A model generated the notes under the pieces. It saw only the letters and a program-made list of their open reading frames with translations, did no database searches and was not told where the DNA came from. Made by a program: the position numbers and the translations under genes. Positions 1 to 64,000 of a stretch of 64,000 nt of DNA are shown here, one piece after another. Source of the DNA: an uncultured Oscillospiraceae bacterium. GTDB lineage: Bacteria > Bacillota > Clostridia > Oscillospirales > Oscillospiraceae. The stretch covers positions 17,823 to 81,822 of the forward strand of contig CAMVRT010000008.1 in assembly GCA_947169975.1 (NCBI GenBank), given 5' to 3'. Position 1 is the first letter of the stretch; each line of letters opens with the position of its first letter.

Positions 1-292
1 AGCGGATGCCCGATGTGGCGGGCGGCTTGCTGTTGAACTCATCCGAGCCGGAGCGGTTGCCGGAGAAGCGCACGCCCCGCAGAACGGAGCTGTCCCGGTC
101 GTCCCGGTCGATGAAGTGGAGTGCGCCGTCCAGTACGGCGTCGCCGCCGCCGGGGTTGGTGCCGGGATCGGTCTGGGACTGTCCACCGGGATTGTCGGTT
201 GGGTTCTCGGCGGGTTTGTTGGCGGCGCAGCCGCAGGCCGTCAGGCCCAGGATGAGCGCCAGCGTCAGTGCGATGGTCAAGAGCTTTTTCAC
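1..292 (-). CDS. lipoprotein, N-terminal part (gene runs off the left edge)
   Basis: GTG start at 292 is preceded by GGAAGGAGAGG. Translation VKKLLTIALTLALILGLTACG... has a signal peptide plus lipobox. The frame stays open to position 2. It is absent from the ORF track because there is no stop in the window. Confidence 0.6.
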   Translation of the reverse strand, partial: MKKLLTIALTLALILGLTACGCAANKPAENPTDNPGGQSQTDPGTNPGGGDAVLDGALHFIDRDDRDSSVLRGVRFSGNRSGSDEFNSKPPATSGIR

Positions 293-419
293 GGTGATCC
301 TCTCCTTCCGTCAGGTCGCGTTTCCGGTTGGTTTGTGTTTTTCCAGTTCCTGCCAATCATTTTACCAGTTCCCCGCCGCCGTGTCAACGGTGAGGGTGCC
401 GATCTGTTCGCGGCGAAAA

Positions 420-846
420 GCATCGCAGATTTCGCGGCGCGCACGCCGCGAAAGCCTCGCAGATAAGTGAGTGCCCAAATCTCTGATTTGGCTGCACGAA
501 CTAATGCGTTAGCTGTTCGCGCCGCGCACGGCGCGAAGACATTTAATCGTATTTTGCCGCGGCGTTAAGTGAGCGCCCAAATCTGTGATTTGGCTGCGCG
601 AACTTATGCATGCGAGCGAAGCGAGTCGTAGTACGTGGCAAAAAACACCTCTCACCCTGCCAGTGTGCGAACTCCTGGGGTCCCCGCCGCAAACCAACGA
701 AGTGTTTGCGGTGGGGAGAGGAGACGCAACGGAGCGAGTGAGACGTGGCGCTTGCGCCGCGGCGAGGAATGCGCAGTCTGCGTCGACGAAGTGCGCGCAG
801 CAGGGTGCAAACCTTCTCGCCCGAAATCCGCAGATTTCGGGCGAAT
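420..846 (+). repeat. family-C mosaic hairpin element, copy 1 (subtype b, with nested extra modules)
   Basis: 452-654 is about 95 percent identical by eye to 10954-11155. The ends (gcatcgcagatttcgcg ... ctcgcccgaaatccgcagatttcgggcg) match copy 3 at 12641-12812. It lies directly 3' of the pfkA stop. Confidence 0.7.
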
Positions 847-849
847 TAT

Positions 850-1839
850 TTATGTTCCTGTCATCACCGTCATGACCTTGAACTCCTCGGGGTTCAGGGT
901 CTTTTTCATCTGCAGGGCCTCGGCAATGTCCCGGTCCACGATTTTGTCGCCCTCGGCGCAGATGATCCGGTTGGTCTTGCCCTCGGAGAGCAGGCGCACA
1001 GCCTCGTAGCCCATGCGGGTGGCCATGACCCGGTCCTTGACGGTGGGTGCGCCGCCCCGCTGGATGTGGCCCAGGATAGTGACCCGGGGATCCAGGCCCA
1101 GCTCGGCGCGGATCTGCTCACCCACGCTGACGGCGCTGACAGCGCCCTCGGCCACCACGATGATGAAGTTGGTCTTGCCGCTGAGCCGGGCCCGGCGGAT
1201 CTTCTCGGCCACGTGCTCGTCGAAGTTGTAGGGGTACTCCGGCACCAGCACGGCGGTGGCGCCCACGGCCACGCCCACATGGAGGGCCAGATACCCGGCG
1301 TGGCGTCCCATGACCTCCACCACGGCGCAGCGCTCATGGGACTGCATGGTGTCCCGGAGCCGGTCGATGCAGTCCACGGCGGTGTTGGCGGCGGTGTCGA
1401 AGCCGATGGTGTAGTCGGTGCAGCCGATGTCGTTGTCGATGGTGCCGGGGATGCCCACCACGCTGACGCCGTACCGGGACAGATCCAGGGCGCCGCGGAA
1501 GGTGCCGTCGCCGCCGATGGCCACGATGCCCTCCAGTCCCAGCAGCTTGCAGGTAGCGGCGGCCTTCTGCTGTCCGGCCTCGGTGCGGAACTCGTCGCTG
1601 CGGGCGGTGTAGAGCACGGTGCCGCCCCGGTTGATGATGCGGCTGACGTCGGACCCGGTCATGGGGGCGAAGTCGCCGCTGATGAGTCCGGCCCAGCCCC
1701 GGCGGATGCCGATGCACTCGATGCCCCGGCGATAGGCCGAGCGCACCACGCTGCGGATGGCGGCGTTCATGCCGGGGGCGTCGCCGCCGCTGGTCAGCAC
1801 GCCGATGCGCCGGACGGCGCCGGTATTCTCGTTTTCCAT
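850..1839 (-). CDS. pfkA: ATP-dependent 6-phosphofructokinase
   Basis: Motifs RIGVLTSGGDAPGMNAAIR, GGDGT, TIDND and MGR are present. Start moved from 1866 to ATG 1839 (MENEN...) because GGGAGGA lies 6 nt upstream. Confidence 0.92.
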   Translation of the reverse strand: MENENTGAVRRIGVLTSGGDAPGMNAAIRSVVRSAYRRGIECIGIRRGWAGLISGDFAPMTGSDVSRIINRGGTVLYTARSDEFRTEAGQQKAAATCKLLGLEGIVAIGGDGTFRGALDLSRYGVSVVGIPGTIDNDIGCTDYTIGFDTAANTAVDCIDRLRDTMQSHERCAVVEVMGRHAGYLALHVGVAVGATAVLVPEYPYNFDEHVAEKIRRARLSGKTNFIIVVAEGAVSAVSVGEQIRAELGLDPRVTILGHIQRGGAPTVKDRVMATRMGYEAVRLLSEGKTNRIICAEGDKIVDRDIAEALQMKKTLNPEEFKVMTVMTGT

Positions 1840-1878
1840 ATTCGTTCCTCCCTTTTTCGGGTGCATTTTTCTGAACTG

Positions 1879-1907
1879 ATTTTACCACGGTTTTCCGCCT
1901 GCTTCAA
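1879..1907 (-). promoter_or_regulatory. sigmaA-type promoter for pfkA
   Basis: On the minus strand: TTGAAG, 17 nt, TAAAAT with TGG extended -10. It lies about 40 nt upstream of the RBS. Confidence 0.5.
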
Positions 1908-1920
1908 GGTTTTTCGTCCC

Positions 1921-2196
1921 CTGGGGGATCCCCCGTCATTGCGAGCCGGTGCAGCCGCCCAAAACGCCGCGGCAATCCGCAACTCCCCCAAGCCTTCTCC
2001 TTGGGGAGAAGGTGGCCGCGCCAGCGGCCGGATGAGGGGTCAGCATCGCGGGCCTCTGCGCCCGCCCAATCCGCCGCGGCAATCCGCACTCCCCCCCCAA
2101 GCCTTCCCCCTGGGGGGAAGGTGCCCCAGTGCGCACACTGGGGCGGATGAGGGGTGACGCCGCCGCCCCTACCGCCGCGGCAATCCGCAACTCCCC
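1921..2196 (+). repeat. mosaic of short hairpin modules (A and B types)
   Basis: Contains gtcattgcgag...gcggcaatccg (A) and ccttc(c/t)cc..gg(g/a)gaagg...cggatgagggg (B, twice). The same modules recur at more than 15 sites in the window. Confidence 0.75.
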
Positions 2197-2197
2197 C

Positions 2198-2905
2198 TCA
2201 CATCCACCGCAGCAGGCCCAGGATCAGCAGGTGGGCCGGATAGAACACATAGAAAAACCACTTGTGGAAGGGATTTCGGCTGCCGCTCCGTCCGCTGTAG
2301 CCCAGAGCCAGCAGCAGCGGCGCCGACAGCAGGCCCAGATTGTGCAGTCCCGTCCACCACGGCCAGCCGTAGCGGATGTAGAGCCAGATGAGATCCCCTG
2401 CCGCAATCACGCACAGCCCTGTAAAGGCGATCCACTTTACCTTTGGTCTGTCCCGGAGCATGACCAGCGCCAGCGGCCACAGCACATCGTAGCAGGCCCA
2501 GTCGCCCCATTGGGAGAGCCACACCAGCCCCGCGATAAGCGCCAGCCGCAGCAGCGGATGGACGGGCAGCTTGTCCCAGATCCACACGGCCAGCAGCCCC
2601 AGCAGCAGGGTGTAGATGACGCCGAAGGAGGGGCTGAACCACTTTCCCGTCTCGAAATAGCTGAAGGCGGGCCAGGACAAAAGCGCGAAAAGCGCCAGCC
2701 GTGCGGCATAGCGCTTCACGTCCCGGGTGTGGAAATACCCCTCCGCGATGAAAAAGGCCATGGTGGGGCCGGTGAGCCGGCCGATGAAGTGCATGGCCTG
2801 TCCGGTGCGGGACAGCAGGGGCACGAAGGCCCACGCCACGTGGTCGACGACCATGGCGAGGATCACCAGATATTTCAGTTGATTGCGGTTGAGTCCACGT
2901 TCCAT
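2198..2905 (-). CDS. TraX family membrane protein
   Basis: Multi-TM protein (LKYLVILAMVVDHVAW..., FFIAEGYFHTRD) resembling the TraX family. Start set to ATG 2905, 5 nt after AGGAGG; the longer ORF to 3070 runs into repeat DNA. Confidence 0.7.
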   Translation of the reverse strand: MERGLNRNQLKYLVILAMVVDHVAWAFVPLLSRTGQAMHFIGRLTGPTMAFFIAEGYFHTRDVKRYAARLALFALLSWPAFSYFETGKWFSPSFGVIYTLLLGLLAVWIWDKLPVHPLLRLALIAGLVWLSQWGDWACYDVLWPLALVMLRDRPKVKWIAFTGLCVIAAGDLIWLYIRYGWPWWTGLHNLGLLSAPLLLALGYSGRSGSRNPFHKWFFYVFYPAHLLILGLLRWM

Positions 2906-2933
2906 GGCGTCCTCCTGTGTGCAGGGTACCCAC

Positions 2934-3112
2934 CAAAGCCTTCCCCCTGGGGGAAAATCAGCGAAGCGCTGCCTGCGGCAGATGAAGCGAGGCGGAATCG
3001 AGGAAGTGTCCCGCTTGCCGCGACCGATGGGAGCGGGAAGCGGCTGACACGACGGTGGGCCGGTTCGCAAACCGGCCGCGGCAATCCGTCCCCTCCCGCT
3101 GCGATCCGTCCT
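2934..3112 (+). repeat. B-long hairpin-module repeat
   Basis: ccttccccctggggg aaaatcagcgaagcg...ggcggaatcgagga...cgcgaccgatgggagcg..cgacggtgggc. Related copies lie at 3641-3962, 11261-11425, 19880-19975 and 27797-27960. Confidence 0.7.
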
Positions 3113-3146
3113 GTTCTTTTTTCCATCATACCACCCCGCTCCCCCT

Positions 3147-3175
3147 TTTACAAGTGCCCGCCGATGTGGTATAAT
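3147..3175 (+). promoter_or_regulatory. sigmaA-type promoter for the 84-aa ORF
   Basis: TTTACA, 17 nt, TGG-TATAAT (extended -10). Confidence 0.55.
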
Positions 3176-3201
3176 GGGGCAAAGCGCAAAGGAGTGGTGT
3201 T

Positions 3202-3456
3202 ATGCATCCCCAGTTTCAGGATTATACGGTACAGTGGTTCAAGCGGGCCCACGTCTACACCGGCAGCATCGGTGACTTCCGCTATCGCTACGCCCAGCAG
3301 GGCGAGGAGGCGCTGAAGGCCTCGGTCTACAGCAAGATCTGCTACGAGCTGGCCGACGATGTGGAGGAGGAGACCTTCCCCTGGACGGAGGAGGGCGTCA
3401 AGGCCCTGCAGGAATGGGTGCAGGGCAAATACGAGGCGTTCTGCGAGAAGAAATAA
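3202..3456 (+). CDS. hypothetical small acidic protein (84 aa)
   Basis: AAAGGAG RBS, its own promoter and its own terminator. I recognise no family. Confidence 0.55.
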   Translation: MHPQFQDYTVQWFKRAHVYTGSIGDFRYRYAQQGEEALKASVYSKICYELADDVEEETFPWTEEGVKALQEWVQGKYEAFCEKK

Positions 3457-3463
3457 CGGACAA

Positions 3464-3497
3464 GGCGGGAGCAAACGCTCCCGCCTTTGGTTTTCGT
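3464..3497 (+). terminator. rho-independent terminator
   Basis: Hairpin ggcgggagc-aaac-gctcccgcc followed by tttggttttcgtt. Confidence 0.7.
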
Positions 3498-3962
3498 TCT
3501 GTCATTGCGAGGCGGCTTCGCCGCAGCTGCAATCCGTCATATCAAAGAGCGGATTCCACGTCGCTTCGCTCCTCGGATTGACTGAAGCGGTGTCATTGCG
3601 AGGGCACAAAGTGCCCGCGGCAATCCGTATCCCTCCGTCCAAAGCCTTCCCCTTGGGGAAATCAGCGAAGCGCCGCCAGCGCCAGCGACGCCCCGCGAGG
3701 GACGAGCGGATGGCGGAGCAAGTGCCCTTGGGGTATGGCGGATGAAGCGAGCTGATTTCGAGGAATTCGGCGAAACGCCGCCTGTGGCGGATACAGTGAG
3801 CCGAATTCGAGGAAGGCCCCCGCTTGTCGCGACCGATGGGAGCGAGAAGCGGCTGGGCCGACGGTGAGCAAGAGTGTCCCGGTTTTCACGACCAACGGGA
3901 GCGAAAACCGGTTGACACGACGGTGGGCAAAGAAGGTGGCCGCGCAGCGGCCAGATGAGGTG
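3498..3962 (+). repeat. 465-bp mosaic of A, D and B-long hairpin modules
   Basis: Two gtcattgcgag..caatccg units, one ggattcc..cggat(t)g unit, then two B-long units. I see no credible ORF. Confidence 0.7.
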
Positions 3963-3978
3963 TTGCCGTGTCTCCTCA

Positions 3979-4563
3979 TCAATCCGTCACCACATAGTAC
4001 CAGTGGTCCTTCAGCCTTTCGATGGACATGATGTAGGGCTCGTTCTCCCGGATCAGCTCCTCACCCCCGGAGGAGTAGATCAGCTGGATGGAGCCGTCCG
4101 GCGCACCCCGGAAGATCCAGAAGCCGACAACCTGACCTTCCCCGTCGTTCTGATAGAGGAACACCTCTCCGTCGGAGGAGAGGCGCCGATACCCCATGGG
4201 CAGCCGGATGTTCCCGATCCCGTCATTGGGCGACAGCTCCCCGGTGCGGATCATCTCCAGCACCTCCTGTCTTGGCGCATCGTACAGGTTCAGCTCCAGC
4301 TTCACTTTTGCGTCTCTGAACGGGAAAAAGACCACCAGCGCGGCCAGCAGCGCCAGGACCGCCAGGCCGGCGTATCCGCGTCTGTCCCTTCTGATCTGCC
4401 GAACGGTCAAAACCAGCAGCGCGATGAAGCAGCCCAGCAGGAGCAGATAGACATGGAACACAAGGACCCAGAACATGGAAAACAGATGGTCGCCGAACCA
4501 ATGCACGGTGAAAGACACCGCCAGCAGCAGGATCGACAGAAGCAGCAGGCCGTTCTTTTTCAT
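3979..4563 (-). CDS. membrane protein, unknown function
   Basis: Start at ATG 4563 (MKKNGLLLL...) after GGGGAGTGAG. Has three predicted TM segments plus a soluble C-terminal domain. It begins 7 nt after the upstream lipoprotein gene. Confidence 0.6.
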   Translation of the reverse strand: MKKNGLLLLSILLLAVSFTVHWFGDHLFSMFWVLVFHVYLLLLGCFIALLVLTVRQIRRDRRGYAGLAVLALLAALVVFFPFRDAKVKLELNLYDAPRQEVLEMIRTGELSPNDGIGNIRLPMGYRRLSSDGEVFLYQNDGEGQVVGFWIFRGAPDGSIQLIYSSGGEELIRENEPYIMSIERLKDHWYYVVTD

Positions 4564-4570
4564 AGCGGTC

Positions 4571-4996
4571 TCACTCCCCGTCGTCTGCAAAGGGGGTCAC
4601 GCTCTCCGGCACGGCGCCGGTGTCGTTCAGCGCCCGGTACACCATGGGCTGCTCCATGACCCCGCCCTCGTAAAAGCGGATGAGCCACGCCCCGTTGGGA
4701 TCATCGCTGAGGGCGTAGACGCGGTCGTTTTCATCGCCGGACACGTAGCCCAGGCAGTCGCCGTAGGCGTAGCTCAGGTCCCGCCGCACCCCCCTGGGCG
4801 CGATAAGGCCGTAAGGCATAAATACTTTATCCCCGTTCTGCAGCACGGTGCAGCCGGTGTTCTCCCCCTCCGGAACGTACTCCCCCCGGGTAAAGACCGC
4901 CGGGTTTTCCGGCAGGGGCTTTCTCCCGTTGCCGCACCCGGTCAGCAGGTTGGCGCACAGCACCGCCGCCAGCACGAGATAGATGGTTTTCTTCAT
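4571..4996 (-). CDS. lipoprotein
   Basis: Start ATG 4996 after AAGGGAGAAGGAAG. Signal peptide MKKTIYLVLAAVLCANLLTGCG with a lipobox. Confidence 0.7.
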   Translation of the reverse strand: MKKTIYLVLAAVLCANLLTGCGNGRKPLPENPAVFTRGEYVPEGENTGCTVLQNGDKVFMPYGLIAPRGVRRDLSYAYGDCLGYVSGDENDRVYALSDDPNGAWLIRFYEGGVMEQPMVYRALNDTGAVPESVTPFADDGE

Positions 4997-5007
4997 CTTC
5001 CTTCTCC

Positions 5008-5153
5008 CTTCTGTCATTGCGAGGGCACGAAGTGCCCGCGGCAATCCGCAAGCCAACACGCGGATTCCCACGACAGTGACGTCGGTCACTGTCTCGGAAT
5101 GACGACGGTATTTGTCATTGCGAGGCGGCTTCGCCGCCGCGGCAATCCGTCTT
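5008..5153 (+). repeat. A-D-A hairpin modules between two lipoprotein genes
   Basis: gtcattgcgagggcacgaagtgcccgcggcaatccg / cggattcccacgacagtgacgtcggtcactgtctcggaatgac / gtcattgcgaggcggcttcgccgccgcggcaatccg. Confidence 0.75.
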
Positions 5154-5154
5154 C

Positions 5155-5586
5155 CTATATCTCCGGCCGGCGGGGCAGCTCGCGAACGGGCGTCCAATGC
5201 TCCGGCAGCGGGATACCGTTTCCGGCGCAGGCGTCGGCAAAGCCCGCCTCGTCGTACGGTCCCAGCACCTGCTCTCCGTCCACCAGAAAGATATAGTAAT
5301 CCAGTTCCCCGTGGGGCTCCCGGCTGTAGTCCGTCTCGTCGGGCTCCATGGTCTCGTGCTGCAGCAGAATATAGTCGTCGTCCCAGGCAACGGCATAGAT
5401 CTCCGCATCGATGATGATCTCACCGCCGCCGGGGGAGTCCCGCTTCAGCAGCACGATGTTGTGGGCGCTGAGCCGCCATATCTCATAGTTCTCCGTCAGC
5501 GGCCGGGAAGCCCAGTCTCCCATCCCGGCGCACCCGGTAAGGCACAGGGCGGCGCAAAGCGCTGCCGCGCAGATGGCCCGTTTCAT
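5155..5586 (-). CDS. lipoprotein
   Basis: Start ATG 5586 (MKRAICAAALCAALCLTGCAG) with a lipobox. The longer ORF to 5772 covers repeat DNA. Confidence 0.7.
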   Translation of the reverse strand: MKRAICAAALCAALCLTGCAGMGDWASRPLTENYEIWRLSAHNIVLLKRDSPGGGEIIIDAEIYAVAWDDDYILLQHETMEPDETDYSREPHGELDYYIFLVDGEQVLGPYDEAGFADACAGNGIPLPEHWTPVRELPRRPEI

Positions 5587-5611
5587 GTTCGGTTTCTCCC
5601 TCCTGTCATAG

Positions 5612-5712
5612 GGTTGGATTCCCACGACCAGCTTGCCAGCTGGTCTCGGAATGACGACGGTATTTGTCATTGCGGGGGCACGAAGCGCCCTCGGCAATCC
5701 GTCTACTCCGCA
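5612..5712 (+). repeat. D plus A hairpin modules
   Basis: ggattcccacgaccagcttgccagctggtctcggaatgac followed by gtcattgcgggggcacgaagcgccctcggcaatccg. Confidence 0.7.
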
Positions 5713-5717
5713 GTCCC

Positions 5718-5921
5718 TTATCCTTCCCGCCACTCCAGCAGATCGCCGGGCTGGCAGTTCAGCGCCGCGCACAGCTTATCCAGCGTGTCCACCCGCACCG
5801 CCCGGGCCTTGCCGGTCTTGAGGACGGACAGGTTGGCCAGGGTGATGCCCACCTTCTCGCTCAGCTCCGTCAGGGTCATCTTCCGCCGGGCCATCATCAC
5901 GTCGATATTGAAAACGATCAT
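5718..5921 (-). CDS. XRE/Cro-family HTH transcriptional regulator (YozG-like, 67 aa)
   Basis: MTLTELSEKVGITLANLSVLKTGKARAVRVDTLDKLCAALNCQPGDLLEW is the typical short HTH_26-like regulator that pairs with DUF2975 proteins. Confidence 0.85.
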   Translation of the reverse strand: MIVFNIDVMMARRKMTLTELSEKVGITLANLSVLKTGKARAVRVDTLDKLCAALNCQPGDLLEWREG

Positions 5922-6073
5922 ACCTTCCCGCCTCTCTTTCTAACACCCTCCCAAGTCTGCATGGGGTGGGTCCGGGAGGGGAGGGTATGCCCCTCCCGGC
6001 TATTTTCAATCCATCCCGCGAAGCGGGAAATCTGAGCCCGCGGGCTCTTGAAAACGATCATCAGCCCACCCCC

Positions 6074-6559
6074 TTAAATGGTCAAGTCCTGATCTTCCTT
6101 CATCTCCGCGGCGTCGTCCACCAGATGGCTCAGCACCAAGGCGGCGATGCCCACGGCGGCGCAGACGAACATCACCGCCGGGGTACAGACCACCGCCAGC
6201 GGCGCCGAGCCTGCCCCCATGATGGCCACAGTCACCATGCCCGCCGGGAAGATCACCGCGTCAGCGAAGGCCAGAATGGCAATCACCCGCAGGCACACGG
6301 CGTTCTGCCGGGTAAAAGCGCCCTCGCTCCGGGAGATGCTGGAGAACACCAGCCACGCCGGATAAACGGCGGCGAAGATCGGCAGCGCAAAGATCCACGC
6401 CCAGATGAGGCAGGGCCAGTAGGCCCAGGCGAACTCCGGCTCGGCGGCCGCCATCTCTCTGCCCATCATGGGCAGCCACGCGAAGAAGAACAGCCCCGCC
6501 AGCAGCACCGCCGCGATGAGCACGGCGTGCAGAAGACGGGTCATTGTCGTTTTTTTCAT
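6074..6559 (-). CDS. DUF2975-like membrane protein
   Basis: 161 aa with 4 TM segments, located immediately upstream of the short XRE regulator. This is the conserved gene pair in Firmicutes. Confidence 0.7.
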   Translation of the reverse strand: MKKTTMTRLLHAVLIAAVLLAGLFFFAWLPMMGREMAAAEPEFAWAYWPCLIWAWIFALPIFAAVYPAWLVFSSISRSEGAFTRQNAVCLRVIAILAFADAVIFPAGMVTVAIMGAGSAPLAVVCTPAVMFVCAAVGIAALVLSHLVDDAAEMKEDQDLTI

Positions 6560-6586
6560 GGAAAACCACTCCTTTCCTTTGCCGCT

Positions 6587-6615
6587 ATCCTACCACGATA
6601 CATATTGTCTGTCAA
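6587..6615 (-). promoter_or_regulatory. sigmaA-type promoter for the DUF2975/XRE pair
   Basis: On the minus strand: TTGACA, 17 nt, TGG-TAGGAT. Confidence 0.55.
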
Positions 6616-6706
6616 GTATAATTTATCGTTTTTCAATAAATTATTCATGTACTGCGGAAACTGCCGTCCGTAAGCGCAAACGGCGGATGCGGGGGTGTAT
6701 GCTGCG

Positions 6707-6744
6707 CAAAAAGCCCGCCCTCTCCTGCTTGGAGAGAGCGGGCT
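6707..6744 (-). terminator. rho-independent terminator
   Basis: Minus strand: cagcccgctctctccaagcaggagagggcgggc plus ttttt. A near-identical copy lies at 8054-8090. Confidence 0.75.
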
Positions 6745-6781
6745 GATGTTCACTTGTCACATGTCAGACGGTGCGGCCGCG

Positions 6782-7948
6782 TCAGTTCTTGTGAAACACA
6801 AGCTCGCCCAGATACAGGGTGCTGCCATCGAGATACCAGCAGTCGTCATCAGACCCGGCATCTGCGGAGTATCTGAATGTCACCTCGTCGTCGTCCATAT
6901 CCAGCGACAGTTCCTTGTCGCTGTCCACGGACCACTTGAAGTCCGCGCTTTCAATCTCCTCGCCACCATAGATGTACTTCAGCTCGCCCTTGCCGCCGGA
7001 CTGGAAGGTCATCCTTAACTCGATCGTCCCTTCGTAAGAATCTTCCTTGCAGCTCCATGTGCCCACCAGGTCGCTGTCTTCCTTTTTGTCAGTGTCGGGC
7101 TTGTCAGTGTCGGGCTTGTCGCCGCCGCTGTAGCTGTAGCTGCCGCTCGTCATCTTCGAACCGCCCATATACAGGGTGTCGCCGTCCACGTACCAGAAGA
7201 CGTCGTCCCCGTCAGGTTCTTCCTTGGCCTTGTTCTTGTCGAACGTGAGCGTCTCCTTGTCCCCGTCATGATCCAGCGTCAGCGTCTTGTCCTCGTCCAC
7301 AGACCACTTGAACGCCTCGTTTTGGACCTCTTTGCCGTCGTAGAACACCTTTGCCTCGCCCTTGCCGCCGGACTGGAAGGTCATCTCAATGGCGTACTTG
7401 TCCTCCTCATAGGACCAGGTGCCGACCAGCAGCTCGGCGGGTTCCTTCTTCTTTGCGGTATCCCCGTCGGACTTCCTGTCGTCCTGTTGGGTGGTCTCCT
7501 TTTCGTCGTCTTTCCCGCTGAGCCTGTCCTTGATGTTGCCCACGTTCAGCACATAGAGCACCACAGCCACCGCCGCCAGCAGGGCCAGCACGCCGGCAAT
7601 GATGCCGATGACGGCGCCGGTGCTCATCTTCCGCTTGACGGGTGCCTCCGGCGCTGCGGGTGCCGCCGGCGGGGCATACGGCTCCGGCGCGGCATACGCT
7701 GCCGGCGGGGCATACGGCTCCGGCGTGGCGGGTGGTGCTGCCGGCGGAGCATATGTCACCGGCGCTTTGGGCGTCGCCGGTGCGTCAGGCGCAGAAGACG
7801 CGGCGGGCTTGAAGGTGGACGACATCTTCAGCGTCTGGGCAGGCGCTGCGTCCGGCGTCCGGGCAGGCGCCGCGCCCAGCTTGGCGCCGCACACAGAGCA
7901 GAAGGCGGCGCCGTCTGCGATCTGGTTTCCGCAATTAGGGCAAAACAT
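6782..7948 (-). CDS. zinc-ribbon membrane protein with P/A-rich linker and two lipocalin-like extracellular repeats
   Basis: Start ATG 7948 (MFCPNCGNQIADGAAFCSVCG) after AGAGAGGGA. One TM segment. Repeated (L)VGTWS...TFQSGGKGE...FKWSVD...W(Y)(V/L)DG(D/S)TLY modules. Confidence 0.75.
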   Translation of the reverse strand: MFCPNCGNQIADGAAFCSVCGAKLGAAPARTPDAAPAQTLKMSSTFKPAASSAPDAPATPKAPVTYAPPAAPPATPEPYAPPAAYAAPEPYAPPAAPAAPEAPVKRKMSTGAVIGIIAGVLALLAAVAVVLYVLNVGNIKDRLSGKDDEKETTQQDDRKSDGDTAKKKEPAELLVGTWSYEEDKYAIEMTFQSGGKGEAKVFYDGKEVQNEAFKWSVDEDKTLTLDHDGDKETLTFDKNKAKEEPDGDDVFWYVDGDTLYMGGSKMTSGSYSYSGGDKPDTDKPDTDKKEDSDLVGTWSCKEDSYEGTIELRMTFQSGGKGELKYIYGGEEIESADFKWSVDSDKELSLDMDDDEVTFRYSADAGSDDDCWYLDGSTLYLGELVFHKN

Positions 7949-8010
7949 AAGGATCCCTCTCTTTCTCATTCTGATGGTTTTCCGCCATCCTGTCGGAATC
8001 TGTCATGTTT

Positions 8011-8039
8011 ATCTTATCAGCCCCGCATCCCGCTGTCAA
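8011..8039 (-). promoter_or_regulatory. sigmaA-type promoter for 6782-7948
   Basis: On the minus strand: TTGACA, 17 nt, TAAGAT. Confidence 0.5.
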
Positions 8040-8053
8040 GCGATCCGTGAAGC

Positions 8054-8090
8054 AAAAAGCCCGCTCCCTCCTTCTTGGAGAGAGCGGGCT
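8054..8090 (-). terminator. rho-independent terminator
   Basis: Minus strand: cagcccgctctctccaagaaggagggagcgggc plus tttttgc. Confidence 0.75.
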
Positions 8091-8116
8091 GATGTTCACT
8101 TTGTCACCGCGGCGGA

Positions 8117-9148
8117 TCAGCCACGGTTGATGAGCTGGTTGCCGTCTATATACAGCGTATCGCCGTCGATGTACCAGCAGTCCCAGTCGCCGTCCATGGC
8201 CGCCTTGGAGTAGAAGTATACATAGGTGTGTTCATCAGATCTGATCCACTTCAGTATGTTGTCGCTGTCCACTTCATACCGGAATTCCCGCTCGTCGTCA
8301 TATGCCGTGACGGCATCATACTGTCCGCTGCCGTCGGATGCGAAGCTGTAGGTGACCTGATTGCCGTCGCTGTCATAGCCGACCCAGGTGCCGATCAGCG
8401 CGGTTTTCCTGTTGCTGACCGTGATCTTTTTATCCTGCGCCAGATTATAGTAGCCGAAAACCCCGTCATCCTCGTAGGCGGAAACATTCAGCTCCGCCCG
8501 GACCGTGTCGGAGATCCAGCAGCCTTCGCCGATGTCGAAGGTCCCGGAGCCCATTTTCTCATAGGGCTTCATGCTCTTCTCGCTCTTTCCGCCGCCCAGC
8601 GTCTTTTCCAGGCCCAGAATGATGGCCCGTTTGCAGTTGTATTCGGCGGGAGTCGTCTCATAAAAATTGATGTATATGGCCTGCACCTTTTCCTCATCAT
8701 CGTCCGGATTGAAGTAGAACGTCACATTCCGGGCGTCCTCACCCTTCAGCTTGATCTTCAGGATGGCTGCTATGTTTTTCTCCCCGGTCTCCTCGTCCTC
8801 CTCTTCCTCTACATCCACCACCTTGACCGACTCCGCGTCGATGTTCCTGCAGACCTTGTCCAGGAACTTTTCCGCGTCGGATGTGGTGAAGTCGATGTCA
8901 AAGGACCTGGCGCCGATCTTGCCGCCCAGCACCAGGATCAGCACCACCGCTGCCGCCGCGATCAGGGTCACGCCGCCGGCGATGATGCCGATGAGCGCGC
9001 CCTTGCTCAGTTTCTTTTTCGCCTTGCCGCCTGTGCCGGCGGCGGGTGCTGCCGGCACGTTCTCCTTCACGTCGGCGCCGCATTCCGGGCAGAACACAGA
9101 GTCGGCGGGGATCTCCTTGCCACACTGGGGACAAAATCTCTTTTCCAT
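8117..9148 (-). CDS. zinc-ribbon membrane protein (paralog of 6782-7948)
   Basis: MEKRFCPQCGKEIPADSVFCPECG, one TM segment, and a C-terminal LIGTW...DCWYIDGDTLYIDG module shared with the neighbouring gene. Confidence 0.75.
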   Translation of the reverse strand: MEKRFCPQCGKEIPADSVFCPECGADVKENVPAAPAAGTGGKAKKKLSKGALIGIIAGGVTLIAAAAVVLILVLGGKIGARSFDIDFTTSDAEKFLDKVCRNIDAESVKVVDVEEEEDEETGEKNIAAILKIKLKGEDARNVTFYFNPDDDEEKVQAIYINFYETTPAEYNCKRAIILGLEKTLGGGKSEKSMKPYEKMGSGTFDIGEGCWISDTVRAELNVSAYEDDGVFGYYNLAQDKKITVSNRKTALIGTWVGYDSDGNQVTYSFASDGSGQYDAVTAYDDEREFRYEVDSDNILKWIRSDEHTYVYFYSKAAMDGDWDCWYIDGDTLYIDGNQLINRG

Positions 9149-9360
9149 CCGTTTTTTCTCCTTTCTGTTTCCCGCGGAAGCGTCGTCCGCAGACTATAAC
9201 TGTACTATACCACATTCTTTTGCAAAATGTGTGGGCTTTTGGCCCAATTTCGGCGCTTTTTTCACTTTTTTGTTTGTTTTCCGGTCAGGTCGGCGGTTTT
9301 CGCCGGGCGGATCGGCCGCGCAAGTCCCAACAATCCAAGCCTTCCCCCGAAAACTCCCCC

Positions 9361-9389
9361 TTGCCAACCGCCGCGCATTGTGCTATCAT
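9361..9389 (+). promoter_or_regulatory. sigmaA-type promoter upstream of the FMN riboswitch
   Basis: TTGCCA, 17 nt, TGC-TATCAT. Confidence 0.5.
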
Positions 9390-9409
9390 ACGCGGTGGAA
9401 ACAACTGAA

Positions 9410-9532
9410 TCGTTTGTCTTCGGGGCGGGGTGAAAGTCCCCACCGGCGGTACAGTCCGCGAGCGGCCAAAAGCCGCAGGAACCGGTGTGATTCCGGTACC
9501 GACAGTCACAGTCTGGATGAGAGAAGGCGTGT
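9410..9532 (+). promoter_or_regulatory. FMN riboswitch (RFN element)
   Basis: Contains the conserved RFN core blocks, namely cttcggggcggggtgaaagtccccaccggcggt, agtccgcgagc, ccggtgtgattccggtaccgacagt and agtctggatgagagaagg. A riboflavin transporter gene follows. Confidence 0.9.
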
Positions 9533-9624
9533 ACGGCATTTTTGTGATGCTCTTTTTGGATGCGTGCACCTTGGAAGGCAGATGTCTTTCAGGGGTTATC
9601 ACATCGAAAAGGAGCGTATTTTTT

Positions 9625-10233
9625 ATGTCCAAAACCAACAAAAAGACCCACCGCCTGGCGGTGGCGGCCATGCTGACGGCGGTAGCCTTCGGCTTGCAGT
9701 TCGTGGAGACAGCCATCCCCATCATGCCCGGCTTTGTGAAGCTGGATATCTCCGACCTCCCCGCCCTGCTGGGCACCTTTGCTCTGGGCCCGGTGTGGGG
9801 CGTGGCGATCCAGCTGGCCAAGAACCTGCTGCACCTGCCCTTTGGCAGCTCGGCGGGCGTGGGCGAGCTGTGCAACTTCCTGCTGGGCGGCGTGTTCGTA
9901 CTGGTGGCCGGTCTGCTCTATCGCCGCCGCAAGACCCGCTGGACAGCGCTGATCGGCTCTATCCTGGGCGCGGTGGCCATGGCGCTTGCGAGCCTGCCGC
10001 TGAACTACTACTTCGTCTATCCGGCCTATATCAAGATCCTCCATTTCCCGCTGCCGGCCATCATCGGGGCGTATCAGGCCATTCTGGGCTCCATTGCGGA
10101 GATCCCCACGAAGGACGCCCTGCTCAACTGCCTGCTGGTGTTCAACGTGCCCTTCACGCTGGCCAAGGGACTCATCGACGTGCTGATCTGCTTCTTCATC
10201 TACAAGCCCCTGAGCCCCCTGCTGCACAAGTAA
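9625..10233 (+). CDS. ribU: riboflavin transporter, ECF S-component
   Basis: Start ATG 9625 after AAAAGGAG. The protein has 5-6 TM segments (LAVAAMLTAVAFGLQFVE...KLDISDLPALLG). It is controlled by the FMN riboswitch. Confidence 0.85.
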   Translation: MSKTNKKTHRLAVAAMLTAVAFGLQFVETAIPIMPGFVKLDISDLPALLGTFALGPVWGVAIQLAKNLLHLPFGSSAGVGELCNFLLGGVFVLVAGLLYRRRKTRWTALIGSILGAVAMALASLPLNYYFVYPAYIKILHFPLPAIIGAYQAILGSIAEIPTKDALLNCLLVFNVPFTLAKGLIDVLICFFIYKPLSPLLHK

Positions 10234-10316
10234 AGAAAAGCCTTCTCCCTCCGGGAGAAGGTGCCCCCGAAGGGGGCGGATGAGGGGCAAAACACCCCGG
10301 AAAGGACTATTCCATT

Positions 10317-10913
10317 ATGAAGCATCTGCTCATCACCGGCTTTGATCCCTTCGGCGGCGAATCGGTCAACCCCTCCTGGGAGGCGGTCAGCGCCCTGCCG
10401 GAAACCATGGGAGATATCGCCATCCATAAGCTGCAGCTGCCCACGGTGTTCGGCAAGGCCCCCGCCGCGGTGCTGGAGCGCGTCGACGCGCTGCAGCCCG
10501 ACGCGGTGCTGTCGGTGGGTCAGGCCGGCGGACGCACCGGCGTGACGGTGGAATACGTGGCTATCAACCTGCGCCACGCCCGCATCGCCGACAACGCCGG
10601 CAAGGCGCCCCAGGATCAGCCCATCGTCCCCGGCGGCCCGGCGGCGTATTTCGCCACCGTTCCCGTACGGAAGATGACGGCGGCGGCAGAGGCGGCGGGG
10701 ATCCCCTGCGCGGTCAGCTACACGGCGGGCACCTTCGTGTGCAACGAGGTGCTCTACTCCCTGCTGCACCGCTTCACCGGCGGCCCCACGCTGGCCGGGT
10801 TCATCCACCTGCCGTATCTCCCGGAGCAGGCCACCGGCGGCCAGCCCTCCCTGCCGCTTTGCGACATGGTCAAGGCACTGGAGGCCTCCATCGCCGCGAT
10901 ATCTGCGGAGTAA
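10317..10913 (+). CDS. pcp: pyroglutamyl-peptidase I
   Basis: Motifs ITGFDPFGGESVNPSW, VGQAGGR, GTFVCNEVLY (catalytic Cys) and IHLPY. Confidence 0.9.
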   Translation: MKHLLITGFDPFGGESVNPSWEAVSALPETMGDIAIHKLQLPTVFGKAPAAVLERVDALQPDAVLSVGQAGGRTGVTVEYVAINLRHARIADNAGKAPQDQPIVPGGPAAYFATVPVRKMTAAAEAAGIPCAVSYTAGTFVCNEVLYSLLHRFTGGPTLAGFIHLPYLPEQATGGQPSLPLCDMVKALEASIAAISAE

Positions 10914-10940
10914 TAATGCCTTCCCCCTCCGGGGGAAGGT

Positions 10941-11260
10941 CAGTTTGTCAAAAAAGCCTCGCAGATAAGTGAGTGCCCAAATCTCTGATTTGGCTGCACG
11001 AACTAATGCGTTAGCTGTTCGCGCCGCGCACGGCGCGAAGAGTTGAGATCGTATTTTGCCGCGGCGTTACGTGAGCGCCCAAATCTTTGATTTGGCTGCG
11101 CGAACTAATGCATGCGAGCGAAGCGAGTCGTAGTACGTGGCAAAATACACCTCTCAGACTACGAAGTGTGCGAATTGTCCGCCATTGGCGGACAATGAGT
11201 GCGCGCAGTAGGCTGCAAGCCTTTTGTCAAAAAACGGCATTGCCGTTTTTTGACAGTCTC
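10941..11260 (+). mobile_element. family-C MITE-like element, copy 2 (subtype a, 320 bp)
   Basis: The ends carry an inverted TGTCAAAAAA motif (cagtttgtcaaaaaagcc ... ccgttttttgacagtctc). It is flanked by the identical 20-mer gccttccccctccgggggaa at 10918-10937 and 11261-11280. There is no coding capacity. Confidence 0.45.
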
Positions 11261-11425
11261 GCCTTCCCCCTCCGGGGGAAATCAGCGACGCGCCGCCAGC
11301 GGCGGGAGAAGCGAGCTGATTTCGAGGATGGCCCCCGCCTGTCGCGACCGACGGGAGCGAGAGGCGGCTGGGCCGACGGTGGGCAAGAGGTGGCGCGAAG
11401 CGCCGGATGAGGGGGCAGATACAAC
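11261..11425 (+). repeat. B-long hairpin-module repeat
   Basis: Same module series as 2934-3112 and 27797-27960. Confidence 0.7.
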
Positions 11426-11426
11426 C

Positions 11427-11456
11427 CAAAAGCGGAGAGCAGCTGCTCTCCGCTTT
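11427..11456 (-). terminator. bidirectional hairpin terminator downstream of sigK
   Basis: aaaagcggagagcagctgctctccgcttttt. Confidence 0.7.
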
Positions 11457-11458
11457 TT

Positions 11459-12154
11459 CTATTCCGCCTTCCCCTCCATGGCCTCCTTCAGCTTTTCCAG
11501 TGCCTTTTTCTCGATGCGGGAGACGTAGGAGCGGCTGATGCCGTACTTCTTGGCCACCTCCCGCTGGGTCAGAGGCGCACGGCCGCACAGCCCGTAGCGC
11601 AGGCGGATCACGTCGGCCTCCCGCTCGGTGAGGCAGGCGTTTACCAGCGCGCGCACCAGCACCCGGTCGTCCCGGTCCTGCAGGTCGGAGAGCATGGTGT
11701 CCTCGGTGCCGATGACGTCCATGAGGTAGAGAGAGTCGCCGTCCCCCTCCCCCTCGATGGCGTCGTTGAGGGACACCTCCCCCTGGAGCTTGCGCTGGGA
11801 GCGGAAGAACATGAGGATCTCGTTTTCGATGCACCGGGCGGCGTAGGTAGCAAGGCGGATGTTTTTGTCCGGCCGGAAGGTGTTGACGGCTTTGATGAGC
11901 CCGATGGTGCCGATGGAGATGAGATCGTCCTGATTGTCGGCCTGGGTATAGTACTTCTTGACGATGTGAACCACGAGGCGCAGGTTGTGCTCCACCAGCT
12001 CGTTGCGGGCGTCCAGATCGCCGTTGGCGCACCGCTCCAGACACGCGCGCTCCTCGGCGGCGGACAGAGGCCGCGGGAACGAGCCGGGATTGCCCGCCAG
12101 ACGAAGCGAGAGAAAGAGACTGTTGGCCAGCAGCAGAAGTGCCGCAGAGATCAT
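11459..12154 (-). CDS. sigK: RNA polymerase sporulation sigma factor SigK (pro-sigma-K)
   Basis: Start ATG 12154 after AAAGGAGGGGG. FPRPLSAAEERACLERCANGDLDARNELVEHNLRLVVHIVKKY, DLISIGTIGLIKA, ATYAARCIENEILM and ISRSYVSRIEKKAL match B. subtilis SigK better than SigE. There is a short hydrophobic pro-sequence. The gene is uninterrupted. Confidence 0.85.
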   Translation of the reverse strand: MISAALLLLANSLFLSLRLAGNPGSFPRPLSAAEERACLERCANGDLDARNELVEHNLRLVVHIVKKYYTQADNQDDLISIGTIGLIKAVNTFRPDKNIRLATYAARCIENEILMFFRSQRKLQGEVSLNDAIEGEGDGDSLYLMDVIGTEDTMLSDLQDRDDRVLVRALVNACLTEREADVIRLRYGLCGRAPLTQREVAKKYGISRSYVSRIEKKALEKLKEAMEGKAE

Positions 12155-12214
12155 TTGGAACCCCCTCCTTTGAAGGTATCCTATGACGCCATGGGAAGTC
12201 CCTATACCGTCGGC

Positions 12215-12600
12215 GGAGAAGACGGATTCCCACGTCGGTCTGTCGCCCTCCTCGGAATGACGGATGCGTCTGTCATTCCGAGCCGCAAAGCGGCCGTCTC
12301 CACCGGGAGGGGACAGAGCCCCTCCCCTACGATATCCCCGTTTCATTTTCACCGTAGGGGCGGGCCTCTGCGCCCGCCCAACGCGGCAATCCGTCATTAT
12401 TCCCCCTGTCATTGCGAGCCGCAAAGCGGCGCGGCAATCCGTCATGCCCCTCTGTCATTCCGAGCCGCAAAGCGGCGCGGCGATCCGTCATACCTCCCTG
12501 TCATTGCAAGACCCCAACGCTGCCGCGGCAATCCGTCATTATCCCCCCAAGCCTTCCCCCTGGGGGGAAGGTGGCACGGCGAAGCCGTGACGGATGAGGG
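12215..12600 (+). repeat. 385-bp stack of D, A (x4), E and B hairpin modules upstream of sigK
   Basis: Includes three head-to-tail A units at 12406-12540. It also has an E unit (gggaggggacagagcccctcccctacgatatccccgtttc...gtaggggcgggcctctgcgcccgccc), which is also found at 17037-17120. Confidence 0.75.
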
Positions 12601-12610
12601 GAAATACGAC

Positions 12611-12638
12611 AAAAGGCGGAGGTCACCCTCCGCCTTTT
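12611..12638 (-). terminator. hairpin terminator (bidirectional)
   Basis: aaaaggcggaggtcaccctccgcctttt. It is separated from the tspO stop by family-C copy 3. Confidence 0.6.
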
Positions 12639-12640
12639 CG

Positions 12641-12812
12641 GCATCGCAGATTTCGCGTCCGCAGACGCGAAGGAATATAATCATTTTTCGCCGCGGCGTG
12701 TACGTGGCGAAAAATACCTCTCGCCCTGCAAGTGTGCGAGCGTCTCCCGCAAGCGAGTGCGCGCAGCAGGGTGCAAGCCCTTCTCGCCCGAAATCCTCAG
12801 ATTTCGGGCGAA
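12641..12812 (+). repeat. family-C element, copy 3 (subtype b, short form)
   Basis: Shares its ends and the gtacgtggc(g/a)aaaa..acctctc..agtgtgcga..gagtgcgcgcagcagggtgcaa core with copy 1. It abuts the tspO stop codon. Confidence 0.65.
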
Positions 12813-12813
12813 A

Positions 12814-13287
12814 TCAGTTCAGTATCCAAACCCCCAGATTCAGATACAGGGCGAAGGTCACCCACACCAGATACGGGATCTGGAGCCGTGCCGAGAGCGG
12901 GTCGATCTTCCGCCAGGAGAGGATCATCAGCACGATCAGCGCCCACAGGGCCAGGAGCCACACAAAGGCGAAGCCGAAGGCCTGGAGGTTGAAGAAGATG
13001 ATGCTCCAGAAGAAGTTGAAGATGAGCTGCAGCCAGAACAGCCGCCGGGCCCGTGTCCGCTCCGGTGATGGCTCGGCGTCGAAGATCCGGGCCGCACCGA
13101 AGCCCAGCAGGGCGTAGAGGACGGTCCACACGATGGGGAACACCGCGCCGGGCGGCGACAGCGGCGGCTTGACAAAAGTCTTGCCGTAGAGCCGTGCGCT
13201 GTCCCGGGTCAGGAATCCCGCCAGCGCGCCTACCGCCTCGGTCAGTCCGATCCAGAAGAGGTAGTTCTGCCACGTTGTCTTCTTCAT
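12814..13287 (-). CDS. tspO: TspO/MBR family tryptophan-rich sensory protein
   Basis: Start ATG 13287 (MKKTTWQNYLFWIG...). It has 5 TM segments and Trp-rich motifs PPLSPPGAVFPIVWTVLY, LFWLQLIFNFFWS and YLVWVTFA. Confidence 0.85.
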   Translation of the reverse strand: MKKTTWQNYLFWIGLTEAVGALAGFLTRDSARLYGKTFVKPPLSPPGAVFPIVWTVLYALLGFGAARIFDAEPSPERTRARRLFWLQLIFNFFWSIIFFNLQAFGFAFVWLLALWALIVLMILSWRKIDPLSARLQIPYLVWVTFALYLNLGVWILN

Positions 13288-13508
13288 ATCGTTCTCCCTT
13301 TCCTGTTTTTCCGGCGTCACGCTGCGGCGGGACCACCTCATCAGTCAGCCTGCCGGCTGACAGTTTCCCATTGAGGGGAAGCCTTTTCTGCACCGCAACG
13401 AAACGGTGATCCCCCCAAGCCTTCCCCCTGGGGGGAAGGTGTCACCGAAGGTGACGGATGAGGGGTATCTCCCCCGCTCGCCTTCAGCATATGCGCCGTG
13501 CCTTCCGA

Positions 13509-15467
13509 TCATGCCTCCAGCTCCGCCACGGTGTCCACGGCGGCGCGGCAGGCTCCGTCACGGCACAGGTAGTATTTGGCCCCGGTCTCCGGGATGGGGT
13601 ACTCCGCCGTGAATGGCGCGATCTCCGCCAGCTCTGCCGCCGTGTCCGTCGTCTTGACCAGTACCGTCAGATTGGGCCGCTCGCCCCGCCGGAGCAGTTC
13701 CGTCAGCTCCGGCGGCACGTCTCCCGCCGTACAGACCAGCTCCTCCCCGGGCCACAGGGCCTCCAGCATGGCCAGCAGGCCGAAGCTGTGTCCGCTGGGA
13801 TAGTCAGCGGCGGCTCCCGCCACGAAGGCCAGCTGCTTCTCCGACGCCTGACGCCATCGCTCCTCCCCGGTGAGCCGCCACAGCCGGTGGAGCACCAGGG
13901 CCGTCACGCTGTTGGCCGACGGCATGGCGCCGTCGTAGGTCTCCTTGTTCCGTGTGATGAGAGCTTCACCGTCCGAGGCGTAGGGATAGACCCCGCCGTG
14001 GTCCGCGTCGAGGAACCGCTCCAGCAGCTCCCCCGCCAGCTCACAGGCCCGGCGGAAATAGCGGGGGCGGAAGGTGGCGCCGTACAGCTCCAGAAGGCCC
14101 CAGACCAGCAGGGCGCAGTCCTCCGCCTGCGCGTCTACGGCAGCCTCCCCCTCCCGCCAGCGGCGCAGGAGCCGTCCCTTTTCGTCCCGGAGGTTTCCCT
14201 CCAGAAAAGCCGCCGCCTGTTCCGCCGCGTCCACATAGTCGCTCCGCTCCAGCAGGAGGCCGGCCCGGGCCAGGGCGGCCATCATCAGGCCGTTCCAGCC
14301 GGTAATGACCTTGTCGTCCCGCCCCAGCTCGCTGCGGCGCACACGGTAGGCCGCCAGCTTCTCCAGTTCCCCCGCCATCTCCTCGTCGGACGTCTCCCAG
14401 TCCCCGTCCACCGGCAGATGAGGGATGGGACAGGTGTCGGTGACGCCGAAGCGGCGGCAGAAGTCCCTACCGCCCTCCTCCAGCACGGCCTTCACCTCCG
14501 CCGGAGAAAGGCGGTAGAACCGCCCCTCCTCCCCGCCGCTGTCGGCGTCCTGGGCGCAGGCGAAGCCGCCCTCAGGGAGCCGCAGCTCCCGCAGCACGTA
14601 GTCCGCCGTGCGCCGTGCCGTCTCCCGCCAGACCTCCCGGCGGCTCATCTGCCACGCCTCGGCGTAGGCCAGGAGCAGCAGGGCGTTGTCGTAGAGCATC
14701 TTTTCATAGTGGGGCACCAGCCACTGCCGGTCGGTGCTGTAGCGGCAGAAGCCGCCGCCGATGTGGTCGAAGATGCCGCCCCGGTACATCCGCTCCAGCG
14801 TGGTCTCCGCCATCCGCGCCGCCCGCTTTACCCCGGTGAGCCGGGCATAGCGCAGCAGGAACAGCAGGTTGTGGCCCGCCGGGAACTTGGGCGCGGCGCC
14901 GAAGCCGCCCCACACCTCGTCAAAGGCCCGGGCGAACTCCGCCGCCCCCCGCTCCGCCAGAGCCCGGTCAGGCGCTCTGCCGTCCTTTTCCGCCCGGTGC
15001 AGCAGGGCCGTCAGCTCCCCGGCGGCGTCCGTCAGCCGCTGCCGGTCGGTTTTCCACAGCTGCTCCACCTGCTCCAAAAGGGAGATGAGCCGGGGCTTGG
15101 GCAGGTATGTCCCCGCCCAGAAGGGCTTGCCCTCGGGCGTCAGCAGCGCCGTCAAAGGCCAGCCGCCGGAGCCGTTGATGGCGAGGCAGGCGTCCATATA
15201 GGCCGCGTCCACGTCGGGCCGCTCCTCCCGGTCCACCTTCACCGCCACGAAGGCGCGGTTGATGACCGCCGCCGCCTCGTCGTCTTCAAAGGACTCCCGT
15301 GCCATCACATGGCACCAGTGGCAGGCGGCATAGCCGATAGAGAGGAAGACGGGCCTGTCCTCCCGCTTGGCCATGTCGAAGGCCGCCTGCCCCCACGGCA
15401 TCCAGTCCACCGGGTTGTGGGCGTGCTGGAGCAGATAGGGCGATTTTTCATATTGCAGTTGATTCAC
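13509..15467 (-). CDS. thioredoxin-domain protein, YyaL/DUF255 family (N-acylglucosamine-2-epimerase-like fold)
   Basis: [42 protein letters not shown]. Start set to GTG 15467 (6 nt after GGAGGTG) because upstream ATGs would overlap the divergent gene start at 15550. Confidence 0.85.
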
Positions 15468-15549
15468 GGTGACCACCTCCGTTTGTACCGTATATTTTCC
15501 GCCTCCCGCCGCCAAACTATACACAACTTTTTTCCGGGAGGTCACGCGT

Positions 15550-16986
15550 ATGTTGTCCATCTGGCAGCAAAACTGTACCATTCCGCCCCGCCGGCCCCTG
15601 CCCGGCGACGTCGAGACGGAGATCGCCGTCATCGGCGCCGGTTTGGCAGGGATCCTCATCGCCGACGCGCTGCAAAGGGCGGGCCACCGCGTGCTGGTGC
15701 TGGAGGCCGACCGGATCGGCTCCGGCCAGACCGGGCGCACCACCGCCAAGATCACGTCCCAGCACGGCCTCATTTACGGCAAGCTGATCCGCGCACTGGG
15801 CCGGGAGCGGGCGTCGCAGTACGCCCGGATGAACCGGCAGGCCGTGGAGGAGTACGCCGCCGTGATCCGCAGCCGGGGCATCGACTGCGATTTTGAGGTG
15901 GAGAGCAATTACGTCTACGGCTCCGATCCCGTTGCCGTCCGGGCCGAGGCGGAGGCCGCCGCGTCGCTGGGCCTCCCGGCGGCGTACACCGAGGACATTC
16001 CCAAGCCCATTCCGGCGCTGGCGGCGGTGCGGTTTGACGGACAGGCCCAGTTCCACCCGCTGAAGTTTTTGGCAGCGGTGGCTGCGGATCTGACCGTTTA
16101 TGAGCATACCCGGGTGCAGGCGGTGGACGACCGTTTGCTGATCACGGACCGGGGCATGGTACGCGCGGAAAAGATCGTCTTCGCCTGCCATTTCCCCATC
16201 GTCAACTTCCCCGGCCTCTATTTTGCCCGGATGCACCAGGAGCGCTCCTACGTCATCGCCCTGAAGAACGTCAAAGCGCCGGAGGGCATGTGGGTCAGCG
16301 CGGAGAAGGGTGGTTATTCCTTCCGCACGTGGGGCGATACGCTGCTGCTGGGCGGCGGCGGACACCGCACCGGGCAGAACAAAGAAGGCGGACGGTACGA
16401 CGACCTGCGGCAGAAGGCGGCGGCGTGGTTCCCCGGCAGCCGGGAGGCGGCCCACTGGTCGGCCCAGGACTGCATGACCCCCGACGGCGCGCCCTATATC
16501 GGCGTCTTCTCCCCCAACCGGCCGGACTGGTTTGTGACCACCGGCTTTCGCAAGTGGGGCATGACCTCGTCCATGGTGTCGGCGCTGCTGCTGCGGGATC
16601 TGATGGAGGGCAAGCCCCATCCCGCGGCCGCGGCCTTTGATCCCGGGCGGTTCAACGTGGCCACGGTGCTGGGCGTGGCGGCGGAGACGGGCCATGCCGC
16701 CGCGGGGCTGGGCAAGAGCGTGTTTCACATCCCCTTTACCGCCGCGGACAGTCTCGGTCCCGGCGAGGCGGGGATGGTGCGGCTGGACGGCCGGAAGGCC
16801 GCCGTCAGCCGGGACGGCGACGGCAGCTTCCGGGCCGTGTCCCCCCGGTGCCCCCATCTGGGCTGTGAGCTGACGTGGAACGCCGACGAGCAGACCTGGG
16901 ACTGTCCCTGCCACGGCTCCCGGTTCGACCCATGCGGCAATCTGCTGAACGATCCCGCCCAGACGCCGCTGAAGCAGGTGAAATAA
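15550..16986 (+). CDS. FAD-dependent oxidoreductase with C-terminal Rieske [2Fe-2S] domain (YhfW-like)
   Basis: Start ATG 15550 after GGGAGG. Has [12 protein letters not shown] dinucleotide fold and C-terminal CPHLGC...CPCHGSRF. Confidence 0.8.
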
Positions 16987-16987
16987 G

Positions 16988-17125
16988 CGTTTGTCATTGC
17001 GCGGCCAGTTCGCAAACTGGCCGCGGCGATCCGTATGCCCCGGGAGGGGGCAGAGCCCCTCCCCTACGATATCCCCGTTTCGTTTTTCACCGTAGGGGCG
17101 GGCCTCTGCGCCCGCCCGACACGTC
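16988..17125 (+). repeat. A plus E hairpin modules
   Basis: gtcattgcgcggccagttcgcaaactggccgcggcgatccg, followed by the E unit shared with 12296-12385. Confidence 0.7.
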
Positions 17126-17129
17126 ACAC

Positions 17130-17160
17130 AAAAAACACCCCCGGGACACGCGTCCCGGGG
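17130..17160 (-). terminator. rho-independent terminator
   Basis: Minus strand: ccccgggacgcgtgtcccgggg followed by gtgtttttt. Confidence 0.75.
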
Positions 17161-17185
17161 ATGCCAAATTACATTTACAACAGCT

Positions 17186-19183
<1,998 letters not shown>

Positions 19184-19273
19184 GATATCTTCTCCTTTGA
19201 TCAGCCCCATACCGGGGGAAAATGAAAACCGACCGGAAAATCGAAAAAAGTGCAAAGTCCTGCTATTATGGTC

Positions 19274-19302
19274 AGTATACCACCCTTCCGCGGCAAGTGC
19301 AA
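19274..19302 (-). promoter_or_regulatory. sigmaA-type promoter for the CapD-like gene
   Basis: On the minus strand: TTGCAC, 17 nt, TGG-TATACT. Confidence 0.5.
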
Positions 19303-19309
19303 CCCTCAT

Positions 19310-20070
19310 TCGACGCGATGCGCGCCTTCCCCATCCCCCGACGTCAATGCGTCCGTAGGGCGGGACCTATGTGTCCCGCCGTTGTGTGTCCCGCTGCGGC
19401 GGGGACGGGGGTTGGGGGTTGGTTTCGCGTCTCCGGACGCGAGGTACTTTTGCCATCAGCGGCAAAAGTACCCAAAAACGCCGCTTGAAACCCATGGTTT
19501 CAAGACTTCCTTCCGCGCTGTTCGTGTCTGTACTCGTTACACTGTGCCGCGCGATTGCGGAAACCGGGTAATCATCGTATGGTTGACGATGCGCCATGCT
19601 CCTGTTATCGCTGCCGCTTCGCTGCGCTCGGCTCAATAGATGAAACCGGTGCGTCTACCCCCCCTCCCCGGAGGGTCGAGTCCAGAGGAGGGAACCGCCG
19701 CAGCGGTGCCCTCCTTTGGCCGTTTCAAGGGAGGGTTCCCCAAGGGAGGGGATTTCGCCGAAGCGCCGCCTCGTCGACAGAAACTTCACATCCCTCGCCG
19801 CGGTGTGCGACACCACGGCTCGTCCGTTTCGTTCTGTCTCCTCTCCCCACCGCAAATGCTTCGCTGGTTTGCGGCGGGGACCCCATTAGAAAGAAGCGAG
19901 GCGGAATCGAGGATGGCCCCCGCTTGTCGCGACCAAAGGAAGCGAGAAGCGGCTGGGCCGACGGTGGGCAATAATCGGAATCCCCTCCCTTGGGTGGCTT
20001 CTTTGCCCACTTTCTGCGCCATGGCAGAAAGTGGGTCGTGCCCGAGGGCACGAAACCATCCTCCATCTTC
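19310..20070 (+). repeat. 760-bp non-coding mosaic of hairpin modules
   Basis: Contains E-like, F (19841-19888, the inverted copy of 676-722) and B-long units plus many private hairpins. The ORFs here translate to low-complexity R/G/P/A strings. Confidence 0.65.
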
Positions 20071-20108
20071 CAAAAGCACAGCCCCGGAGCGTCTGCTCCG
20101 GGGCTGTG
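20071..20108 (-). terminator. hairpin terminator after the C11 peptidase gene
   Basis: Minus strand: cacagccccggagcagacgctccggggctgtg plus cttttg (weak T tract). Confidence 0.5.
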
Positions 20109-20136
20109 GTTGGGTTATCAGCTTGTGGGAACGCGA

Positions 20137-22683
20137 TTACGGCATGGTGGGCGTCCAGTACTCCTGGCCGTACATATCGGTGAGGCAGAAGCAGGCCGCG
20201 GCGCGGAAGTCGCTGATATCCACGTCGCTGACGACCTCGTCGCCGGTCCAGGTCATCTGCTCGCCCAGCTTGTAGCTGTTCTGATAGGTGCCGTCATAGG
20301 TGTAGTAGTCGCACAGGAAGTCGATTTTGTCGCCGGGAGACAGCTCGATCTCGTTCTTGGGCACGGTGTCGGTCTCGCCGCCGGTATACACGGCCCGGGC
20401 GCCGGTCACATAGCCGTAGGGGTGGTCGTTGTCGAACACGATCAGCAGCTCGGCGCGCTGTGTGACGGGATCCGCGTCGTACTCCTCGCCGTTCTCGGTG
20501 TCGCTGAAGAGCTCGGACTTCTCCTCCGTGTGGGTGATCAGGCAGGGCACATGGCCGCGGATCACGTATTCGTCATCCTGGAAGGAGCTGTCGTCGTAGT
20601 AGTAGGCCACCACCTGCTCGTCGATGGCCAGCCAGGTGCCGTAGTACAGGCCCAGCAGGTCGCCGTCGCCGGTGAACTCATAGGTGCAGTCCATGCCCAG
20701 GTCGATATAGCCGCTGCCGTCATCCACCCAGACGTTGAGCTGCAGGTCGTTGACCATGGCCCACTGCTCCTCGCTCAGGTGCAGCACGGGCTGGTTCAGG
20801 TCGTTCCGCGTCCACTGCAGGGCGGAGCAATCGAACTGGTTGTCGGCCAGATATTCCTTGACCTGGTCGGCGTTCAGCTCCACGAAGCGCCCGTTGTCCA
20901 TGAGCCCGCCCAGCAGGCCCAGGATGGCGTCGGCGCCCAGGGCGCCGCCGGAGGAGCCGGAGCCGGTCTGTCCGCCGCCCTGAATGGCGTCCAGCGGGGA
21001 GAAGCTGCCCAGGATGCCGTTGGTGGCCACAGCCTGGCCGCCGCTCTCCATGCTGGCGAACTGCTGGATGCAGCGGGCGTAGTCGCTGTCCATGCCGATG
21101 GCCTTGTAGGTGGCCACGGCGGAGCTGACCTTGCCGGCGTTCTTATAGGGGAAGTAGATGGACAAGCCGTAAGCGTTGGTCATGGAGTCGGAGGTGCGGT
21201 TGTACTTCACCGCGCCCAGCAGGGCGCCGGCCAGGGCCTTACTCTCCCTGGTGTCCATATTGTAGGCCAGATGCACCAGATCCACCTGGTCGATCTTGTT
21301 GGAGGCCGCGAACTCGCGGGTGGAGCTGCGGGCAGTGGAGACCTTCTGGTACTGCTGGCCCTGCATCAGCTTGGAGGTGCCGGAGGCGAAGGCGGAGAGC
21401 TTGTCGGGCACGGTGTGGCTGAGCTCCGCCAGATCCACCACGGACAGCGTGGTGGCCTGACCGCGGCACTTGCGCGAGCACTCCTCCACGAAGCTGTCCA
21501 CGATCAGCTTGCCCAGATCCAGGGTGCTGATGGAGGTGTCCTTATCCAGGGCGGTGAGCCAGTCGGTGTAGTACCAGCCCACGCCGGGCTCCGTCTCCTC
21601 GGAGGCGATCATATAGTCGGCATAGGGCTCCAGCATGAGGCCGGTCTCCAGCGTGGCCATCAGGCAGGCGTCAAAGCCCACGAAGTCGAACTTCACGCCG
21701 CCGTCCTTCAGCGCCTTGTTGACGCCGGAGAGGTTCATGGAGCCGGCTCTGGCGTTCTTCTCATCGTAGCCGTAGCCGGAGAGGGAGCCGCCGCCGTGGT
21801 CCCACAGGATCAGCATGTTGCGGTTGGCGGGGTATTTCTGGGTGCAGTAGCGGATGAAGGCGGACAGGGTGTTGGGGTCGGTCATGACCTTGGCGCCGTC
21901 GTCCTTCAGCTTGGTCAGCTGGCCGTTGCGCACCTGCCAGATCTGGTTGGTGCTGCTGCTGACCACGTTGTTCTGCCACTGCTTGCATCCGCCGGTGTAG
22001 ATGATGACGTTGAGCCGGGAGTTCTTCACGCTGGCATTGAGGATCTCCTGGAGGTCCATGGTGCCCATGCGGCTGCGAGACTCCAGATCGGTGCCGCACA
22101 TATAGATCATCAGGGTCACGGTGTCTCTGCCGTCGTTCCGGATCTCGGTGAATTTGGCCCGGGAGCCGCTGGCCACGGATGTGCTGAGCCGCCCGGTGTT
22201 GGGCGTGGTAAGCCAGCTGCCGGAGGCAGCGCTGCCGCCGCTGTAGGACGAGCCGCCGCCCAGCAGACTGCCCAGGATGTTCAGTCCGCCGCTGCCGTAT
22301 GCGCCGGAGCTGGGGGTCTGCTGCTGGGTCACGGTGCTGGGCGCGAGGGCGCTGAGCAGCGAGCCGCCGCCGCTGTTGCCGCTGCCGCCAAAGAGGCCGC
22401 CCAGCAGGCCGCCCAGATTGCCTTTGGTCAGCAGCAGCACCACCACGATGATGATGAGCAGCCCGCCGCCGCCCTTGGCCGCGCGGGTGAGGTTGGCGTT
22501 GCCGCCGGAGCTGCCGGAGCCGCCGGTGGGTTTGAAGCCTTGGGCGGGGCGGTTGGCCTCTTTCCGTCCTTCATAGCCGTCCTGACGGCCCACCGGACCG
22601 GTGTTCAGGCCCTCGCCCCGTCTGTAGAGGCCCTTGCCCTTGCCGGTCACTTTCTTTTCCCGACCGTTGGGTCTGTTTTCCAT
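20137..22683 (-). CDS. membrane-anchored clostripain-family (C11) cysteine peptidase
   Basis: N-terminal basic segment, one TM segment and a Gly/Ser-rich linker. These are followed by LMIYMCGTDLES, ILWDHGGG (His) and GFDACLMATLE (Cys), typical of peptidase C11. The RBS is GGAGGGA. Confidence 0.75.
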   Translation of the reverse strand: MENRPNGREKKVTGKGKGLYRRGEGLNTGPVGRQDGYEGRKEANRPAQGFKPTGGSGSSGGNANLTRAAKGGGGLLIIIVVVLLLTKGNLGGLLGGLFGGSGNSGGGSLLSALAPSTVTQQQTPSSGAYGSGGLNILGSLLGGGSSYSGGSAASGSWLTTPNTGRLSTSVASGSRAKFTEIRNDGRDTVTLMIYMCGTDLESRSRMGTMDLQEILNASVKNSRLNVIIYTGGCKQWQNNVVSSSTNQIWQVRNGQLTKLKDDGAKVMTDPNTLSAFIRYCTQKYPANRNMLILWDHGGGSLSGYGYDEKNARAGSMNLSGVNKALKDGGVKFDFVGFDACLMATLETGLMLEPYADYMIASEETEPGVGWYYTDWLTALDKDTSISTLDLGKLIVDSFVEECSRKCRGQATTLSVVDLAELSHTVPDKLSAFASGTSKLMQGQQYQKVSTARSSTREFAASNKIDQVDLVHLAYNMDTRESKALAGALLGAVKYNRTSDSMTNAYGLSIYFPYKNAGKVSSAVATYKAIGMDSDYARCIQQFASMESGGQAVATNGILGSFSPLDAIQGGGQTGSGSSGGALGADAILGLLGGLMDNGRFVELNADQVKEYLADNQFDCSALQWTRNDLNQPVLHLSEEQWAMVNDLQLNVWVDDGSGYIDLGMDCTYEFTGDGDLLGLYYGTWLAIDEQVVAYYYDDSSFQDDEYVIRGHVPCLITHTEEKSELFSDTENGEEYDADPVTQRAELLIVFDNDHPYGYVTGARAVYTGGETDTVPKNEIELSPGDKIDFLCDYYTYDGTYQNSYKLGEQMTWTGDEVVSDVDISDFRAAACFCLTDMYGQEYWTPTMP

Positions 22684-22740
22684 TGATACATCCCTCCATA
22701 CACGTCTGCGTGGGAAATTTCCTTCTTTTATATCATATAT

Positions 22741-22769
22741 ATCATAGCAAATATTTTTCCATAATGCAA
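22741..22769 (-). promoter_or_regulatory. sigmaA-type promoter for the C11 peptidase gene
   Basis: On the minus strand: TTGCAT, 17 nt, TGC-TATGAT, within the only AT-rich patch of this region. Confidence 0.55.
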
Positions 22770-23009
22770 TTTTTTTTGCATCGGCTGCATTATATTATCG
22801 GACGACAGCGCGGCATCGGTCGAAAAATGCCGAACAGGCCGGCGTCCACCCTCCGTTTTCACCGCAGGGAGGCTCTCCGCGCCTGCCCAGAAGCCTTCCT
22901 GCCCCGGGGAGAAGGCGGCGCGCAGCTCCGGATGCGGGACGGCATCGCCGCCGTAACGGATGCAGGGTCATTGCCGCGCCGCCTCGCCGACTCCTCCGCC
23001 AGATTGCCA

Positions 23010-23038
23010 CTTGCGTTCGGAGCCCCTTTGCCCTATAA
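23010..23038 (+). promoter_or_regulatory. sigmaA-type promoter for the MalY-like / MurF-LRR pair
   Basis: TTGCGT, 17 nt, TATAAT. Confidence 0.45.
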
Positions 23039-23079
23039 TAATGCTCGGAAAAACAAGAAAAAATACAGGAGGGCTTCCC

Positions 23080-24261
23080 ATGGAACGCTTTGACCGCGCG
23101 TATTTTGACGCACCGCAGGATCGCCGGAACACCGGCTCCATTAAATACGGCACCCCTCCGGCCGGCGCGCCGGAGGACGTGATCCCCATGTGGGTGGCGG
23201 ATATGGACTTCCCCACGCCTCCCGCCGTGGCCGCCGCCCTGCGCCGGGCCGGTGAGCGCACCATCTTCGGCTACACCGCCGTGGACGGGAGCCACTGGGA
23301 CACTGTGGCAAGCTGGTATCACCGCCGCATGGGCTGGAAGACGGAGCCGGACTGGTTCTCCTCCGTGCCCAGCGTTCTCTCCGGCGTCAGCGCTGCCGTG
23401 CGCACCTTCGCCGCCCCCGGCGAGGGCGTGGTGCTGTGCCAGCCGGTGTACTACCCCTTCGCCCGCATCATCAGCGGCTGCGGCCGCAGTCTGCGCGTCG
23501 TTCCCCTGCGTCTGGAGGGCACGCGCTACACCTTCGACTACGAAGCCATTGAAAAAGAGCTGCGGCGCGTGGATTGTAAAGTATTTCTCCTTTGCAACCC
23601 TCATAACCCCGTGGCCCGTGTCTGGACGGCAGAGGAGCTGCAAAGGCTGGGCGAGCTCTGCCTGAAAAACCACGTGGTCATCGTCTCCGACGAGATCCAC
23701 GCCGACCTGATCCTGGACCGGCGGCGCCATGTGCCCATGGCCTCCGTGTCGCCGGAGATCGCGCAGATAACCGTCACCGCCATGGCCCCCACCAAGACCT
23801 TCAACATGGCGGGCATTCCCGCCGCCCATCTGATCATCCCCAATGCCGACATGCGTGAGCGTGTCAGCGCCACCTGCTGGGCCTCCGGCATGGCGGGCTG
23901 GGGCGTGGCCTCCATGATGGCGGCCCGCGCCGCCTACGGTGAGAGCGAGCCGTGGCTGGAGGGTCTGCTGGACTACCTGCGCGGCAGCCGCGATCTGCTG
24001 TATGAGGCCTTCCCCGCCGGCTCTCCCATCGCCTGCCTCCCGGTGGAGGGCACGTACCTTGCGTGGCTGGACTGCCGCGGTCTGGGCCTCACGGAGGAGG
24101 CCCTCCACGACCTGTTTCTGAAAAAGGCCGGGGTCTGGCTGGACGACGGCGACATGTTCGGCAAGGGCGGCCAGGGCTTCATGCGATTGAACTTCGCCTG
24201 CCAGCGCGATACGCTCACCGAGGCCGTCCGCCGCATCAAGACCGCCGCCGGCATGAACTGA
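23080..24261 (+). CDS. MalY/PatB-family PLP-dependent C-S lyase (class I/II aminotransferase fold)
   Basis: Start ATG 23080 after ACAGGAGGG. Motifs RRNTGSIKYG, IPMWVADMDF, LCNPHNPV, VSDEIHADL and the PTKTFNMAG PLP-lysine motif. Confidence 0.85.
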   Translation: MERFDRAYFDAPQDRRNTGSIKYGTPPAGAPEDVIPMWVADMDFPTPPAVAAALRRAGERTIFGYTAVDGSHWDTVASWYHRRMGWKTEPDWFSSVPSVLSGVSAAVRTFAAPGEGVVLCQPVYYPFARIISGCGRSLRVVPLRLEGTRYTFDYEAIEKELRRVDCKVFLLCNPHNPVARVWTAEELQRLGELCLKNHVVIVSDEIHADLILDRRRHVPMASVSPEIAQITVTAMAPTKTFNMAGIPAAHLIIPNADMRERVSATCWASGMAGWGVASMMAARAAYGESEPWLEGLLDYLRGSRDLLYEAFPAGSPIACLPVEGTYLAWLDCRGLGLTEEALHDLFLKKAGVWLDDGDMFGKGGQGFMRLNFACQRDTLTEAVRRIKTAAGMN

Positions 24262-24282
24262 CCGAAGAAAGGAATCCGAACC

Positions 24283-26301
24283 ATGCTCAACGAACTGTTA
24301 CACACCAATCTGACCCTGGGCAAGGTGGCCGCCGTCTGCGGGGCGACTCTGCCCGCCGGTCTGGACGGCGACGCCTCCTGCGGCCGCGTGCTGACCCAGG
24401 CGGTGTATGTCAAGCCCGGCGACGTGGTCATCAGCGCCGGCTGGTATTTTGACCAGCGGATCATTCCCCCCGCACTGGAGAAGGGGGCTGCGCTGGTGAT
24501 CTGCTCGGCCAAGGCCGCCCAGCAGTATCCCGATCCCCGGGTGACGGCGGTGGACGACCCCCAGGAGGCCGTGCGCCGGTTCCAGCGCTGGTGCGCCGAG
24601 GGCTGCCGCGCCAAGCGCATCGCCATCACCGGCAGCGTGGGCAAGACCACCACCACCGGCCTCATCAACTCCGTGCTCACCAAGTGCTATCCCACCCTGA
24701 CCCATCACACCATGGCCAACAGCCACGGCGCCATATTGCGCAATGTCCAGAAGCTGCGTCCCAACCATCAGTACTGGGTGCAGGAGGTGGGCGGCGTCCA
24801 GCCGGGCTACATTGAGAGCACGGCTAAATTCCTCTGCCCCGACGCGGTGGTGCTGACCAACATCGGCGAGTCCCACCTGAACCTCTACAAGACCAAGGAG
24901 GGCATCCTCCGCGACAAGGCCAGTCTGGAGCGCTATGCCAAGCCCGACGCGGTGGTGATCATCAACAGCGACGATGAGATGCTGCGCAGCGCCTCCTACA
25001 CCCACCGGGTCATCACCTGCTCCTATGCCGATCCCGCCGCCGACTACCACGCCGAGGACGTGCGGACGGAGCTGGACGGCGTGGTCTTCACCGCTGTGTG
25101 CAAGGACGGCGAGAGGTGCGAGATCCGCCTCCACCTCTACGGCGAGCACAATGTGTACAACGCCCTGTCCGCCGTGGCGGTGTGCCGCTGGGCGGGCGTG
25201 CCGCTGGAGAAGATCGCCCGGCTCATGGCGGACTATCACCCCGACGGCATGCGCCAGAACATGATCCACGTGGGCGGGTACAACCTGCTGGTGGACACCT
25301 TCAACGCCGAGCCCAAGACGGTGCTGCTGTCGGCCCAGACGCTGGAAAAGCTGCCGGTGCCGGAGGGCGGCCGCCGGATCTTCGCCACCGGCCATATCGA
25401 CAAGCTGGGCGAACACTCCCCGGAGATGCACGCCCATCTGGGCCACGATCTGGCGAAGCTGCAGCTGGATCAGGTGCTCTTCTACGCCGGGGACAGCCGC
25501 TATGCCTATGACGCCATGGTGGCCGACGGCTGCACCAACGCATTGATGTTCACCGACCGCGGCGAGCTGGACGACTGGCTGCGGCGGAACGTGACGCGGC
25601 AGGACGTGGTGTTCTTCAAGAGCGGCCAGTTTGAGGCGGCTCTTGCCAAGACGGTGGACCACGTGTTCGGCACCAGCTTCCAGAACGAGCAGCAGTTCAA
25701 CAACGGCGATCCGGTCACCACGCCGGATGGCTTCAAGCTGCGGCTGCGTATGGACGGCATCGCCGAGGTGGAGGGCTACACCGGCGCCGCCGCCGATGTG
25801 GTGATTCCCGCCACATACGGCGAGCACACGGTGATCCGCATTTCCCCGGAGGCCTTCAAGCGGAACAAGACCATGACCTCTGTTGTGATCCCGGACACGG
25901 TGGTCAGCATCGGCGAGGAGGCCTTTTACTCCTGCTCCCATCTGACCTCCCTCCGCCTGCCTGCCGGGCTGAAGATCGTGGGCAAAAACGCCTTCAATTA
26001 CTGCCGCTCCCTGAAAACGCTGAACATTCCGGAGGGCGCCATCCATCTGGATCGCCACGCCTTCTACGACTGCAAGCGGTTGGAGATCGTGACCATCCCC
26101 GCCTCGGTGGGCTTCATCGGCGAGGAGGCCTTCGGCACCACCGTCCAGCGCAGCCGTAAGGTGCATTTCCACTGTGTCCCCGGCTCCGTGGCGGCGGAGA
26201 TGGCGGCCCACCTTCCCCCTCCCCGCCCCCTGTCCCAGGTGGTCGAGGGCAAGGTCAGGCGTGTCGCCAAAGTGGTCACCAAAAAACTGGCCGGACAGTG
26301 A
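24283..26301 (+). CDS. MurF-like Mur-ligase fused to a C-terminal BspA-type leucine-rich-repeat (LRR_5-like) domain
   Basis: Residues 1-460 align end to end with MurF (ITGSVGKTTT P-loop, TNIGESHL, INSDDE, GEHNVYNAL, DTFNAEP, FFKSGQFE). Residues about 490-640 carry IP..V..IG..AF..C..L repeats. There is no signal peptide. Confidence 0.8.
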   Translation: MLNELLHTNLTLGKVAAVCGATLPAGLDGDASCGRVLTQAVYVKPGDVVISAGWYFDQRIIPPALEKGAALVICSAKAAQQYPDPRVTAVDDPQEAVRRFQRWCAEGCRAKRIAITGSVGKTTTTGLINSVLTKCYPTLTHHTMANSHGAILRNVQKLRPNHQYWVQEVGGVQPGYIESTAKFLCPDAVVLTNIGESHLNLYKTKEGILRDKASLERYAKPDAVVIINSDDEMLRSASYTHRVITCSYADPAADYHAEDVRTELDGVVFTAVCKDGERCEIRLHLYGEHNVYNALSAVAVCRWAGVPLEKIARLMADYHPDGMRQNMIHVGGYNLLVDTFNAEPKTVLLSAQTLEKLPVPEGGRRIFATGHIDKLGEHSPEMHAHLGHDLAKLQLDQVLFYAGDSRYAYDAMVADGCTNALMFTDRGELDDWLRRNVTRQDVVFFKSGQFEAALAKTVDHVFGTSFQNEQQFNNGDPVTTPDGFKLRLRMDGIAEVEGYTGAAADVVIPATYGEHTVIRISPEAFKRNKTMTSVVIPDTVVSIGEEAFYSCSHLTSLRLPAGLKIVGKNAFNYCRSLKTLNIPEGAIHLDRHAFYDCKRLEIVTIPASVGFIGEEAFGTTVQRSRKVHFHCVPGSVAAEMAAHLPPPRPLSQVVEGKVRRVAKVVTKKLAGQ

Positions 26302-26436
26302 TGCCCCCGCCCCGTCATTGCGAGCCGCCAACGGCGCAGCCGACGGATGAGGTGTCATTGCGAGGGCTCAACGGGCCCGTGGTAATCCGTAATCCCCTGC
26401 GTAAAACAAAAGAGGAGAGGCAAGCGCCTCTCCTCT

Positions 26437-26640
26437 GAGACTGTCAAAAAACGGCAATGCCGTTTTTTGACAAAAGGCTTGCAGCCTACTGCGCGCACTC
26501 ATTGTCCGCCAATGGCGGACAATTCGCACACTTCGTAGTCTGAGAGGTGTATTTTGCCACGTACACGCCGCGGCAAAATACGATTAAATGTCTTCGCGCC
26601 GTGCGCGGCGCGAACTCTGCGAGGCTTTTTTGACAAGCTG
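26437..26640 (-). mobile_element. family-C MITE-like element, copy 4 (subtype a, 204 bp, inverted relative to copy 2)
   Basis: It is the reverse complement of copy 2 minus two internal modules. It sits inside a terminator hairpin that is duplicated on both sides (the 26-mer agaggagaggcaagcgcctctcctct at 26411-26436 and 26641-26666). Confidence 0.5.
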
Positions 26641-26687
26641 AGAGGAGAGGCAAGCGCCTCTCCTCTTTTCATCATGTAAATTGCAGG

Positions 26688-27572
26688 TCAGCTTCTGGGG
26701 TTGTTGGCGTTGAGAGCCTCCCGGGCCTCCTTCAGCTCGTCGGGCGCCGGGTTCTTGCCCAGCACGGCGGTCTCCCACTTCTCGCCCCACCACCACCAGC
26801 GGGTGGCCAGGCGGCCGATGGTGCCCACATTCTCCACACGGCCCTGGCTGTCCAGGGTCATGCCGTCCCGCCAGTACACCTTGTCCGGCATGTCGGTGAG
26901 CATCACGTACTCCACGGCGTAGATGTTGATGGTGCTGTCATCGGTCTCATCCGTGTAAGAGTGCAGATACTCCAGGCGGGTGATCTCCCAGCCGGTGTAG
27001 GGCTGGCCGTTGCCCACCTCGTCCTGATAGATCTCCTCGATGGCCGCGCCCAGTACCTCGCTGTAGCGCTCCATGGCCTGCTCGCTGATGACCTTCTCCT
27101 CGTCGCGGTAATGGCGCAGGAGGGTGTAGAGCTCCTCTCCCTCCACGAACACCCGGCCATACTCGCCGCCCTTGTAGGCGGTGATGCGCACCAGATTCTC
27201 CGTCAGGCCGCAGGTCAGCTCCAGCCACAGGTCGCTGTCATCTCCGGCGGCATTCTCCATGTGGTAGGTGCGGCTCCAGTACCCGTTTTTGCCCTCGCCC
27301 AGATTGGCGGCCTCGCCGTCGGCGACGGTGCGTACGTTTTTCGCGGCGGCCTGCAGCGCCTGGGAGAGCTGGAAGCGCGTAATGCGCCTGTCGGCAAACT
27401 CCTCGTCCACCGGGAAATTGATGGGCTCCACGTTCCGGATCAGGTTGATGACCTTGATGGAACCCTGTTCCGTGGGCTGCTGCTCCTCCTTCTTCTGCTG
27501 CCAGGGGAGGCCGCAGCCGGTCAGTCCCAGCGCCAGCACGGCGGCCAGCAGCAGGGTGATGATTCTCTTCAA
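26688..27572 (-). CDS. lipoprotein, unknown function
   Basis: Signal peptide KRIITLLLAAVLALGLTGCG. I prefer the TTG start at 27572 (AGGAG 10 nt upstream). The alternative ATG at 27599 has an RBS only 1 nt away. Confidence 0.65.
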   Translation of the reverse strand: MKRIITLLLAAVLALGLTGCGLPWQQKKEEQQPTEQGSIKVINLIRNVEPINFPVDEEFADRRITRFQLSQALQAAAKNVRTVADGEAANLGEGKNGYWSRTYHMENAAGDDSDLWLELTCGLTENLVRITAYKGGEYGRVFVEGEELYTLLRHYRDEEKVISEQAMERYSEVLGAAIEEIYQDEVGNGQPYTGWEITRLEYLHSYTDETDDSTINIYAVEYVMLTDMPDKVYWRDGMTLDSQGRVENVGTIGRLATRWWWWGEKWETAVLGKNPAPDELKEAREALNANNPRS

Positions 27573-27755
27573 AACGATCAACTCCTTTCGGTTTGGCATG
27601 CTCCTTTGAACCGTATTGTAGGACAAAACCCGGCACAGGTCAATATGTTGTGCCGTATTGTAATCAAAGCTGGCCCCAATTCGTCGCTTCTGTTACCGAT
27701 TCGACACTCCCGACGGACAAATTACGGCTTTCCCCGCCGAAATACGGCGCTGCCC

Positions 27756-28086
27756 CGTCATTGCACACACTGGCGGCGCGGCAATCCGTAACACCCCCAA
27801 AAAGCCTTCCCCTTGAGGGGATTTCGCCGAAGCGCCGCCTGTGGCGGATGAAGCGAGGCGGAATCGAGGAAGTATCCCGGTTTTCACGACCAACGGGAGC
27901 GAAAACCGGCTGACATGACGGTGGGCAAAAAGGTGGCTGCCCGCAGGGCAGACGGATGAGGTGTCATTGCGAGGAGCGCAGCGACGCGGCAATCCGTATT
28001 CCCCCGCAAGCCTTCTCCCTTGTTCTCTCCAAGCCTTCTCCCTCGGGAGAAGGTGGCTGCCCATCAGGGCAGCCGGATGAGGGGCG
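27756..28086 (+). repeat. mosaic of A, B-long, A and B hairpin modules
   Basis: Same module vocabulary as 1921-2196 and 2934-3962. Confidence 0.7.
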
Positions 28087-28139
28087 TCACACCGCGCCGC
28101 CCTCATCTCCATCGTTTAAAGTCCGCATTATGTAAACAA

Positions 28140-28790
28140 CTATGCCTCCACGGCCACGTAGCCGCACAAGCGCAGGGTGTCGGCGGCCACATAGCGGGGG
28201 CGGGCAGCCCAGCCGTCTGCCAGCAGGAAATAGAGCCGGGGCTTGCTCCGTCCGTCCACGGCCACCCGCACGGCGCCCAGCGCCAGTACCAGGTGAGAGC
28301 CGTAGCAGCGGTGATGGGTCATGGCCAGCACCAGCAGTCTCCCCCGCTCCAGTTCCTCTTCCATGCGCTCCGGCTTTGCCTGAACGCGCCAGGTCAGCTT
28401 CGCGCCGTCGATGCCGCAGCTGCGCAGGCAGGCGGCCACATAAGGCCGCAGCAGGAGATAGGATGTACCGCCCATGTGGAGCTTCTCGTCGATGTTCCAG
28501 TAGGTGAGCCGCCGCTTGCCGATGGCCGCCGCCCGCTGGAAGATCTCGTCGGGCTCCAGCGGCGCAAGGCCCCGTTTGCGGCGGATGGCGCACACCAGGT
28601 TGGTCATGGCGGTGGGGCCGCAGTGCTGGTGATAGCCCCGGCCCAGCTTTCCGAATTCCCCGGTGGTATGGAATTCCGCATTCTTCCGCCACGGCTCCCG
28701 GCGCGACAGCTCCTCGCAGGGGTAGCCGGTCACTGCCACAGCGTCGGCCACCGGATCGCTCACCGGAAGCAGCTCTTGTCTCTTGGCCAT
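28140..28790 (-). CDS. hypothetical cytoplasmic protein, possible papain-like (C39-like) cysteine peptidase
   Basis: Start ATG 28790 after AGAGGGGGG. HCGPTAMTNL (candidate nucleophile) and YGSHLVLALG (candidate His) resemble C39-like folds. This is a weak, memory-based call. Confidence 0.45.
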   Translation of the reverse strand: MAKRQELLPVSDPVADAVAVTGYPCEELSRREPWRKNAEFHTTGEFGKLGRGYHQHCGPTAMTNLVCAIRRKRGLAPLEPDEIFQRAAAIGKRRLTYWNIDEKLHMGGTSYLLLRPYVAACLRSCGIDGAKLTWRVQAKPERMEEELERGRLLVLAMTHHRCYGSHLVLALGAVRVAVDGRSKPRLYFLLADGWAARPRYVAADTLRLCGYVAVEA

Positions 28791-28814
28791 GTTGCGTCCC
28801 CCCTCTTTTTTGTC

Positions 28815-28845
28815 ATTATACCACATTTTCTGCCAAATGCCACCC
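28815..28845 (-). promoter_or_regulatory. extended -10 promoter for 28140-28790
   Basis: On the minus strand: TGG-TATAAT with a poor -35 (GTGGCA). Confidence 0.4.
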
Positions 28846-28854
28846 CTCCGGCGC

Positions 28855-28883
28855 AAAAACGCCCTCTCCCGCAGGAGAGGGCG
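28855..28883 (-). terminator. rho-independent terminator after the LRR/Ig gene
   Basis: Minus strand: cgccctctcctgcgggagagggcg plus ttttt. Confidence 0.75.
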
Positions 28884-28903
28884 TTTTTTTACGTGTCAAA
28901 GTC

Positions 28904-31585
28904 TCACTTCACCGTCAGCACGGCGGGATCGGATTCGGTCCGGATGCCGCCGCCGTCGGTGATGACGCAGCGGTACTGCTGGCCGTTCCGGGCGATGGTG
29001 GCGGGGACGGACAGCGCGGCGGTGTCGGCTCCGGTCATGCCGGAGTTGACCCAATTGCTGCCGGTGTAGTACTGCCACTGATAGGCAAGCTCCACGCCCT
29101 GGGCCTCCACGGTGAAGGTGGCGGTCTCGCCCACGGCGGCGGTCACATCCTGAGGCTGGGCGGTGATGACGGTCTCCACCAGCAGCTTGGCCGCGTCGGA
29201 GGTGTACTGCTTGCCGTTGGCGTCCCTCACCACGCAGTGGTATTTCTGTCCGTTCCGGGCGGCGGTGACGCCGATCTCCAGCGTGTCGGTCCGGGCTCCT
29301 GCGGCGGTGGAGTTCACCCACTTGTCGGAGCCGGGGGCCTTGTACTGCCACTGGTAGGTGAGGCCCACACCGGTGGCCTCCACGTGGAAGGCGGCGGTCT
29401 CGCCCAGCGGCGCCCGGACGGTCCGGGGCTGCTCCGTGATGGCGATCTTTACCGTCAGCCTGGCGGCGTCGGAGGTGTACTGCTTGCCGTTGGCGTCCCT
29501 CACCACGCAGTGGTATTTCTGTCCGTTCCGGGCGGCGGTGACGCCGATCTCCAGCGTGTCGGTCCGGGCTCCTGCGGCGGTAGAGTTGACCCACTTGTCG
29601 GAGCCGGGTGCCTTGTACTGCCACTGATACGTAAGTCCCACGCCGGTGGCCTTCACGGTGAACTTCGCCTTGTCGCCCAGCACGGCGGAGACCGCCTTGG
29701 GCTGCTTCGTGATAGCGATCTTCACCGTCAGCCTGGCGGCGTCGGAGGTGTACTGTTTGCCGTTGGCGTCGGTGATGACGCAGCGGTACTGCTGGCCGTT
29801 CCGTGCGGCGGTGACGGGCACCTCCAGCGTGGCGGTCTTGGCCCCGGTCATGGAGGAGTTGGCCCACTTGGAGCCGGTGTAGTACTGCCACTGGTATTTG
29901 AGGCCCACGCCGGTGGCCTTCACGGTGAACTTCGCCGTGTCGCCCACCGTGCCGCTGGCGTTCTTGGGTTGGGCGGTGATATCAGTCTTGATGTACAGCT
30001 TTACCCAGTCGGTCATGATCTCCTCGGTCGCGTCGCTGTAAAGAACGCAGTAAAACACAGCGCCGTTGTACTCGGCCTTAACAGGCACCTCCAGGGTATC
30101 GGTGTTGTAGCCGGTAAAGGGGCAGGGCTCGGTGCCGTTTGTGCTCGAGGAGCTCCAATACCACAGGTACTTGCTGCAGTAACCGTCTGTCTTGACGGAG
30201 AAGACAGCGGTTTCTCCGATGGCTGCGGCAACGTCCGTGGGCTGACCGGTGATGGTGAGCAGCTTGTGCCAGAACAGATCGCCGCCGTAGTTACCCATAC
30301 CCGTCCATGAGCTGTCACCGCCGGGATAGAAGGCCGTGGCGGACACGCCGTAGAAGGCGTTATCACCGATGGCGGGCTTGCTGCCCTCGAACCACATCAG
30401 CTCCATCCCCGCGTTGTAGAATGCAGCCTCACCGATGGTCTTCAGCGCGGCGGGGAAGCGCACCTCCGTCAGGTTGTCGCAGTGATAGAAAGCGGCCTCG
30501 CCGATGGTGACCAGCTTCCCGGGCATGTTAATGCTGTACAGATACGTGCAATAGTAGAACGCCCCGTCGCCGATCTTCGTGATGTTGTTGGACATCGTCA
30601 TTCTGTACAGAGAGGTGCAGTTGAAGAAGGCCCCCTCGCCCAGGGTCATCACGGAATCTCCCATAGCGACGCTGTAAATGTTCGTGTTGGCAAAGGCATA
30701 GTCGCCGACGGCCGTCACGGTGGAGGGGATCTTGTACTGTCTGGTGCCCTCGGCGCAGTACTCGATGAGCCGGGTCTTGGCCTTGTTCATCAGGGCCTTG
30801 CCGTCGGTGGCGTAATAGGGGTTGCCGCTGTCCACCACCAGGGTGGTCATGGCGGTGTTGGACACGAAGGCGTCGGGCTCCACCTTGGTGACGCTGGCGG
30901 GAATGGTGACGCGGGTCATGCTGAGCCAGCCGCAGATGGAGTTGCTGCCGATGGTCTTGACGGTGGAGGGAATGGTGTAGGTAGTGTGGGCCTGGGCGCA
31001 GTACTCGATAAAGCGGGTCTTGTCCTTGTTGAACAGGGCCCGTCCGTCGGCGCTGTATTTGGTGTTGCCGCCGTCCACCTGGAAGCCGGTCATAGCACCG
31101 CAGCAGGAGAAGGCGGCGGTGCCGATCTCGGTGACGGAGGCGGGCACACGCATGCTTGTCACGCTGACGCAGCCGAAGAAGGCCATAGGACCGATCTTCT
31201 TCAGGCCGCCGGGCAGGGTGATGCTCTCCAGGCCGTAGCAGTAGGAGAAGGCGCCCTCGCCGATCTCCGTCACGGTGGAAGGGATGGACACGGACGTGGC
31301 GTTGGCGCACAGAATGAAGGCCACGTCGCCGATCCTCGTCACGCCGGAGCCCACCACGATCTTCTCAATGCTCTCGGCGCTCTCGATCCAGGGCGGCAGA
31401 TTCTTGTCGGTAAAATCCGTCATGGCGCCCTTGCCGGAGATGGTCAGGGTGCCGCCGTCCAGCTTCCAGGTCACGTTGCTGCCGCAGGAACCGCTCTGGG
31501 CGGCCTCGGCGGTGGCAGCCCCGAAGGGCACCATCACCAGCACCATGACCAGGATGAGCAGCAGGCTTGTCAGTTTACGCTTCAT
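28904..31585 (-). CDS. secreted/cell-surface protein with N-terminal BspA-type LRR domain plus five Ig-like repeats
   Basis: RBS AGGAGGA. Signal peptide MKRKLTSLLLILVMVLVMVPFGAATAEA. About 14 IP.(S/T)V..IG..AF..C repeats are followed by 5 repeats of about 91 aa (..QP..V...G..A.F.V.A.G.GL.YQWQY.......W.NS...GA.T.TL...V.AARNGQ.Y.CV..D.NG...S..A.L.V). Confidence 0.8.
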   Translation of the reverse strand: MKRKLTSLLLILVMVLVMVPFGAATAEAAQSGSCGSNVTWKLDGGTLTISGKGAMTDFTDKNLPPWIESAESIEKIVVGSGVTRIGDVAFILCANATSVSIPSTVTEIGEGAFSYCYGLESITLPGGLKKIGPMAFFGCVSVTSMRVPASVTEIGTAAFSCCGAMTGFQVDGGNTKYSADGRALFNKDKTRFIEYCAQAHTTYTIPSTVKTIGSNSICGWLSMTRVTIPASVTKVEPDAFVSNTAMTTLVVDSGNPYYATDGKALMNKAKTRLIEYCAEGTRQYKIPSTVTAVGDYAFANTNIYSVAMGDSVMTLGEGAFFNCTSLYRMTMSNNITKIGDGAFYYCTYLYSINMPGKLVTIGEAAFYHCDNLTEVRFPAALKTIGEAAFYNAGMELMWFEGSKPAIGDNAFYGVSATAFYPGGDSSWTGMGNYGGDLFWHKLLTITGQPTDVAAAIGETAVFSVKTDGYCSKYLWYWSSSSTNGTEPCPFTGYNTDTLEVPVKAEYNGAVFYCVLYSDATEEIMTDWVKLYIKTDITAQPKNASGTVGDTAKFTVKATGVGLKYQWQYYTGSKWANSSMTGAKTATLEVPVTAARNGQQYRCVITDANGKQYTSDAARLTVKIAITKQPKAVSAVLGDKAKFTVKATGVGLTYQWQYKAPGSDKWVNSTAAGARTDTLEIGVTAARNGQKYHCVVRDANGKQYTSDAARLTVKIAITEQPRTVRAPLGETAAFHVEATGVGLTYQWQYKAPGSDKWVNSTAAGARTDTLEIGVTAARNGQKYHCVVRDANGKQYTSDAAKLLVETVITAQPQDVTAAVGETATFTVEAQGVELAYQWQYYTGSNWVNSGMTGADTAALSVPATIARNGQQYRCVITDGGGIRTESDPAVLTVK
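28910..30010 (-). repeat. 273-bp coding tandem repeats (Ig-like modules)
   Basis: For example, 29199-29345 is nearly identical to 29472-29618. The period of 273 bp equals 91 codons. Confidence 0.8.
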
Positions 31586-31689
31586 GATTCATCCTCCTTT
31601 GACTCATTGATCGCTTCTTCGTTTATTATTTATCATCATACGCCTTCATGCCGGTTTTGTCCAGTCCTTCCCGCATGAGGGTAATGTAT

Positions 31690-31716
31690 GACCGTATGGA
31701 TGATGACGCGGTTTCC
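31690..31716 (-). promoter_or_regulatory. candidate ECF-type promoter in front of the LRR/Ig gene
   Basis: On the minus strand: GGAAAC, 16 nt, CGGTC, immediately after the anti-sigma stop. It resembles the generic ECF GGAAC-N16/17-CGT pattern but is not validated. Confidence 0.25.
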
Positions 31717-31721
31717 ACCGC

Positions 31722-33443
31722 TCACGGCTCATAGGGCACGCAGGTAAAGTCCGCCCCGTGCTCGCTGAACATCTCCTCCAGCTCAGCAGGGGTCGTCTCC
31801 GCCCACTCCCCTGTGTCGGGGTAGTAGACCGTAGCCGTCATGCGGTCACTCCACGGATACTGCTCGTTCTCTCTTCCAAATTGCGGGATCCTCTCACCGA
31901 GAAACGTGATGGTCGACAGATTGCTGCACCTTAAGAAGCATTCGCAGCCGATGGACTCCACCCCGCGGCCGATGGTGACCTCCCGCAGACTCTCGCACCC
32001 GATGAACGCGCATCCGTTTTCGGTGCCGATCTGCCTGACGCTGTCAGGGATCTCTACTCTCTCCAGCGCCTCACAGTACCCGAATGCGCCATGGTCGATG
32101 GTTTCCAGCCCGTTGCCCAACTCCAGCACGCGCATATCCTTAAAATCCATAAAGGCCTGCTCGCTGATGCGCTGTACGCCGGGAGCGACGACCACCTTAC
32201 GGACCCTCTCGCTCCACTGTTTGTAATTCCACGCCCGCCGTGTATCGATATTCCCGGCCTTTTCCTGCAGCTCCTTGTCATTCCACATGGCTCCGGTGCC
32301 GGAAATCGTCAGGGTATCGTCGGCGTCCAGCGTCCACTCCAGGTCGTCGCCGCACCTGCCCCGCGCTCTGTATCGCGTCGCTGTCAATGTGGCCGGCTCT
32401 GTGGTCAGGGTGTCGCCGTTGGCGTCGGTGATGATACAGCGGTACCGATAGCCGCTGCGCGCCTCCGTCACCGGGACGGAGAGCGTGTCCGTGTCCGCCC
32501 CCTCAAAGGAGGAATCGCACCAGTGGCCGCCATCCGGCTCTCTGTACTGCCACCGGTATCTTAATGCCGGACCGGCTGCGTCCGCGATAAAGGCTGCCGT
32601 ATCACCGAGACATACGGTCTGGTCACCGGGCTGGTGAAATATTTTGCTCCGCACGGCCAGCTTGGCCGCCTGGGAGTAGGTCGGTCTGCCATAGGCTTCG
32701 TAGATCTTACAGCGGTACAGCAAGCCGTGATAGTTGGGATCAGCTTTGACGGTGATTTGGGGCGTCCGAATGCCTTTATGGTCCATCCCCTCCCACACGA
32801 GAGTGTTCCATACCTTCCCGCCGTCGCTGCTCTTTTGCCAGTAATACGACAGCCCGTCGCCCTGGGCCTCTACAGTGAAGGTCACCTGCTCAAATGCCTC
32901 GGCGGAGGCGTCCTCCGGCTGGCGGGTGATCTTCACCCCCGCCGCCGTCGGCGTCGGCTCGGGCTCAGGCTCCGGCTCCGGCTGGGGTTCCGGTTCCGGC
33001 TCCGGCTCGGGCTCCGGCTGGGGCTGGGGTTCCGGTTCCGGCTCGGGCTCCGGCTGCGGCTGCGACTGGGTGTAGCGCTCCTTCTCGATGCCGGAGTGCA
33101 GCTCGCCCTTCTTGGCAGCCCACCGGGCCACCGTAGCCCGGAAGACCGGCGAGGCGGCAAAGGCCACCGACAGCGACAGCACCAGCACCATGGCCACAAT
33201 GGCCACCCGGCTGACGAGGCGCAGGGTCTTTCTGCCCGCAGCGCGTCTTGTGCCGGCGGATGCGCCCCGGCGGATGATCCGCTCACAGGCGCCGCGCAGG
33301 CTCTCCGGCAGTGCCGCGCCGCTGATGCGCAGCCGCTCGCTTTCGGCCTGAGCCGCTTCTCCCTCCGCCGCCGCCACATCCTCCATCAGCAGGGTCAGCA
33401 GAGCGTTTTCATAGTCCTCGTACAGGCTCTCCCGTCTTGTCAT
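31722..33443 (-). CDS. putative anti-sigma factor with extracellular (PE/PQ)n linker, Ig-like repeats and LRR domain
   Basis: Its ATG 33443 overlaps the sigma-factor stop (ATGA). It has an N-terminal cytoplasmic segment of about 90 aa and one TM segment ([16 protein letters not shown]). These are followed by the [12 protein letters not shown]... linker, 2-3 Ig-like repeats of the same type as in 28904-31585, and BspA-type LRRs. Confidence 0.6.
32950..33066 (-). repeat. coding (CCG GAG/CCC CAG)n microsatellite, PE/PQ linker
   Basis: ggctccggctccggctggggttccggttccggc... in frame within the anti-sigma gene. Confidence 0.8.
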
Positions 33444-33997
33444 CTTTTCACCCACTCTCCATAGGCCTCCATGGCCCTGCGCCGGGCGCGGGTCAGCTTC
33501 ATACGCACGCTGTCCGTCCGGCAGCCCAGCTCCTCGGCGATCTCCTCGTTGCTTTCGCCCAGAATGTACTTCTTCTCCAGGATGGTCCGGTCCGCCTCCG
33601 GCAGCGTCTGCCAGATGGCGTAGAAGTCCGTCCGCTCCTCGCCGCGCACCACCACCCACTCCGCGGAGCACTCCGTGTCGCAGAGCTCGGCGGCATCCTC
33701 CGGCGCCCGCTGGTCGGTGTGCTTCGTCCGCACCTGCTGGGCGCGGAGCTGATTCCGCGCCGTGTTCTTTACAGTATTAACGATATAGCCCGCCAGATTG
33801 CAACGGGGCAGGCCCATAATTCTTCGAATATGGCGGATCAGCCTGACAAAGGACTCCTGCACCACGTCCTCGGCGGCCTCGTCCTCGTCCACGAACCGTC
33901 TGGCTGTGCTGTACATCAGCGGCCCGTATTCATCCAGAACGGACTCCATAAACGAACGCTCCTCGGCTGTCTGCAGGATCAGTTGAAATGGCAGCAC
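33440..33997 (-). CDS. ECF-type RNA polymerase sigma-70 family factor
   Basis: GTG start 33997 after GGGAGAAGGAG. Region 2 is [12 protein letters not shown]. Region 4 is [28 protein letters not shown]. Confidence 0.8.
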
Positions 33998-34099
33998 ACT
34001 TATACACTCCTTCTCCCTCAGTTGCCTGTGTTTACCAGTCTATATAACACCCTTCCCCCGAAAAACGCAACATTCGACACACGCTCTGCCCCGAAAAGG

Positions 34100-34130
34100 C
34101 AAAAAACGCACCCCCCTTGCGGAAGGTGCG
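34100..34130 (-). terminator. rho-independent terminator after tmk
   Basis: Minus strand: cgcaccttccgcaaggggggtgcg plus tttttt. Confidence 0.75.
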
Positions 34131-34150
34131 TCTTGTCTCTGTTTGTCCGG

Positions 34151-34813
34151 TCAACTACGCTGCGCCAGGGCCAGCACGTCGGTGCCGATGTCCTCCACCG
34201 TGCGCATTACGCCGTTCCGGGTGCAGTCCACGGTGTCCCAGCCCAAGGCGGCGGCGCAGTACTCCGCCGCGGCGCGGGAGCGGTTCAGGTAGTCCAGATC
34301 GTGCTCGTGGATGTCCTTTTTGCTCTCATCGCCGTGGTAGCGCCCGGTCATGAGCCGCTGGCTCACCGCCGGATCCACCTGCAGATAGATGACCCGGTCC
34401 GGCGCGGGGATGCCCAGCAGGTCGTACTCATAGTGGAAGAGCCAGTTCAAAAACGCCTCCCACTGCTCCCGGGGCAGCTTGGAGCACTGGTGCACGGCGT
34501 TGGAGGTGGTGTAGCGGTCCGCCACCACGATGCCGCCGCCGTTGTAGAAGTCCGCCCAATCCTTTTTGAAGCTGGCATAGCGATCCACGGCGTAGAAGCT
34601 GGAGGCGGCGTATGCGTTGACGTCGTCGGGTTTGCTGCCGAACTCGCCCCGGAGATACATTTTCACCAGGGCGGAGGAATCGCTTTCGTAGTCCGGGAAG
34701 GATACCTTCCTCACCCGCTCTCCCCGCTCCGTGAGATGCCGCACCAGCGCCTCCGCCTGGGTGGCCTTGCCGGAGCCGTCCAGCCCCTCGATGACGATCA
34801 GTTTCCCGCTCAT
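34151..34813 (-). CDS. tmk: thymidylate (dTMP) kinase family protein
   Basis: IVIEGLDGSGKATQ P-loop, VADRYTTSNAVHQ, and a lid region. Confidence 0.78.
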   Translation of the reverse strand: MSGKLIVIEGLDGSGKATQAEALVRHLTERGERVRKVSFPDYESDSSALVKMYLRGEFGSKPDDVNAYAASSFYAVDRYASFKKDWADFYNGGGIVVADRYTTSNAVHQCSKLPREQWEAFLNWLFHYEYDLLGIPAPDRVIYLQVDPAVSQRLMTGRYHGDESKKDIHEHDLDYLNRSRAAAEYCAAALGWDTVDCTRNGVMRTVEDIGTDVLALAQRS

Positions 34814-34846
34814 ATGGTGCCTCTTTTCCTCGTTTTCTTCCCTGTT

Positions 34847-34875
34847 ATCATATCATCCGCCCCCCGCCTTGTCAA
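34847..34875 (-). promoter_or_regulatory. sigmaA-type promoter for tmk
   Basis: On the minus strand: TTGACA, 17 nt, TATGAT. Confidence 0.55.
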
Positions 34876-34992
34876 CGACAGCCCCCAAAGCCTTCTCCTC
34901 CTGCGCCCCACAAGCCTTCCCCTTGAGGGGAAGGTGCCGAGCGCAAGCGAGGCGGATGAGGTGTCAAATTCGATGAGGCGTACATCCGTCTC

Positions 34993-37482
34993 TTACTCCT
35001 CGAACCCCACCACCTCATAGTCCTCCGCCTCCACGGCTTTTCGCATGGCCTCCCGGTCGGTGGGAGCGTTGAGGGTCACGACGGCAACGCCCTTTTCGTG
35101 GCTGGCGCTTGCGCTGGCCACGCCGGGCACGGCCTCCAGCGCGTTTTTCACCGCCCTCTCGCAATGCTCACACATCATGCCCTGGATGCGGATGGTGACA
35201 GTCTCCTCGGCGGAACTCTCCTCCGCCTTGACGGCGGCGTGAATACGTCGCTTATCCTTGGAAGGGTCATATACTTTACACCAGTTGAGCCGCAAGGCGT
35301 TGGTCACCACAAAGAAGCTGGAAAGGCTCATGGCGGCTGCGCCGATCATGGGGTTGAGGGTCAGCCCCAGGGGGATGAACACACCCGCCGCCAGAGGGAT
35401 GCAGATGGCGTTGTAGAAGAAGGCCCAAAACAGGTTCTGGTGGATGTTCCGCACGGTGGAGCGGCTCAGCCGGATGGCAGCTGCCACGTCGGTGAGGCGG
35501 CTCTTCATCACCACCACGTCCGCCGCGTCCACCGCCACGTCGGCGCCGGCCCCGATGGCGACGCCCAGATCGGCCCGGGTCAGGGCAGGCGCGTCGTTGA
35601 TGCCGTCGCCTACCATGATGACCCTGCCCTCCTTCTGCAGCCGGCGTATGACGCTCTCCTTGCCGTCGGGCAGGACTTCGGCGATGACCTCATCCACACC
35701 GGCCTCCGTGCCGATGGCACGGGCGGTGCGCTGGTTGTCGCCGGTGAGCATCACCACCCGGATCCCCATATTCCGCAGCTCCCTGATGGCCTCCGGGCTG
35801 TCGGGCTTGATGACGTCCGCCACGGCGATGAGCCCCAGCAAATGACCGTCCCGGCTGAACAGCAGCGGCGTCTTGCCCTGGGCCGCCAGCGCTTCCGCCT
35901 TCTGCCGCACGTCGTCCGGCACGGCTGCGTGCTCCGCGATGAAATCGAGACTGCCGCCCAGCAGCTTGGCCCCGCCGCACACGGCCTCCAGACCGTGACC
36001 GGGCAGAGCCCGGAAATCGGTGACATTTTGCGGCTCGATGTTCCTCGCCTCCGCCTCGGACAGGATGGCCCGGGCCAGCGGATGCTCGCTCCCCTGCTCC
36101 ATAGACGCCGCCATGGTCAGCAGCGCCGTCTCGTCCACAGCGACGATGTCCGTCACCTTCGGCTCCCCGGCGGTGATGGTGCCGGTCTTGTCCAGCACGG
36201 CGATGTCGGTCTTGCCTGCGTTTTCCAGGGAGACCGCCGTCTTGAAGAGGATGCCGTTCCGCGCGCCCACGCCGCTGCCCACCATGATGGCCACGGGGGT
36301 AGCAAGGCCCAGGGCGCAGGGGCAGGAGATCACCAGTACGGAGATGCCCCGTGCCAGCGCAAAGCCGAAGGGATGGCCCAGCAGCAGCCAGATGACCGTG
36401 GTAACCGCAGCGATGGAGATCACCACCGGCACGAACACGCCGGAAACCTTGTCGGCGATCTTGGCGATAGGCGCCTTGGTGGCGGCGGCGTCGCTGACCA
36501 TGCGGATGATCTGGCTGAGGGTGGTGTCCTCTCCCACCCGTGTGGCCCGGCAGCGCAGCAGGCCGGAGGTATTCACCGTTCCGGCGGACACGCTGTCGCC
36601 GGCCGTCTTGTCCACCGGCAGGCTCTCGCCTGTCAAGGCACTTTCATTGACAGCACTTGTGCCGTCAATGACTTCGCCGTCCACCGGGATATGCTCGCCG
36701 GGCCGCACGATGAAGGTGTCGCCCAACCGTACCTGCTCCACCGGGATCTCGGTCTCCTTGCCGCTGCGCACCACGCTGGCGGTCTTGGGGGACAAACGCA
36801 TCAAACTCTTGAGGGCGTCGGTGGTCTTGCCCTTGGACCGGGCCTCCAGCATCTTGCCCACGGTGATGAGGGTCAGGATCATGGCGGCGGACTCGAAGTA
36901 GAATTCATGCAGATACCGTGCCGGCTCCGCGGCGGCAGTCATGGCAAAGAGGGCGTAGGTGCTGTAGCAGAAGGCCGCCGCCGAGCCCATGGCCACCAGG
37001 GTGTCCATGTTGGGTGCCCGGTGCCACAGCGCCTTGCAGCCGCTGATGAAAAACCGCTGGTTGATGACCATGACGATGGCGGAAAGCAGCAATTCCACGA
37101 GCCCCACGGCCACGTGGTTGCCCTCGAAGAAGGCAGGCAGCGGGAAGCCCCACATCATGTGTCCCATGGACACGTACATCAATACGATGAGAAAACCCAG
37201 GGACCAGAGGAGCCGCCGCCGCAGCTTGGGTGTCTCAGTGTCCTTTAGCTGATCCTCCGCAGCGGATGACGTTTTCTGCGCCGCGCCCTTTTGGCTGGCG
37301 CCGTAGCCCGCGGCCTGCACCGCCGCGATGATGGCCTCGGCATTGGCAGTGCCCTCCACGCCCATGGAATTGGTCAGCAGACTCACCGAGCAGCTCTCCA
37401 CCCCCGGCACCGCGCTGACCGCCTTTTCCACCCGGGCGCTGCAGGCGGCGCAGCTCATGCCCGTTACGTTGTACTGTTCCAT
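34993..37482 (-). CDS. copA: copper-translocating P1B-type ATPase with N- and C-terminal HMA domains
   Basis: Start ATG 37482 ([19 protein letters not shown]). Motifs [17 protein letters not shown] and [11 protein letters not shown]. There is an extra C-terminal HMA domain ([14 protein letters not shown]). Confidence 0.92.
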
Positions 37483-37486
37483 CCCT

Positions 37487-37867
37487 TTACACCTCTTGTG
37501 TCTCAATGGCTGTGACCTGATAGTCCAGCATGGCCACCGCCAGCCGCAGCTGTTCCGGGTCCACCGGGCGGTCACAGGTCACGGTCGCCGTCTTATGCTT
37601 GAGATCCACCTCGCTGACCACGCCCTCGAACCGGTCCAGCCGCCGCTCCACGGCGCGCTTGCAGTTCTCGCAGTGCATCCCCTCGATGTGGAAAACGTAC
37701 CGGCCCACGACAGGTCCCTCCAGCGTCTTCTTCTCGCCGGAGTCGATGACGCCGCCTCCGCCGCCGCAGCAGGCGCCCTTGCCCTTGGCGTGCTTGATAA
37801 CGCTGACAACGCCGCCCGCCACGCCTGCGGCGATAACGGCGATCAAAACGTAGTTGATCCATTCCAT
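37487..37867 (-). CDS. membrane-anchored heavy-metal-associated (CopZ-like) protein
   Basis: Start ATG 37867 after GGGAGG. It has one TM segment, a Cys/Gly patch (GACCGGGGG), and an HMA domain ([14 protein letters not shown]). Confidence 0.75.
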
Positions 37868-37890
37868 ATTGTCTGTACCTCCCAGTCTGT

Positions 37891-38199
37891 TTATTTCATC
37901 AGCTTCTGTACGGTGTTCACCAGCTCGTCCACCACGCTGTCGTCTCCCTCCCGGAGATCCCGCACCACGCAGGTGCGGATGTGGCGGGCCAGCAGGTCGC
38001 GGTTGAAGGCGTTGAGGGCCGCCGCCACCGCCGCCGATTGGGTGAGGATGTCGGCGCAGTAGGCGTCCCTCTCGATCATGCCGCTCAATCCCCGCACCTG
38101 CCCTTCGATGCGGCGCAGGCGGTTGATGAGCTTTTTCTTCTCCTCCTCCGACCGCTCCGTCACCTTCTGGCAGCAGATGCACCTTTTATCGCAGTCCAT
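37891..38199 (-). CDS. csoR: CsoR-family copper-sensing repressor
   Basis: LINRLRRIEGQVRGLSGMIERDAYCADILTQSAAV...H..C matches the DUF156/CsoR signature, including the Cys-His-Cys ligand positions. Confidence 0.85.
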   Translation of the reverse strand: MDCDKRCICCQKVTERSEEEKKKLINRLRRIEGQVRGLSGMIERDAYCADILTQSAAVAAALNAFNRDLLARHIRTCVVRDLREGDDSVVDELVNTVQKLMK

Positions 38200-38239
38200 G
38201 GGAATCCCCCTTTCGCAGCCGTCTTGTTAGGCTGTTCTA

Positions 38240-38268
38240 ACTATATACCCCCACCGGGTATTTGTCAA
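38240..38268 (-). promoter_or_regulatory. cop operon promoter with embedded CsoR operator
   Basis: On the minus strand: TTGACA, 17 nt, TATAGT. The spacer is the pseudo-palindrome ATACCCGGTGGGGGTAT (38245-38261), a GC-rich TACCC..GGGTA box of the kind bound by CsoR. Confidence 0.65.
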
Positions 38269-38294
38269 GAGCAAAAAGAGACGGATTCCCACAG

Positions 38295-38323
38295 AAAAAG
38301 CCGCCCACCGGGCGGCTTTTTCT
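38295..38323 (-). terminator. bidirectional hairpin terminator
   Basis: aaaaagccgcccaccgggcggcttttt, framed by the D-module arms ggattccc / cggaatgac. Confidence 0.7.
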
Positions 38324-38344
38324 TCGGAATGACAGGTGGGGTGT

Positions 38345-39817
38345 TCAGTCGTTGTCCTCGTCATCGTCCTCATCATCGTCATCGTCATCGTCATCGTTAT
38401 CATCGTCGTCATCGTCGTCCTGCTCCTCCCGGGCAGGCGGATCATCCTCGTCGTCACTGCGGTCACCACCGACCGGTGCGGCGCGGCGATCATCCTCGTC
38501 ATCGTCATCGTCGGGATCATCCACGTCATCGTCATCGTCGGGATCGTCCACGTCATCGTCATCGTCGGGATCGTCCACGTCATCGTCATCGTCGTCGGGA
38601 TCATCCACGTCATCGTCATCGTCGTCGGGATCGTCCACGTCATCGTCATCGTCGTCGGGATCGTCCACGTCGTCGTCATCGTCATCGGGATCGTCCACGT
38701 CGTCGTCATCGTCGGGATCGTCGTCATCGTTCCGGTCATCGTTGCCCGGTGCGGTGTTGCGGCGTTCGTCGGCATCGTCGTCATCATCGTCATCATCCGC
38801 GTCGTCGTGATCATCGTCGTCGCGGTCATCCGCGTCGTCGTGATCGTCATCATCGTCATCATCCGCGTCGTCGTGATCATCGTCGTCGCGGTCATCCGCG
38901 TCATCGTCATCGTCATCGTCGTCGTCGCGGTCATCCGCGTCGTCGTGATCATCGTCATCGTCGCGGTCATCCGCGTCGTCGTGATCATCATCGTCGTCGC
39001 GGTCGTCGTCGGGCCACTCCAGCTCCCACTCCTGATCGTCGGCGTCCCACTCCAGGTAGTCCCGCAAATTCACGTTCTGGTCCGTCAGCAGGCGCACCAG
39101 ATCGGTCATGGACAGCTCCGCCAGATCCTCCAGATCCAGGTTGGGCCAGTCCCGGGCCAGCTCCATCACCAAAACGGCCTTGCCGGGCGTGATGCCGTAT
39201 TTTCGTGCCAGCGCGGCGGCCTCATCGTCCACATGCACGCTCTTGCTGAGCACCAGTCCCGATCCCGTGGCGTCCTGGAGGGACTCGCCCAATCGTGCGG
39301 ACAGCTCCCGCTGCAGCTGGGCGGCGTAGTCCCCGTTCTCGCTCTCCACGCTCAGCAGCACCACGTTCTTCGTCTCGGTCAGATAACCGTTGCGAACCAT
39401 GGAGCCCAGAATGGCGTTGAGCGCCACGTCCACATCTGTCTGTTCCAGGTCCATGCCCTCCAGGATCTTCTCGCCGTCGGAATTATCGGCCCGGGCAGAG
39501 ATCACGCGGCGCTCGCTGTTGACACGCAGCTCCACAGACGGGTTCACATCCAGATAGACGGTGGCCTCCGGCTTGGGCTTTACCAGCATACCGGGCAGCA
39601 GCGCCAGGGCCAGCAGGGCGGCAGCGGCGGCGAGGGCGGCAGCATAACGCCATACCCGGTTTTTCTTCTTCGGAGCAGCGGTGCCCTCCAGATACCACTC
39701 GTCACCGGTAGCAGGTGTAAAGGGTCGGCTCCAGATTTCCTCCGCACGATTAGGTGCGGCATTCTCCGCAGCCCGGCGCACACGGGCCTCGGCGGCGGCA
39801 TTGGTCAGTTGAATCAT
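38345..39817 (-). CDS. putative anti-sigma factor with extracellular domain and a poly-aspartate tail of about 215 aa
   Basis: Its ATG 39817 overlaps the stop of the ECF sigma gene (ATGA). It has one TM segment (YAAALAAAAALLALALL) and a folded domain (VYLDVNPSVELRVN...). The C-terminal part runs from WPDDDRDDDDDHDD... to the C-terminus and is almost only D with scattered H/A/R/P/V/E/N. Confidence 0.65.
   Translation of the reverse strand: MIQLTNAAAEARVRRAAENAAPNRAEEIWSRPFTPATGDEWYLEGTAAPKKKNRVWRYAAALAAAAALLALALLPGMLVKPKPEATVYLDVNPSVELRVNSERRVISARADNSDGEKILEGMDLEQTDVDVALNAILGSMVRNGYLTETKNVVLLSVESENGDYAAQLQRELSARLGESLQDATGSGLVLSKSVHVDDEAAALARKYGITPGKAVLVMELARDWPNLDLEDLAELSMTDLVRLLTDQNVNLRDYLEWDADDQEWELEWPDDDRDDDDDHDDADDRDDDDDHDDADDRDDDDDDDDDADDRDDDDHDDADDDDDDDHDDADDRDDDDHDDADDDDDDDDADERRNTAPGNDDRNDDDDPDDDDDVDDPDDDDDDVDDPDDDDDDVDDPDDDDDDVDDPDDDDDDVDDPDDDDDVDDPDDDDDVDDPDDDDDEDDRRAAPVGGDRSDDEDDPPAREEQDDDDDDDNDDDDDDDDEDDDEDND
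38348..39010 (-). repeat. coding GAY-rich tandem repeats (27/30-bp and about 36-bp units)
   Basis: catcgtcatcgtc(gtc)gggatc(a/g)tccacgt repeated 8 times (38500-38720). A second block of catccgcgtcgtcgtgatcatcgtcgtcgcggt-type units lies at 38770-39000. All are in frame. Confidence 0.85.
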
Positions 39818-40383
39818 TGCATTTCCTCCAATTTACGGCGGAGCTTGGCGATGCCCCTGCTGTACTTGCTCAGCACAGTGGACAGCGGACGCTCCAGCAG
39901 TTTGGCAATTTCTCTGTGCTTCAGTCCGGACACGGCGTGCAGCACCACGATGCGGCACTCCTCCTCGGACAGTGCGGAAAAGGCGGTCTCCAGTGCCATG
40001 CGGTCGTCCCGGTCGGAGATGCGGGACAGATCCGCGATCTGCTCCCCCTCCGGCAGCGCGGCGGTGCGTTTTCCGCTGCGCAGCTGCATCAGACACACGT
40101 TTCTGGCGATGGTCAGGATCCACGCTTTGGGTTTCCCCTGGGGCTTGTAGAGATGGGCGGCCTCCCGGATCCGCAGGAAGGTGTCCTGCACGGCGTCCTC
40201 GGCGTCAGGGGTGCTGCGGAGCATGGAGAGCGCAAATCCGAACACCATGCCGCGATACGCCTCGTACAGCGCATGAAAGGCGTCTCTGTCGCCACGGGCG
40301 ATCCTCTCCAGCCATTTCTCGTCGTCCCTCTCCGCCGTATCCCCCTGGGACACAGCAAGGGCGGTGTTGCCAAACAGCAGCAT
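39814..40383 (-). CDS. ECF-type RNA polymerase sigma factor
   Basis: GDRDAFHALYEAYRGMVFGFA, AEDAVQDTFLRI, and region 4 GLKHREIAKLLERPLSTVLSKYSRG. I prefer start ATG 40383 (GAGGTGA 7 nt upstream). In-frame ATGs at 40404 and 40428 are possible alternatives. Confidence 0.8.
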   Translation of the reverse strand: MLLFGNTALAVSQGDTAERDDEKWLERIARGDRDAFHALYEAYRGMVFGFALSMLRSTPDAEDAVQDTFLRIREAAHLYKPQGKPKAWILTIARNVCLMQLRSGKRTAALPEGEQIADLSRISDRDDRMALETAFSALSEEECRIVVLHAVSGLKHREIAKLLERPLSTVLSKYSRGIAKLRRKLEEMQ

Positions 40384-40561
40384 GGAACTTTCACCTCGAT
40401 TCATGGAAAGTACTCCGGTTTGTTCCATTATATCCCACCATCTCCTTCGCTACAAGCATCAAACGCGCCCGGCCGGCGCAGATACCGGTCCGTCTCACGG
40501 CAGCCGTTCCCGTTTTCTGCCTCTATAATGCGGCGGAGCCCGGTTTTATCGCAGAGCGGAG

Positions 40562-40606
40562 AAAAAAAGCGAAAAAGATCCGGAGATCATTCGATCTCCG
40601 GATCTG
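40562..40606 (-). terminator. strong rho-independent terminator ending the 13-gene operon
   Basis: Minus strand: agatccggagatc-gaat-gatctccggatct followed by ttttcgcttttttt. Confidence 0.85.
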
Positions 40607-40619
40607 CGTTTATCGGATA

Positions 40620-41753
40620 TCAGCCGTACAGGAACTCCTGCAGGATCTTGGCATTGGCGGTGAAATCCACCGCGTAGAGGGAGCGGCCGCCCATACCCCG
40701 CATGCCGCCGTAGGTACCGGAGGCGGGGATGGTCATCTGCTCCAGGGTGACGCCCTGGAATTTGGGAACCAGCTCCAGGATCTCGCCCTTGGTCAGGTTG
40801 GTCATGACCAGAGGCAGCACCCGGTTGAGCGTGCTGTCCAGCTGAGCGGGATTGAGTCCCTTTGTCTGGTTGATGGCGGCCTGGATGACGGTGCGCTGGC
40901 GCTTGATGCGGGTCCAGTCGCTGTCGATCTTGCGGATCCGGGCATACTGCAGGGCAGTGAACCCGTACAGGTGGTTGGTACCCGCGGTAACGGGATGCTC
41001 GGGATCCATGTTGTTGAGGTAGTCGGCCTCGGCCTGGGTCAGGGTGATGTCCACGCCGCCGATGGCGTTGATGCCGGCGCGGAAGGTGCCGAAGTTCACG
41101 CGGACGTATTTATGTACGTCCACGCGGAAGCACTCCCGTACCTCCTGCATCATCAGGTCGGCGCCGCCGTAGCAGAAGGTATGAGTCAGCCAGTCCCACT
41201 GGCCCTTGTACTGACCGGACAGGATCGGCACGCCCATGCCGCGCTCCAGGCTGACCAGCTTGGCCCGGCCGGTGGACTTGTTCAGGGAGAGGATCATGCA
41301 GCTGTCGCCCCGGGCGAAGTTGCTGAAGCCCTCGGCGCGCTCGTCGGTGCCGATGAGCAGGATGTTGACGATGTTGTCGTCGTGCTTGATCTCCATGGTG
41401 GGAAGGGCGGTATAGGAAACGGACTCCGTGACCTCGATTCCCTCCTGCTCCATAGCCTCCTCCATCTCCTCCTGCTGCTTCTGCACGATGGGATCCTTGC
41501 CGTGGGCGATCTGGCGGTCCACCTTCTCGATGTGTTCCTGCTCCTCTTCCGCACTCTCGAAGTGCAGTCTTCCGTCGTAGGGATCATAGTGGATCTTGTC
41601 CAGCTTGGAATTGACATACAGGGCAATGGCTGCGGCGATGACCAGCAGCACGGCAAGGATGATCAGTACGATCTTCCAGCCCTTTTTCATCCGCCGTTTG
41701 GGTTTTTGGCTCCCCTTCTTTTCTGTGGGAGCGATTCTCGTACCTTTCTTCAC
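40620..41753 (-). CDS. LCP (LytR-CpsA-Psr) family wall-polymer ligase
   Basis: GTG start 41753 (AGGAG 7 nt upstream, 1 nt after the upstream stop). Motifs NILLIGTDER, RGDSCMILSLN, V.VNFGTF...INAIGGVDI and LQYARIR. It has an N-terminal TM segment. Confidence 0.85.
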   Translation of the reverse strand: MKKGTRIAPTEKKGSQKPKRRMKKGWKIVLIILAVLLVIAAAIALYVNSKLDKIHYDPYDGRLHFESAEEEQEHIEKVDRQIAHGKDPIVQKQQEEMEEAMEQEGIEVTESVSYTALPTMEIKHDDNIVNILLIGTDERAEGFSNFARGDSCMILSLNKSTGRAKLVSLERGMGVPILSGQYKGQWDWLTHTFCYGGADLMMQEVRECFRVDVHKYVRVNFGTFRAGINAIGGVDITLTQAEADYLNNMDPEHPVTAGTNHLYGFTALQYARIRKIDSDWTRIKRQRTVIQAAINQTKGLNPAQLDSTLNRVLPLVMTNLTKGEILELVPKFQGVTLEQMTIPASGTYGGMRGMGGRSLYAVDFTANAKILQEFLYG

Positions 41754-41754
41754 G

Positions 41755-42582
41755 TCATTTCTCCTTTCTGAACCGGTCAGCCTGCTCCAGCATCTTACCA
41801 TATGCCTTCTCGCCCCGGTTTTGCCAGGTATTGTAGTCGTAGGTGCCATGGCACAGGTCCTCCGCCAGCGCGATGAGGTCGCGGCGGGAGAGCATGGTGA
41901 TGGCGATGGGCTCGGCGCGGAAGATGGCCTCCACCGTCTCCGGGCGGAAATGCTCCGCCAGGCGGCGAAGCCCGTCGGCGATCTCCGGCCGCACGGTGAG
42001 GCCGCGGTAGGCCTCCTTGGCGGCGCTGCGCTTGACCCGGCCGTGGACGTAGCCGGTCAGCTTTTCGTAGCAGTCCAGCCCGCTGACGTCGTAGTAGAGC
42101 GCCGTGAGATAGTGTTCCATAGCCGCGTCGGCCTGTCCGCTGCGCTCCAGCAGCGCTGCCACGTCCAGATGGATATCACGCACGGCGATGAAGTTGTCGT
42201 CCTCCTTCATCCGGGGCAGCTTCCCCAGCAGCAGGGACGCCATGGTCTCCTCAAAGGACGCGCCGTCCTTCTTTTTCCGGTCGTATTCCGTCACGGACAC
42301 GTAGGGATCGGCCAGATCGAACAGCCGCAGGTCATCCTCCCGGATGGCCTGGCGCCCCCGGTCGGTGAGGTTCAGGCAGCCGTTCTCCCCTTTTTTGACA
42401 TAGCCCTGGCGGTGCATGCGGCGCAGATAGCCGTAGCAGTCCGACAGATCCAGCTCCCGCTGGAAGAAGGGCGGGAAATAGGCGGTCTGGAAGGTGGCGG
42501 GGTGATCCGCCACATAGCGCAGGAACACGGAACGGACATAGGCGTTCCAGTCCCTGCTTTTGTTGTCGCTGCGCTGCATCAT
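41755..42582 (-). CDS. hypothetical cytoplasmic protein (275 aa)
   Basis: Its ATG 42582 overlaps the stop of the upstream gene (ATGA). I recognise no family. The N-terminus (GYLRRMHRQGYVKKGENGCLNLTDRGRQAI) looks winged-helix-like. Confidence 0.5.
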   Translation of the reverse strand: MMQRSDNKSRDWNAYVRSVFLRYVADHPATFQTAYFPPFFQRELDLSDCYGYLRRMHRQGYVKKGENGCLNLTDRGRQAIREDDLRLFDLADPYVSVTEYDRKKKDGASFEETMASLLLGKLPRMKEDDNFIAVRDIHLDVAALLERSGQADAAMEHYLTALYYDVSGLDCYEKLTGYVHGRVKRSAAKEAYRGLTVRPEIADGLRRLAEHFRPETVEAIFRAEPIAITMLSRRDLIALAEDLCHGTYDYNTWQNRGEKAYGKMLEQADRFRKEK

Positions 42583-44288
42583 GGAGTCTCCCCCTTGGGC
42601 TCGGCGCTCTCGGCCTCGGAACTCCCGGGTGCGGCGCTCTCGGCCTCGGCGCTGAACACAGGCCGGAAATAGACGCTCTTTTTCTTCTCCCGCCGGCTGC
42701 GGCGCAGCAGATAGTAGGCGGCGGCGGTGGCAATGGCGCCCCATGCGCCCAGAGCGATGACGATGGGCCAGTTGGGAGCGTTCTTCTCCACCACACTGGG
42801 GATCAGCTGCACGGACAGCTCGTCATAGTCCTTGGTCTGGTAGGTGATCTCACCGGTGTCCGGGTTATATACGTAGAAGGTGCCCACGCCGGCCTCACTG
42901 CCGTAGAGCAGCTCGCTGCCCTCCTCCATCCGGATAAAGTGATCCCGGTCGACCTCCACGATGGACACGGGGTACAGCTTCCCGCTGGCCTGCTCATAGC
43001 GGTACCAGTGGGAGCCGCTGCCGTCGGCCTGACTGGTGAACTGGACCAGCAGCATCTGGCCGTCGGTGCTCTGGGCAGCGGAGACCTTTTCCCCGTTGAT
43101 GGTGATCTGCCCCACGGTGAAGGTGCCGGGCAGCACGGAGGTGTTGGGCCGGTCGGTAATGGAGTACAGCTCATCGTCCCAGATCCGCTCCCGGAAGGTG
43201 AGCACATGGACAACCACGGTGTACTCGGCATAGCGTCCGCCGCCGGCCACACGCACCTTGCGCACCACATCGGTGCTGCCCACGGTGCGCGGACCCTCGG
43301 CCTCCACCCGCGCCTCATGGCTGAGGGTGTCGCAGAGGATGCGGCAGGAGCGGTTCTCCTGATCCGCGGTGACGTACACGGTGTAGGAATAGATGTCCGG
43401 CGAGAAAGCGGGATGCAGCTCGCCGCACTCGATGGACAGATAGCTCAGCCGGATATCCACGCTGGTGGGCGTCACCGGCTGCACGGAGATGGGCTTCCAC
43501 CGGGCATACACGGTGTTGTTGCCGGTGACGGGCTTGCTGAAATCGAAGGCAATGGCGAGACCCGAATCGGTGAACCAGCCGTCGAAGGTATAGCCGTCGC
43601 GGGTGGGATCGGCCGGCCGGACAGGGGTGTTCCCCTCGGTGACAATCTGGTCGCTGACGGTGCTGCCGCCGTTGGTCTGGAAGGTGACGGTATAGGTGAC
43701 GTCGGGCTTGTCCTCCTCCCAGACGGCAAGGAGCGTGATGTTGGTCTCCACCGGCTCGCTGAAGTCGTAGCCCACGCCGTCCAGTTCCCAGCCCCGGAAG
43801 GTGTAGCCCTCCCGGACGGGATTGGTGGGCGGGATGGCCTTCTCTCCGCTGCGGATGGTCTGGGTAGCCACGGGGCTGCCGCCGGCGGAGTCGAAGGTGA
43901 CGGTGACGTCAACGGCCACAGGCGCCGCGTTTTCCGTCCACCCGGCGTAAACGGTCAGGTCGGCATAGACAGGCACGGAGAAATCAAAGGCGGTCTCCCG
44001 TCCGGCGTCGGCAAACCAGCCGTCAAAGACGTAGCCCTCCCGCACGGGATCGGCGGGCTGGGCGGCGGTTTCGCCCTCGGTGACGGACTGACTGTCCACA
44101 GCGCTGCCGCCGTCGGTGTCAAAGGTCACCGTGTATACGGCAGGCTCCGGCTCCGGTTCCGGCTGGGGTTCCGGCTCTTCGGTCTCCGTGCCGGGCTGCT
44201 CTGGCTCGGCGCCCGTGGCGTAGGCCACGGAGGCGGTGCCCAGCACCAGCATGAGCGCCAGCAGCAGAGCCATAATCTTCTTAAACAT
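42579..44288 (-). CDS. surface protein with four InlB-B/Listeria-Bacteroides (Flg_new) repeats, cadherin-like beta-sandwich and C-terminal TM anchor
   Basis: Has a signal peptide. There are four copies of VTF(D/Q)..GGS.V..Q.V..G......P.DP.R.GY.F.GW. LSYLSIECGELHPAFSPDIYSYTVYV is cadherin-like. The C-terminal WPIVIALGAWGAIATAAAYYLL is followed by RRSRREKKK. Confidence 0.75.
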   Translation of the reverse strand: MFKKIMALLLALMLVLGTASVAYATGAEPEQPGTETEEPEPQPEPEPEPAVYTVTFDTDGGSAVDSQSVTEGETAAQPADPVREGYVFDGWFADAGRETAFDFSVPVYADLTVYAGWTENAAPVAVDVTVTFDSAGGSPVATQTIRSGEKAIPPTNPVREGYTFRGWELDGVGYDFSEPVETNITLLAVWEEDKPDVTYTVTFQTNGGSTVSDQIVTEGNTPVRPADPTRDGYTFDGWFTDSGLAIAFDFSKPVTGNNTVYARWKPISVQPVTPTSVDIRLSYLSIECGELHPAFSPDIYSYTVYVTADQENRSCRILCDTLSHEARVEAEGPRTVGSTDVVRKVRVAGGGRYAEYTVVVHVLTFRERIWDDELYSITDRPNTSVLPGTFTVGQITINGEKVSAAQSTDGQMLLVQFTSQADGSGSHWYRYEQASGKLYPVSIVEVDRDHFIRMEEGSELLYGSEAGVGTFYVYNPDTGEITYQTKDYDELSVQLIPSVVEKNAPNWPIVIALGAWGAIATAAAYYLLRRSRREKKKSVYFRPVFSAEAESAAPGSSEAESAEPKGETP

Positions 44289-46242
44289 GGTCAGTTCTCC
44301 CTTTTAAGTCGCGTTTGCCAAGCAGATAGTCCTTGACCTCCCGGGGATACTCGGGATAGCGGTGCAGATCCTGATGGGTGTTGATCTCCAGGATCCGGAA
44401 ACCATCCGCCGTAATAACGATGTCAAAGCCCAGATACTCCATGGGCGTGAGATACGCGGTGACCTCACAGACCCGGCGGCAAACCAGCTCCCAGTTGGGC
44501 AGCGTGCCGCGGAGAGGGGCGCCGGAGTCGGGATGTACGTCACAGGGCCGGAACTCGTGGCCCACCAGCATCTCGGCGCCGTAGTACTCGCCGGTGTCGG
44601 CGTTGACCCGGGCCACGATGCCGCCGGTGGCCAGATTGTCGGTGTGTCCGGTGCTGCCGGAGGCGATGCGGAAATAGGCGTGCTCCACCCTGGGTCCGCT
44701 GCCCCGGTCGATGACCATGACGCGAATGCTGCAGGCCACCTTGTCGTAGATCTTCTTCAGCTCCGGGTGCATCTCCACGAACTCGGAGATGAGATAGGGC
44801 TTCTCCAGCCCCTGGATGCGCTGCCGGAACTCCTCGGCCGTCACGGTCTCGCCGTCGATGACGGGCTGATCGGTCTCGGTGTCCCAGCTCAGGGGCAGGA
44901 AGCCGTCGCCGTGGGAGGCGATGGCGGGCTTGGCCGCCAGCTTGCCCTTTTCACGCAGGCAGGTCAGCACGTCGTCCGCCGTGGCGGTGCCGCCCTCCGG
45001 GCGGAAGGGGTAGATGACGCCGTTCTCTGTGCGGAACCAGTAGGCCGGGAAGCAGTCCCGGAAGGGCGCCATGACGTAGTAGGTGGAAATTTTGTCCCAC
45101 AGCCACTTCTGATACTTGCCGTTGATGGGCCGCATCCGCTTGTAGTCGTAGTCGGAGAGCAGCTGCCGCCAGTTCTCCTCCGTCAGGCCGTACTGCCGGA
45201 TGCGGTAGGAGTAAAAGCCCCGCTGATGGGCCCATTTCTTCTCCGCGGCGGTGGTGAAGGTCAGCTTGTCGTCGTCCTTCAGGCCGCGAAGCCAGTTGCG
45301 GTACATGTAGTCCAGAAAGCCTCTGCGTTTGGCCCGCAGGGCGAAGATGTACTTGCCGATCCGGTGCAGGGCGCCGCCCTCGGCGCGTCTTTCCCGTCTG
45401 CGCCGCCGGAGCATCTCCTCCACGGCAGGGCAGCGGTCCTTCATCCATACCAGGTCGCGGCCCATATCCACCTGCCACAGGCGCAGTCCGTTTTCGCTCC
45501 GGATCACGGCCACGCCCAGATAGGGCGCCTCGGCGAAACGCCGGCCGATCTGTTTGGCAAGGGCCACGGCGTCGGCGGCCTCCGCCTCCGTCAGCGTGCG
45601 GATGATCCGTCCGCTGAAGAGGGCGCGGCTGTCCTTTTTGGCGCCGTGGTCGGCCAGATAGACGTAGGCCGCCTGGTGCTCCCCCGCCTCGCCGCGCACC
45701 AGCCCCACATGGAAGACGGCGCTGCCGTTCTCCCCGGCCGCGGGGATGTACTCGGTGATGAGGGTGTCCGCCGGCAGCTTGGCCAGCTTTTCCGCCAGTG
45801 CGGCGCTGTCCAGCTTCTGCCCGTCCAGCGTATAGCCCGCGCCGTCAGCGCGCAGCACCCGCTCCCGGCTGTCCAGCTCGTTTTTACCGGGCCGGACGGC
45901 GACGGCGCCGTATCGTCTGGCCAGCGCGGCCACGTCCTCCGGCGACAGGATGCGCTTTTGCGGATCGAACAGGGCGCGGATGACAGTCCTGCCGTCCTGC
46001 TTTGCCGCCACGCCGCAGATCCGGGGCAGCGTATCGCGCAGCTCCCACAGCACATGGTGGGTGGTCAGCAGGTCCTCAAAGAGCTTGTCCAGCTCCTTGT
46101 GGAGGGGCAACAGTCCCATGATCCGCCGGGCGTCCGGGTTGTCGATGATGCGCCGCGCGCGGAGGTACTCCCCCGCCGTGCGGTAGGAGAAGCCCCGCAG
46201 CACCAGAGCCGCGGTGGCGGCGGTCTTGAAAAGTCCGTTCAT
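44281..46242 (-). CDS. two-module sugar-transfer-associated ATP-grasp (ATPgrasp_ST-like) protein
   Basis: The C-terminal half (LLSDYDYKRMRPINGKYQKWLWDK..., HPDSGAPL, GFDIVITADGFRILEINTHQD) matches the ATPgrasp_ST pattern. The N-terminal half is a diverged copy. It overlaps the next gene by 8 nt. Confidence 0.65.
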   Translation of the reverse strand: MNGLFKTAATAALVLRGFSYRTAGEYLRARRIIDNPDARRIMGLLPLHKELDKLFEDLLTTHHVLWELRDTLPRICGVAAKQDGRTVIRALFDPQKRILSPEDVAALARRYGAVAVRPGKNELDSRERVLRADGAGYTLDGQKLDSAALAEKLAKLPADTLITEYIPAAGENGSAVFHVGLVRGEAGEHQAAYVYLADHGAKKDSRALFSGRIIRTLTEAEAADAVALAKQIGRRFAEAPYLGVAVIRSENGLRLWQVDMGRDLVWMKDRCPAVEEMLRRRRRERRAEGGALHRIGKYIFALRAKRRGFLDYMYRNWLRGLKDDDKLTFTTAAEKKWAHQRGFYSYRIRQYGLTEENWRQLLSDYDYKRMRPINGKYQKWLWDKISTYYVMAPFRDCFPAYWFRTENGVIYPFRPEGGTATADDVLTCLREKGKLAAKPAIASHGDGFLPLSWDTETDQPVIDGETVTAEEFRQRIQGLEKPYLISEFVEMHPELKKIYDKVACSIRVMVIDRGSGPRVEHAYFRIASGSTGHTDNLATGGIVARVNADTGEYYGAEMLVGHEFRPCDVHPDSGAPLRGTLPNWELVCRRVCEVTAYLTPMEYLGFDIVITADGFRILEINTHQDLHRYPEYPREVKDYLLGKRDLKGRTDHV

Positions 46243-46267
46243 GAAAGTATTGTCCGGCTGTCCTCCG

Positions 46268-48223
46268 TCACCGGGCGGTATAGGACAGGGCGTTCTCCTT
46301 GCAGTATTCCTCGGCGTAGGAGCCGGGGGTGACGCGGATCACCAGATCCGGGCTGCACTGGCCGAAGGCCTCCTCGCCGATGAAGCCCACGGAGGCGGGA
46401 ATGACCGCTTCTTTCAGGCTGTGGCAGTCGAAGAAGGCGCGGCGGCCCACATGTACCACGCCGTCGGGCAGCTCCACGCGCTCCAGGGCGGTGCAGTAGT
46501 TGAAGGCGCTGTCCTCGATCATGCGCAGGCTCCCGGGCAGCGTCAGCTCGGTGAGCTTGGGGCAGATGTAGAAGGCGGCGGAGCCGATATTCAGCACGGT
46601 ATCGGGCAGCACCACCCGCTGCAGATCGCGGCAGCGGGAGAAGGCGCTGGGCGACACGCGGTACACCGGCCGTCCGTACACGGTGTCGGGCACGGTGATG
46701 TCGGTGGCCTTGTCGCTGACCAGCTTGGCGTACTCCACCTGATCGCCTACCCGCTTATAGCGGTTGACGATCTCCTGGGTGGCGGTGGGCACGCGCTGAC
46801 TGTTGAGATAGAAGGTGGTGCCGTACACGGCGTCGATGGTCTTGGCCAGAGCGCCCACCAGCTGGCTGCTCTTATAGAGCGTCACGTCCTTTGTGGTGAC
46901 GTTCTCCCGGATCCAGCGGTTGAGCTCTTCCCGGTCGTTGGTGTAGAGGATGTTGGCAAAGCCCCGGCGCTGCAGCTCCTCATAGGTATAGCGCATGCCG
47001 TCGCCGTAGCAGTACAGCAGGTCGAAGCGGCAGTCGGCCACGCTGGCGCCCACCCGGGTGTAGGCCTCCTCCTCGATGCCGGTCATGTGGGCGATGTCGC
47101 CCAGGATGACGATGCGGCGTCCCCCCTCGGGCACGGTGATGGTCTCCAGCGCCTTGATGGAGCCCACCACGGAGTCGGGGGAGGAGTTGAAGCAGTCCAC
47201 CAGCATGTGGTAGCCGCCGATATCCACGTAGTTCTGGCGCATGCCGGAGGAACGGAACTTCTCCAGCGACAGGATGATCTGCTCCTCGTCGATGCCCAGG
47301 TGACTGCCCACGGCGAAGGCGGCCAGAGCGTTGCGCACGTTGTACTCGCCGAAGATCTGGATGGCGGCGGGGCGGCGCTGATCAGAGCCCTTCCGGCAGA
47401 TGTCAAAGCGCAGCCAGCCGTCCTGACTCTTCACGTTTTCGGCCCGGTAGTCGGCCTCGGCGTCGTCCACGGCGTAGTGGCGCACGGTGCGCCCGGTCTT
47501 ATAGTCGTGGAGATAGCGGTTGTCGCTGTCGAAAAAGGCCACGCCGCCGGGGGCCATGTTCTCCACCAGAGACGCCTTATCCTTGAGGATGTTCTCAATG
47601 GAGCCGTACAGGTCAATGTGGGGCTCGGAGATGTTGGTGATGACCACCACGTCGGGCCTGAGGCCCAGGGCGCTGCTCTCCACGTAGCCGGGCTGGGCGG
47701 CGCCCACCTCCTGCAGATAGACCTCGTCGTCATCGTGGAGGCGCTGGATGGTGCGCAGCACGCCGTCGCGGCTGTTGGTCATGCTGTGGTGGCTGTGGAG
47801 CTTGAAGGCGTCGCCCAGGACGCACTTGAGCATATCCACCGTGGTGGTCTTGCCGATGCTGCCGGTGACGGCCACCACCTTGGCCGGGAACAGGGAGCGC
47901 AGCTTTCCGAGATACCGGCTGCAGCAGGCGATGGGATCGTCCACCGCCACCACCCGCTTGTCGTTGGGCCACACCGCTTTGCACTCGGGGTGGACGAACA
48001 CCGCGGCGGCGCCCTTCTTCAGGGCGTTGCGGCAGTGATACTGCTCGGCCTCGTAGTAGGTCACGAACACGGCGGAGCCCTGTTCGCTGTGCTCCGGGTG
48101 GGCGTAGACCTTGTTGATGGGCGTCTTGGCGTCCAGTCCCTCGGGCAGGGGGATCCCCACCACGCTGCACAGCTCGCCCAGGGTCAGGTTTCTGATATAA
48201 TCTTCACCGCTGATTTGCATCAT
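46268..48223 (-). CDS. MurF-like Mur-ligase fused to C-terminal BspA-type LRR domain (paralog of 24283-26301)
   Basis: RBS GGAGGA. Motifs VTGSIGKTTT, TNISEPHIDLYGS, FDSDN, GEYNVRNAL, DCFNSSP and LYKSSQLVG. These are followed by VPDTV..., LPDTVLNIGSAAFYICPKL, LPGSLRMIEDSAFNYCTAL, LPDGVVHVGRRAFFDCHSL and IPASVGFIGEEAFG. Confidence 0.8.
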   Translation of the reverse strand: MMQISGEDYIRNLTLGELCSVVGIPLPEGLDAKTPINKVYAHPEHSEQGSAVFVTYYEAEQYHCRNALKKGAAAVFVHPECKAVWPNDKRVVAVDDPIACCSRYLGKLRSLFPAKVVAVTGSIGKTTTVDMLKCVLGDAFKLHSHHSMTNSRDGVLRTIQRLHDDDEVYLQEVGAAQPGYVESSALGLRPDVVVITNISEPHIDLYGSIENILKDKASLVENMAPGGVAFFDSDNRYLHDYKTGRTVRHYAVDDAEADYRAENVKSQDGWLRFDICRKGSDQRRPAAIQIFGEYNVRNALAAFAVGSHLGIDEEQIILSLEKFRSSGMRQNYVDIGGYHMLVDCFNSSPDSVVGSIKALETITVPEGGRRIVILGDIAHMTGIEEEAYTRVGASVADCRFDLLYCYGDGMRYTYEELQRRGFANILYTNDREELNRWIRENVTTKDVTLYKSSQLVGALAKTIDAVYGTTFYLNSQRVPTATQEIVNRYKRVGDQVEYAKLVSDKATDITVPDTVYGRPVYRVSPSAFSRCRDLQRVVLPDTVLNIGSAAFYICPKLTELTLPGSLRMIEDSAFNYCTALERVELPDGVVHVGRRAFFDCHSLKEAVIPASVGFIGEEAFGQCSPDLVIRVTPGSYAEEYCKENALSYTAR

Positions 48224-48243
48224 GTGTTTTCCTCCGTCCTATG

Positions 48244-49410
48244 TCAGCAGAACTCCGGATAGAAGTTGTTGGACTCGGCCACGGTGTTCTTGGGTGCCGG
48301 ATCCAGCTTTCTGCCCTCCAGATGGAGGATCTTCTCCGGCTGGACCCAGGGGCGGTTCTGGATCTGGCTGGTCTCCTCGTGGGTGAGGTAGCCGTCATAG
48401 GTGACCAGACCGCGGCGCAGGAAGCCGTCACGGGCGCAGGCCTCGGCCACGCCGTTGTTGAGGATGCTGCGGATGTGCTTTTCCACAGAGGCGGCGTAGG
48501 CGATGGAGGTGGTGCGGGCGATGGCGCTGGGGATATTGCTGACGCAGTAGTGGACCACGCCCTCCTCGATATAGATGGGATCGTCCAGGGTGGTCTCGTG
48601 GAAGGTCTCGATGACGCCGTAGTCGTTGCTGATGTCCACGATGACGGAGCCGGGGTGCATGGTCTTGACCATATCCCGGGTGATGAGGAACTTGGTGTTG
48701 CTCTTGTCCCAGCGGACGCAGTTGACCACCATGTCCACCTTGGGCAGGATGTTCTTGATGTTATAAGTGTTGGAGATGATGGTGTTGACCTTGCCGTCGT
48801 ACTTGGAGCTGATGGCGCGGAGGTGTCCGATGTTGGTGGCAGCCACGGTGACCCATGCGCCCATGGACTGCAATACCTCGATGGCGGCCTTGCCCACGAT
48901 GCCGCAGCCCAGGATCAGCACCTTGATGCCGGGGGCGGTGCCCAGGCCGCTGACGAACTTGCCGCAGCCGCCGTTGAAGGTCATCATGGCGTGGAGTCCC
49001 AGCAGCACGCCGGCCTTGCCGGCTGCCTCGCAGTTGGGAGAGCCGTGGCGGTGGGTATCCTCGGCGGCGAAGGAGGTGACCTTCTTGGCCAGCAGGGCGT
49101 CCACCTCCTGGCGGTGAGCGGCGGGATGGACGCAGGTATAGACGATCTGGCCCGGGCGGAGCTTGTCGTACTCGGAGGGCTCGATCTCCTTGACCTTCAC
49201 CACCATGTCGCAGGTGTTGTAGATCTCGTCCTGAGTGGAGATGGCTGCGCCTACCTCCACATAGGCCTCGTCCGGGAAGCCGGCGGACTTGCCGGCGTCA
49301 TGCTCCACCAGCACCTCATGGCCGTCGTCCACAATGCCGGACACCTCGCCCGGGGTGAGGATCACGCGGTATTCGCCCTTCTTGATGTCTTTCAGTACGC
49401 CTAACTTCAT
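48244..49410 (-). CDS. alanine dehydrogenase/PNT-family NAD-dependent dehydrogenase (AlaDH-like)
   Basis: RBS AGGAGG. Has N-terminal G.YRV.LTPG, VVKVKE, VHPAA, ILGCGIVGKAA Rossmann motif, PGSVIVDIS.D and VHYCVSNIP. The protein is diverged from canonical Ald (371 aa), so substrate is uncertain. Confidence 0.78.
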   Translation of the reverse strand: MKLGVLKDIKKGEYRVILTPGEVSGIVDDGHEVLVEHDAGKSAGFPDEAYVEVGAAISTQDEIYNTCDMVVKVKEIEPSEYDKLRPGQIVYTCVHPAAHRQEVDALLAKKVTSFAAEDTHRHGSPNCEAAGKAGVLLGLHAMMTFNGGCGKFVSGLGTAPGIKVLILGCGIVGKAAIEVLQSMGAWVTVAATNIGHLRAISSKYDGKVNTIISNTYNIKNILPKVDMVVNCVRWDKSNTKFLITRDMVKTMHPGSVIVDISNDYGVIETFHETTLDDPIYIEEGVVHYCVSNIPSAIARTTSIAYAASVEKHIRSILNNGVAEACARDGFLRRGLVTYDGYLTHEETSQIQNRPWVQPEKILHLEGRKLDPAPKNTVAESNNFYPEFC

Positions 49411-49430
49411 GGTAAAACCTCCTGTTTTTT

Positions 49431-51596
49431 TCAGCTCTTTTTCCGCTCGATGACGTGGCGGAAAAACTCGTTCATTTCGTCGGTAAAGGTGGCCACCTTG
49501 TGCAGATCCTGATGGATGTTGATTTCGAGAATGGTAAAGCCCTCCTCGGTGATGGCCACGTCAAAGCCCAGATACTCCAGCTCGCAGAGGTAGCGGCAGA
49601 TGTCCAGCACGCCCCGGCGCACCATATCCCAGTGGGGCAGGAAGCCGGCAATGGGGGTGCCGGTGTCGGGGTGGTTGGGACAGGGATAGAAGACGTGATC
49701 CTTGATGGTCTCGGGCTGATAGAGCTCGCCGGTCTCCTTGTCCACCATGACGCAGATGCCGCCGTACCCCACGTTGTCGGTAAAACCGGTGCGGGAGGAG
49801 CCGATGCGCATGTAGGTCTGCATGATCCTGGGGTCATAGCCGTGGGCATTGACCACCATGATGCGGATGGTGTTGACGCTCTTGGCGTAGATCTCCTTGA
49901 GCTGGTGGTGCATCTCCAGATACTCGGTGACCACGTAGAAGGACTTGCGCTGGATGACGGTGTCCATCATCTCCTGCTCGGTAACGGCCTTGCCGTTCAT
50001 GAGGTAGGTGCCGTTGCCGTTTTCGTCGGTCTCATAGGCCAGGCAGTAGAAGCCGTCGCCGTGGGTGCCGGCGGAGGGCTTGAAGGCCAGCATCTTCTCC
50101 CGGCGCAGCAGGGCGAAGAGACCGTCAAAGTCCTCGCTGATGCCCTCGGGGCAGTCCCACATGCGCTTGAACTCCACCTTGCCGTCCCGCTTGAAGACGG
50201 ACAGGTAGTATTTGGGGATGTACTCCCTGAAGGGATCGAGGATATAGCGGAAGGTGGTCTTGTCGTTGACCCACTTCTGATAGTCGTTGTTGATGCGGTT
50301 GAGCCAGTGGTAGTCGTAGTCGGAGAGGAAGTTTTTGTAGTTCTCCTCGGTGAGGCCGTACTGGTAGCTGCGGTAGGACAGGAAGCCCCGCTTCCAGCAC
50401 CAGAGCTTCTTTTTCAGGCTGACGCCCTTGGTGTGGAGGAGATCGCTTTTGACGGACTGGTTCCACAGCTTCTGCATATACGGGCGGATGCCCTTGCGTC
50501 CGTGCTTTTTCGCCCAGCGGATAAACAGACGCTCCCGCATACCGGCCCAGTGCTGGGCAAAGGTGCGCTTGGTGAGCTTCCCGGCCTTGGCCTTCAGGTA
50601 GTCGTTGAGCTCCGGGTGGAAGGGGATGCCGGGCAGCACCGGCTTGGCGGAGAAGTAGAGGAAGGAGAAGGCGCTGTTCATCTGCAGGGCGATGGAGGCG
50701 GAGAAATAGGTCAGCTGCTTGAGCTGTCCGCAGATCTCCAGCATCTGCTTTTTGATGTTCTTCCAGGCGGGCACCGTCATCTCGCCCTGGGGAGCGGTAA
50801 AGGCGCCGGTCTCCAGATCCACGCTCATGATTTTGTGGATGCGCTCCCGGGTCATGGTATCGGTCCAGTAGAAGTTCATCATGGCCGACAGGATGGCAGG
50901 GCCGCCGTCCGTGTCGTTGGCCATCCAGAACTCCAGGGAGTGGTCGCAGCCGAACTCCGGGGTGAAGCGATAGTAGATATCCACATGCTCGGCGATGACG
51001 TAGTTGGCGGTCATGCGGCCGAAGATCCGGACAAAGTCGTTTCTGGTGGCGCTTCTGCCGTTGATGTAGAGCCGTCCGCCGATGCAGGTCATGTTATAGC
51101 GGGGGCTCTCGCTCTCCCAGTGAGCCGGCCGGGCCTCCAGATGTCCCGTCTCCCGCAGGAGGTCCATGACGTCGTCCACGGTGTACTCCCGGTCCTCCCG
51201 GTCCACGCGCAGGAACAGGGGCTTGCCGTCCCGGCGGATGACGCTGAAGAAGACCCGGCGGAAGAAGCGCTTATAGGGCGCCAGAACCCGCTCGGTGGTG
51301 ATGATATCGCTGATCCACTTGGACATGGAGCTGTTATAGGGCGAGAGGTTCATGTAGTCCCGATCGGTGATATAGTCGCAGTCCGGATGGTTCAGGAGAT
51401 CGTAGCGGCTGACGCTGCGGCAGAGGTAGCCCCTCTCGTGCAGCGCCTTGATGGTGGACTCATCGTAGACGCCCTTGTATTTGTGCAGATCGCTGCGGGT
51501 GGCCTTGTACCAGGAATTGCACATGGCGCGGCTGTAACCCCGCAGCATCATGGGCAGAACGGCTTTCTCCTTGCGGAGTCTTCGTTTCAGCTTCAT
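49431..51596 (-). CDS. two-module ATPgrasp_ST-like protein
   Basis: C-terminal half: FLSDYDYHWLNRINNDYQKWVNDK, HPDTGTPI and GFDVAITEEGFTILEINIHQD. The N-terminal half is a degenerate copy. It is a paralog of 44281-46242 (conserved N-terminus (V/M)LRG(F/Y)S). Confidence 0.65.
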   Translation of the reverse strand: MKLKRRLRKEKAVLPMMLRGYSRAMCNSWYKATRSDLHKYKGVYDESTIKALHERGYLCRSVSRYDLLNHPDCDYITDRDYMNLSPYNSSMSKWISDIITTERVLAPYKRFFRRVFFSVIRRDGKPLFLRVDREDREYTVDDVMDLLRETGHLEARPAHWESESPRYNMTCIGGRLYINGRSATRNDFVRIFGRMTANYVIAEHVDIYYRFTPEFGCDHSLEFWMANDTDGGPAILSAMMNFYWTDTMTRERIHKIMSVDLETGAFTAPQGEMTVPAWKNIKKQMLEICGQLKQLTYFSASIALQMNSAFSFLYFSAKPVLPGIPFHPELNDYLKAKAGKLTKRTFAQHWAGMRERLFIRWAKKHGRKGIRPYMQKLWNQSVKSDLLHTKGVSLKKKLWCWKRGFLSYRSYQYGLTEENYKNFLSDYDYHWLNRINNDYQKWVNDKTTFRYILDPFREYIPKYYLSVFKRDGKVEFKRMWDCPEGISEDFDGLFALLRREKMLAFKPSAGTHGDGFYCLAYETDENGNGTYLMNGKAVTEQEMMDTVIQRKSFYVVTEYLEMHHQLKEIYAKSVNTIRIMVVNAHGYDPRIMQTYMRIGSSRTGFTDNVGYGGICVMVDKETGELYQPETIKDHVFYPCPNHPDTGTPIAGFLPHWDMVRRGVLDICRYLCELEYLGFDVAITEEGFTILEINIHQDLHKVATFTDEMNEFFRHVIERKKS

Positions 51597-51648
51597 ACTG
51601 TGCTCCCACTCCCTTACTTTGTGCTGTCTATGTTTGTTTTATTAATTC

Positions 51649-52707
51649 TCATTTTTTGATGACGCCGTAGTGGCGGTAGAAATCGCCCAGCTCGCCGTGG
51701 CGCTGACCGCCCCAGAGCTGGATGATGTTGACGCCGGAGGAGGTGTTGGCCTCGATGATGCAGTTGGTGCCGTCGGGCAGCATCACCACGTCCCAGGCCA
51801 CGAAATGGAGGTACGGGAAATGCCCCACCAGAGCCAGGATCTCCTCCTTGAGGTGCTGCCAGCCGGGGATGGTCACCTCATCGAACCGGGTGCCGGAATC
51901 GGGGTGCGTCTCGTAGGTATTGCTGTTGTGGAGGGATTTGGCGTGACTGAGGCGTCCCGTCTCCAGGTCGATCCGGCACACCAGGCCGCCCTGGCTGGCG
52001 TTGTCCACCGGGATGGTGGCGCTGGTGCCCACGCGCTGCACGGCGAAGAAGACCTTGAACTGCCCGGTGGCGGGCTCCTTCATGGTGATGATGCGGATGG
52101 TGTTCACGGTCTTGTCGTAGAGGGTGTCGGCGTAGGCGTGCTGATGCACGGTCTCGGAGAGGTACCAGTCGTGGTTCTTCTCCAGGATGCGCCGCAGCGC
52201 GTTCTCCTCGGCGGCCCTGTTGTCCAGCAGCCATGTGCCGCCGTTCCATCCCATGCGGTGCACGCCGTTGCCCTTGCCCTTGCCGAAGGGCTTTAAGATG
52301 GCGTCGCCCTTTTCCCGGATCAGGGCCATGGCGCCGTCCACGGTGACGGGCCTGCCGTCCAGATCGGCCAGGAAGCCCTTGCTGTCCACCAGATACAGCT
52401 CCGGCACCCGGATGTACTGGCGCAGCACCTCGGTGGCCACCACCTTGTTGTTGAGCATGTAGTCGAAGGGCTCGTTGATGTAGCGGGAGCGGTACCAGTC
52501 GAACTCGGACAGGTACTCCCGTTTCTTCTTCATGTTCAGATCGTACAGGGCCCACTGGTCGGCCAGAAAGCCGCCGCAGATGTTGGCCTTGATCTTGTTG
52601 TAAAACGGAACCTTAAAGTGATCCTTGGCAAACACGATGCGCCGCCAGTACAGCACGAACAGCTTGAGCTTCTGTTCTGCGCGGCGGTACAGCTCAAATG
52701 CGTCCAC
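51649..52707 (-). CDS. single-module ATPgrasp_ST-like protein
   Basis: GTG start 52707 after GGGGAGAG. Motifs YLSEFDWYRSRYINEPFDYMLNNK, HPDSGTRF and VAWDVVMLPDGTNCIIEANTSSG. Confidence 0.65.
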   Translation of the reverse strand: MDAFELYRRAEQKLKLFVLYWRRIVFAKDHFKVPFYNKIKANICGGFLADQWALYDLNMKKKREYLSEFDWYRSRYINEPFDYMLNNKVVATEVLRQYIRVPELYLVDSKGFLADLDGRPVTVDGAMALIREKGDAILKPFGKGKGNGVHRMGWNGGTWLLDNRAAEENALRRILEKNHDWYLSETVHQHAYADTLYDKTVNTIRIITMKEPATGQFKVFFAVQRVGTSATIPVDNASQGGLVCRIDLETGRLSHAKSLHNSNTYETHPDSGTRFDEVTIPGWQHLKEEILALVGHFPYLHFVAWDVVMLPDGTNCIIEANTSSGVNIIQLWGGQRHGELGDFYRHYGVIKK

Positions 52708-53308
52708 AGGTCTCTCCCCTTTTCTCCAGAAATTCCTCGTATTCCTGCCAGGTGTTGAACCCGCAGGTGCCGTCGTGCAGCTGGGTAAAGGCCGGCCCGA
52801 TGCACGGATTGCCCATGGGCAACCCGGCGTAGGACTGGTAGACCTGCCAGCCCCGGCAGTCGGTGATCCGGCCGTCCAGGAAGGCGTCCTTTGCCCGGTC
52901 CACGTGGTTTTTCAGCAGTCGGCCGTCGTGGGCGATCACCGCCACGATGGAGCGCTCGTTGCCCACGAACCACAGCCCGTCGGTCTTTTTCCCGGCGATA
53001 TATGCCACGGCCTCGTCGGTGTAGCAGGTGTCACCGTAGAGGAAGCACACGTCGTCGGAGATCAGCTCCCGGGTGAACCGGTCGATCTCCAGGTGGTTCT
53101 CCAGCGGCTCGTGGCGCACCGCGCCGACGACCTCGTAGGCGGGATTGTGGGAGGTGATGAACACCTCCGCCTCGCCGTCGGCGGTGCGGATCTGGCGCAC
53201 CAGCCGCTCCAGCAGCGTTTCGCCGTCCACGGTGAGCAGGTGCTTGGGGATATGGCTCTGGGCGTGCCAGCGCTTCATGTCGCCGTCGGCCATGATGACG
53301 TATCTCAT
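52694..53308 (-). CDS. putative nucleotidyltransferase (IspD/TarI/LicC-like fold, atypical G-loop)
   Basis: MRYVIMADGDMKRW....IPKHLLTVDGETLLERL resembles sugar/polyol-phosphate cytidylyltransferases, but the GxGxR loop is replaced. It shows 4-nt and 14-nt overlaps with its neighbours. Confidence 0.5.
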   Translation of the reverse strand: MRYVIMADGDMKRWHAQSHIPKHLLTVDGETLLERLVRQIRTADGEAEVFITSHNPAYEVVGAVRHEPLENHLEIDRFTRELISDDVCFLYGDTCYTDEAVAYIAGKKTDGLWFVGNERSIVAVIAHDGRLLKNHVDRAKDAFLDGRITDCRGWQVYQSYAGLPMGNPCIGPAFTQLHDGTCGFNTWQEYEEFLEKRGETCGRI

Positions 53309-54450
53309 ACGGTTTCCAGTTCCTTTTCATTCACGTCCGCCCCGGTGATAAGGGCGGCGATGTTGCGGGTGGAGCTGCCCAGCTCCTCCGGCAGATAGCC
53401 CTGCCGGAAGCTTTGGAGCTCCTCCTCGGGATAGGCGCCGCTGTCGATGGCGGCGAACAGGTCTGCCGCCTTCTCAAAAGAGCAGCGGGGCATCATCTCC
53501 GCCGGATCCACGTTGAGTCCGTTGTCCCGGAGATATCGGTCGTGGTCAAATAAGTAGTAGTAGATGCGTTTATTCAGCACCGCCGCCTCCAGCGACAGGG
53601 ACGAGTAGTCGGTGATGACGATGTCGCAGCAGGACATCCACTCGAAGGTGTCGCCGTCTTCGTACCGCTTCACGGCCTCGGGCAGAGGCGCGGCAAACTT
53701 CTGGTTGGGGTGGAAGCGGCACACCAGGGCGTATTTGTCGCCGTCGAAGAGGGGCAGCAGCTCGTCCTGGGGGTTGATGTCGTAGGTGCGGTAGGTGGGG
53801 GCGTACAGCACCAGGGTCTTGCCCTTGAGCTCCGGGTGCTTCTCCTCCATGGCGCTGCGCAGATCCTCCTGCTGCAGCAGCCAGTCCAGCCGGGGCAGAC
53901 CGTAGTGGCGCAGATGCTCCGGCGTGGTGTCGAAGGAGGCCAGATAATAGGGCGTCCAGGCGGTGCCGCCGGAGATGATGTAGGTATAATTGCGGTGCAT
54001 TTTCAGCGCCCGGGCCAGCTTTCCGTTCCGGCCGGAGGGCGTGTCCAGGGTCTGGTAGCCGGATTTCTTGATCTTGCCCACGGAGTGCCAGATCTGCACC
54101 ACGGTCAGCTCCTTGCGGTGATGCAGCAGGGACACCACGGGCCAGTAGCCATCAATGATGCAGGAGCGTGACGTGGCCAGCAGGCTCATGCTGCGCAGCT
54201 GATCCAGAGCGAAAGAGATGAACTTGTCCCGCCCGGTGCGGAACTGATGGCACATGGTCACCTGCTCCATGTCCGGCGCGGTGCGCCCCAGCTCGGCCAT
54301 CAGCATCCGGAAGTCGATGGAGGGCTCGTCGCCCTGTCGGCTGAAGAAGCACACCCGGTTTTTCACGGGCGAGAGCTTCATCAGCGCGTAAAGCCCCTGC
54401 AGCAGCCAGGTTCCCACGCGGATGATCGCGCAGAGGATAGCGGTTTTCAT
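53305..54450 (-). CDS. CDP-glycerol/ribitol-type polyol-phosphate transferase (TagB/TagF family)
   Basis: Start ATG 54450. QIWHSVGKIKKSGY, LYAPTYR and DIVITDYSSLSLEAA match the TagB/F catalytic domain. Confidence 0.85.
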   Translation of the reverse strand: MKTAILCAIIRVGTWLLQGLYALMKLSPVKNRVCFFSRQGDEPSIDFRMLMAELGRTAPDMEQVTMCHQFRTGRDKFISFALDQLRSMSLLATSRSCIIDGYWPVVSLLHHRKELTVVQIWHSVGKIKKSGYQTLDTPSGRNGKLARALKMHRNYTYIISGGTAWTPYYLASFDTTPEHLRHYGLPRLDWLLQQEDLRSAMEEKHPELKGKTLVLYAPTYRTYDINPQDELLPLFDGDKYALVCRFHPNQKFAAPLPEAVKRYEDGDTFEWMSCCDIVITDYSSLSLEAAVLNKRIYYYLFDHDRYLRDNGLNVDPAEMMPRCSFEKAADLFAAIDSGAYPEEELQSFRQGYLPEELGSSTRNIAALITGADVNEKELETV

Positions 54451-54454
54451 GGTC

Positions 54455-55192
54455 TCATTCCTTGTCCAGCATTTTCTCGTAGAAGGCGGCGGCCTCATTC
54501 ACCGGGCCGTCGAACTGTATCCGTCCCTGTGACAGCACCACGCCCCGCTTGCACAGGCGCTTGGCCTCCGGCAGGGAGTGGGTGACGAAGAGGAAGGTGG
54601 CGCCGGTTTTCAGCACGTCGTCCACCTTGGCCCGGCACTTGCGGCGGAAGGTGGCGTCGCCCACGCTGAGCGCCTCGTCCACGATGAGGATCTCCGGCCG
54701 GATGGAGGCGTTGATGGCAAAACCCAGCCTCGCCTTCATGCCGCTGGAATAGGTGCGCACGGGCTGATCGATGTACTGATCCAGCTCGGCGAAGGCGATG
54801 ATCTCCCCCTCCAGCTGGCGGATCTCCTCCTTGCCCACGCCCAGGATCTCGCCCAGCAGGTAGATGTTTTCCCGTCCGGTGAGGCCGGGGTCGAAGCCGG
54901 CGGTCAGCTCCAGCAGGGCGCTGACGCGGCCGTTGACGCGGATGTAGCCGTCGGTGGGATAGGTGACGCCGGTGATCATCTTCAAAAGGGTGGATTTACC
55001 GGCGCCATTGCGGCCGAAGAGGGCCACGGCCTCGCCCCGGTAGATGGTCAGGGAGATGTTCTCGATGGCCCGCTTCTCCCCCACGCCGGCGCCCTGGAGC
55101 AGCATGCCCTTGAGCCGGGCCTTGTCGTTGGGAAAGAGGCGGAAGGTCTTTCTCACGTTTTTCAGTTGAATGGCAATGACTTTCTCGCTCAT
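54455..55192 (-). CDS. tagH: polymer-export ABC transporter ATP-binding protein (TagH-like)
   Basis: GRNGAGKST, YSSGMKARLGFA and ILIVDEALSVGD. The typical short TagH/KpsT N-terminal pattern is present. Confidence 0.9.
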   Translation of the reverse strand: MSEKVIAIQLKNVRKTFRLFPNDKARLKGMLLQGAGVGEKRAIENISLTIYRGEAVALFGRNGAGKSTLLKMITGVTYPTDGYIRVNGRVSALLELTAGFDPGLTGRENIYLLGEILGVGKEEIRQLEGEIIAFAELDQYIDQPVRTYSSGMKARLGFAINASIRPEILIVDEALSVGDATFRRKCRAKVDDVLKTGATFLFVTHSLPEAKRLCKRGVVLSQGRIQFDGPVNEAAAFYEKMLDKE

Positions 55193-55202
55193 GTGTTGCT
55201 CC

Positions 55203-56009
55203 TTACAGGATATCGGAGATGGAGCGGATGGTGCGGCGGTAGACCCACAGCGCCAGCGCCAGCAGCACCGCGTACACGATGCCGATGTTCAGCAGATACC
55301 GGGGATCCTCCCAGAACCAGATCTTGTAGACCAGGCTGTTGCGGTAGCCGTAGACCACGTAGGTGACGGGGTTGTAGCGCAGGAAGGACAGCAGGATGGC
55401 GTTCTTGACCCGCAGCACGTCGTACATGACGCCGGAGAGCCAGAAGAGGGCGGTGGTGACGGACTTCACCAGATTCATGAAGTCCTTGCTGATGACGCTC
55501 AGCATGCCGGCAAACAGGGACCAGGTGGTGAAGAAGAGGAACATCAGCAGGGCGTAGAAGGGCAGCTGCGCCCAGTAGATATCGGGCTTGTGGCCTGCGA
55601 TGAGGAAGATGGCCAGCACGATGGCGGTGAGAAACAGGTTCACCACGAAGTTGGACAGGCTGACGATGGTGGGGATGGTGGACACAGGGTATCGCACCTT
55701 TTTGACCAGGTAGCTGTACTTGCGGATGGAGCCGGCGCCGCCGGTAAAGGTGTTGGAGATATAGAACCAGGGCACGAAGCCGGAGATGAGCCACAGGAAG
55801 TAGGAGTAGTCCCCGATGGGTTTGCCGTGGCGCAGGCCGATGGAGAAGGTGACGTAGTAGATGAGGATGGTGATGGTGGGACGGATGACGGCCCAGGCCC
55901 ATCCCAGTGATGCGCCGCGGTAGGTGCGGACCAGATCGGACTTGGCCAGCTTCAGGATGTGGCCGGCGTACCGGGAGTGGTCCCGTATGATCTCTCGAAA
56001 TGTATTCAT
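55203..56009 (-). CDS. tagG: ABC-2 type polymer-export permease (TagG-like)
   Basis: Has 6 TM segments. Start set to ATG 56009 (AAGGAAG 7 nt upstream); the track ORF begins at a TTG 6 nt earlier. Confidence 0.8.
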   Translation of the reverse strand: MNTFREIIRDHSRYAGHILKLAKSDLVRTYRGASLGWAWAVIRPTITILIYYVTFSIGLRHGKPIGDYSYFLWLISGFVPWFYISNTFTGGAGSIRKYSYLVKKVRYPVSTIPTIVSLSNFVVNLFLTAIVLAIFLIAGHKPDIYWAQLPFYALLMFLFFTTWSLFAGMLSVISKDFMNLVKSVTTALFWLSGVMYDVLRVKNAILLSFLRYNPVTYVVYGYRNSLVYKIWFWEDPRYLLNIGIVYAVLLALALWVYRRTIRSISDIL

Positions 56010-56027
56010 TGGCAAACTTCCTTGTTC

Positions 56028-56714
56028 TTACCGCGCGCCCTTCTGGGATGCGGCGAAGGGAATGGTTTTCAGCAGGCAGTAAAGATCCAGCTTGATGGAT
56101 CTTGTGGCGGCGTACTCGGCGTCGATGCGGGCCTTCTCCTTGTAGGAGATGTCGTCCCGTCCCCGAATCTGGGCAAGGCCTGTGATGCCGGGCTTGCACG
56201 CGAACACGCCGTACTTCTCTCGCAGGGCGTTGAGCTTCTTCTCCGTCAGCACCACGGGGCGGAAGCCCACCAGCGACATCTCGCCCTTGAGCACATTGAT
56301 GAGCTGAGGCAGCTCGTCCAGACTGGTCTTGCGCAGAAACCGTCCGAAGGGCGTGATGTAGGAGTCGGCGTTCTTCAGCAGCGACGTGGCCACGTCGTGA
56401 GGCGCGTCGTAGACCATGGTGCGGAACTTGTAGATGGTGAACACCTTGCCGTGCTGTCCCACCCGCTCCTGCTTGATGAAGGTAGGCCCTTTGGTGCTGC
56501 ACCACACGCAGGCGCCGATGATGAGCATGGGGATGCAGGCCAGCAGCAGTCCCACCACGGCGGCGAACAGGTCGAAGGCCCGCTTCACGCAGGAATAGAG
56601 GCGCAGCCGTCGGGGATCCTGTGGCGGATACTCCGGCAGCGCAGGCTGATTCACTTCAGGCGCGGTCACCGCAGGGTTGACCTGCTCGTCCCGCTGGATC
56701 GTTGTCATTTCCAT
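56028..56714 (-). CDS. small polyprenyl-phosphate sugar-1-phosphate transferase (bacterial sugar transferase family, PglC/EpsL-like)
   Basis: KRAFDLFAAVVGLLL, ERVGQHGKVFTIYKFRTM, SLDELPQLINVLKGEMSLVG(F)RP, GITGLAQI. Confidence 0.9.
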   Translation of the reverse strand: MEMTTIQRDEQVNPAVTAPEVNQPALPEYPPQDPRRLRLYSCVKRAFDLFAAVVGLLLACIPMLIIGACVWCSTKGPTFIKQERVGQHGKVFTIYKFRTMVYDAPHDVATSLLKNADSYITPFGRFLRKTSLDELPQLINVLKGEMSLVGFRPVVLTEKKLNALREKYGVFACKPGITGLAQIRGRDDISYKEKARIDAEYAATRSIKLDLYCLLKTIPFAASQKGAR

Positions 56715-56800
56715 ATCTGTAACCCCCGTCCCGTTACCGGATCGCTCCGGTCCAATGGCCCTGATGGGCAGATGGGTGCAATCTACACATTATCTATAGC

Positions 56801-56829
56801 ATCATACCTTTTTTGCCGCCATTCGTCAA
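56801..56829 (-). promoter_or_regulatory. sigmaA-type promoter of the 13-gene operon
   Basis: On the minus strand: TTGACG, 17 nt, TATGAT. The leader is about 85 nt. Confidence 0.55.
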
Positions 56830-57069
56830 GCATAATCCCCATATTTGGTCTACTGTTTGACAGGAAACCTGTTTTTTCTCCCCTCTTCCCTGTGACAGTG
56901 CTCTTTCCCCCTGTCATTGCGAGGAGCGAAGGGTTGCGGCAATCCGTATTTCTCGTGCCGCCGCGCTCGCCGTGCTCCATTATATCAGCGCCGCCGTCGC
57001 CGGACAAGTGAACATCCTGCCAACTCCGCCTGATTTTTCCCGCCGCCGAAAGCAAAGCGAAAAGCAAAT

Positions 57070-57106
57070 CGAAAAGCAAAACAGCGGCCGCCGAACGACC
57101 GCTGTT
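57070..57106 (-). terminator. rho-independent terminator
   Basis: Minus strand: acagcggtcgttcggcggccgctgt followed by tttgcttttcgatttgcttt. Confidence 0.7.
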
Positions 57107-57125
57107 TTGGAATATTCTGTCAATT

Positions 57126-57827
57126 TTATCCATTCCTGCCGATACGGGAGAATGTGGCGGGGAACGTCACAAACCCCGGCAGGCCGTCGGTGTCGCCGCC
57201 GCTGAGCGTCAGCGTTTTGCCATCCAGCTGATAGGGGGAGCTCCAGCCGGCAGCGGCAGCCTCCGTCGCCGCATCCCCGGACAGGCACAGCAGGCCGTCC
57301 TTCAGGGCATACTTGCCGGTTATGCTCTCCGTTTCAAGCAGAGCGGTCAGGTCGATCGCTTCCAGCCGCTCCAGGCACATATCCTCCCAGGTGCCGTAGC
57401 CGATCATGCCCACGTAGCCGTCCAGCTGCTCGTCGCCGATCTCCTCCGGCTTTACGTGCTGCTGCTCCGCCAGTTCCCGGCGCGTCTGTTCCTTCATCAC
57501 CACAGCCATGCGCGCGGCGGCGTCCCGGAGCAGCCGCTGGGCGCCGTCGGCGGGGATGCCGGCGGTATAGGTGCCGTCGGCGTTGAAGGTGATCTGATAC
57601 GGCAGCCCCAGGCCGGTGAAGTCCGCGTCGGCGAACAGGTTGTCCAAAGCCGCCGCCTGCTCCTTCACCGTTTCTGACACGTCAAAGGCGGTCTCCCACC
57701 GTCCGGTGATCAGCTCCACGTCGGTTTTCTTTCTCTCGGGCTCTTTCTTCTCGCCGCAGCCCGCCAATGCCGCCAGCATACACACGGCTGCCAGTACCAG
57801 CGCCGCCATCTTCTGAATCCGGCTCAT
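57126..57827 (-). CDS. lipoprotein (paralog family with 58001-58717 and 60030-60815)
   Basis: Start ATG 57827 after GGGAGGGG. Has MSRIQKMAALVLAAVCMLAALAGCG lipobox and the shared (D/E)(A/V)ELI.G(K/R)WE and GKYALKDG motifs. Confidence 0.72.
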   Translation of the reverse strand: MSRIQKMAALVLAAVCMLAALAGCGEKKEPERKKTDVELITGRWETAFDVSETVKEQAAALDNLFADADFTGLGLPYQITFNADGTYTAGIPADGAQRLLRDAAARMAVVMKEQTRRELAEQQHVKPEEIGDEQLDGYVGMIGYGTWEDMCLERLEAIDLTALLETESITGKYALKDGLLCLSGDAATEAAAAGWSSPYQLDGKTLTLSGGDTDGLPGFVTFPATFSRIGRNG

Positions 57828-57873
57828 TGAGACCCCTCCCGATGCTTCGGTGTTTTCGCCTTTGTTATCTCCT

Positions 57874-57902
57874 ATCATACATAACCTGCGCCGTCTTGTC
57901 AA
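57874..57902 (-). promoter_or_regulatory. sigmaA-type promoter
   Basis: On the minus strand: TTGACA, 17 nt, TATGAT. Confidence 0.55.
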
Positions 57903-57907
57903 GAACG

Positions 57908-57947
57908 ACAAAACGCAGCGATCCCCCGGCATCTGCTGGGGGATCGC
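57908..57947 (-). terminator. rho-independent terminator
   Basis: Minus strand: gcgatcccccagcagatgccgggggatcgc plus tgcgttttgt. Confidence 0.65.
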
Positions 57948-58000
57948 ACGGTATTTGTCAAATTGTCATTTGTCAATCTGTCAGATCGCGGTCAGCTCCA

Positions 58001-58717
58001 TCAGCCCGCGCGCTTGAAGGACAGATCCAGCTTCGCGCCGTCCTTATCCAGCTTAAAGGTCAGCTTGTCGCTGGTGACGGTGTAATTGGTGCCGTCGTCC
58101 TCATCGGGATCAGTGTCCTCATCGTCGGACATATACAGCTTGCCGTCCTTGAGCTCGTATTTGCCCTCGTAGGTGCCGTCCTCGAGCTTCATCTGATCGG
58201 TGCCCGCCTGCTCGAGAATCATCTCGCCCACTTCCTTCCAGGAAGCTGCGCCGGCCTGCTCGCGCACCTGCTCCAGCATCTCGTCGGTGATCTCGCTGGG
58301 ATCCATGCCTGCGCCATCGGCAATCACAGCACGCAGAAGCTTTTTGACGGCTTTTTCGTCGCTTGTCAGCCGGGTCATGAGTGTCTTCATGGCGGACTGA
58401 TAGCTCTTCTCGTCCATTTCAGCACGATAAGTACCGTCATCCTTGAATTCGGCACTCATTTTGATGGTGAGATCGGAGGCGTCGATTGCATCCATGATGT
58501 CAAGAAACATCTCTGCGTCGGCGCCGGCTCCAGCCTCGCTCATTGCATCAAACAACTTTTCGAGTTCGATCGCGCCCTCCCACTTGCCGACGATCAGCTC
58601 GGCGTCGGACTTCTTCTCGTCCTTGTCGTCCTTGCTGCCGCAGCCTGCCAGAGCGCCCAATACCATGGCCAGCATCATAATGACAGCCAGCACACGTGTC
58701 AGATGAAACTTCTTCAT
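58001..58717 (-). CDS. lipoprotein (paralog family)
   Basis: RBS GGAGGGA. MKKFHLTRVLAVIMMLAMVLGALAGCG, DAELIVGKWE, MSAEFKDDGTY, GKYELKDGKLY. Confidence 0.75.
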   Translation of the reverse strand: MKKFHLTRVLAVIMMLAMVLGALAGCGSKDDKDEKKSDAELIVGKWEGAIELEKLFDAMSEAGAGADAEMFLDIMDAIDASDLTIKMSAEFKDDGTYRAEMDEKSYQSAMKTLMTRLTSDEKAVKKLLRAVIADGAGMDPSEITDEMLEQVREQAGAASWKEVGEMILEQAGTDQMKLEDGTYEGKYELKDGKLYMSDDEDTDPDEDDGTNYTVTSDKLTFKLDKDGAKLDLSFKRAG

Positions 58718-58770
58718 AGTATCCCTCCATGTTATTTTTTCGACCGTTCACCCGGGCCGATGTTATATAG

Positions 58771-58799
58771 ATTGTATTCGTTTCTCAATTTCCTGTCAA
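58771..58799 (-). promoter_or_regulatory. sigmaA-type promoter
   Basis: On the minus strand: TTGACA, 17 nt, TACAAT. Confidence 0.55.
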
Positions 58800-58843
58800 G
58801 AAACAGTTTGCCCCTGTTCGCGCATCTCCCGTCCGGCGATGTT

Positions 58844-59809
58844 CTAATCCAGGTAATCCAGCTCGCTCAGGTCCACAGGCTCCCTGAGATAAGGCAGCTT
58901 CTTCACATATTTGATGGGAATGACGATATTCATGTTCTGCCCGTCGGTATATGTCGCCGTGGTGACGCCGATAGCATTTCCGTCCTCATTCAGCAGAACG
59001 CCGCCGCTGCTGCCGCTGGAGATGGGCGCTGTCGTCAGGATGATATCAACGCCGTTGTCCCGGTACAGCGCGCTGACAACGCCGTCGGAGAGCGTGTTGG
59101 CCTGTCCCAGGGGATAGCCGATGGCCACCACCTTGTCGCCCTGCTCGACCTTGTCGGAATCGCCCAGGGGGATGGGCCTGCACCCCAGATCGTCCTCACA
59201 CCGCAGGATGGCCAGATCCAGATCCCGGTCAAAGGCCAGTACCTCATCTGCCCGGGTGTAGTCCTCACCGTCAGCCGTATACGCCCTGATGCGGTACACG
59301 CCGTTGATAACATGGAAGTTGGTGACCAGTGTTACCCCGTCCTTGATCAGGAAGCCGCTGCCCGTTCCCACCATGTTTCCGCGCTTGTCGTACAGCTCCA
59401 GGAACAGGACGGATTGGGCAGGCAGCTTCGCTGCCTTGTCTTGCTCCGCTTCAGGCTGTTTGTCCCGCAGAAGGATGACGGCGAGGATGGCGGCGACAGC
59501 CAGCAGAGCGATCACGGGAATGACCCAGAGGAGGGCTTTTTTCTTTTTGGGCGGGGTTACCGCGCTGGGTGCGGCATATCCGGCAGGGGCTTCCATTCTC
59601 TGGGGTGATACGGCCGCAGGCTGAATGGGACGAGGGGTCGGCACGGCTGCGTTTGCCGCGGCGGGCTTCTGTGGGGATTGAAAGCTCGGTGCGTGGAAAT
59701 ACCCGCCGTTTTCCCCCCCGGTCCCCGTATCAGAGCTTCTTCTGCCGCAGGATGGACAAAAAGCATCGCCGCTCTGTAGTCCTTCTCCGCAAAACGGACA
59801 GTATTTCAT
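58844..59809 (-). CDS. zinc-ribbon, single-TM, trypsin-like (S1C/HtrA-like, no PDZ) serine protease
   Basis: MKYCPFCGEGLQSGDAFCPSCG is followed by a P/A-rich linker and one TM segment. The catalytic motifs are TNFHVI (His), DLAIL (Asp) and SSGSSGG (Ser). Confidence 0.8.
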   Translation of the reverse strand: MKYCPFCGEGLQSGDAFCPSCGRRSSDTGTGGENGGYFHAPSFQSPQKPAAANAAVPTPRPIQPAAVSPQRMEAPAGYAAPSAVTPPKKKKALLWVIPVIALLAVAAILAVILLRDKQPEAEQDKAAKLPAQSVLFLELYDKRGNMVGTGSGFLIKDGVTLVTNFHVINGVYRIRAYTADGEDYTRADEVLAFDRDLDLAILRCEDDLGCRPIPLGDSDKVEQGDKVVAIGYPLGQANTLSDGVVSALYRDNGVDIILTTAPISSGSSGGVLLNEDGNAIGVTTATYTDGQNMNIVIPIKYVKKLPYLREPVDLSELDYLD

Positions 59810-59969
59810 CCGCCGGCTCCTTTCTCCGCCGGATGCCGATCTCCCGCGGCATCCTTGTCCGGATATTCTGTAAAAAATGGGTCAGTGTCTGGTATTTACG
59901 GAAAAAGTATAGCTCACTTTTCGGAAAAACACAAGTGGTTCATGCTCTCCCCAGGCGTCTCCGGTACAG

Positions 59970-60004
59970 CAAAAGGCGGCGGCCTTTGCAGCCGTCGCCT
60001 TTTG
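59970..60004 (-). terminator. bidirectional hairpin terminator
   Basis: aaaaggcggcggcctttgcagccgtcgcctttt. Confidence 0.65.
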
Positions 60005-60029
60005 TAAACTGTCAGTGTTTGTCTGTCAA

Positions 60030-60815
60030 TCAGCCCATGCGCTGGAAGGTCAGGTTCTTCATGAAGTCGGGCATATCATCGGAGGTATCCTCCGTATGGA
60101 GCACCAGCTTGTCGCCGTTGAGCTCATAACGCATGGCCTCGCTGTCCTCTGTAGCCTCGCCGTTCCTGTCGGAATAGAGCTTGCCGTCCTTGATCATATA
60201 GCTGCCGGAGAACTCGCTCTGCTTGAACAGGGAGTCCACGTCCATGGACTGACGCATCAGATTGCCGAAATCCTCCCAGGAGGAGAGGCCCATGCTGGTC
60301 AGCGCCTGCTCCAGCACGTCGTCAGTGACCTCGCTGATGTCCACGCCGGCCTGCTCGGCGATGGCCTTGCGCATGATCTCGGGCATGGCCTCCACGATCC
60401 GATCCACAAACTGATCCATAGCCGCCTGAGCGCTGTCCTTATCCATCTGCAGGGCAAGGGTATTGTCGTCCTTAAACTCCGCGGTCATCCGCATGGAGAT
60501 GCCGCTGAAGTCAATGTCCTTGAACATCTCGCCGCCCTCGGACTCGGTCAGAGCCTGGGCAAAAGCGTCTTCCAGATCGATATTGGTCTCCCACTTGCCG
60601 ATGATCAGCTCGGCGTCGGTCTTGACGACCTCGGCGGGCTCTTCCTTCTTGCCGTCATCCTTCTTGCCGGTGTCCTTGTCGCCGGACTGGGTGGTGGGCT
60701 CGTTCTTCTTGTCGTCCTCGTCGTCGTCCTTGCCGCCGCAGCCTGCCAGAACGCTCATCACCATGGCCAGCATCATGACGATGACCAGCATGCGGGTGAA
60801 AATGTTTTTCTTCAT
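60030..60815 (-). CDS. lipoprotein (paralog family)
   Basis: Start ATG 60815 (GGAGG 8 nt upstream). MKKNIFTRMLVIVMMLAMVMSVLAGCG, DAELIIGKWE, MTAEFKDDNT, GSYMIKDGKLY. Confidence 0.75.
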   Translation of the reverse strand: MKKNIFTRMLVIVMMLAMVMSVLAGCGGKDDDEDDKKNEPTTQSGDKDTGKKDDGKKEEPAEVVKTDAELIIGKWETNIDLEDAFAQALTESEGGEMFKDIDFSGISMRMTAEFKDDNTLALQMDKDSAQAAMDQFVDRIVEAMPEIMRKAIAEQAGVDISEVTDDVLEQALTSMGLSSWEDFGNLMRQSMDVDSLFKQSEFSGSYMIKDGKLYSDRNGEATEDSEAMRYELNGDKLVLHTEDTSDDMPDFMKNLTFQRMG

Positions 60816-60875
60816 TTCATAATCCTCCATTTTTTGTCGGTCATTTCCGGCCTGAAGCCGAAGTCCGCTTTGTTT

Positions 60876-60904
60876 ATCATATCCGGTTTTCCCCTCCCTG
60901 TCAA
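60876..60904 (-). promoter_or_regulatory. sigmaA-type promoter
   Basis: On the minus strand: TTGACA, 17 nt, TATGAT. Confidence 0.55.
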
Positions 60905-60935
60905 GCAGAACATCCTGCCGCCCGTGGGCGCATGG

Positions 60936-61955
60936 TCACGCTCCGTCCACCGCGTCGTTGAAAAAGGTCAGGATCTGCTCCATAAAGGGCTGATCCAGCT
61001 GGTTGGCCCGGGCCTTGTCCACCCGCTGTCCCTCCTTAAGGCCGCCCACATACTCCGCCGCCGCCGGGGAGAGCCACGGGGTGTTGTGCTCGTTGCGCCA
61101 GGCGGTGTCCACCGTCATTACCGTCACGTTGGGGTTTTGGTATGCGCCGCGTCCGGCCAGTCCCAGCTCATGGGGCACCAGATCGTCGGAGCTGCTCTCC
61201 ACCGCCAGCACGGGGACCCGGCTGCGGCTGACGGCGTCCACGGCGGACACATCGGCGTCGGCGCCGAAGAGGAAGTAGCTCTCCAGCAGCAGGAAGGGGT
61301 ACTGTGCGTCGGCCAGCACGCCCACGCGCTGCCGGGCGTGGTAGAGCATGACGGCGGCGGGGGAATCAAAGGCGCACAGGCACACGGCGGCCCGTACACC
61401 GTAGTCCCCGTCCAGCACGGTGGCGGCGGCGTAAGCGCCTGCGCTGTGTCCGTACAGCACCAGCGGCAGCGTCTCCCCTGTTCTCTCGCGGTAGTCCAGA
61501 TAGGCCAGCAGATCCAGCCGGATCTGCTGCAGGCCCATGATTCCACGCCCCCCACTGCCGCCCAGGCCGGTGGCGTCCCAGGTGACCACGGTCCAGCCGT
61601 GATCCACGAAGTACATGATTTCCGCCAGATGGGAGTCCATGCCGGCGCCGATGCCGTTGATGACCGCGATTTCGCCTTTGGCGCGGCGGGCCTCGTAGCG
61701 GCAGGCGCTGATGGCATGTCCGCAGGAGTCGAAGGAGAACGCGGTGCGGGGATAGGCGGCGCTGTCCACGTCGGCATAGGTATAGCGGATGTCGCTCACC
61801 CCGTCCCTGCGGGGGAACAGCACCCGGAACATGACGGCGGAGAGCAGCATGGAGCCCAGCGAGTAAATCAGCAGTACGGTCACGAGGATCTTCAGACCTT
61901 TCCGGATCGAGATTCCGCGCCGGCTGCGGGAGCAGCGGTCATTCACTTGTGTCAT
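60936..61955 (-). CDS. alpha/beta hydrolase with N-terminal TM anchor
   Basis: Start ATG 61955 after GAGAGGGGGG. Has GHSAGA nucleophile elbow and a single TM segment near the N-terminus. Confidence 0.7.
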   Translation of the reverse strand: MTQVNDRCSRSRRGISIRKGLKILVTVLLIYSLGSMLLSAVMFRVLFPRRDGVSDIRYTYADVDSAAYPRTAFSFDSCGHAISACRYEARRAKGEIAVINGIGAGMDSHLAEIMYFVDHGWTVVTWDATGLGGSGGRGIMGLQQIRLDLLAYLDYRERTGETLPLVLYGHSAGAYAAATVLDGDYGVRAAVCLCAFDSPAAVMLYHARQRVGVLADAQYPFLLLESYFLFGADADVSAVDAVSRSRVPVLAVESSSDDLVPHELGLAGRGAYQNPNVTVMTVDTAWRNEHNTPWLSPAAAEYVGGLKEGQRVDKARANQLDQPFMEQILTFFNDAVDGA

Positions 61956-62019
61956 CAGGGTGTTCCCCCCTCTCCGGCGCAATGCCAGTATTTCCCATCC
62001 GGCGTCCGTTTATACCGGG

Positions 62020-62059
62020 AAAAAGGAGACGCGCGGCGCCGCAGCGGCGTCGCGCGTCC
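62020..62059 (-). terminator. rho-independent terminator
   Basis: Minus strand: ggacgcgcgacgccgctgcggcgccgcgcgtctcc plus ttttt. Confidence 0.7.
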
Positions 62060-62073
62060 GATGTCTTACAGAA

Positions 62074-62376
62074 TCAGAATGAGGAAGTCACTTCCATCGC
62101 ATCGTTGATCTCTTCAAATCCGCCGCTGGCGACGCCGGCGATAATCAGGATCACCCAGATCACCACAAAGATGGTGCCGATGATGCCGAGGATCAGGCCC
62201 ACCTTGCTGAGGATGTAGCCCACCTTGGCCGCGCCGGTCAGGGTGCCGCCCTGTGCAATGTACTGATTGCCCTTCTTGCGGCCGATGGCGCCCAGAATGA
62301 TGCCGGGGATCGTCTCCAGTACCAGGCTGAGAATGCCGAATACCAGCAGATTGGGCTGATTGTTTCTCTGTTCCAT
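62074..62376 (-). CDS. small membrane protein (100 aa, 2-3 TM)
   Basis: Start ATG 62376 after GGGAGGG. It has its own promoter and terminator. I recognise no family. Confidence 0.6.
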   Translation of the reverse strand: MEQRNNQPNLLVFGILSLVLETIPGIILGAIGRKKGNQYIAQGGTLTGAAKVGYILSKVGLILGIIGTIFVVIWVILIIAGVASGGFEEINDAMEVTSSF

Positions 62377-62446
62377 AGTTTTTCCCTCCCTCAAATTTCG
62401 CTGCGATGAGGCAGAGGTTCCTTCCGCCTCCCGCATCTCTTCTGTC

Positions 62447-62475
62447 ATTATAGCAAGTTAAAGTGAAGAAAGCAA
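62447..62475 (-). promoter_or_regulatory. sigmaA-type promoter
   Basis: On the minus strand: TTGCTT, 17 nt, TGC-TATAAT. Confidence 0.55.
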
Positions 62476-62497
62476 GGAAAAATCGTAAAATGTGCGT

Positions 62498-63436
62498 TTA
62501 CGCCAGCTCCGCCAGGAACTGCCGGATGGCCTCGTCGTAGGGCTCGGGGGTGTTGATGCGGATCCGGGAGTGGGCTCCCCGGTCGAACCACACGATGCGC
62601 TTGGGCGCGGTGCATTTGTCGTACAGCTCCTGTGCCTTCTCCGGCAGGGAGAACTGATCCTCCCGGCTGTGGAGGAAGAGGATGGGCTTTTTCAGCCGGT
62701 CGATGCGCCACAGCGGCCCGTCGGTGACCACGTTGGCGCCGGAAAAGACGCGCATCATCAGCATGGTCAGGGGGATCACGGGGAATCGCGGGGCTTTGGG
62801 CCGGTCCAGCTTGATGTGGTTGAGGAAGGACTCGTAGAAGTTGACGTACATGCCCTCGGCGCTCATGCCCGCCACGTAGTCGGGACAGTTCTCGTCCACG
62901 GCGGCGAACAGGGCGGTGGACGCGCCGATGCAGATGCCGTGCATCATCACCTTTTGGTTGCCCAGCTCGTCGTGGAGCAGCCGGCACCAGCCCAGCACGT
63001 CCCGGTACTCCCGGTACCCCAGGGATGACACTCTGCCCTCGGACAGGCCGTGGGCCCGGTTGTCGATGACCAGCACGTTCCATCCGGCGCTGCGGAAGGG
63101 CTCGGCGAAAAAGTAGGAGTAGAGCAGGCACTCCGTCCGTCCGGCGATGATCAGGGCAGCGTTTTCCCCGCCGAAATCGAAATACTCGCCCACCAGACGC
63201 AGTCCGTCGCTGACGATGCTGACGTCCCGCTTGTGATCCTTCCACTTCTCGCCCCAGGCAAGGCCCTTGTTGTACAGGCGCACGTACTCCTCGTCGTCGG
63301 GAAAGCTGCACTTTCTGCCGAACTTATCCGGCTTGGTGCGCACCAGCAGGATGATGTAGATACCGGCTGACACCACCAGCGCAGGCAGCACGAACAGCAC
63401 CGCAACTGCCAGCAAAACATAGATCCACCAATCCAT
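62498..63436 (-). CDS. alpha/beta hydrolase with N-terminal TM anchor (GxCxG elbow)
   Basis: DNRAHGLSEG and HGICIGAST show Cys in the nucleophile position, as in dienelactone-hydrolase-like enzymes. LHSREDQF and GAHS are also present. Confidence 0.7.
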   Translation of the reverse strand: MDWWIYVLLAVAVLFVLPALVVSAGIYIILLVRTKPDKFGRKCSFPDDEEYVRLYNKGLAWGEKWKDHKRDVSIVSDGLRLVGEYFDFGGENAALIIAGRTECLLYSYFFAEPFRSAGWNVLVIDNRAHGLSEGRVSSLGYREYRDVLGWCRLLHDELGNQKVMMHGICIGASTALFAAVDENCPDYVAGMSAEGMYVNFYESFLNHIKLDRPKAPRFPVIPLTMLMMRVFSGANVVTDGPLWRIDRLKKPILFLHSREDQFSLPEKAQELYDKCTAPKRIVWFDRGAHSRIRINTPEPYDEAIRQFLAELA

Positions 63437-63443
63437 AGCAGCC

Positions 63444-64000
63444 TCACATCACGCCAAGGACCCAGTGATAGATCTCCTGGCCTGCGTCCACAAATTCCAG
63501 CTCCAGCATGGGCAGCCGCTGGGCCACGGCCTCGGCCAGCTCCTCCTCCCGCTCCGCGGGGATGTCCTTCCCGCGGAAAACGATGCAGGTCTCCTTGTCC
63601 TCGATATCCTCCAGCATCATCAGCGCCTCGGTGACGGCGGTGCGCCAGTCGCGGCTGACGCTGATCAGCTCCCCGTTCAGGAAGGCGATCTCCTCCCCTT
63701 TCCGGCAGCGGATCTCGTGGTAGGAATAGTCCCGGGAGGCTGTGGCCTCGCCGATGGTGGCCACGCCCTCCCCGCCGCGGCGCATCTGCCGGATGCGCTC
63801 GTCGGTGTCGGGGCTGTCGGGGATGTCCATGGCCAGGGCGAAGTAGCCCTCGGCGAAGCTGGCAGTGGGCAGCACCGTCACCTGCCGGCTGCCGGAGAGT
63901 GCGGCGGCCTGCTCGGCGGCGGGGATGACGTTCTTGTTGTCGGGCAGGATCACGATGCGGTCGGCGTTCAGCTCCTCGAAGGCGGAGACGAACTCCTGGG
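63444..64000 (-). CDS. DAK2-domain protein (YloV-like), C-terminal part; gene continues past the right edge
   Basis: The frame is open from 63998 down to the stop at 63444. ...VILPDNKNVIPAAEQAA...TVLPT.S..EG resembles the C-terminal domain of YloV-type Dak2 fusion proteins. Confidence 0.65.
   Translation of the reverse strand, partial: QEFVSAFEELNADRIVILPDNKNVIPAAEQAAALSGSRQVTVLPTASFAEGYFALAMDIPDSPDTDERIRQMRRGGEGVATIGEATASRDYSYHEIRCRKGEEIAFLNGELISVSRDWRTAVTEALMMLEDIEDKETCIVFRGKDIPAEREEELAEAVAQRLPMLELEFVDAGQEIYHWVLGVM

Follow-up and report, generated by a model that had tools for sequence, protein, structure and literature searches.

A 13-gene operon from an uncultured gut Oscillospiraceae bacterium probably directs the synthesis of a peptide-bearing cell-wall polymer without a studied counterpart, the chemistry of which we infer from the genes. 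It combines teichoic-acid-type assembly, export and attachment with conserved amino-acid ligases, and we therefore read its product as a peptide-bearing wall polymer of an unstudied kind. On balance, we lean toward an ABC-transporter-dependent pathway for a peptidoglycan-attached polymer, with the distinctive part made by amide ligases, not glycosyltransferases. Profile searches of the 13 products (Pfam, NCBIfam) returned no homologue of a Leloir glycosyltransferase, TagO, TagA, TagD or Dlt, which upholds the initial annotation on this point. The annotation also knew of no characterised system of such composition, and our literature search likewise found none. The general idea of amino-acid decoration is not new, because an existing prediction, credited to Iyer et al. 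2009, already has ATPgrasp_ST/TupA-type ligases attaching amino acids to polysaccharides of the cell surface (PMC12632600).

Layout and boundaries of the unit

We recomputed the layout within the window (the whole 64,000-nt stretch of DNA analysed; 62% GC). All 13 minus-strand ORFs (56714→40620) were present at the positions given beforehand, and their GC3 (0.82–0.91) is high, as in real genes. The spacings from g1 to g13 (+12, +10, +4, -4, -14, +52, +20, +20, +25, -8, -4 and +1 nt) reproduce the earlier range of -14 to +52 nt and its overlaps, including those of g4-g5 (4 nt) and g5-g6 (14 nt). The features are as follows.

57077–57109, minus strand: intrinsic-terminator-like hairpin ending the upstream gene (15 pairs, 8 GC, T-rich tail)
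56979–57007, minus strand: second promoter-like site, TTGTCC-17-TATAAT with TG (consensus match)
56801–56829, minus strand: sigma-70-like promoter candidate, TTGACG-17-TATGAT (10/12 hexamer matches; consensus match)
56028–56714, minus strand: g1, small monotopic phosphoglycosyl transferase, Bac_transf, 228 aa (PF02397, 4.7e-58)
55203–56015, minus strand: g2, ABC-2 permease, TagG/Wzm-like (PF01061 ABC2_membrane, 2.2e-15)
54455–55192, minus strand: g3, ABC ATPase, TagH/Wzt-like (PF00005 ABC_tran, 1.5e-22)
53305–54450, minus strand: g4, TagB/F-family phosphotransferase, Glyphos_transf (PF04464, 5.6e-42, model positions 12-365/367)
52694–53308, minus strand: g5, divergent nucleotidyltransferase, 204 aa (sub-threshold NTP_transf_3 and predicted fold)
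51649–52707, minus strand: g6, single-domain ATPgrasp_ST ligase, 352 aa (PF14397, 4.3e-38)
49431–51596, minus strand: g7, tandem ATPgrasp_ST protein, 721 aa (PF14397, 3e-35, residues 435-699 only)
48244–49410, minus strand: g8, AlaDH-family reductive aminase, distinct subfamily (AlaDh_PNT_N and _C)
46268–48223, minus strand: g9, MurF-like amide ligase with C-terminal BspA-type LRR_5, 651 aa (Mur_ligase_M 1.7e-31, Mur_ligase_C 2e-8, LRR_5 2.2e-25)
44281–46242, minus strand: g10, second tandem ATPgrasp_ST protein, 653 aa (PF14397, 3e-28, residues 428-626)
42579–44288, minus strand: g11, surface protein with signal peptide and InlB-B/Flg_new repeats (PF09479 1.5e-55, PF18998 2.6e-10)
41755–42582, minus strand: g12, 275-aa cytoplasmic protein (no family match)
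40620–41753, minus strand: g13, LCP-family polymer-to-peptidoglycan ligase with N-terminal membrane anchor (PF03816 LytR_cpsA_psr, 1.3e-29)
40576–40605, minus strand: intrinsic terminator 14 nt past the g13 stop codon (13 pairs, 7 GC, T-run)

The promoter annotated upstream was found at 56829-56801; it is a consensus match and not proof of a promoter, because the operon region holds 7 promoter-like sites vs. 3.7 +/- 2.0 in shuffles. The strong downstream terminator claimed earlier corresponds to the 13-bp-stem hairpin at 40605-40576. At the other end, the unit is bounded by the second promoter-like site (57007-56979) and the terminator of the upstream gene (57109-57077), both absent from the initial annotation. 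The 13 genes thus appear as one compact terminator-bounded unit, and spacing and predicted signals suggest co-transcription.

Priming, transfer, export and attachment

The match of the first gene product to the WbaP/WcaJ models is confined to their C-terminal catalytic part, and its 'SLDELPQ' motif contains the Asp-Glu dyad familiar from PglC. Its predicted role is the priming step, in which undecaprenyl phosphate receives a sugar-1-phosphate. This small Bac_transf enzyme takes the place of TagO, and the initiation step is not lacking. Among the export proteins, g2 weakly matches the Wzm galactan exporter model; the best NCBIfam matches of g3, which has no C-terminal carbohydrate-binding extension, are ATPase models for teichoic-acid export (217 and 195 bits, each short of its cut-off). 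The LCP protein g13 scores 88.6 bits against TIGR00350 (cut-off 62.3); with the reading frame open as far as 41849, its start codon is uncertain. Profiles thus confirm all three elements of the ABC-dependent wall-polymer logic proposed earlier: the TagG/H-like exporter, the TagB/F-family transferase and the LCP ligase.

For g4, whose ORF is open to 54498, the uncertain start was set at 54450 from a 381-aa orthologue in L001. The best NCBIfam matches are TarB and TarL, far below the TarB/TarL/TarF equivalog cut-offs, and the motifs WH, YAPTYR and HP are invariant in the six loci compared. Its neighbour g5, described initially as TarI/IspD-like, retains from that description a predicted nucleotidyltransferase fold, but its sequence profile is barely detectable (NTP_transf_3: E = 2e-3, 18.6 bits, cut-off 27), and no Pfam or NCBIfam family above cut-off identifies it as TagD, TarD or TarI. 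It belongs to a family of 196-205-aa proteins (242 matches), and its AlphaFold2 model (pLDDT 90.6) has MurU, RmlA, PntC, LicC, IspD and MobA as top Foldseek matches (E 1e-6 to 1e-4, TM 0.55-0.66). By fold, g5 is probably a nucleotidyltransferase, too diverged for its nucleotide or phosphate substrate to be read. The gene directly neighbours the TagF-like one in the window, L001/L002, L003, L089 and L092, lies one gene away in L087/L088, and is not adjacent in L090; the nucleotide-activated donor used by g4 is predicted to come from g5.

Amide ligases and the reductive aminase

Profile searches uphold the ATP-grasp and Mur-ligase folds assigned earlier, with catalytic residues kept in g6, the C-halves of g7 and g10, and g9. 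The single-domain g6 retains the Lys, Gly loop, Arg, DN..GG and D/E/N Mg2+ residues. In both g7 and g10, Pfam detects a single ATPgrasp_ST domain rather than two; the two halves of g7 are related (BLASTP 7e-19), the N-halves match the C-half HMM at 1e-29 to 1e-42 (g10 only at 7e-9), and the AlphaFold2 model of g7 (pLDDT 89.9) contains the same order of secondary-structure elements twice. Positions conserved at 93% or more number 120 in the C-half of g7 vs. 34 in the N-half, which lacks HGDG, R578, R597, D679, E691 and N693. The C-half of g10 (41% identical to that of g7) alone carries its catalytic residues, the N-half being strongly degenerate. The five ATP-grasp modules counted initially therefore comprise three that look competent (g6 and the two C-halves, predicted to be catalytic) and two N-halves that are degenerate duplicates without Mg2+/ATP residues.

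Foldseek matches of the g7 model are PsnB, Ddl, ArgX/LysX, RimK and TTL, a resemblance to ligases of amino acids and peptides that fits the favoured pathway. Since PsnB, RimK, LysX/ArgX and TTL modify proteins or peptides, the ligases might instead modify a protein post-translationally, e.g., g11, in the way that RimK, TTL and the CfmP system of Klebsiella do. A TupA-like ATP-grasp protein is reported to act on fimbriae, not polysaccharide (PMC12632600), and surface proteins are encoded here, in L090 (a weak g11 counterpart, 125 bits) and in L092 (Ig-like proteins at the equivalent place). We give this reading hardly any credence: g11 (three Flg_new and one Flg_new_2 repeat, a C-terminal membrane anchor and a short charged tail) is exported, whereas the ligases are cytoplasmic and require ATP; L087, L089 and Pasteurella have the ligases but no g11-like genes; and the priming transferase, the TagF-like enzyme and LCP would have no role.

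The fusion protein g9 has no signal peptide. Its P-loop (G121-T128), E172, H202, K216, N295/N298 and R329 are invariant among 34 family members, and its nearest solved enzyme is MurF (4cvk, 7e-31). MurF-like ligase-LRR_5 fusions form a separate family, sometimes fused to ATPgrasp_ST or PGA_cap; P0028 is a single protein with Mur ligase, LRR_5 and ATPgrasp_ST parts. A second Mur-LRR copy lies within the window (24283-26301), Mur-LRR genes are also found on their own in genomes (L005), and in Butyrivibrio a Ddl gene lies directly upstream of a PGA_cap-Mur-LRR gene. These solitary copies, the Ddl neighbour and the similarity of g9 to MurF would fit a remodelling of peptidoglycan precursors by MurF-like and ATP-grasp enzymes (for example, an alternative stem-peptide terminus) with no separate polymer. 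We regard this as very improbable, given that g9 falls under the murF cut-off (209 bits vs. 288.6), lacks the N-terminal PF01225 domain present in ordinary MurF proteins from these taxa, is encoded in one operon with an exporter, an LCP ligase and the primer of a lipid carrier, and has two Pasteurella counterparts inside a capsule-like cluster.

The 'amino-acid-forming dehydrogenase' of the initial annotation, g8, does carry AlaDh_PNT_N/C, but scores 277 bits against the AlaDH equivalog TIGR00518 (cut-off 391.85, i.e., 115 bits below). Its substrate loop (LPLLxPMSEVAGR) has a 6-residue deletion and rewritten motifs common to five cluster-linked orthologues. In 8/8 distinct loci a reductive aminase gene comes next after the g7-type gene: AlaDH-like in the window, L001, L006, L090 and L092, and of the Octopine_DH family instead in L003, L091 and L093. 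This recurrent order therefore suggests an N-carboxyalkyl (opine-type) amino acid as a building block; the AlaDH/octopine-DH swap is suggestive, not proof, of opine chemistry. We propose that g8 is an opine synthase, and from its sequence it is probably not a plain alanine dehydrogenase. Opine amides occur in surface glycans: that of P. alcalifaciens O35 contains alanopine, and that of P. rustigianii O14 contains carboxyethyl-lysine (PMC10609480).

A less probable reading, though one to be taken seriously, is an ordinary polyol-phosphate wall teichoic acid, in which g5 would make CDP-glycerol or CDP-ribitol, g4 would be the polymerase, the ligases would add simple amino-acid decorations, as predicted for ATPgrasp_ST and TupA-type enzymes in general (PMC12632600), and there would be no opine or peptide backbone. 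Under it, g8 could simply supply L-alanine, as it keeps all four AlaDH catalytic residues (R15, K74, H95, D263) and its closest solved relatives are alanine dehydrogenases (1e-62). The clear Glyphos_transf membership of g4 and its TarB/TarL matches also fit. Against this stand the lack of a recognisable TagD, TarD or TarI in g5, the sub-cut-off score and conserved active-site-loop deletion of g8, the Octopine-DH-family genes in its position at three loci, and the presence of three ligase domains plus a MurF-like ligase, which exceed the needs of single decorations.

Recurrence of the gene set and a proposed pathway

The comparison sample was small, about 10 independent loci. All 13 genes also occur in Oscillospiraceae MAG contigs L001/L002, and the distant L092, whose P0323 shares 47% identity with g7, has the same core arranged as g2-g3-g4-g5-g6-g7-g8-g10-g9...LCP. 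L087/L088 hold a minimal set (TagF, ATP-grasp, g5, tandem ATP-grasp, ABC and LCP), with the g5 homologue P0200 found on 254 contigs; L090 has the core and an AlaDH-like gene without a Mur ligase; and homologues of g1, g3-g7, g9 and g10 are found in Pasteurella atlantica (L003), where the capsule-like cluster has two Mur-LRR copies and an amino-acid permease inside. The neighbourhood check suggested earlier thus found the combination of TagF-like gene, nucleotidyltransferase, ATPgrasp_ST and ABC-2 exporter (with or without LCP) in Pasteurella atlantica and on several contigs of distant Clostridia. By this comparison the system has two parts: a core of g2-g6 and a tandem ATP-grasp protein, joined in Gram-positives by LCP, and an accessory 'building-block' module, g7-g8-g9, also found away from any exporter. 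TagF-type versions without glycosyltransferases recur among the compared loci, but the claim that the ligases take the place of glycosyltransferases was overstated: Butyrivibrio sp. AE2005 has the same ligase module amid GT2 genes, so we describe it as an add-on peptide module.

In L093 the g7-Octopine_DH pair lies beside a glutamate symporter and an amidohydrolase, without TagF-like or ABC-2 genes, so the product of g7 and the dehydrogenase need not be polymer-bound. In other bacteria, enzymes of the octopine-DH family produce soluble opine metallophores (staphylopine, CntM). With the permease of the Pasteurella cluster, these points favour an ABC-exported soluble small molecule (an opine-type peptide or metallophore-like compound), the wall-polymer genes being mere neighbours. 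We consider that very unlikely: the transporter is of the ABC-2/TagGH-Wzm/Wzt type, g4, g5 and g6 overlap, LCP and the priming transferase lie within the same 13-gene unit, and the TagF-like gene accompanies the ligases in every one of the seven distinct TagF-bearing locus types (window/L001/L002, L003, L087/L088, L089, L090, L092).

For the peptide-bearing wall polymer, family-level assignments would have g1 transfer a sugar-1-phosphate onto undecaprenyl phosphate, g5 activate a phosphorylated building block with a nucleotide, and g4 transfer it, once or repeatedly, by phosphodiester formation. Amino acids or short peptides may be attached in the cytoplasm by g6, the C-halves of g7 and g10, and g9; g8 would probably join a 2-keto acid and an amine into an N-(carboxyalkyl) amino acid as one building block, whose extra carboxylate could be the handle for the neighbouring g7 ligase. 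The lipid-linked product would be exported by g2/g3 and the polymer ligated to peptidoglycan by g13.

The 275-aa product of g12 had no Pfam or NCBIfam match in the profile search, and 1.84 billion proteins contain just 59 representative clusters of its homologues. One homologue (132 bits) lies between the ABC ATPase and TagF-like genes in L090, and a distant relative, P0408, has MarR-type wHTH and SAP domains.

Operon structure and surroundings

The 13 minus-strand ORFs g1–g13, numbered in transcription order, form an unbroken series from 56714 to 40620, with intergenic spacings (g1 to g13) of +12, +10, +4, -4, -14, +52, +20, +20, +25, -8, -4, and +1 nt. We recomputed the gene count, coordinates, and spacings of the initial annotation and obtained the same values, and a consensus scan recovered both its TTGACG-17-TATGAT promoter and its downstream terminator. 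Third-position GC in the operon ORFs is 0.82–0.91, as in the real genes of this 62% GC window; by the same measure, the plus-strand ORFs overlapping the operon are high-GC by-products. Horizontal-transfer oddity was rejected because operon GC (0.60–0.66) resembles that of the remaining window.

Features of the putative transcription unit (regulatory sites from the consensus scan)
57109-57077, minus strand: strong terminator closing the preceding gene
57007-56979, minus strand: second promoter-like site
56829-56801, minus strand: promoter-like site TTGACG-17-TATGAT
56714-40620, minus strand: g1–g13
40605-40576, minus strand: terminator with a 13-bp stem at the operon 3′ end

The second promoter-like site and the strong terminator before it are further limits of the unit. 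An Rfam search of the ~360-nt leader returned no riboswitch or other Rfam element. The genes g1–g13 are predicted to be co-transcribed.

For the two minus-strand genes immediately upstream (57126-57932 and 58001-58717), Pfam and NCBIfam gave no significant family match; the former ends at the strong terminator, and the latter reaches only 30 bits with TIGR03066 (cut-off 93). Directly past the operon terminator begins a minus-strand pair encoding an ECF sigma factor (39814-40428) and an RsgI-like anti-sigma factor (38345-39817), and a like pair lies 3′ of the operon at the related locus L001. A second minus-strand ECF sigma/anti-sigma pair (31722-33997) comprises an ECF sigma factor and a 649-aa protein with LRR_5.

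Domain assignments and the predicted amide ligases

Pfam profile searches assigned Bac_transf to g1, ABC2_membrane (PF01061) to g2, ABC_tran (PF00005) to g3, Glyphos_transf to g4, ATPgrasp_ST to g6, g7, and g10, AlaDh_PNT_N and _C to g8, Mur_ligase_M/C and LRR_5 to g9, Flg_new repeats to g11, and LytR_cpsA_psr to g13. These results uphold the domain assignments made initially, except for g5 and the domain count of g7 and g10. In NCBIfam, all operon enzymes score under the cut-off of every named equivalog and are thus family members, not orthologues of characterized enzymes. Neither database gave a match among the 13 products to a Leloir glycosyltransferase, TagO, TagA, TagD, TarI, or Dlt, in agreement with the earlier remark that no glycosyltransferase, TagA, TagO, TagD, or Dlt was seen; within the window as a whole, no Dlt genes were found.

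The TagB/F-like g4 matches PF04464 at 144 bits (cut-off 22.1), its family motifs are invariant across orthologues, and it reaches none of the TarB, TarL, and TarF equivalogs (102, 90, and 38 bits vs cut-offs of 500, 1000, and 550). The best NCBIfam match of the exporter genes g2/g3 is to TagH-type models, below the TagH equivalog cut-off, and g13 passes the LCP domain model TIGR00350 (88.6 bits, cut-off 62.3) without reaching the TagU equivalog cut-off. The surface protein g11 has a signal peptide, InlB-B repeats, and a C-terminal anchor. No Pfam or NCBIfam match was found for g12, which belongs to a small unannotated family whose fusions are uninformative save for one wHTH + SAP member.

The g5 product, initially described as TarI/IspD-like, passes no Pfam or NCBIfam family cut-off, its NTP_transf_3 match being sub-threshold, and a PDB sequence search returned no match. 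Its family is tight (242 hits to proteins of 196–205 aa), and the AlphaFold2 model (pLDDT 90.6) structurally matches MurU, RmlA, PntC, LicC, IspD, and MobA. The sub-threshold profile, the tight family, and the fold matches together point to a divergent nucleotidyltransferase.

PF14397 (threshold 31.4), named in Pfam “Sugar-transfer associated ATP-grasp,” is passed by g6 (132 bits), g7 residues 435-699 (122 bits), and g10 residues 428-626 (99 bits), so that the tandem proteins g7 and g10 each carry a single Pfam domain, within the C-terminal half (g7C and g10C). Each of g6, g7C, and g10C keeps the Lys and the Gly loop of ATP-grasp enzymes as well as the Mg2+ ligands. In both tandem proteins, the N-terminal half is a recognizable duplicate that falls below the threshold and lacks the catalytic residues: it no longer has the glycine-rich loop, the DN..GG motif, or the Asp/Glu/Asn Mg2+ ligands, and two arginines are missing. 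When 29 full-length family members are compared, 34 positions are highly conserved in the N-half vs 120 in the C-half. The g7 model (pLDDT 89.9, pTM 0.89) shows the secondary-structure order twice over, and its structural likenesses (PsnB, Ddl, LysX/ArgX, RimK, TTL, and DcsG) are amino-acid/peptide ligases. From this pattern of retained and lost residues we predict that three of the ATP-grasp domains are catalytically competent and that two are degenerate; of the five modules counted initially, g6, g7C, and g10C thus stand as competent, and the two N-halves are degenerate. The latter are probably built-in pseudo-dimer partners. A PDB sequence search with g6 was empty, there being no solved ATPgrasp_ST structure detectable by sequence, and a viral-contig scan gave no relative of the tandem family.

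The Mur-type ligase g9 is nearest to MurF (TIGR01143: 209 bits, cut-off 288.6; PDB 4cvk: 7e-31). It has no PF01225 N-terminal domain, which the ordinary 450-aa MurF proteins of related taxa possess, and its C-terminal part is a BspA-type LRR_5 region. LRR_5 is usually found on surface proteins, and its presence on g9, which has no signal peptide, is unusual. The P-loop, E172, H202, K216, N295/N298, and R329 are invariant in 34 g9 homologues, so g9 is expected to be catalytically active as an ATP-dependent amide ligase. When clustered at 90% identity, this Mur-LRR family gives at least about 75 clusters, and it includes a variant of about 1050–1100 aa with an extra PGA_cap (CapA-type) domain. 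One homologue (P0028, 1017 aa, L006 5249-8302) unites Mur, LRR_5, and ATPgrasp_ST in a single protein, and ATPgrasp_ST + LRR_5 fusions of about 1000 aa also occur (P0348, P0359-P0361). Such repeated fusions suggest that LRR_5 is a recurrent component of cytoplasmic ligase machinery. An exact-sequence look-up of g9 gave no match, and a genome-contig scan with the Mur-LRR alignment, the pattern being the generic Mur P-loop, returned 80 ordinary MurF loci, none with other operon genes.

A second Mur ligase + LRR_5 fusion (24283-26301, plus strand, 672 aa) lies 20 kb from the operon; it is 38% identical to g9, scores 236 bits with the murF model (under the cut-off), and is directly preceded by a PatB-family C-S lyase gene (22960-24261, plus strand; 421 bits, cut-off 340). 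Many g9 homologues of 920–1100 aa carry PGA_cap in addition to the Mur ligase, some with LRR_5 and some lacking it (e.g., L004 10001-13282, L091 15267-18383, and L093 16796-19552). The L004 gene follows an MBOAT gene and an Fn3/SaeA-like gene, and the L091 gene follows Ddl. These PGA_cap-Mur loci look like a separate, likewise uncharacterized system.

Conservation of the gene combination and the dehydrogenase

The related loci on other contigs range from complete counterparts to minimal sets.

Gene content of related loci
L001 and L002 (Oscillospiraceae MAG contigs, g9 85% identical): same 13 genes
L092 (far more distant contig, g7 47% identical): order g2-g3-g4-g5-g6-g7-g8-g10-g9, then an MBL-fold gene, another ATPgrasp_ST, an Ig-like surface protein, and LCP
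L087 and L088 (minimal): TagF-like, ATPgrasp_ST, g5-like, tandem ATPgrasp_ST, ABC-2 permease, ATPase, LCP
L089: g4-g5-g6, a called 57-aa ORF, then tandem ATPgrasp_ST
L090: the core, accompanied by Bac_transf, AlaDH-like, g11-like, and g12-like genes but lacking a Mur ligase
L003 (Pasteurella atlantica, Gram-negative): homologues of g1, g3, g4, g5, g6, g7, and g10; additionally two Mur-LRR genes, an amino-acid permease, and an Octopine_DH-family gene
L091 (Butyrivibrio sp. AE2005): g7-type, Octopine_DH, TupA-type ATP-grasp, Ddl, PGA_cap-Mur-LRR, ABC-2 exporter
L093: only g7-type and Octopine_DH, adjoined by a glutamate symporter and an amidohydrolase; PGA_cap-Mur gene nearby

The g5 homologue of L087/L088 (P0200) is present on 254 contigs, and the ligase genes of L091 stand amid GT2 glycosyltransferases. 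Judging by gene content, we read g2–g6 with a tandem ATP-grasp gene, plus LCP in Gram-positives, as a putative core polymer module, and g7 with a dehydrogenase, often accompanied by a Mur-type ligase, as a putative accessory module supplying building blocks. The operon is one instance of a recurrent module in which a TagF-like gene stands with genes for a divergent nucleotidyltransferase, for ATPgrasp_ST ligases, and for an ABC-2 exporter; LCP may be present or absent, and the tandem ATP-grasp/reductive aminase pair and a MurF-like-LRR ligase are often included. At L089, a phage holin and an Amidase_2 endolysin (6501-7899) lie just upstream of the TagF-like, g5, and ATP-grasp genes.

A reductive aminase gene follows the g7-type gene in all eight distinct loci, being AlaDH-like in five (the window, L001, L006, L090, and L092) and of the octopine-DH family in three (L003, L091, and L093). 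The AlaDH-like g8 retains the catalytic R15, K74, H95, and D263, so its reductive-amination chemistry is likely retained. Relative to canonical AlaDH, g8 and four cluster-linked orthologues have a six-residue deletion and rewritten sequence in the LPLLxPMSEVAGR substrate loop, changed “PGAKAPKL” and “DQGG” motifs, and a C-terminal extension of about 25 residues. An L-alanine dehydrogenase would be expected to reach the equivalog score and to have an intact substrate loop, and g8 fails on both counts (TIGR00518: 277 bits, cut-off 391.85). The AlaDH family takes in carboxyethyl-ornithine synthase (CEOS) and saccharopine dehydrogenase, the octopine-DH family comprises opine makers, and the two share one chemistry, in which an amine condenses with a 2-keto acid. 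Because this reaction is common to both families that replace one another beside g7, g8 may be an N-carboxyalkyl amino acid synthase; that it makes such a compound for consumption by the adjacent g7 ligase is a tentative but real possibility.

The chief alternative bearing on g8 is that the polymer is an ordinary teichoic acid of the polyol-phosphate type, decorated simply with amino acids, and that g8 is a plain AlaDH. The Glyphos_transf membership of g4 and the catalytic residues kept by g8 would suit it, the departures of g8 from AlaDH would not, and we regard it as possible but doubtful. That the product is instead a soluble opine or peptide, a reading to which the two-gene L093 set would conform and the exporter and LCP genes of the operon would not, is very unlikely. 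For the proposed opine, a precedent for amide-linked N-(1-carboxyethyl) amino acids in bacterial surface polymers is found in the O-antigens of Providencia alcalifaciens O35 (alanopine) and P. rustigianii O14 (N-epsilon-carboxyethyl-lysine) (PMC10609480). These are Gram-negative sugar-based O-antigens, tied to the operon genes by inference only, and our literature search turned up no account of the enzymes responsible for their opine substituents.

Proposed pathway and comparison with known systems

We rate the operon as an ABC-dependent wall-polymer pathway combined with a conserved, uncharacterized amide-ligase/opine module, the chemistry being wholly inferred; the product is probably a polymer to which amino acids or opines are amide-linked by a Dlt-independent route. 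In this pathway g1 would prime the lipid carrier, g5 and g4 would add a nucleotide-activated phospho-unit, g6, g7C, g10C, and g9 would attach amino acids, a peptide, or an opine in the cytoplasm, g2/g3 would export the product, and g13 would ligate it to peptidoglycan. The proposal of a glycosyltransferase-free amide-ligase operon for a wall polymer is supported in part: the feature is real and was correctly described, and the ATP-grasp module count and g5 needed correction.

The operon shares with wall teichoic acid synthesis (TagO-TagA-TagB/D/F-TagGH + LCP of B. subtilis and S. aureus) a TagB/F-family phosphotransferase, a TagG/H-type exporter, an LCP ligase, a predicted nucleotidyltransferase encoded beside the TagF-like gene, and a proposed route in which the polymer is assembled on a lipid carrier in the cytoplasm and then exported. 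It differs in having a small Bac_transf phosphoglycosyl transferase instead of TagO, in lacking TagA and any recognizable TagD or TarI, and in adding three ATP-grasp ligases (predicted active), the MurF-like-LRR fusion, and the AlaDH-like enzyme. A membrane-bound PglF/CapD-type UDP-GlcNAc 4,6-dehydratase is encoded 37 kb from the operon (17186-19309, minus strand; Polysacc_synt_2, 1.4e-112) and could be the source of the sugar donor of g1.

ATP-grasp decoration of surface polymers is an already existing concept. Cytoplasmic ATP-grasp enzymes encoded in surface-polymer loci join amines or amino acids to polymer carboxylates, the examples being glucuronamide formation in Campylobacter jejuni HS:2 (PMC11800379, PMC11800397), TupA of the Bacillus halodurans teichuronopeptide (PMC8153356), and WemR-type enzymes (PMC12632600). 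PMC12632600 credits Iyer et al. (2009) with the prediction that such ligases add amino acids to surface polysaccharides. In these systems the decorated glycans are products of glycosyltransferases and there is usually a single ligase, whereas the operon has no glycosyltransferase and its ligases are of the ATPgrasp_ST family, two being tandem with a dead N-terminal copy.

The combination of a MurF-like ligase and ATP-grasp amino-acid ligases is also shared with the synthesis of murein precursors and of pseudomurein, whose gene clusters contain both Mur ligases and ATP-grasp enzymes (PMC11915815); in Butyrivibrio (L091) the Ddl gene immediately precedes the Mur-type gene. Against peptidoglycan synthesis, g9 lies under all Mur equivalog cut-offs, lacks PF01225, and carries LRR_5, and the genes stand in an exporter/LCP operon, not in a dcw cluster. 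Remodeling of peptidoglycan precursors is more improbable still than a soluble product, and modification of protein, compatible with the ligase folds and out of keeping with the polymer-assembly genes around them, is the least probable reading of all.

CapB/PgsB and cyanophycin synthetase have in common with the operon the Mur-ligase fold (cyanophycin synthetase also the ATP-grasp fold) and amide-linked poly-amino-acids, and many g9 homologues are fused to PGA_cap, a CapA-type domain. CapB-type poly-gamma-glutamate synthesis was rejected, the operon having no CapC, CapA, or PGA_cap, the last occurring solely in g9 homologues elsewhere. Cyanophycin synthetase was rejected likewise (TIGR02068: 39 bits, cut-off 850), the ATP-grasp and Mur domains being on separate proteins; the P0028 fusion does join Mur, LRR, and ATPgrasp_ST, yet in another order and with another family. 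Our literature search found no description of this gene combination, of a Mur-LRR fusion, or of ATPgrasp_ST experiments, in agreement with the earlier remark that no characterized system has this composition.

A more specific form of the wall-polymer reading, which we consider unlikely, is a glycosyltransferase-free “peptido-teichoic acid.” Here the MurF-like and ATP-grasp ligases would act as in Park-nucleotide synthesis and build up a nucleotide-activated, phosphate-bearing unit in the cytoplasm; an N-carboxyalkyl (opine) residue would provide the carboxylate handle, by analogy with the lactyl group of muramic acid; and TagF-like phosphodiester polymerization, export, and LCP ligation would follow. 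If true, the polymer would represent a new chemical class, widespread among gut Clostridia and occurring in one Pasteurellaceae. Members of Oscillospiraceae, Lachnospiraceae, and related groups abound in the gut, and phage susceptibility, immune recognition, and colonization are shaped by wall polymers; to our knowledge, those of these bacteria are almost unstudied. Targets for enzymology are the MurF-like-LRR_5 family, the ATP-grasp pseudo-dimers with a dead N-terminal copy, and the AlaDH subfamily with a remodeled substrate loop, and since Butyrivibrio sp. AE2005 and Pasteurella atlantica are cultured carriers of related loci, the question is directly testable.

Elsewhere in the window, an FMN riboswitch (9412-9532, plus strand; 107 bits, gathering score 66) lies upstream of an ECF-transporter S-component gene, and since the listed ORF start (9430) is inside the aptamer, the true start must be farther downstream. 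The minus strand also encodes an 893-aa surface protein that combines immunoglobulin-like domains with three LRR_5 stretches of the BspA type (28904-31585) and an 848-aa clostripain-family (C11) peptidase (20137-22683).
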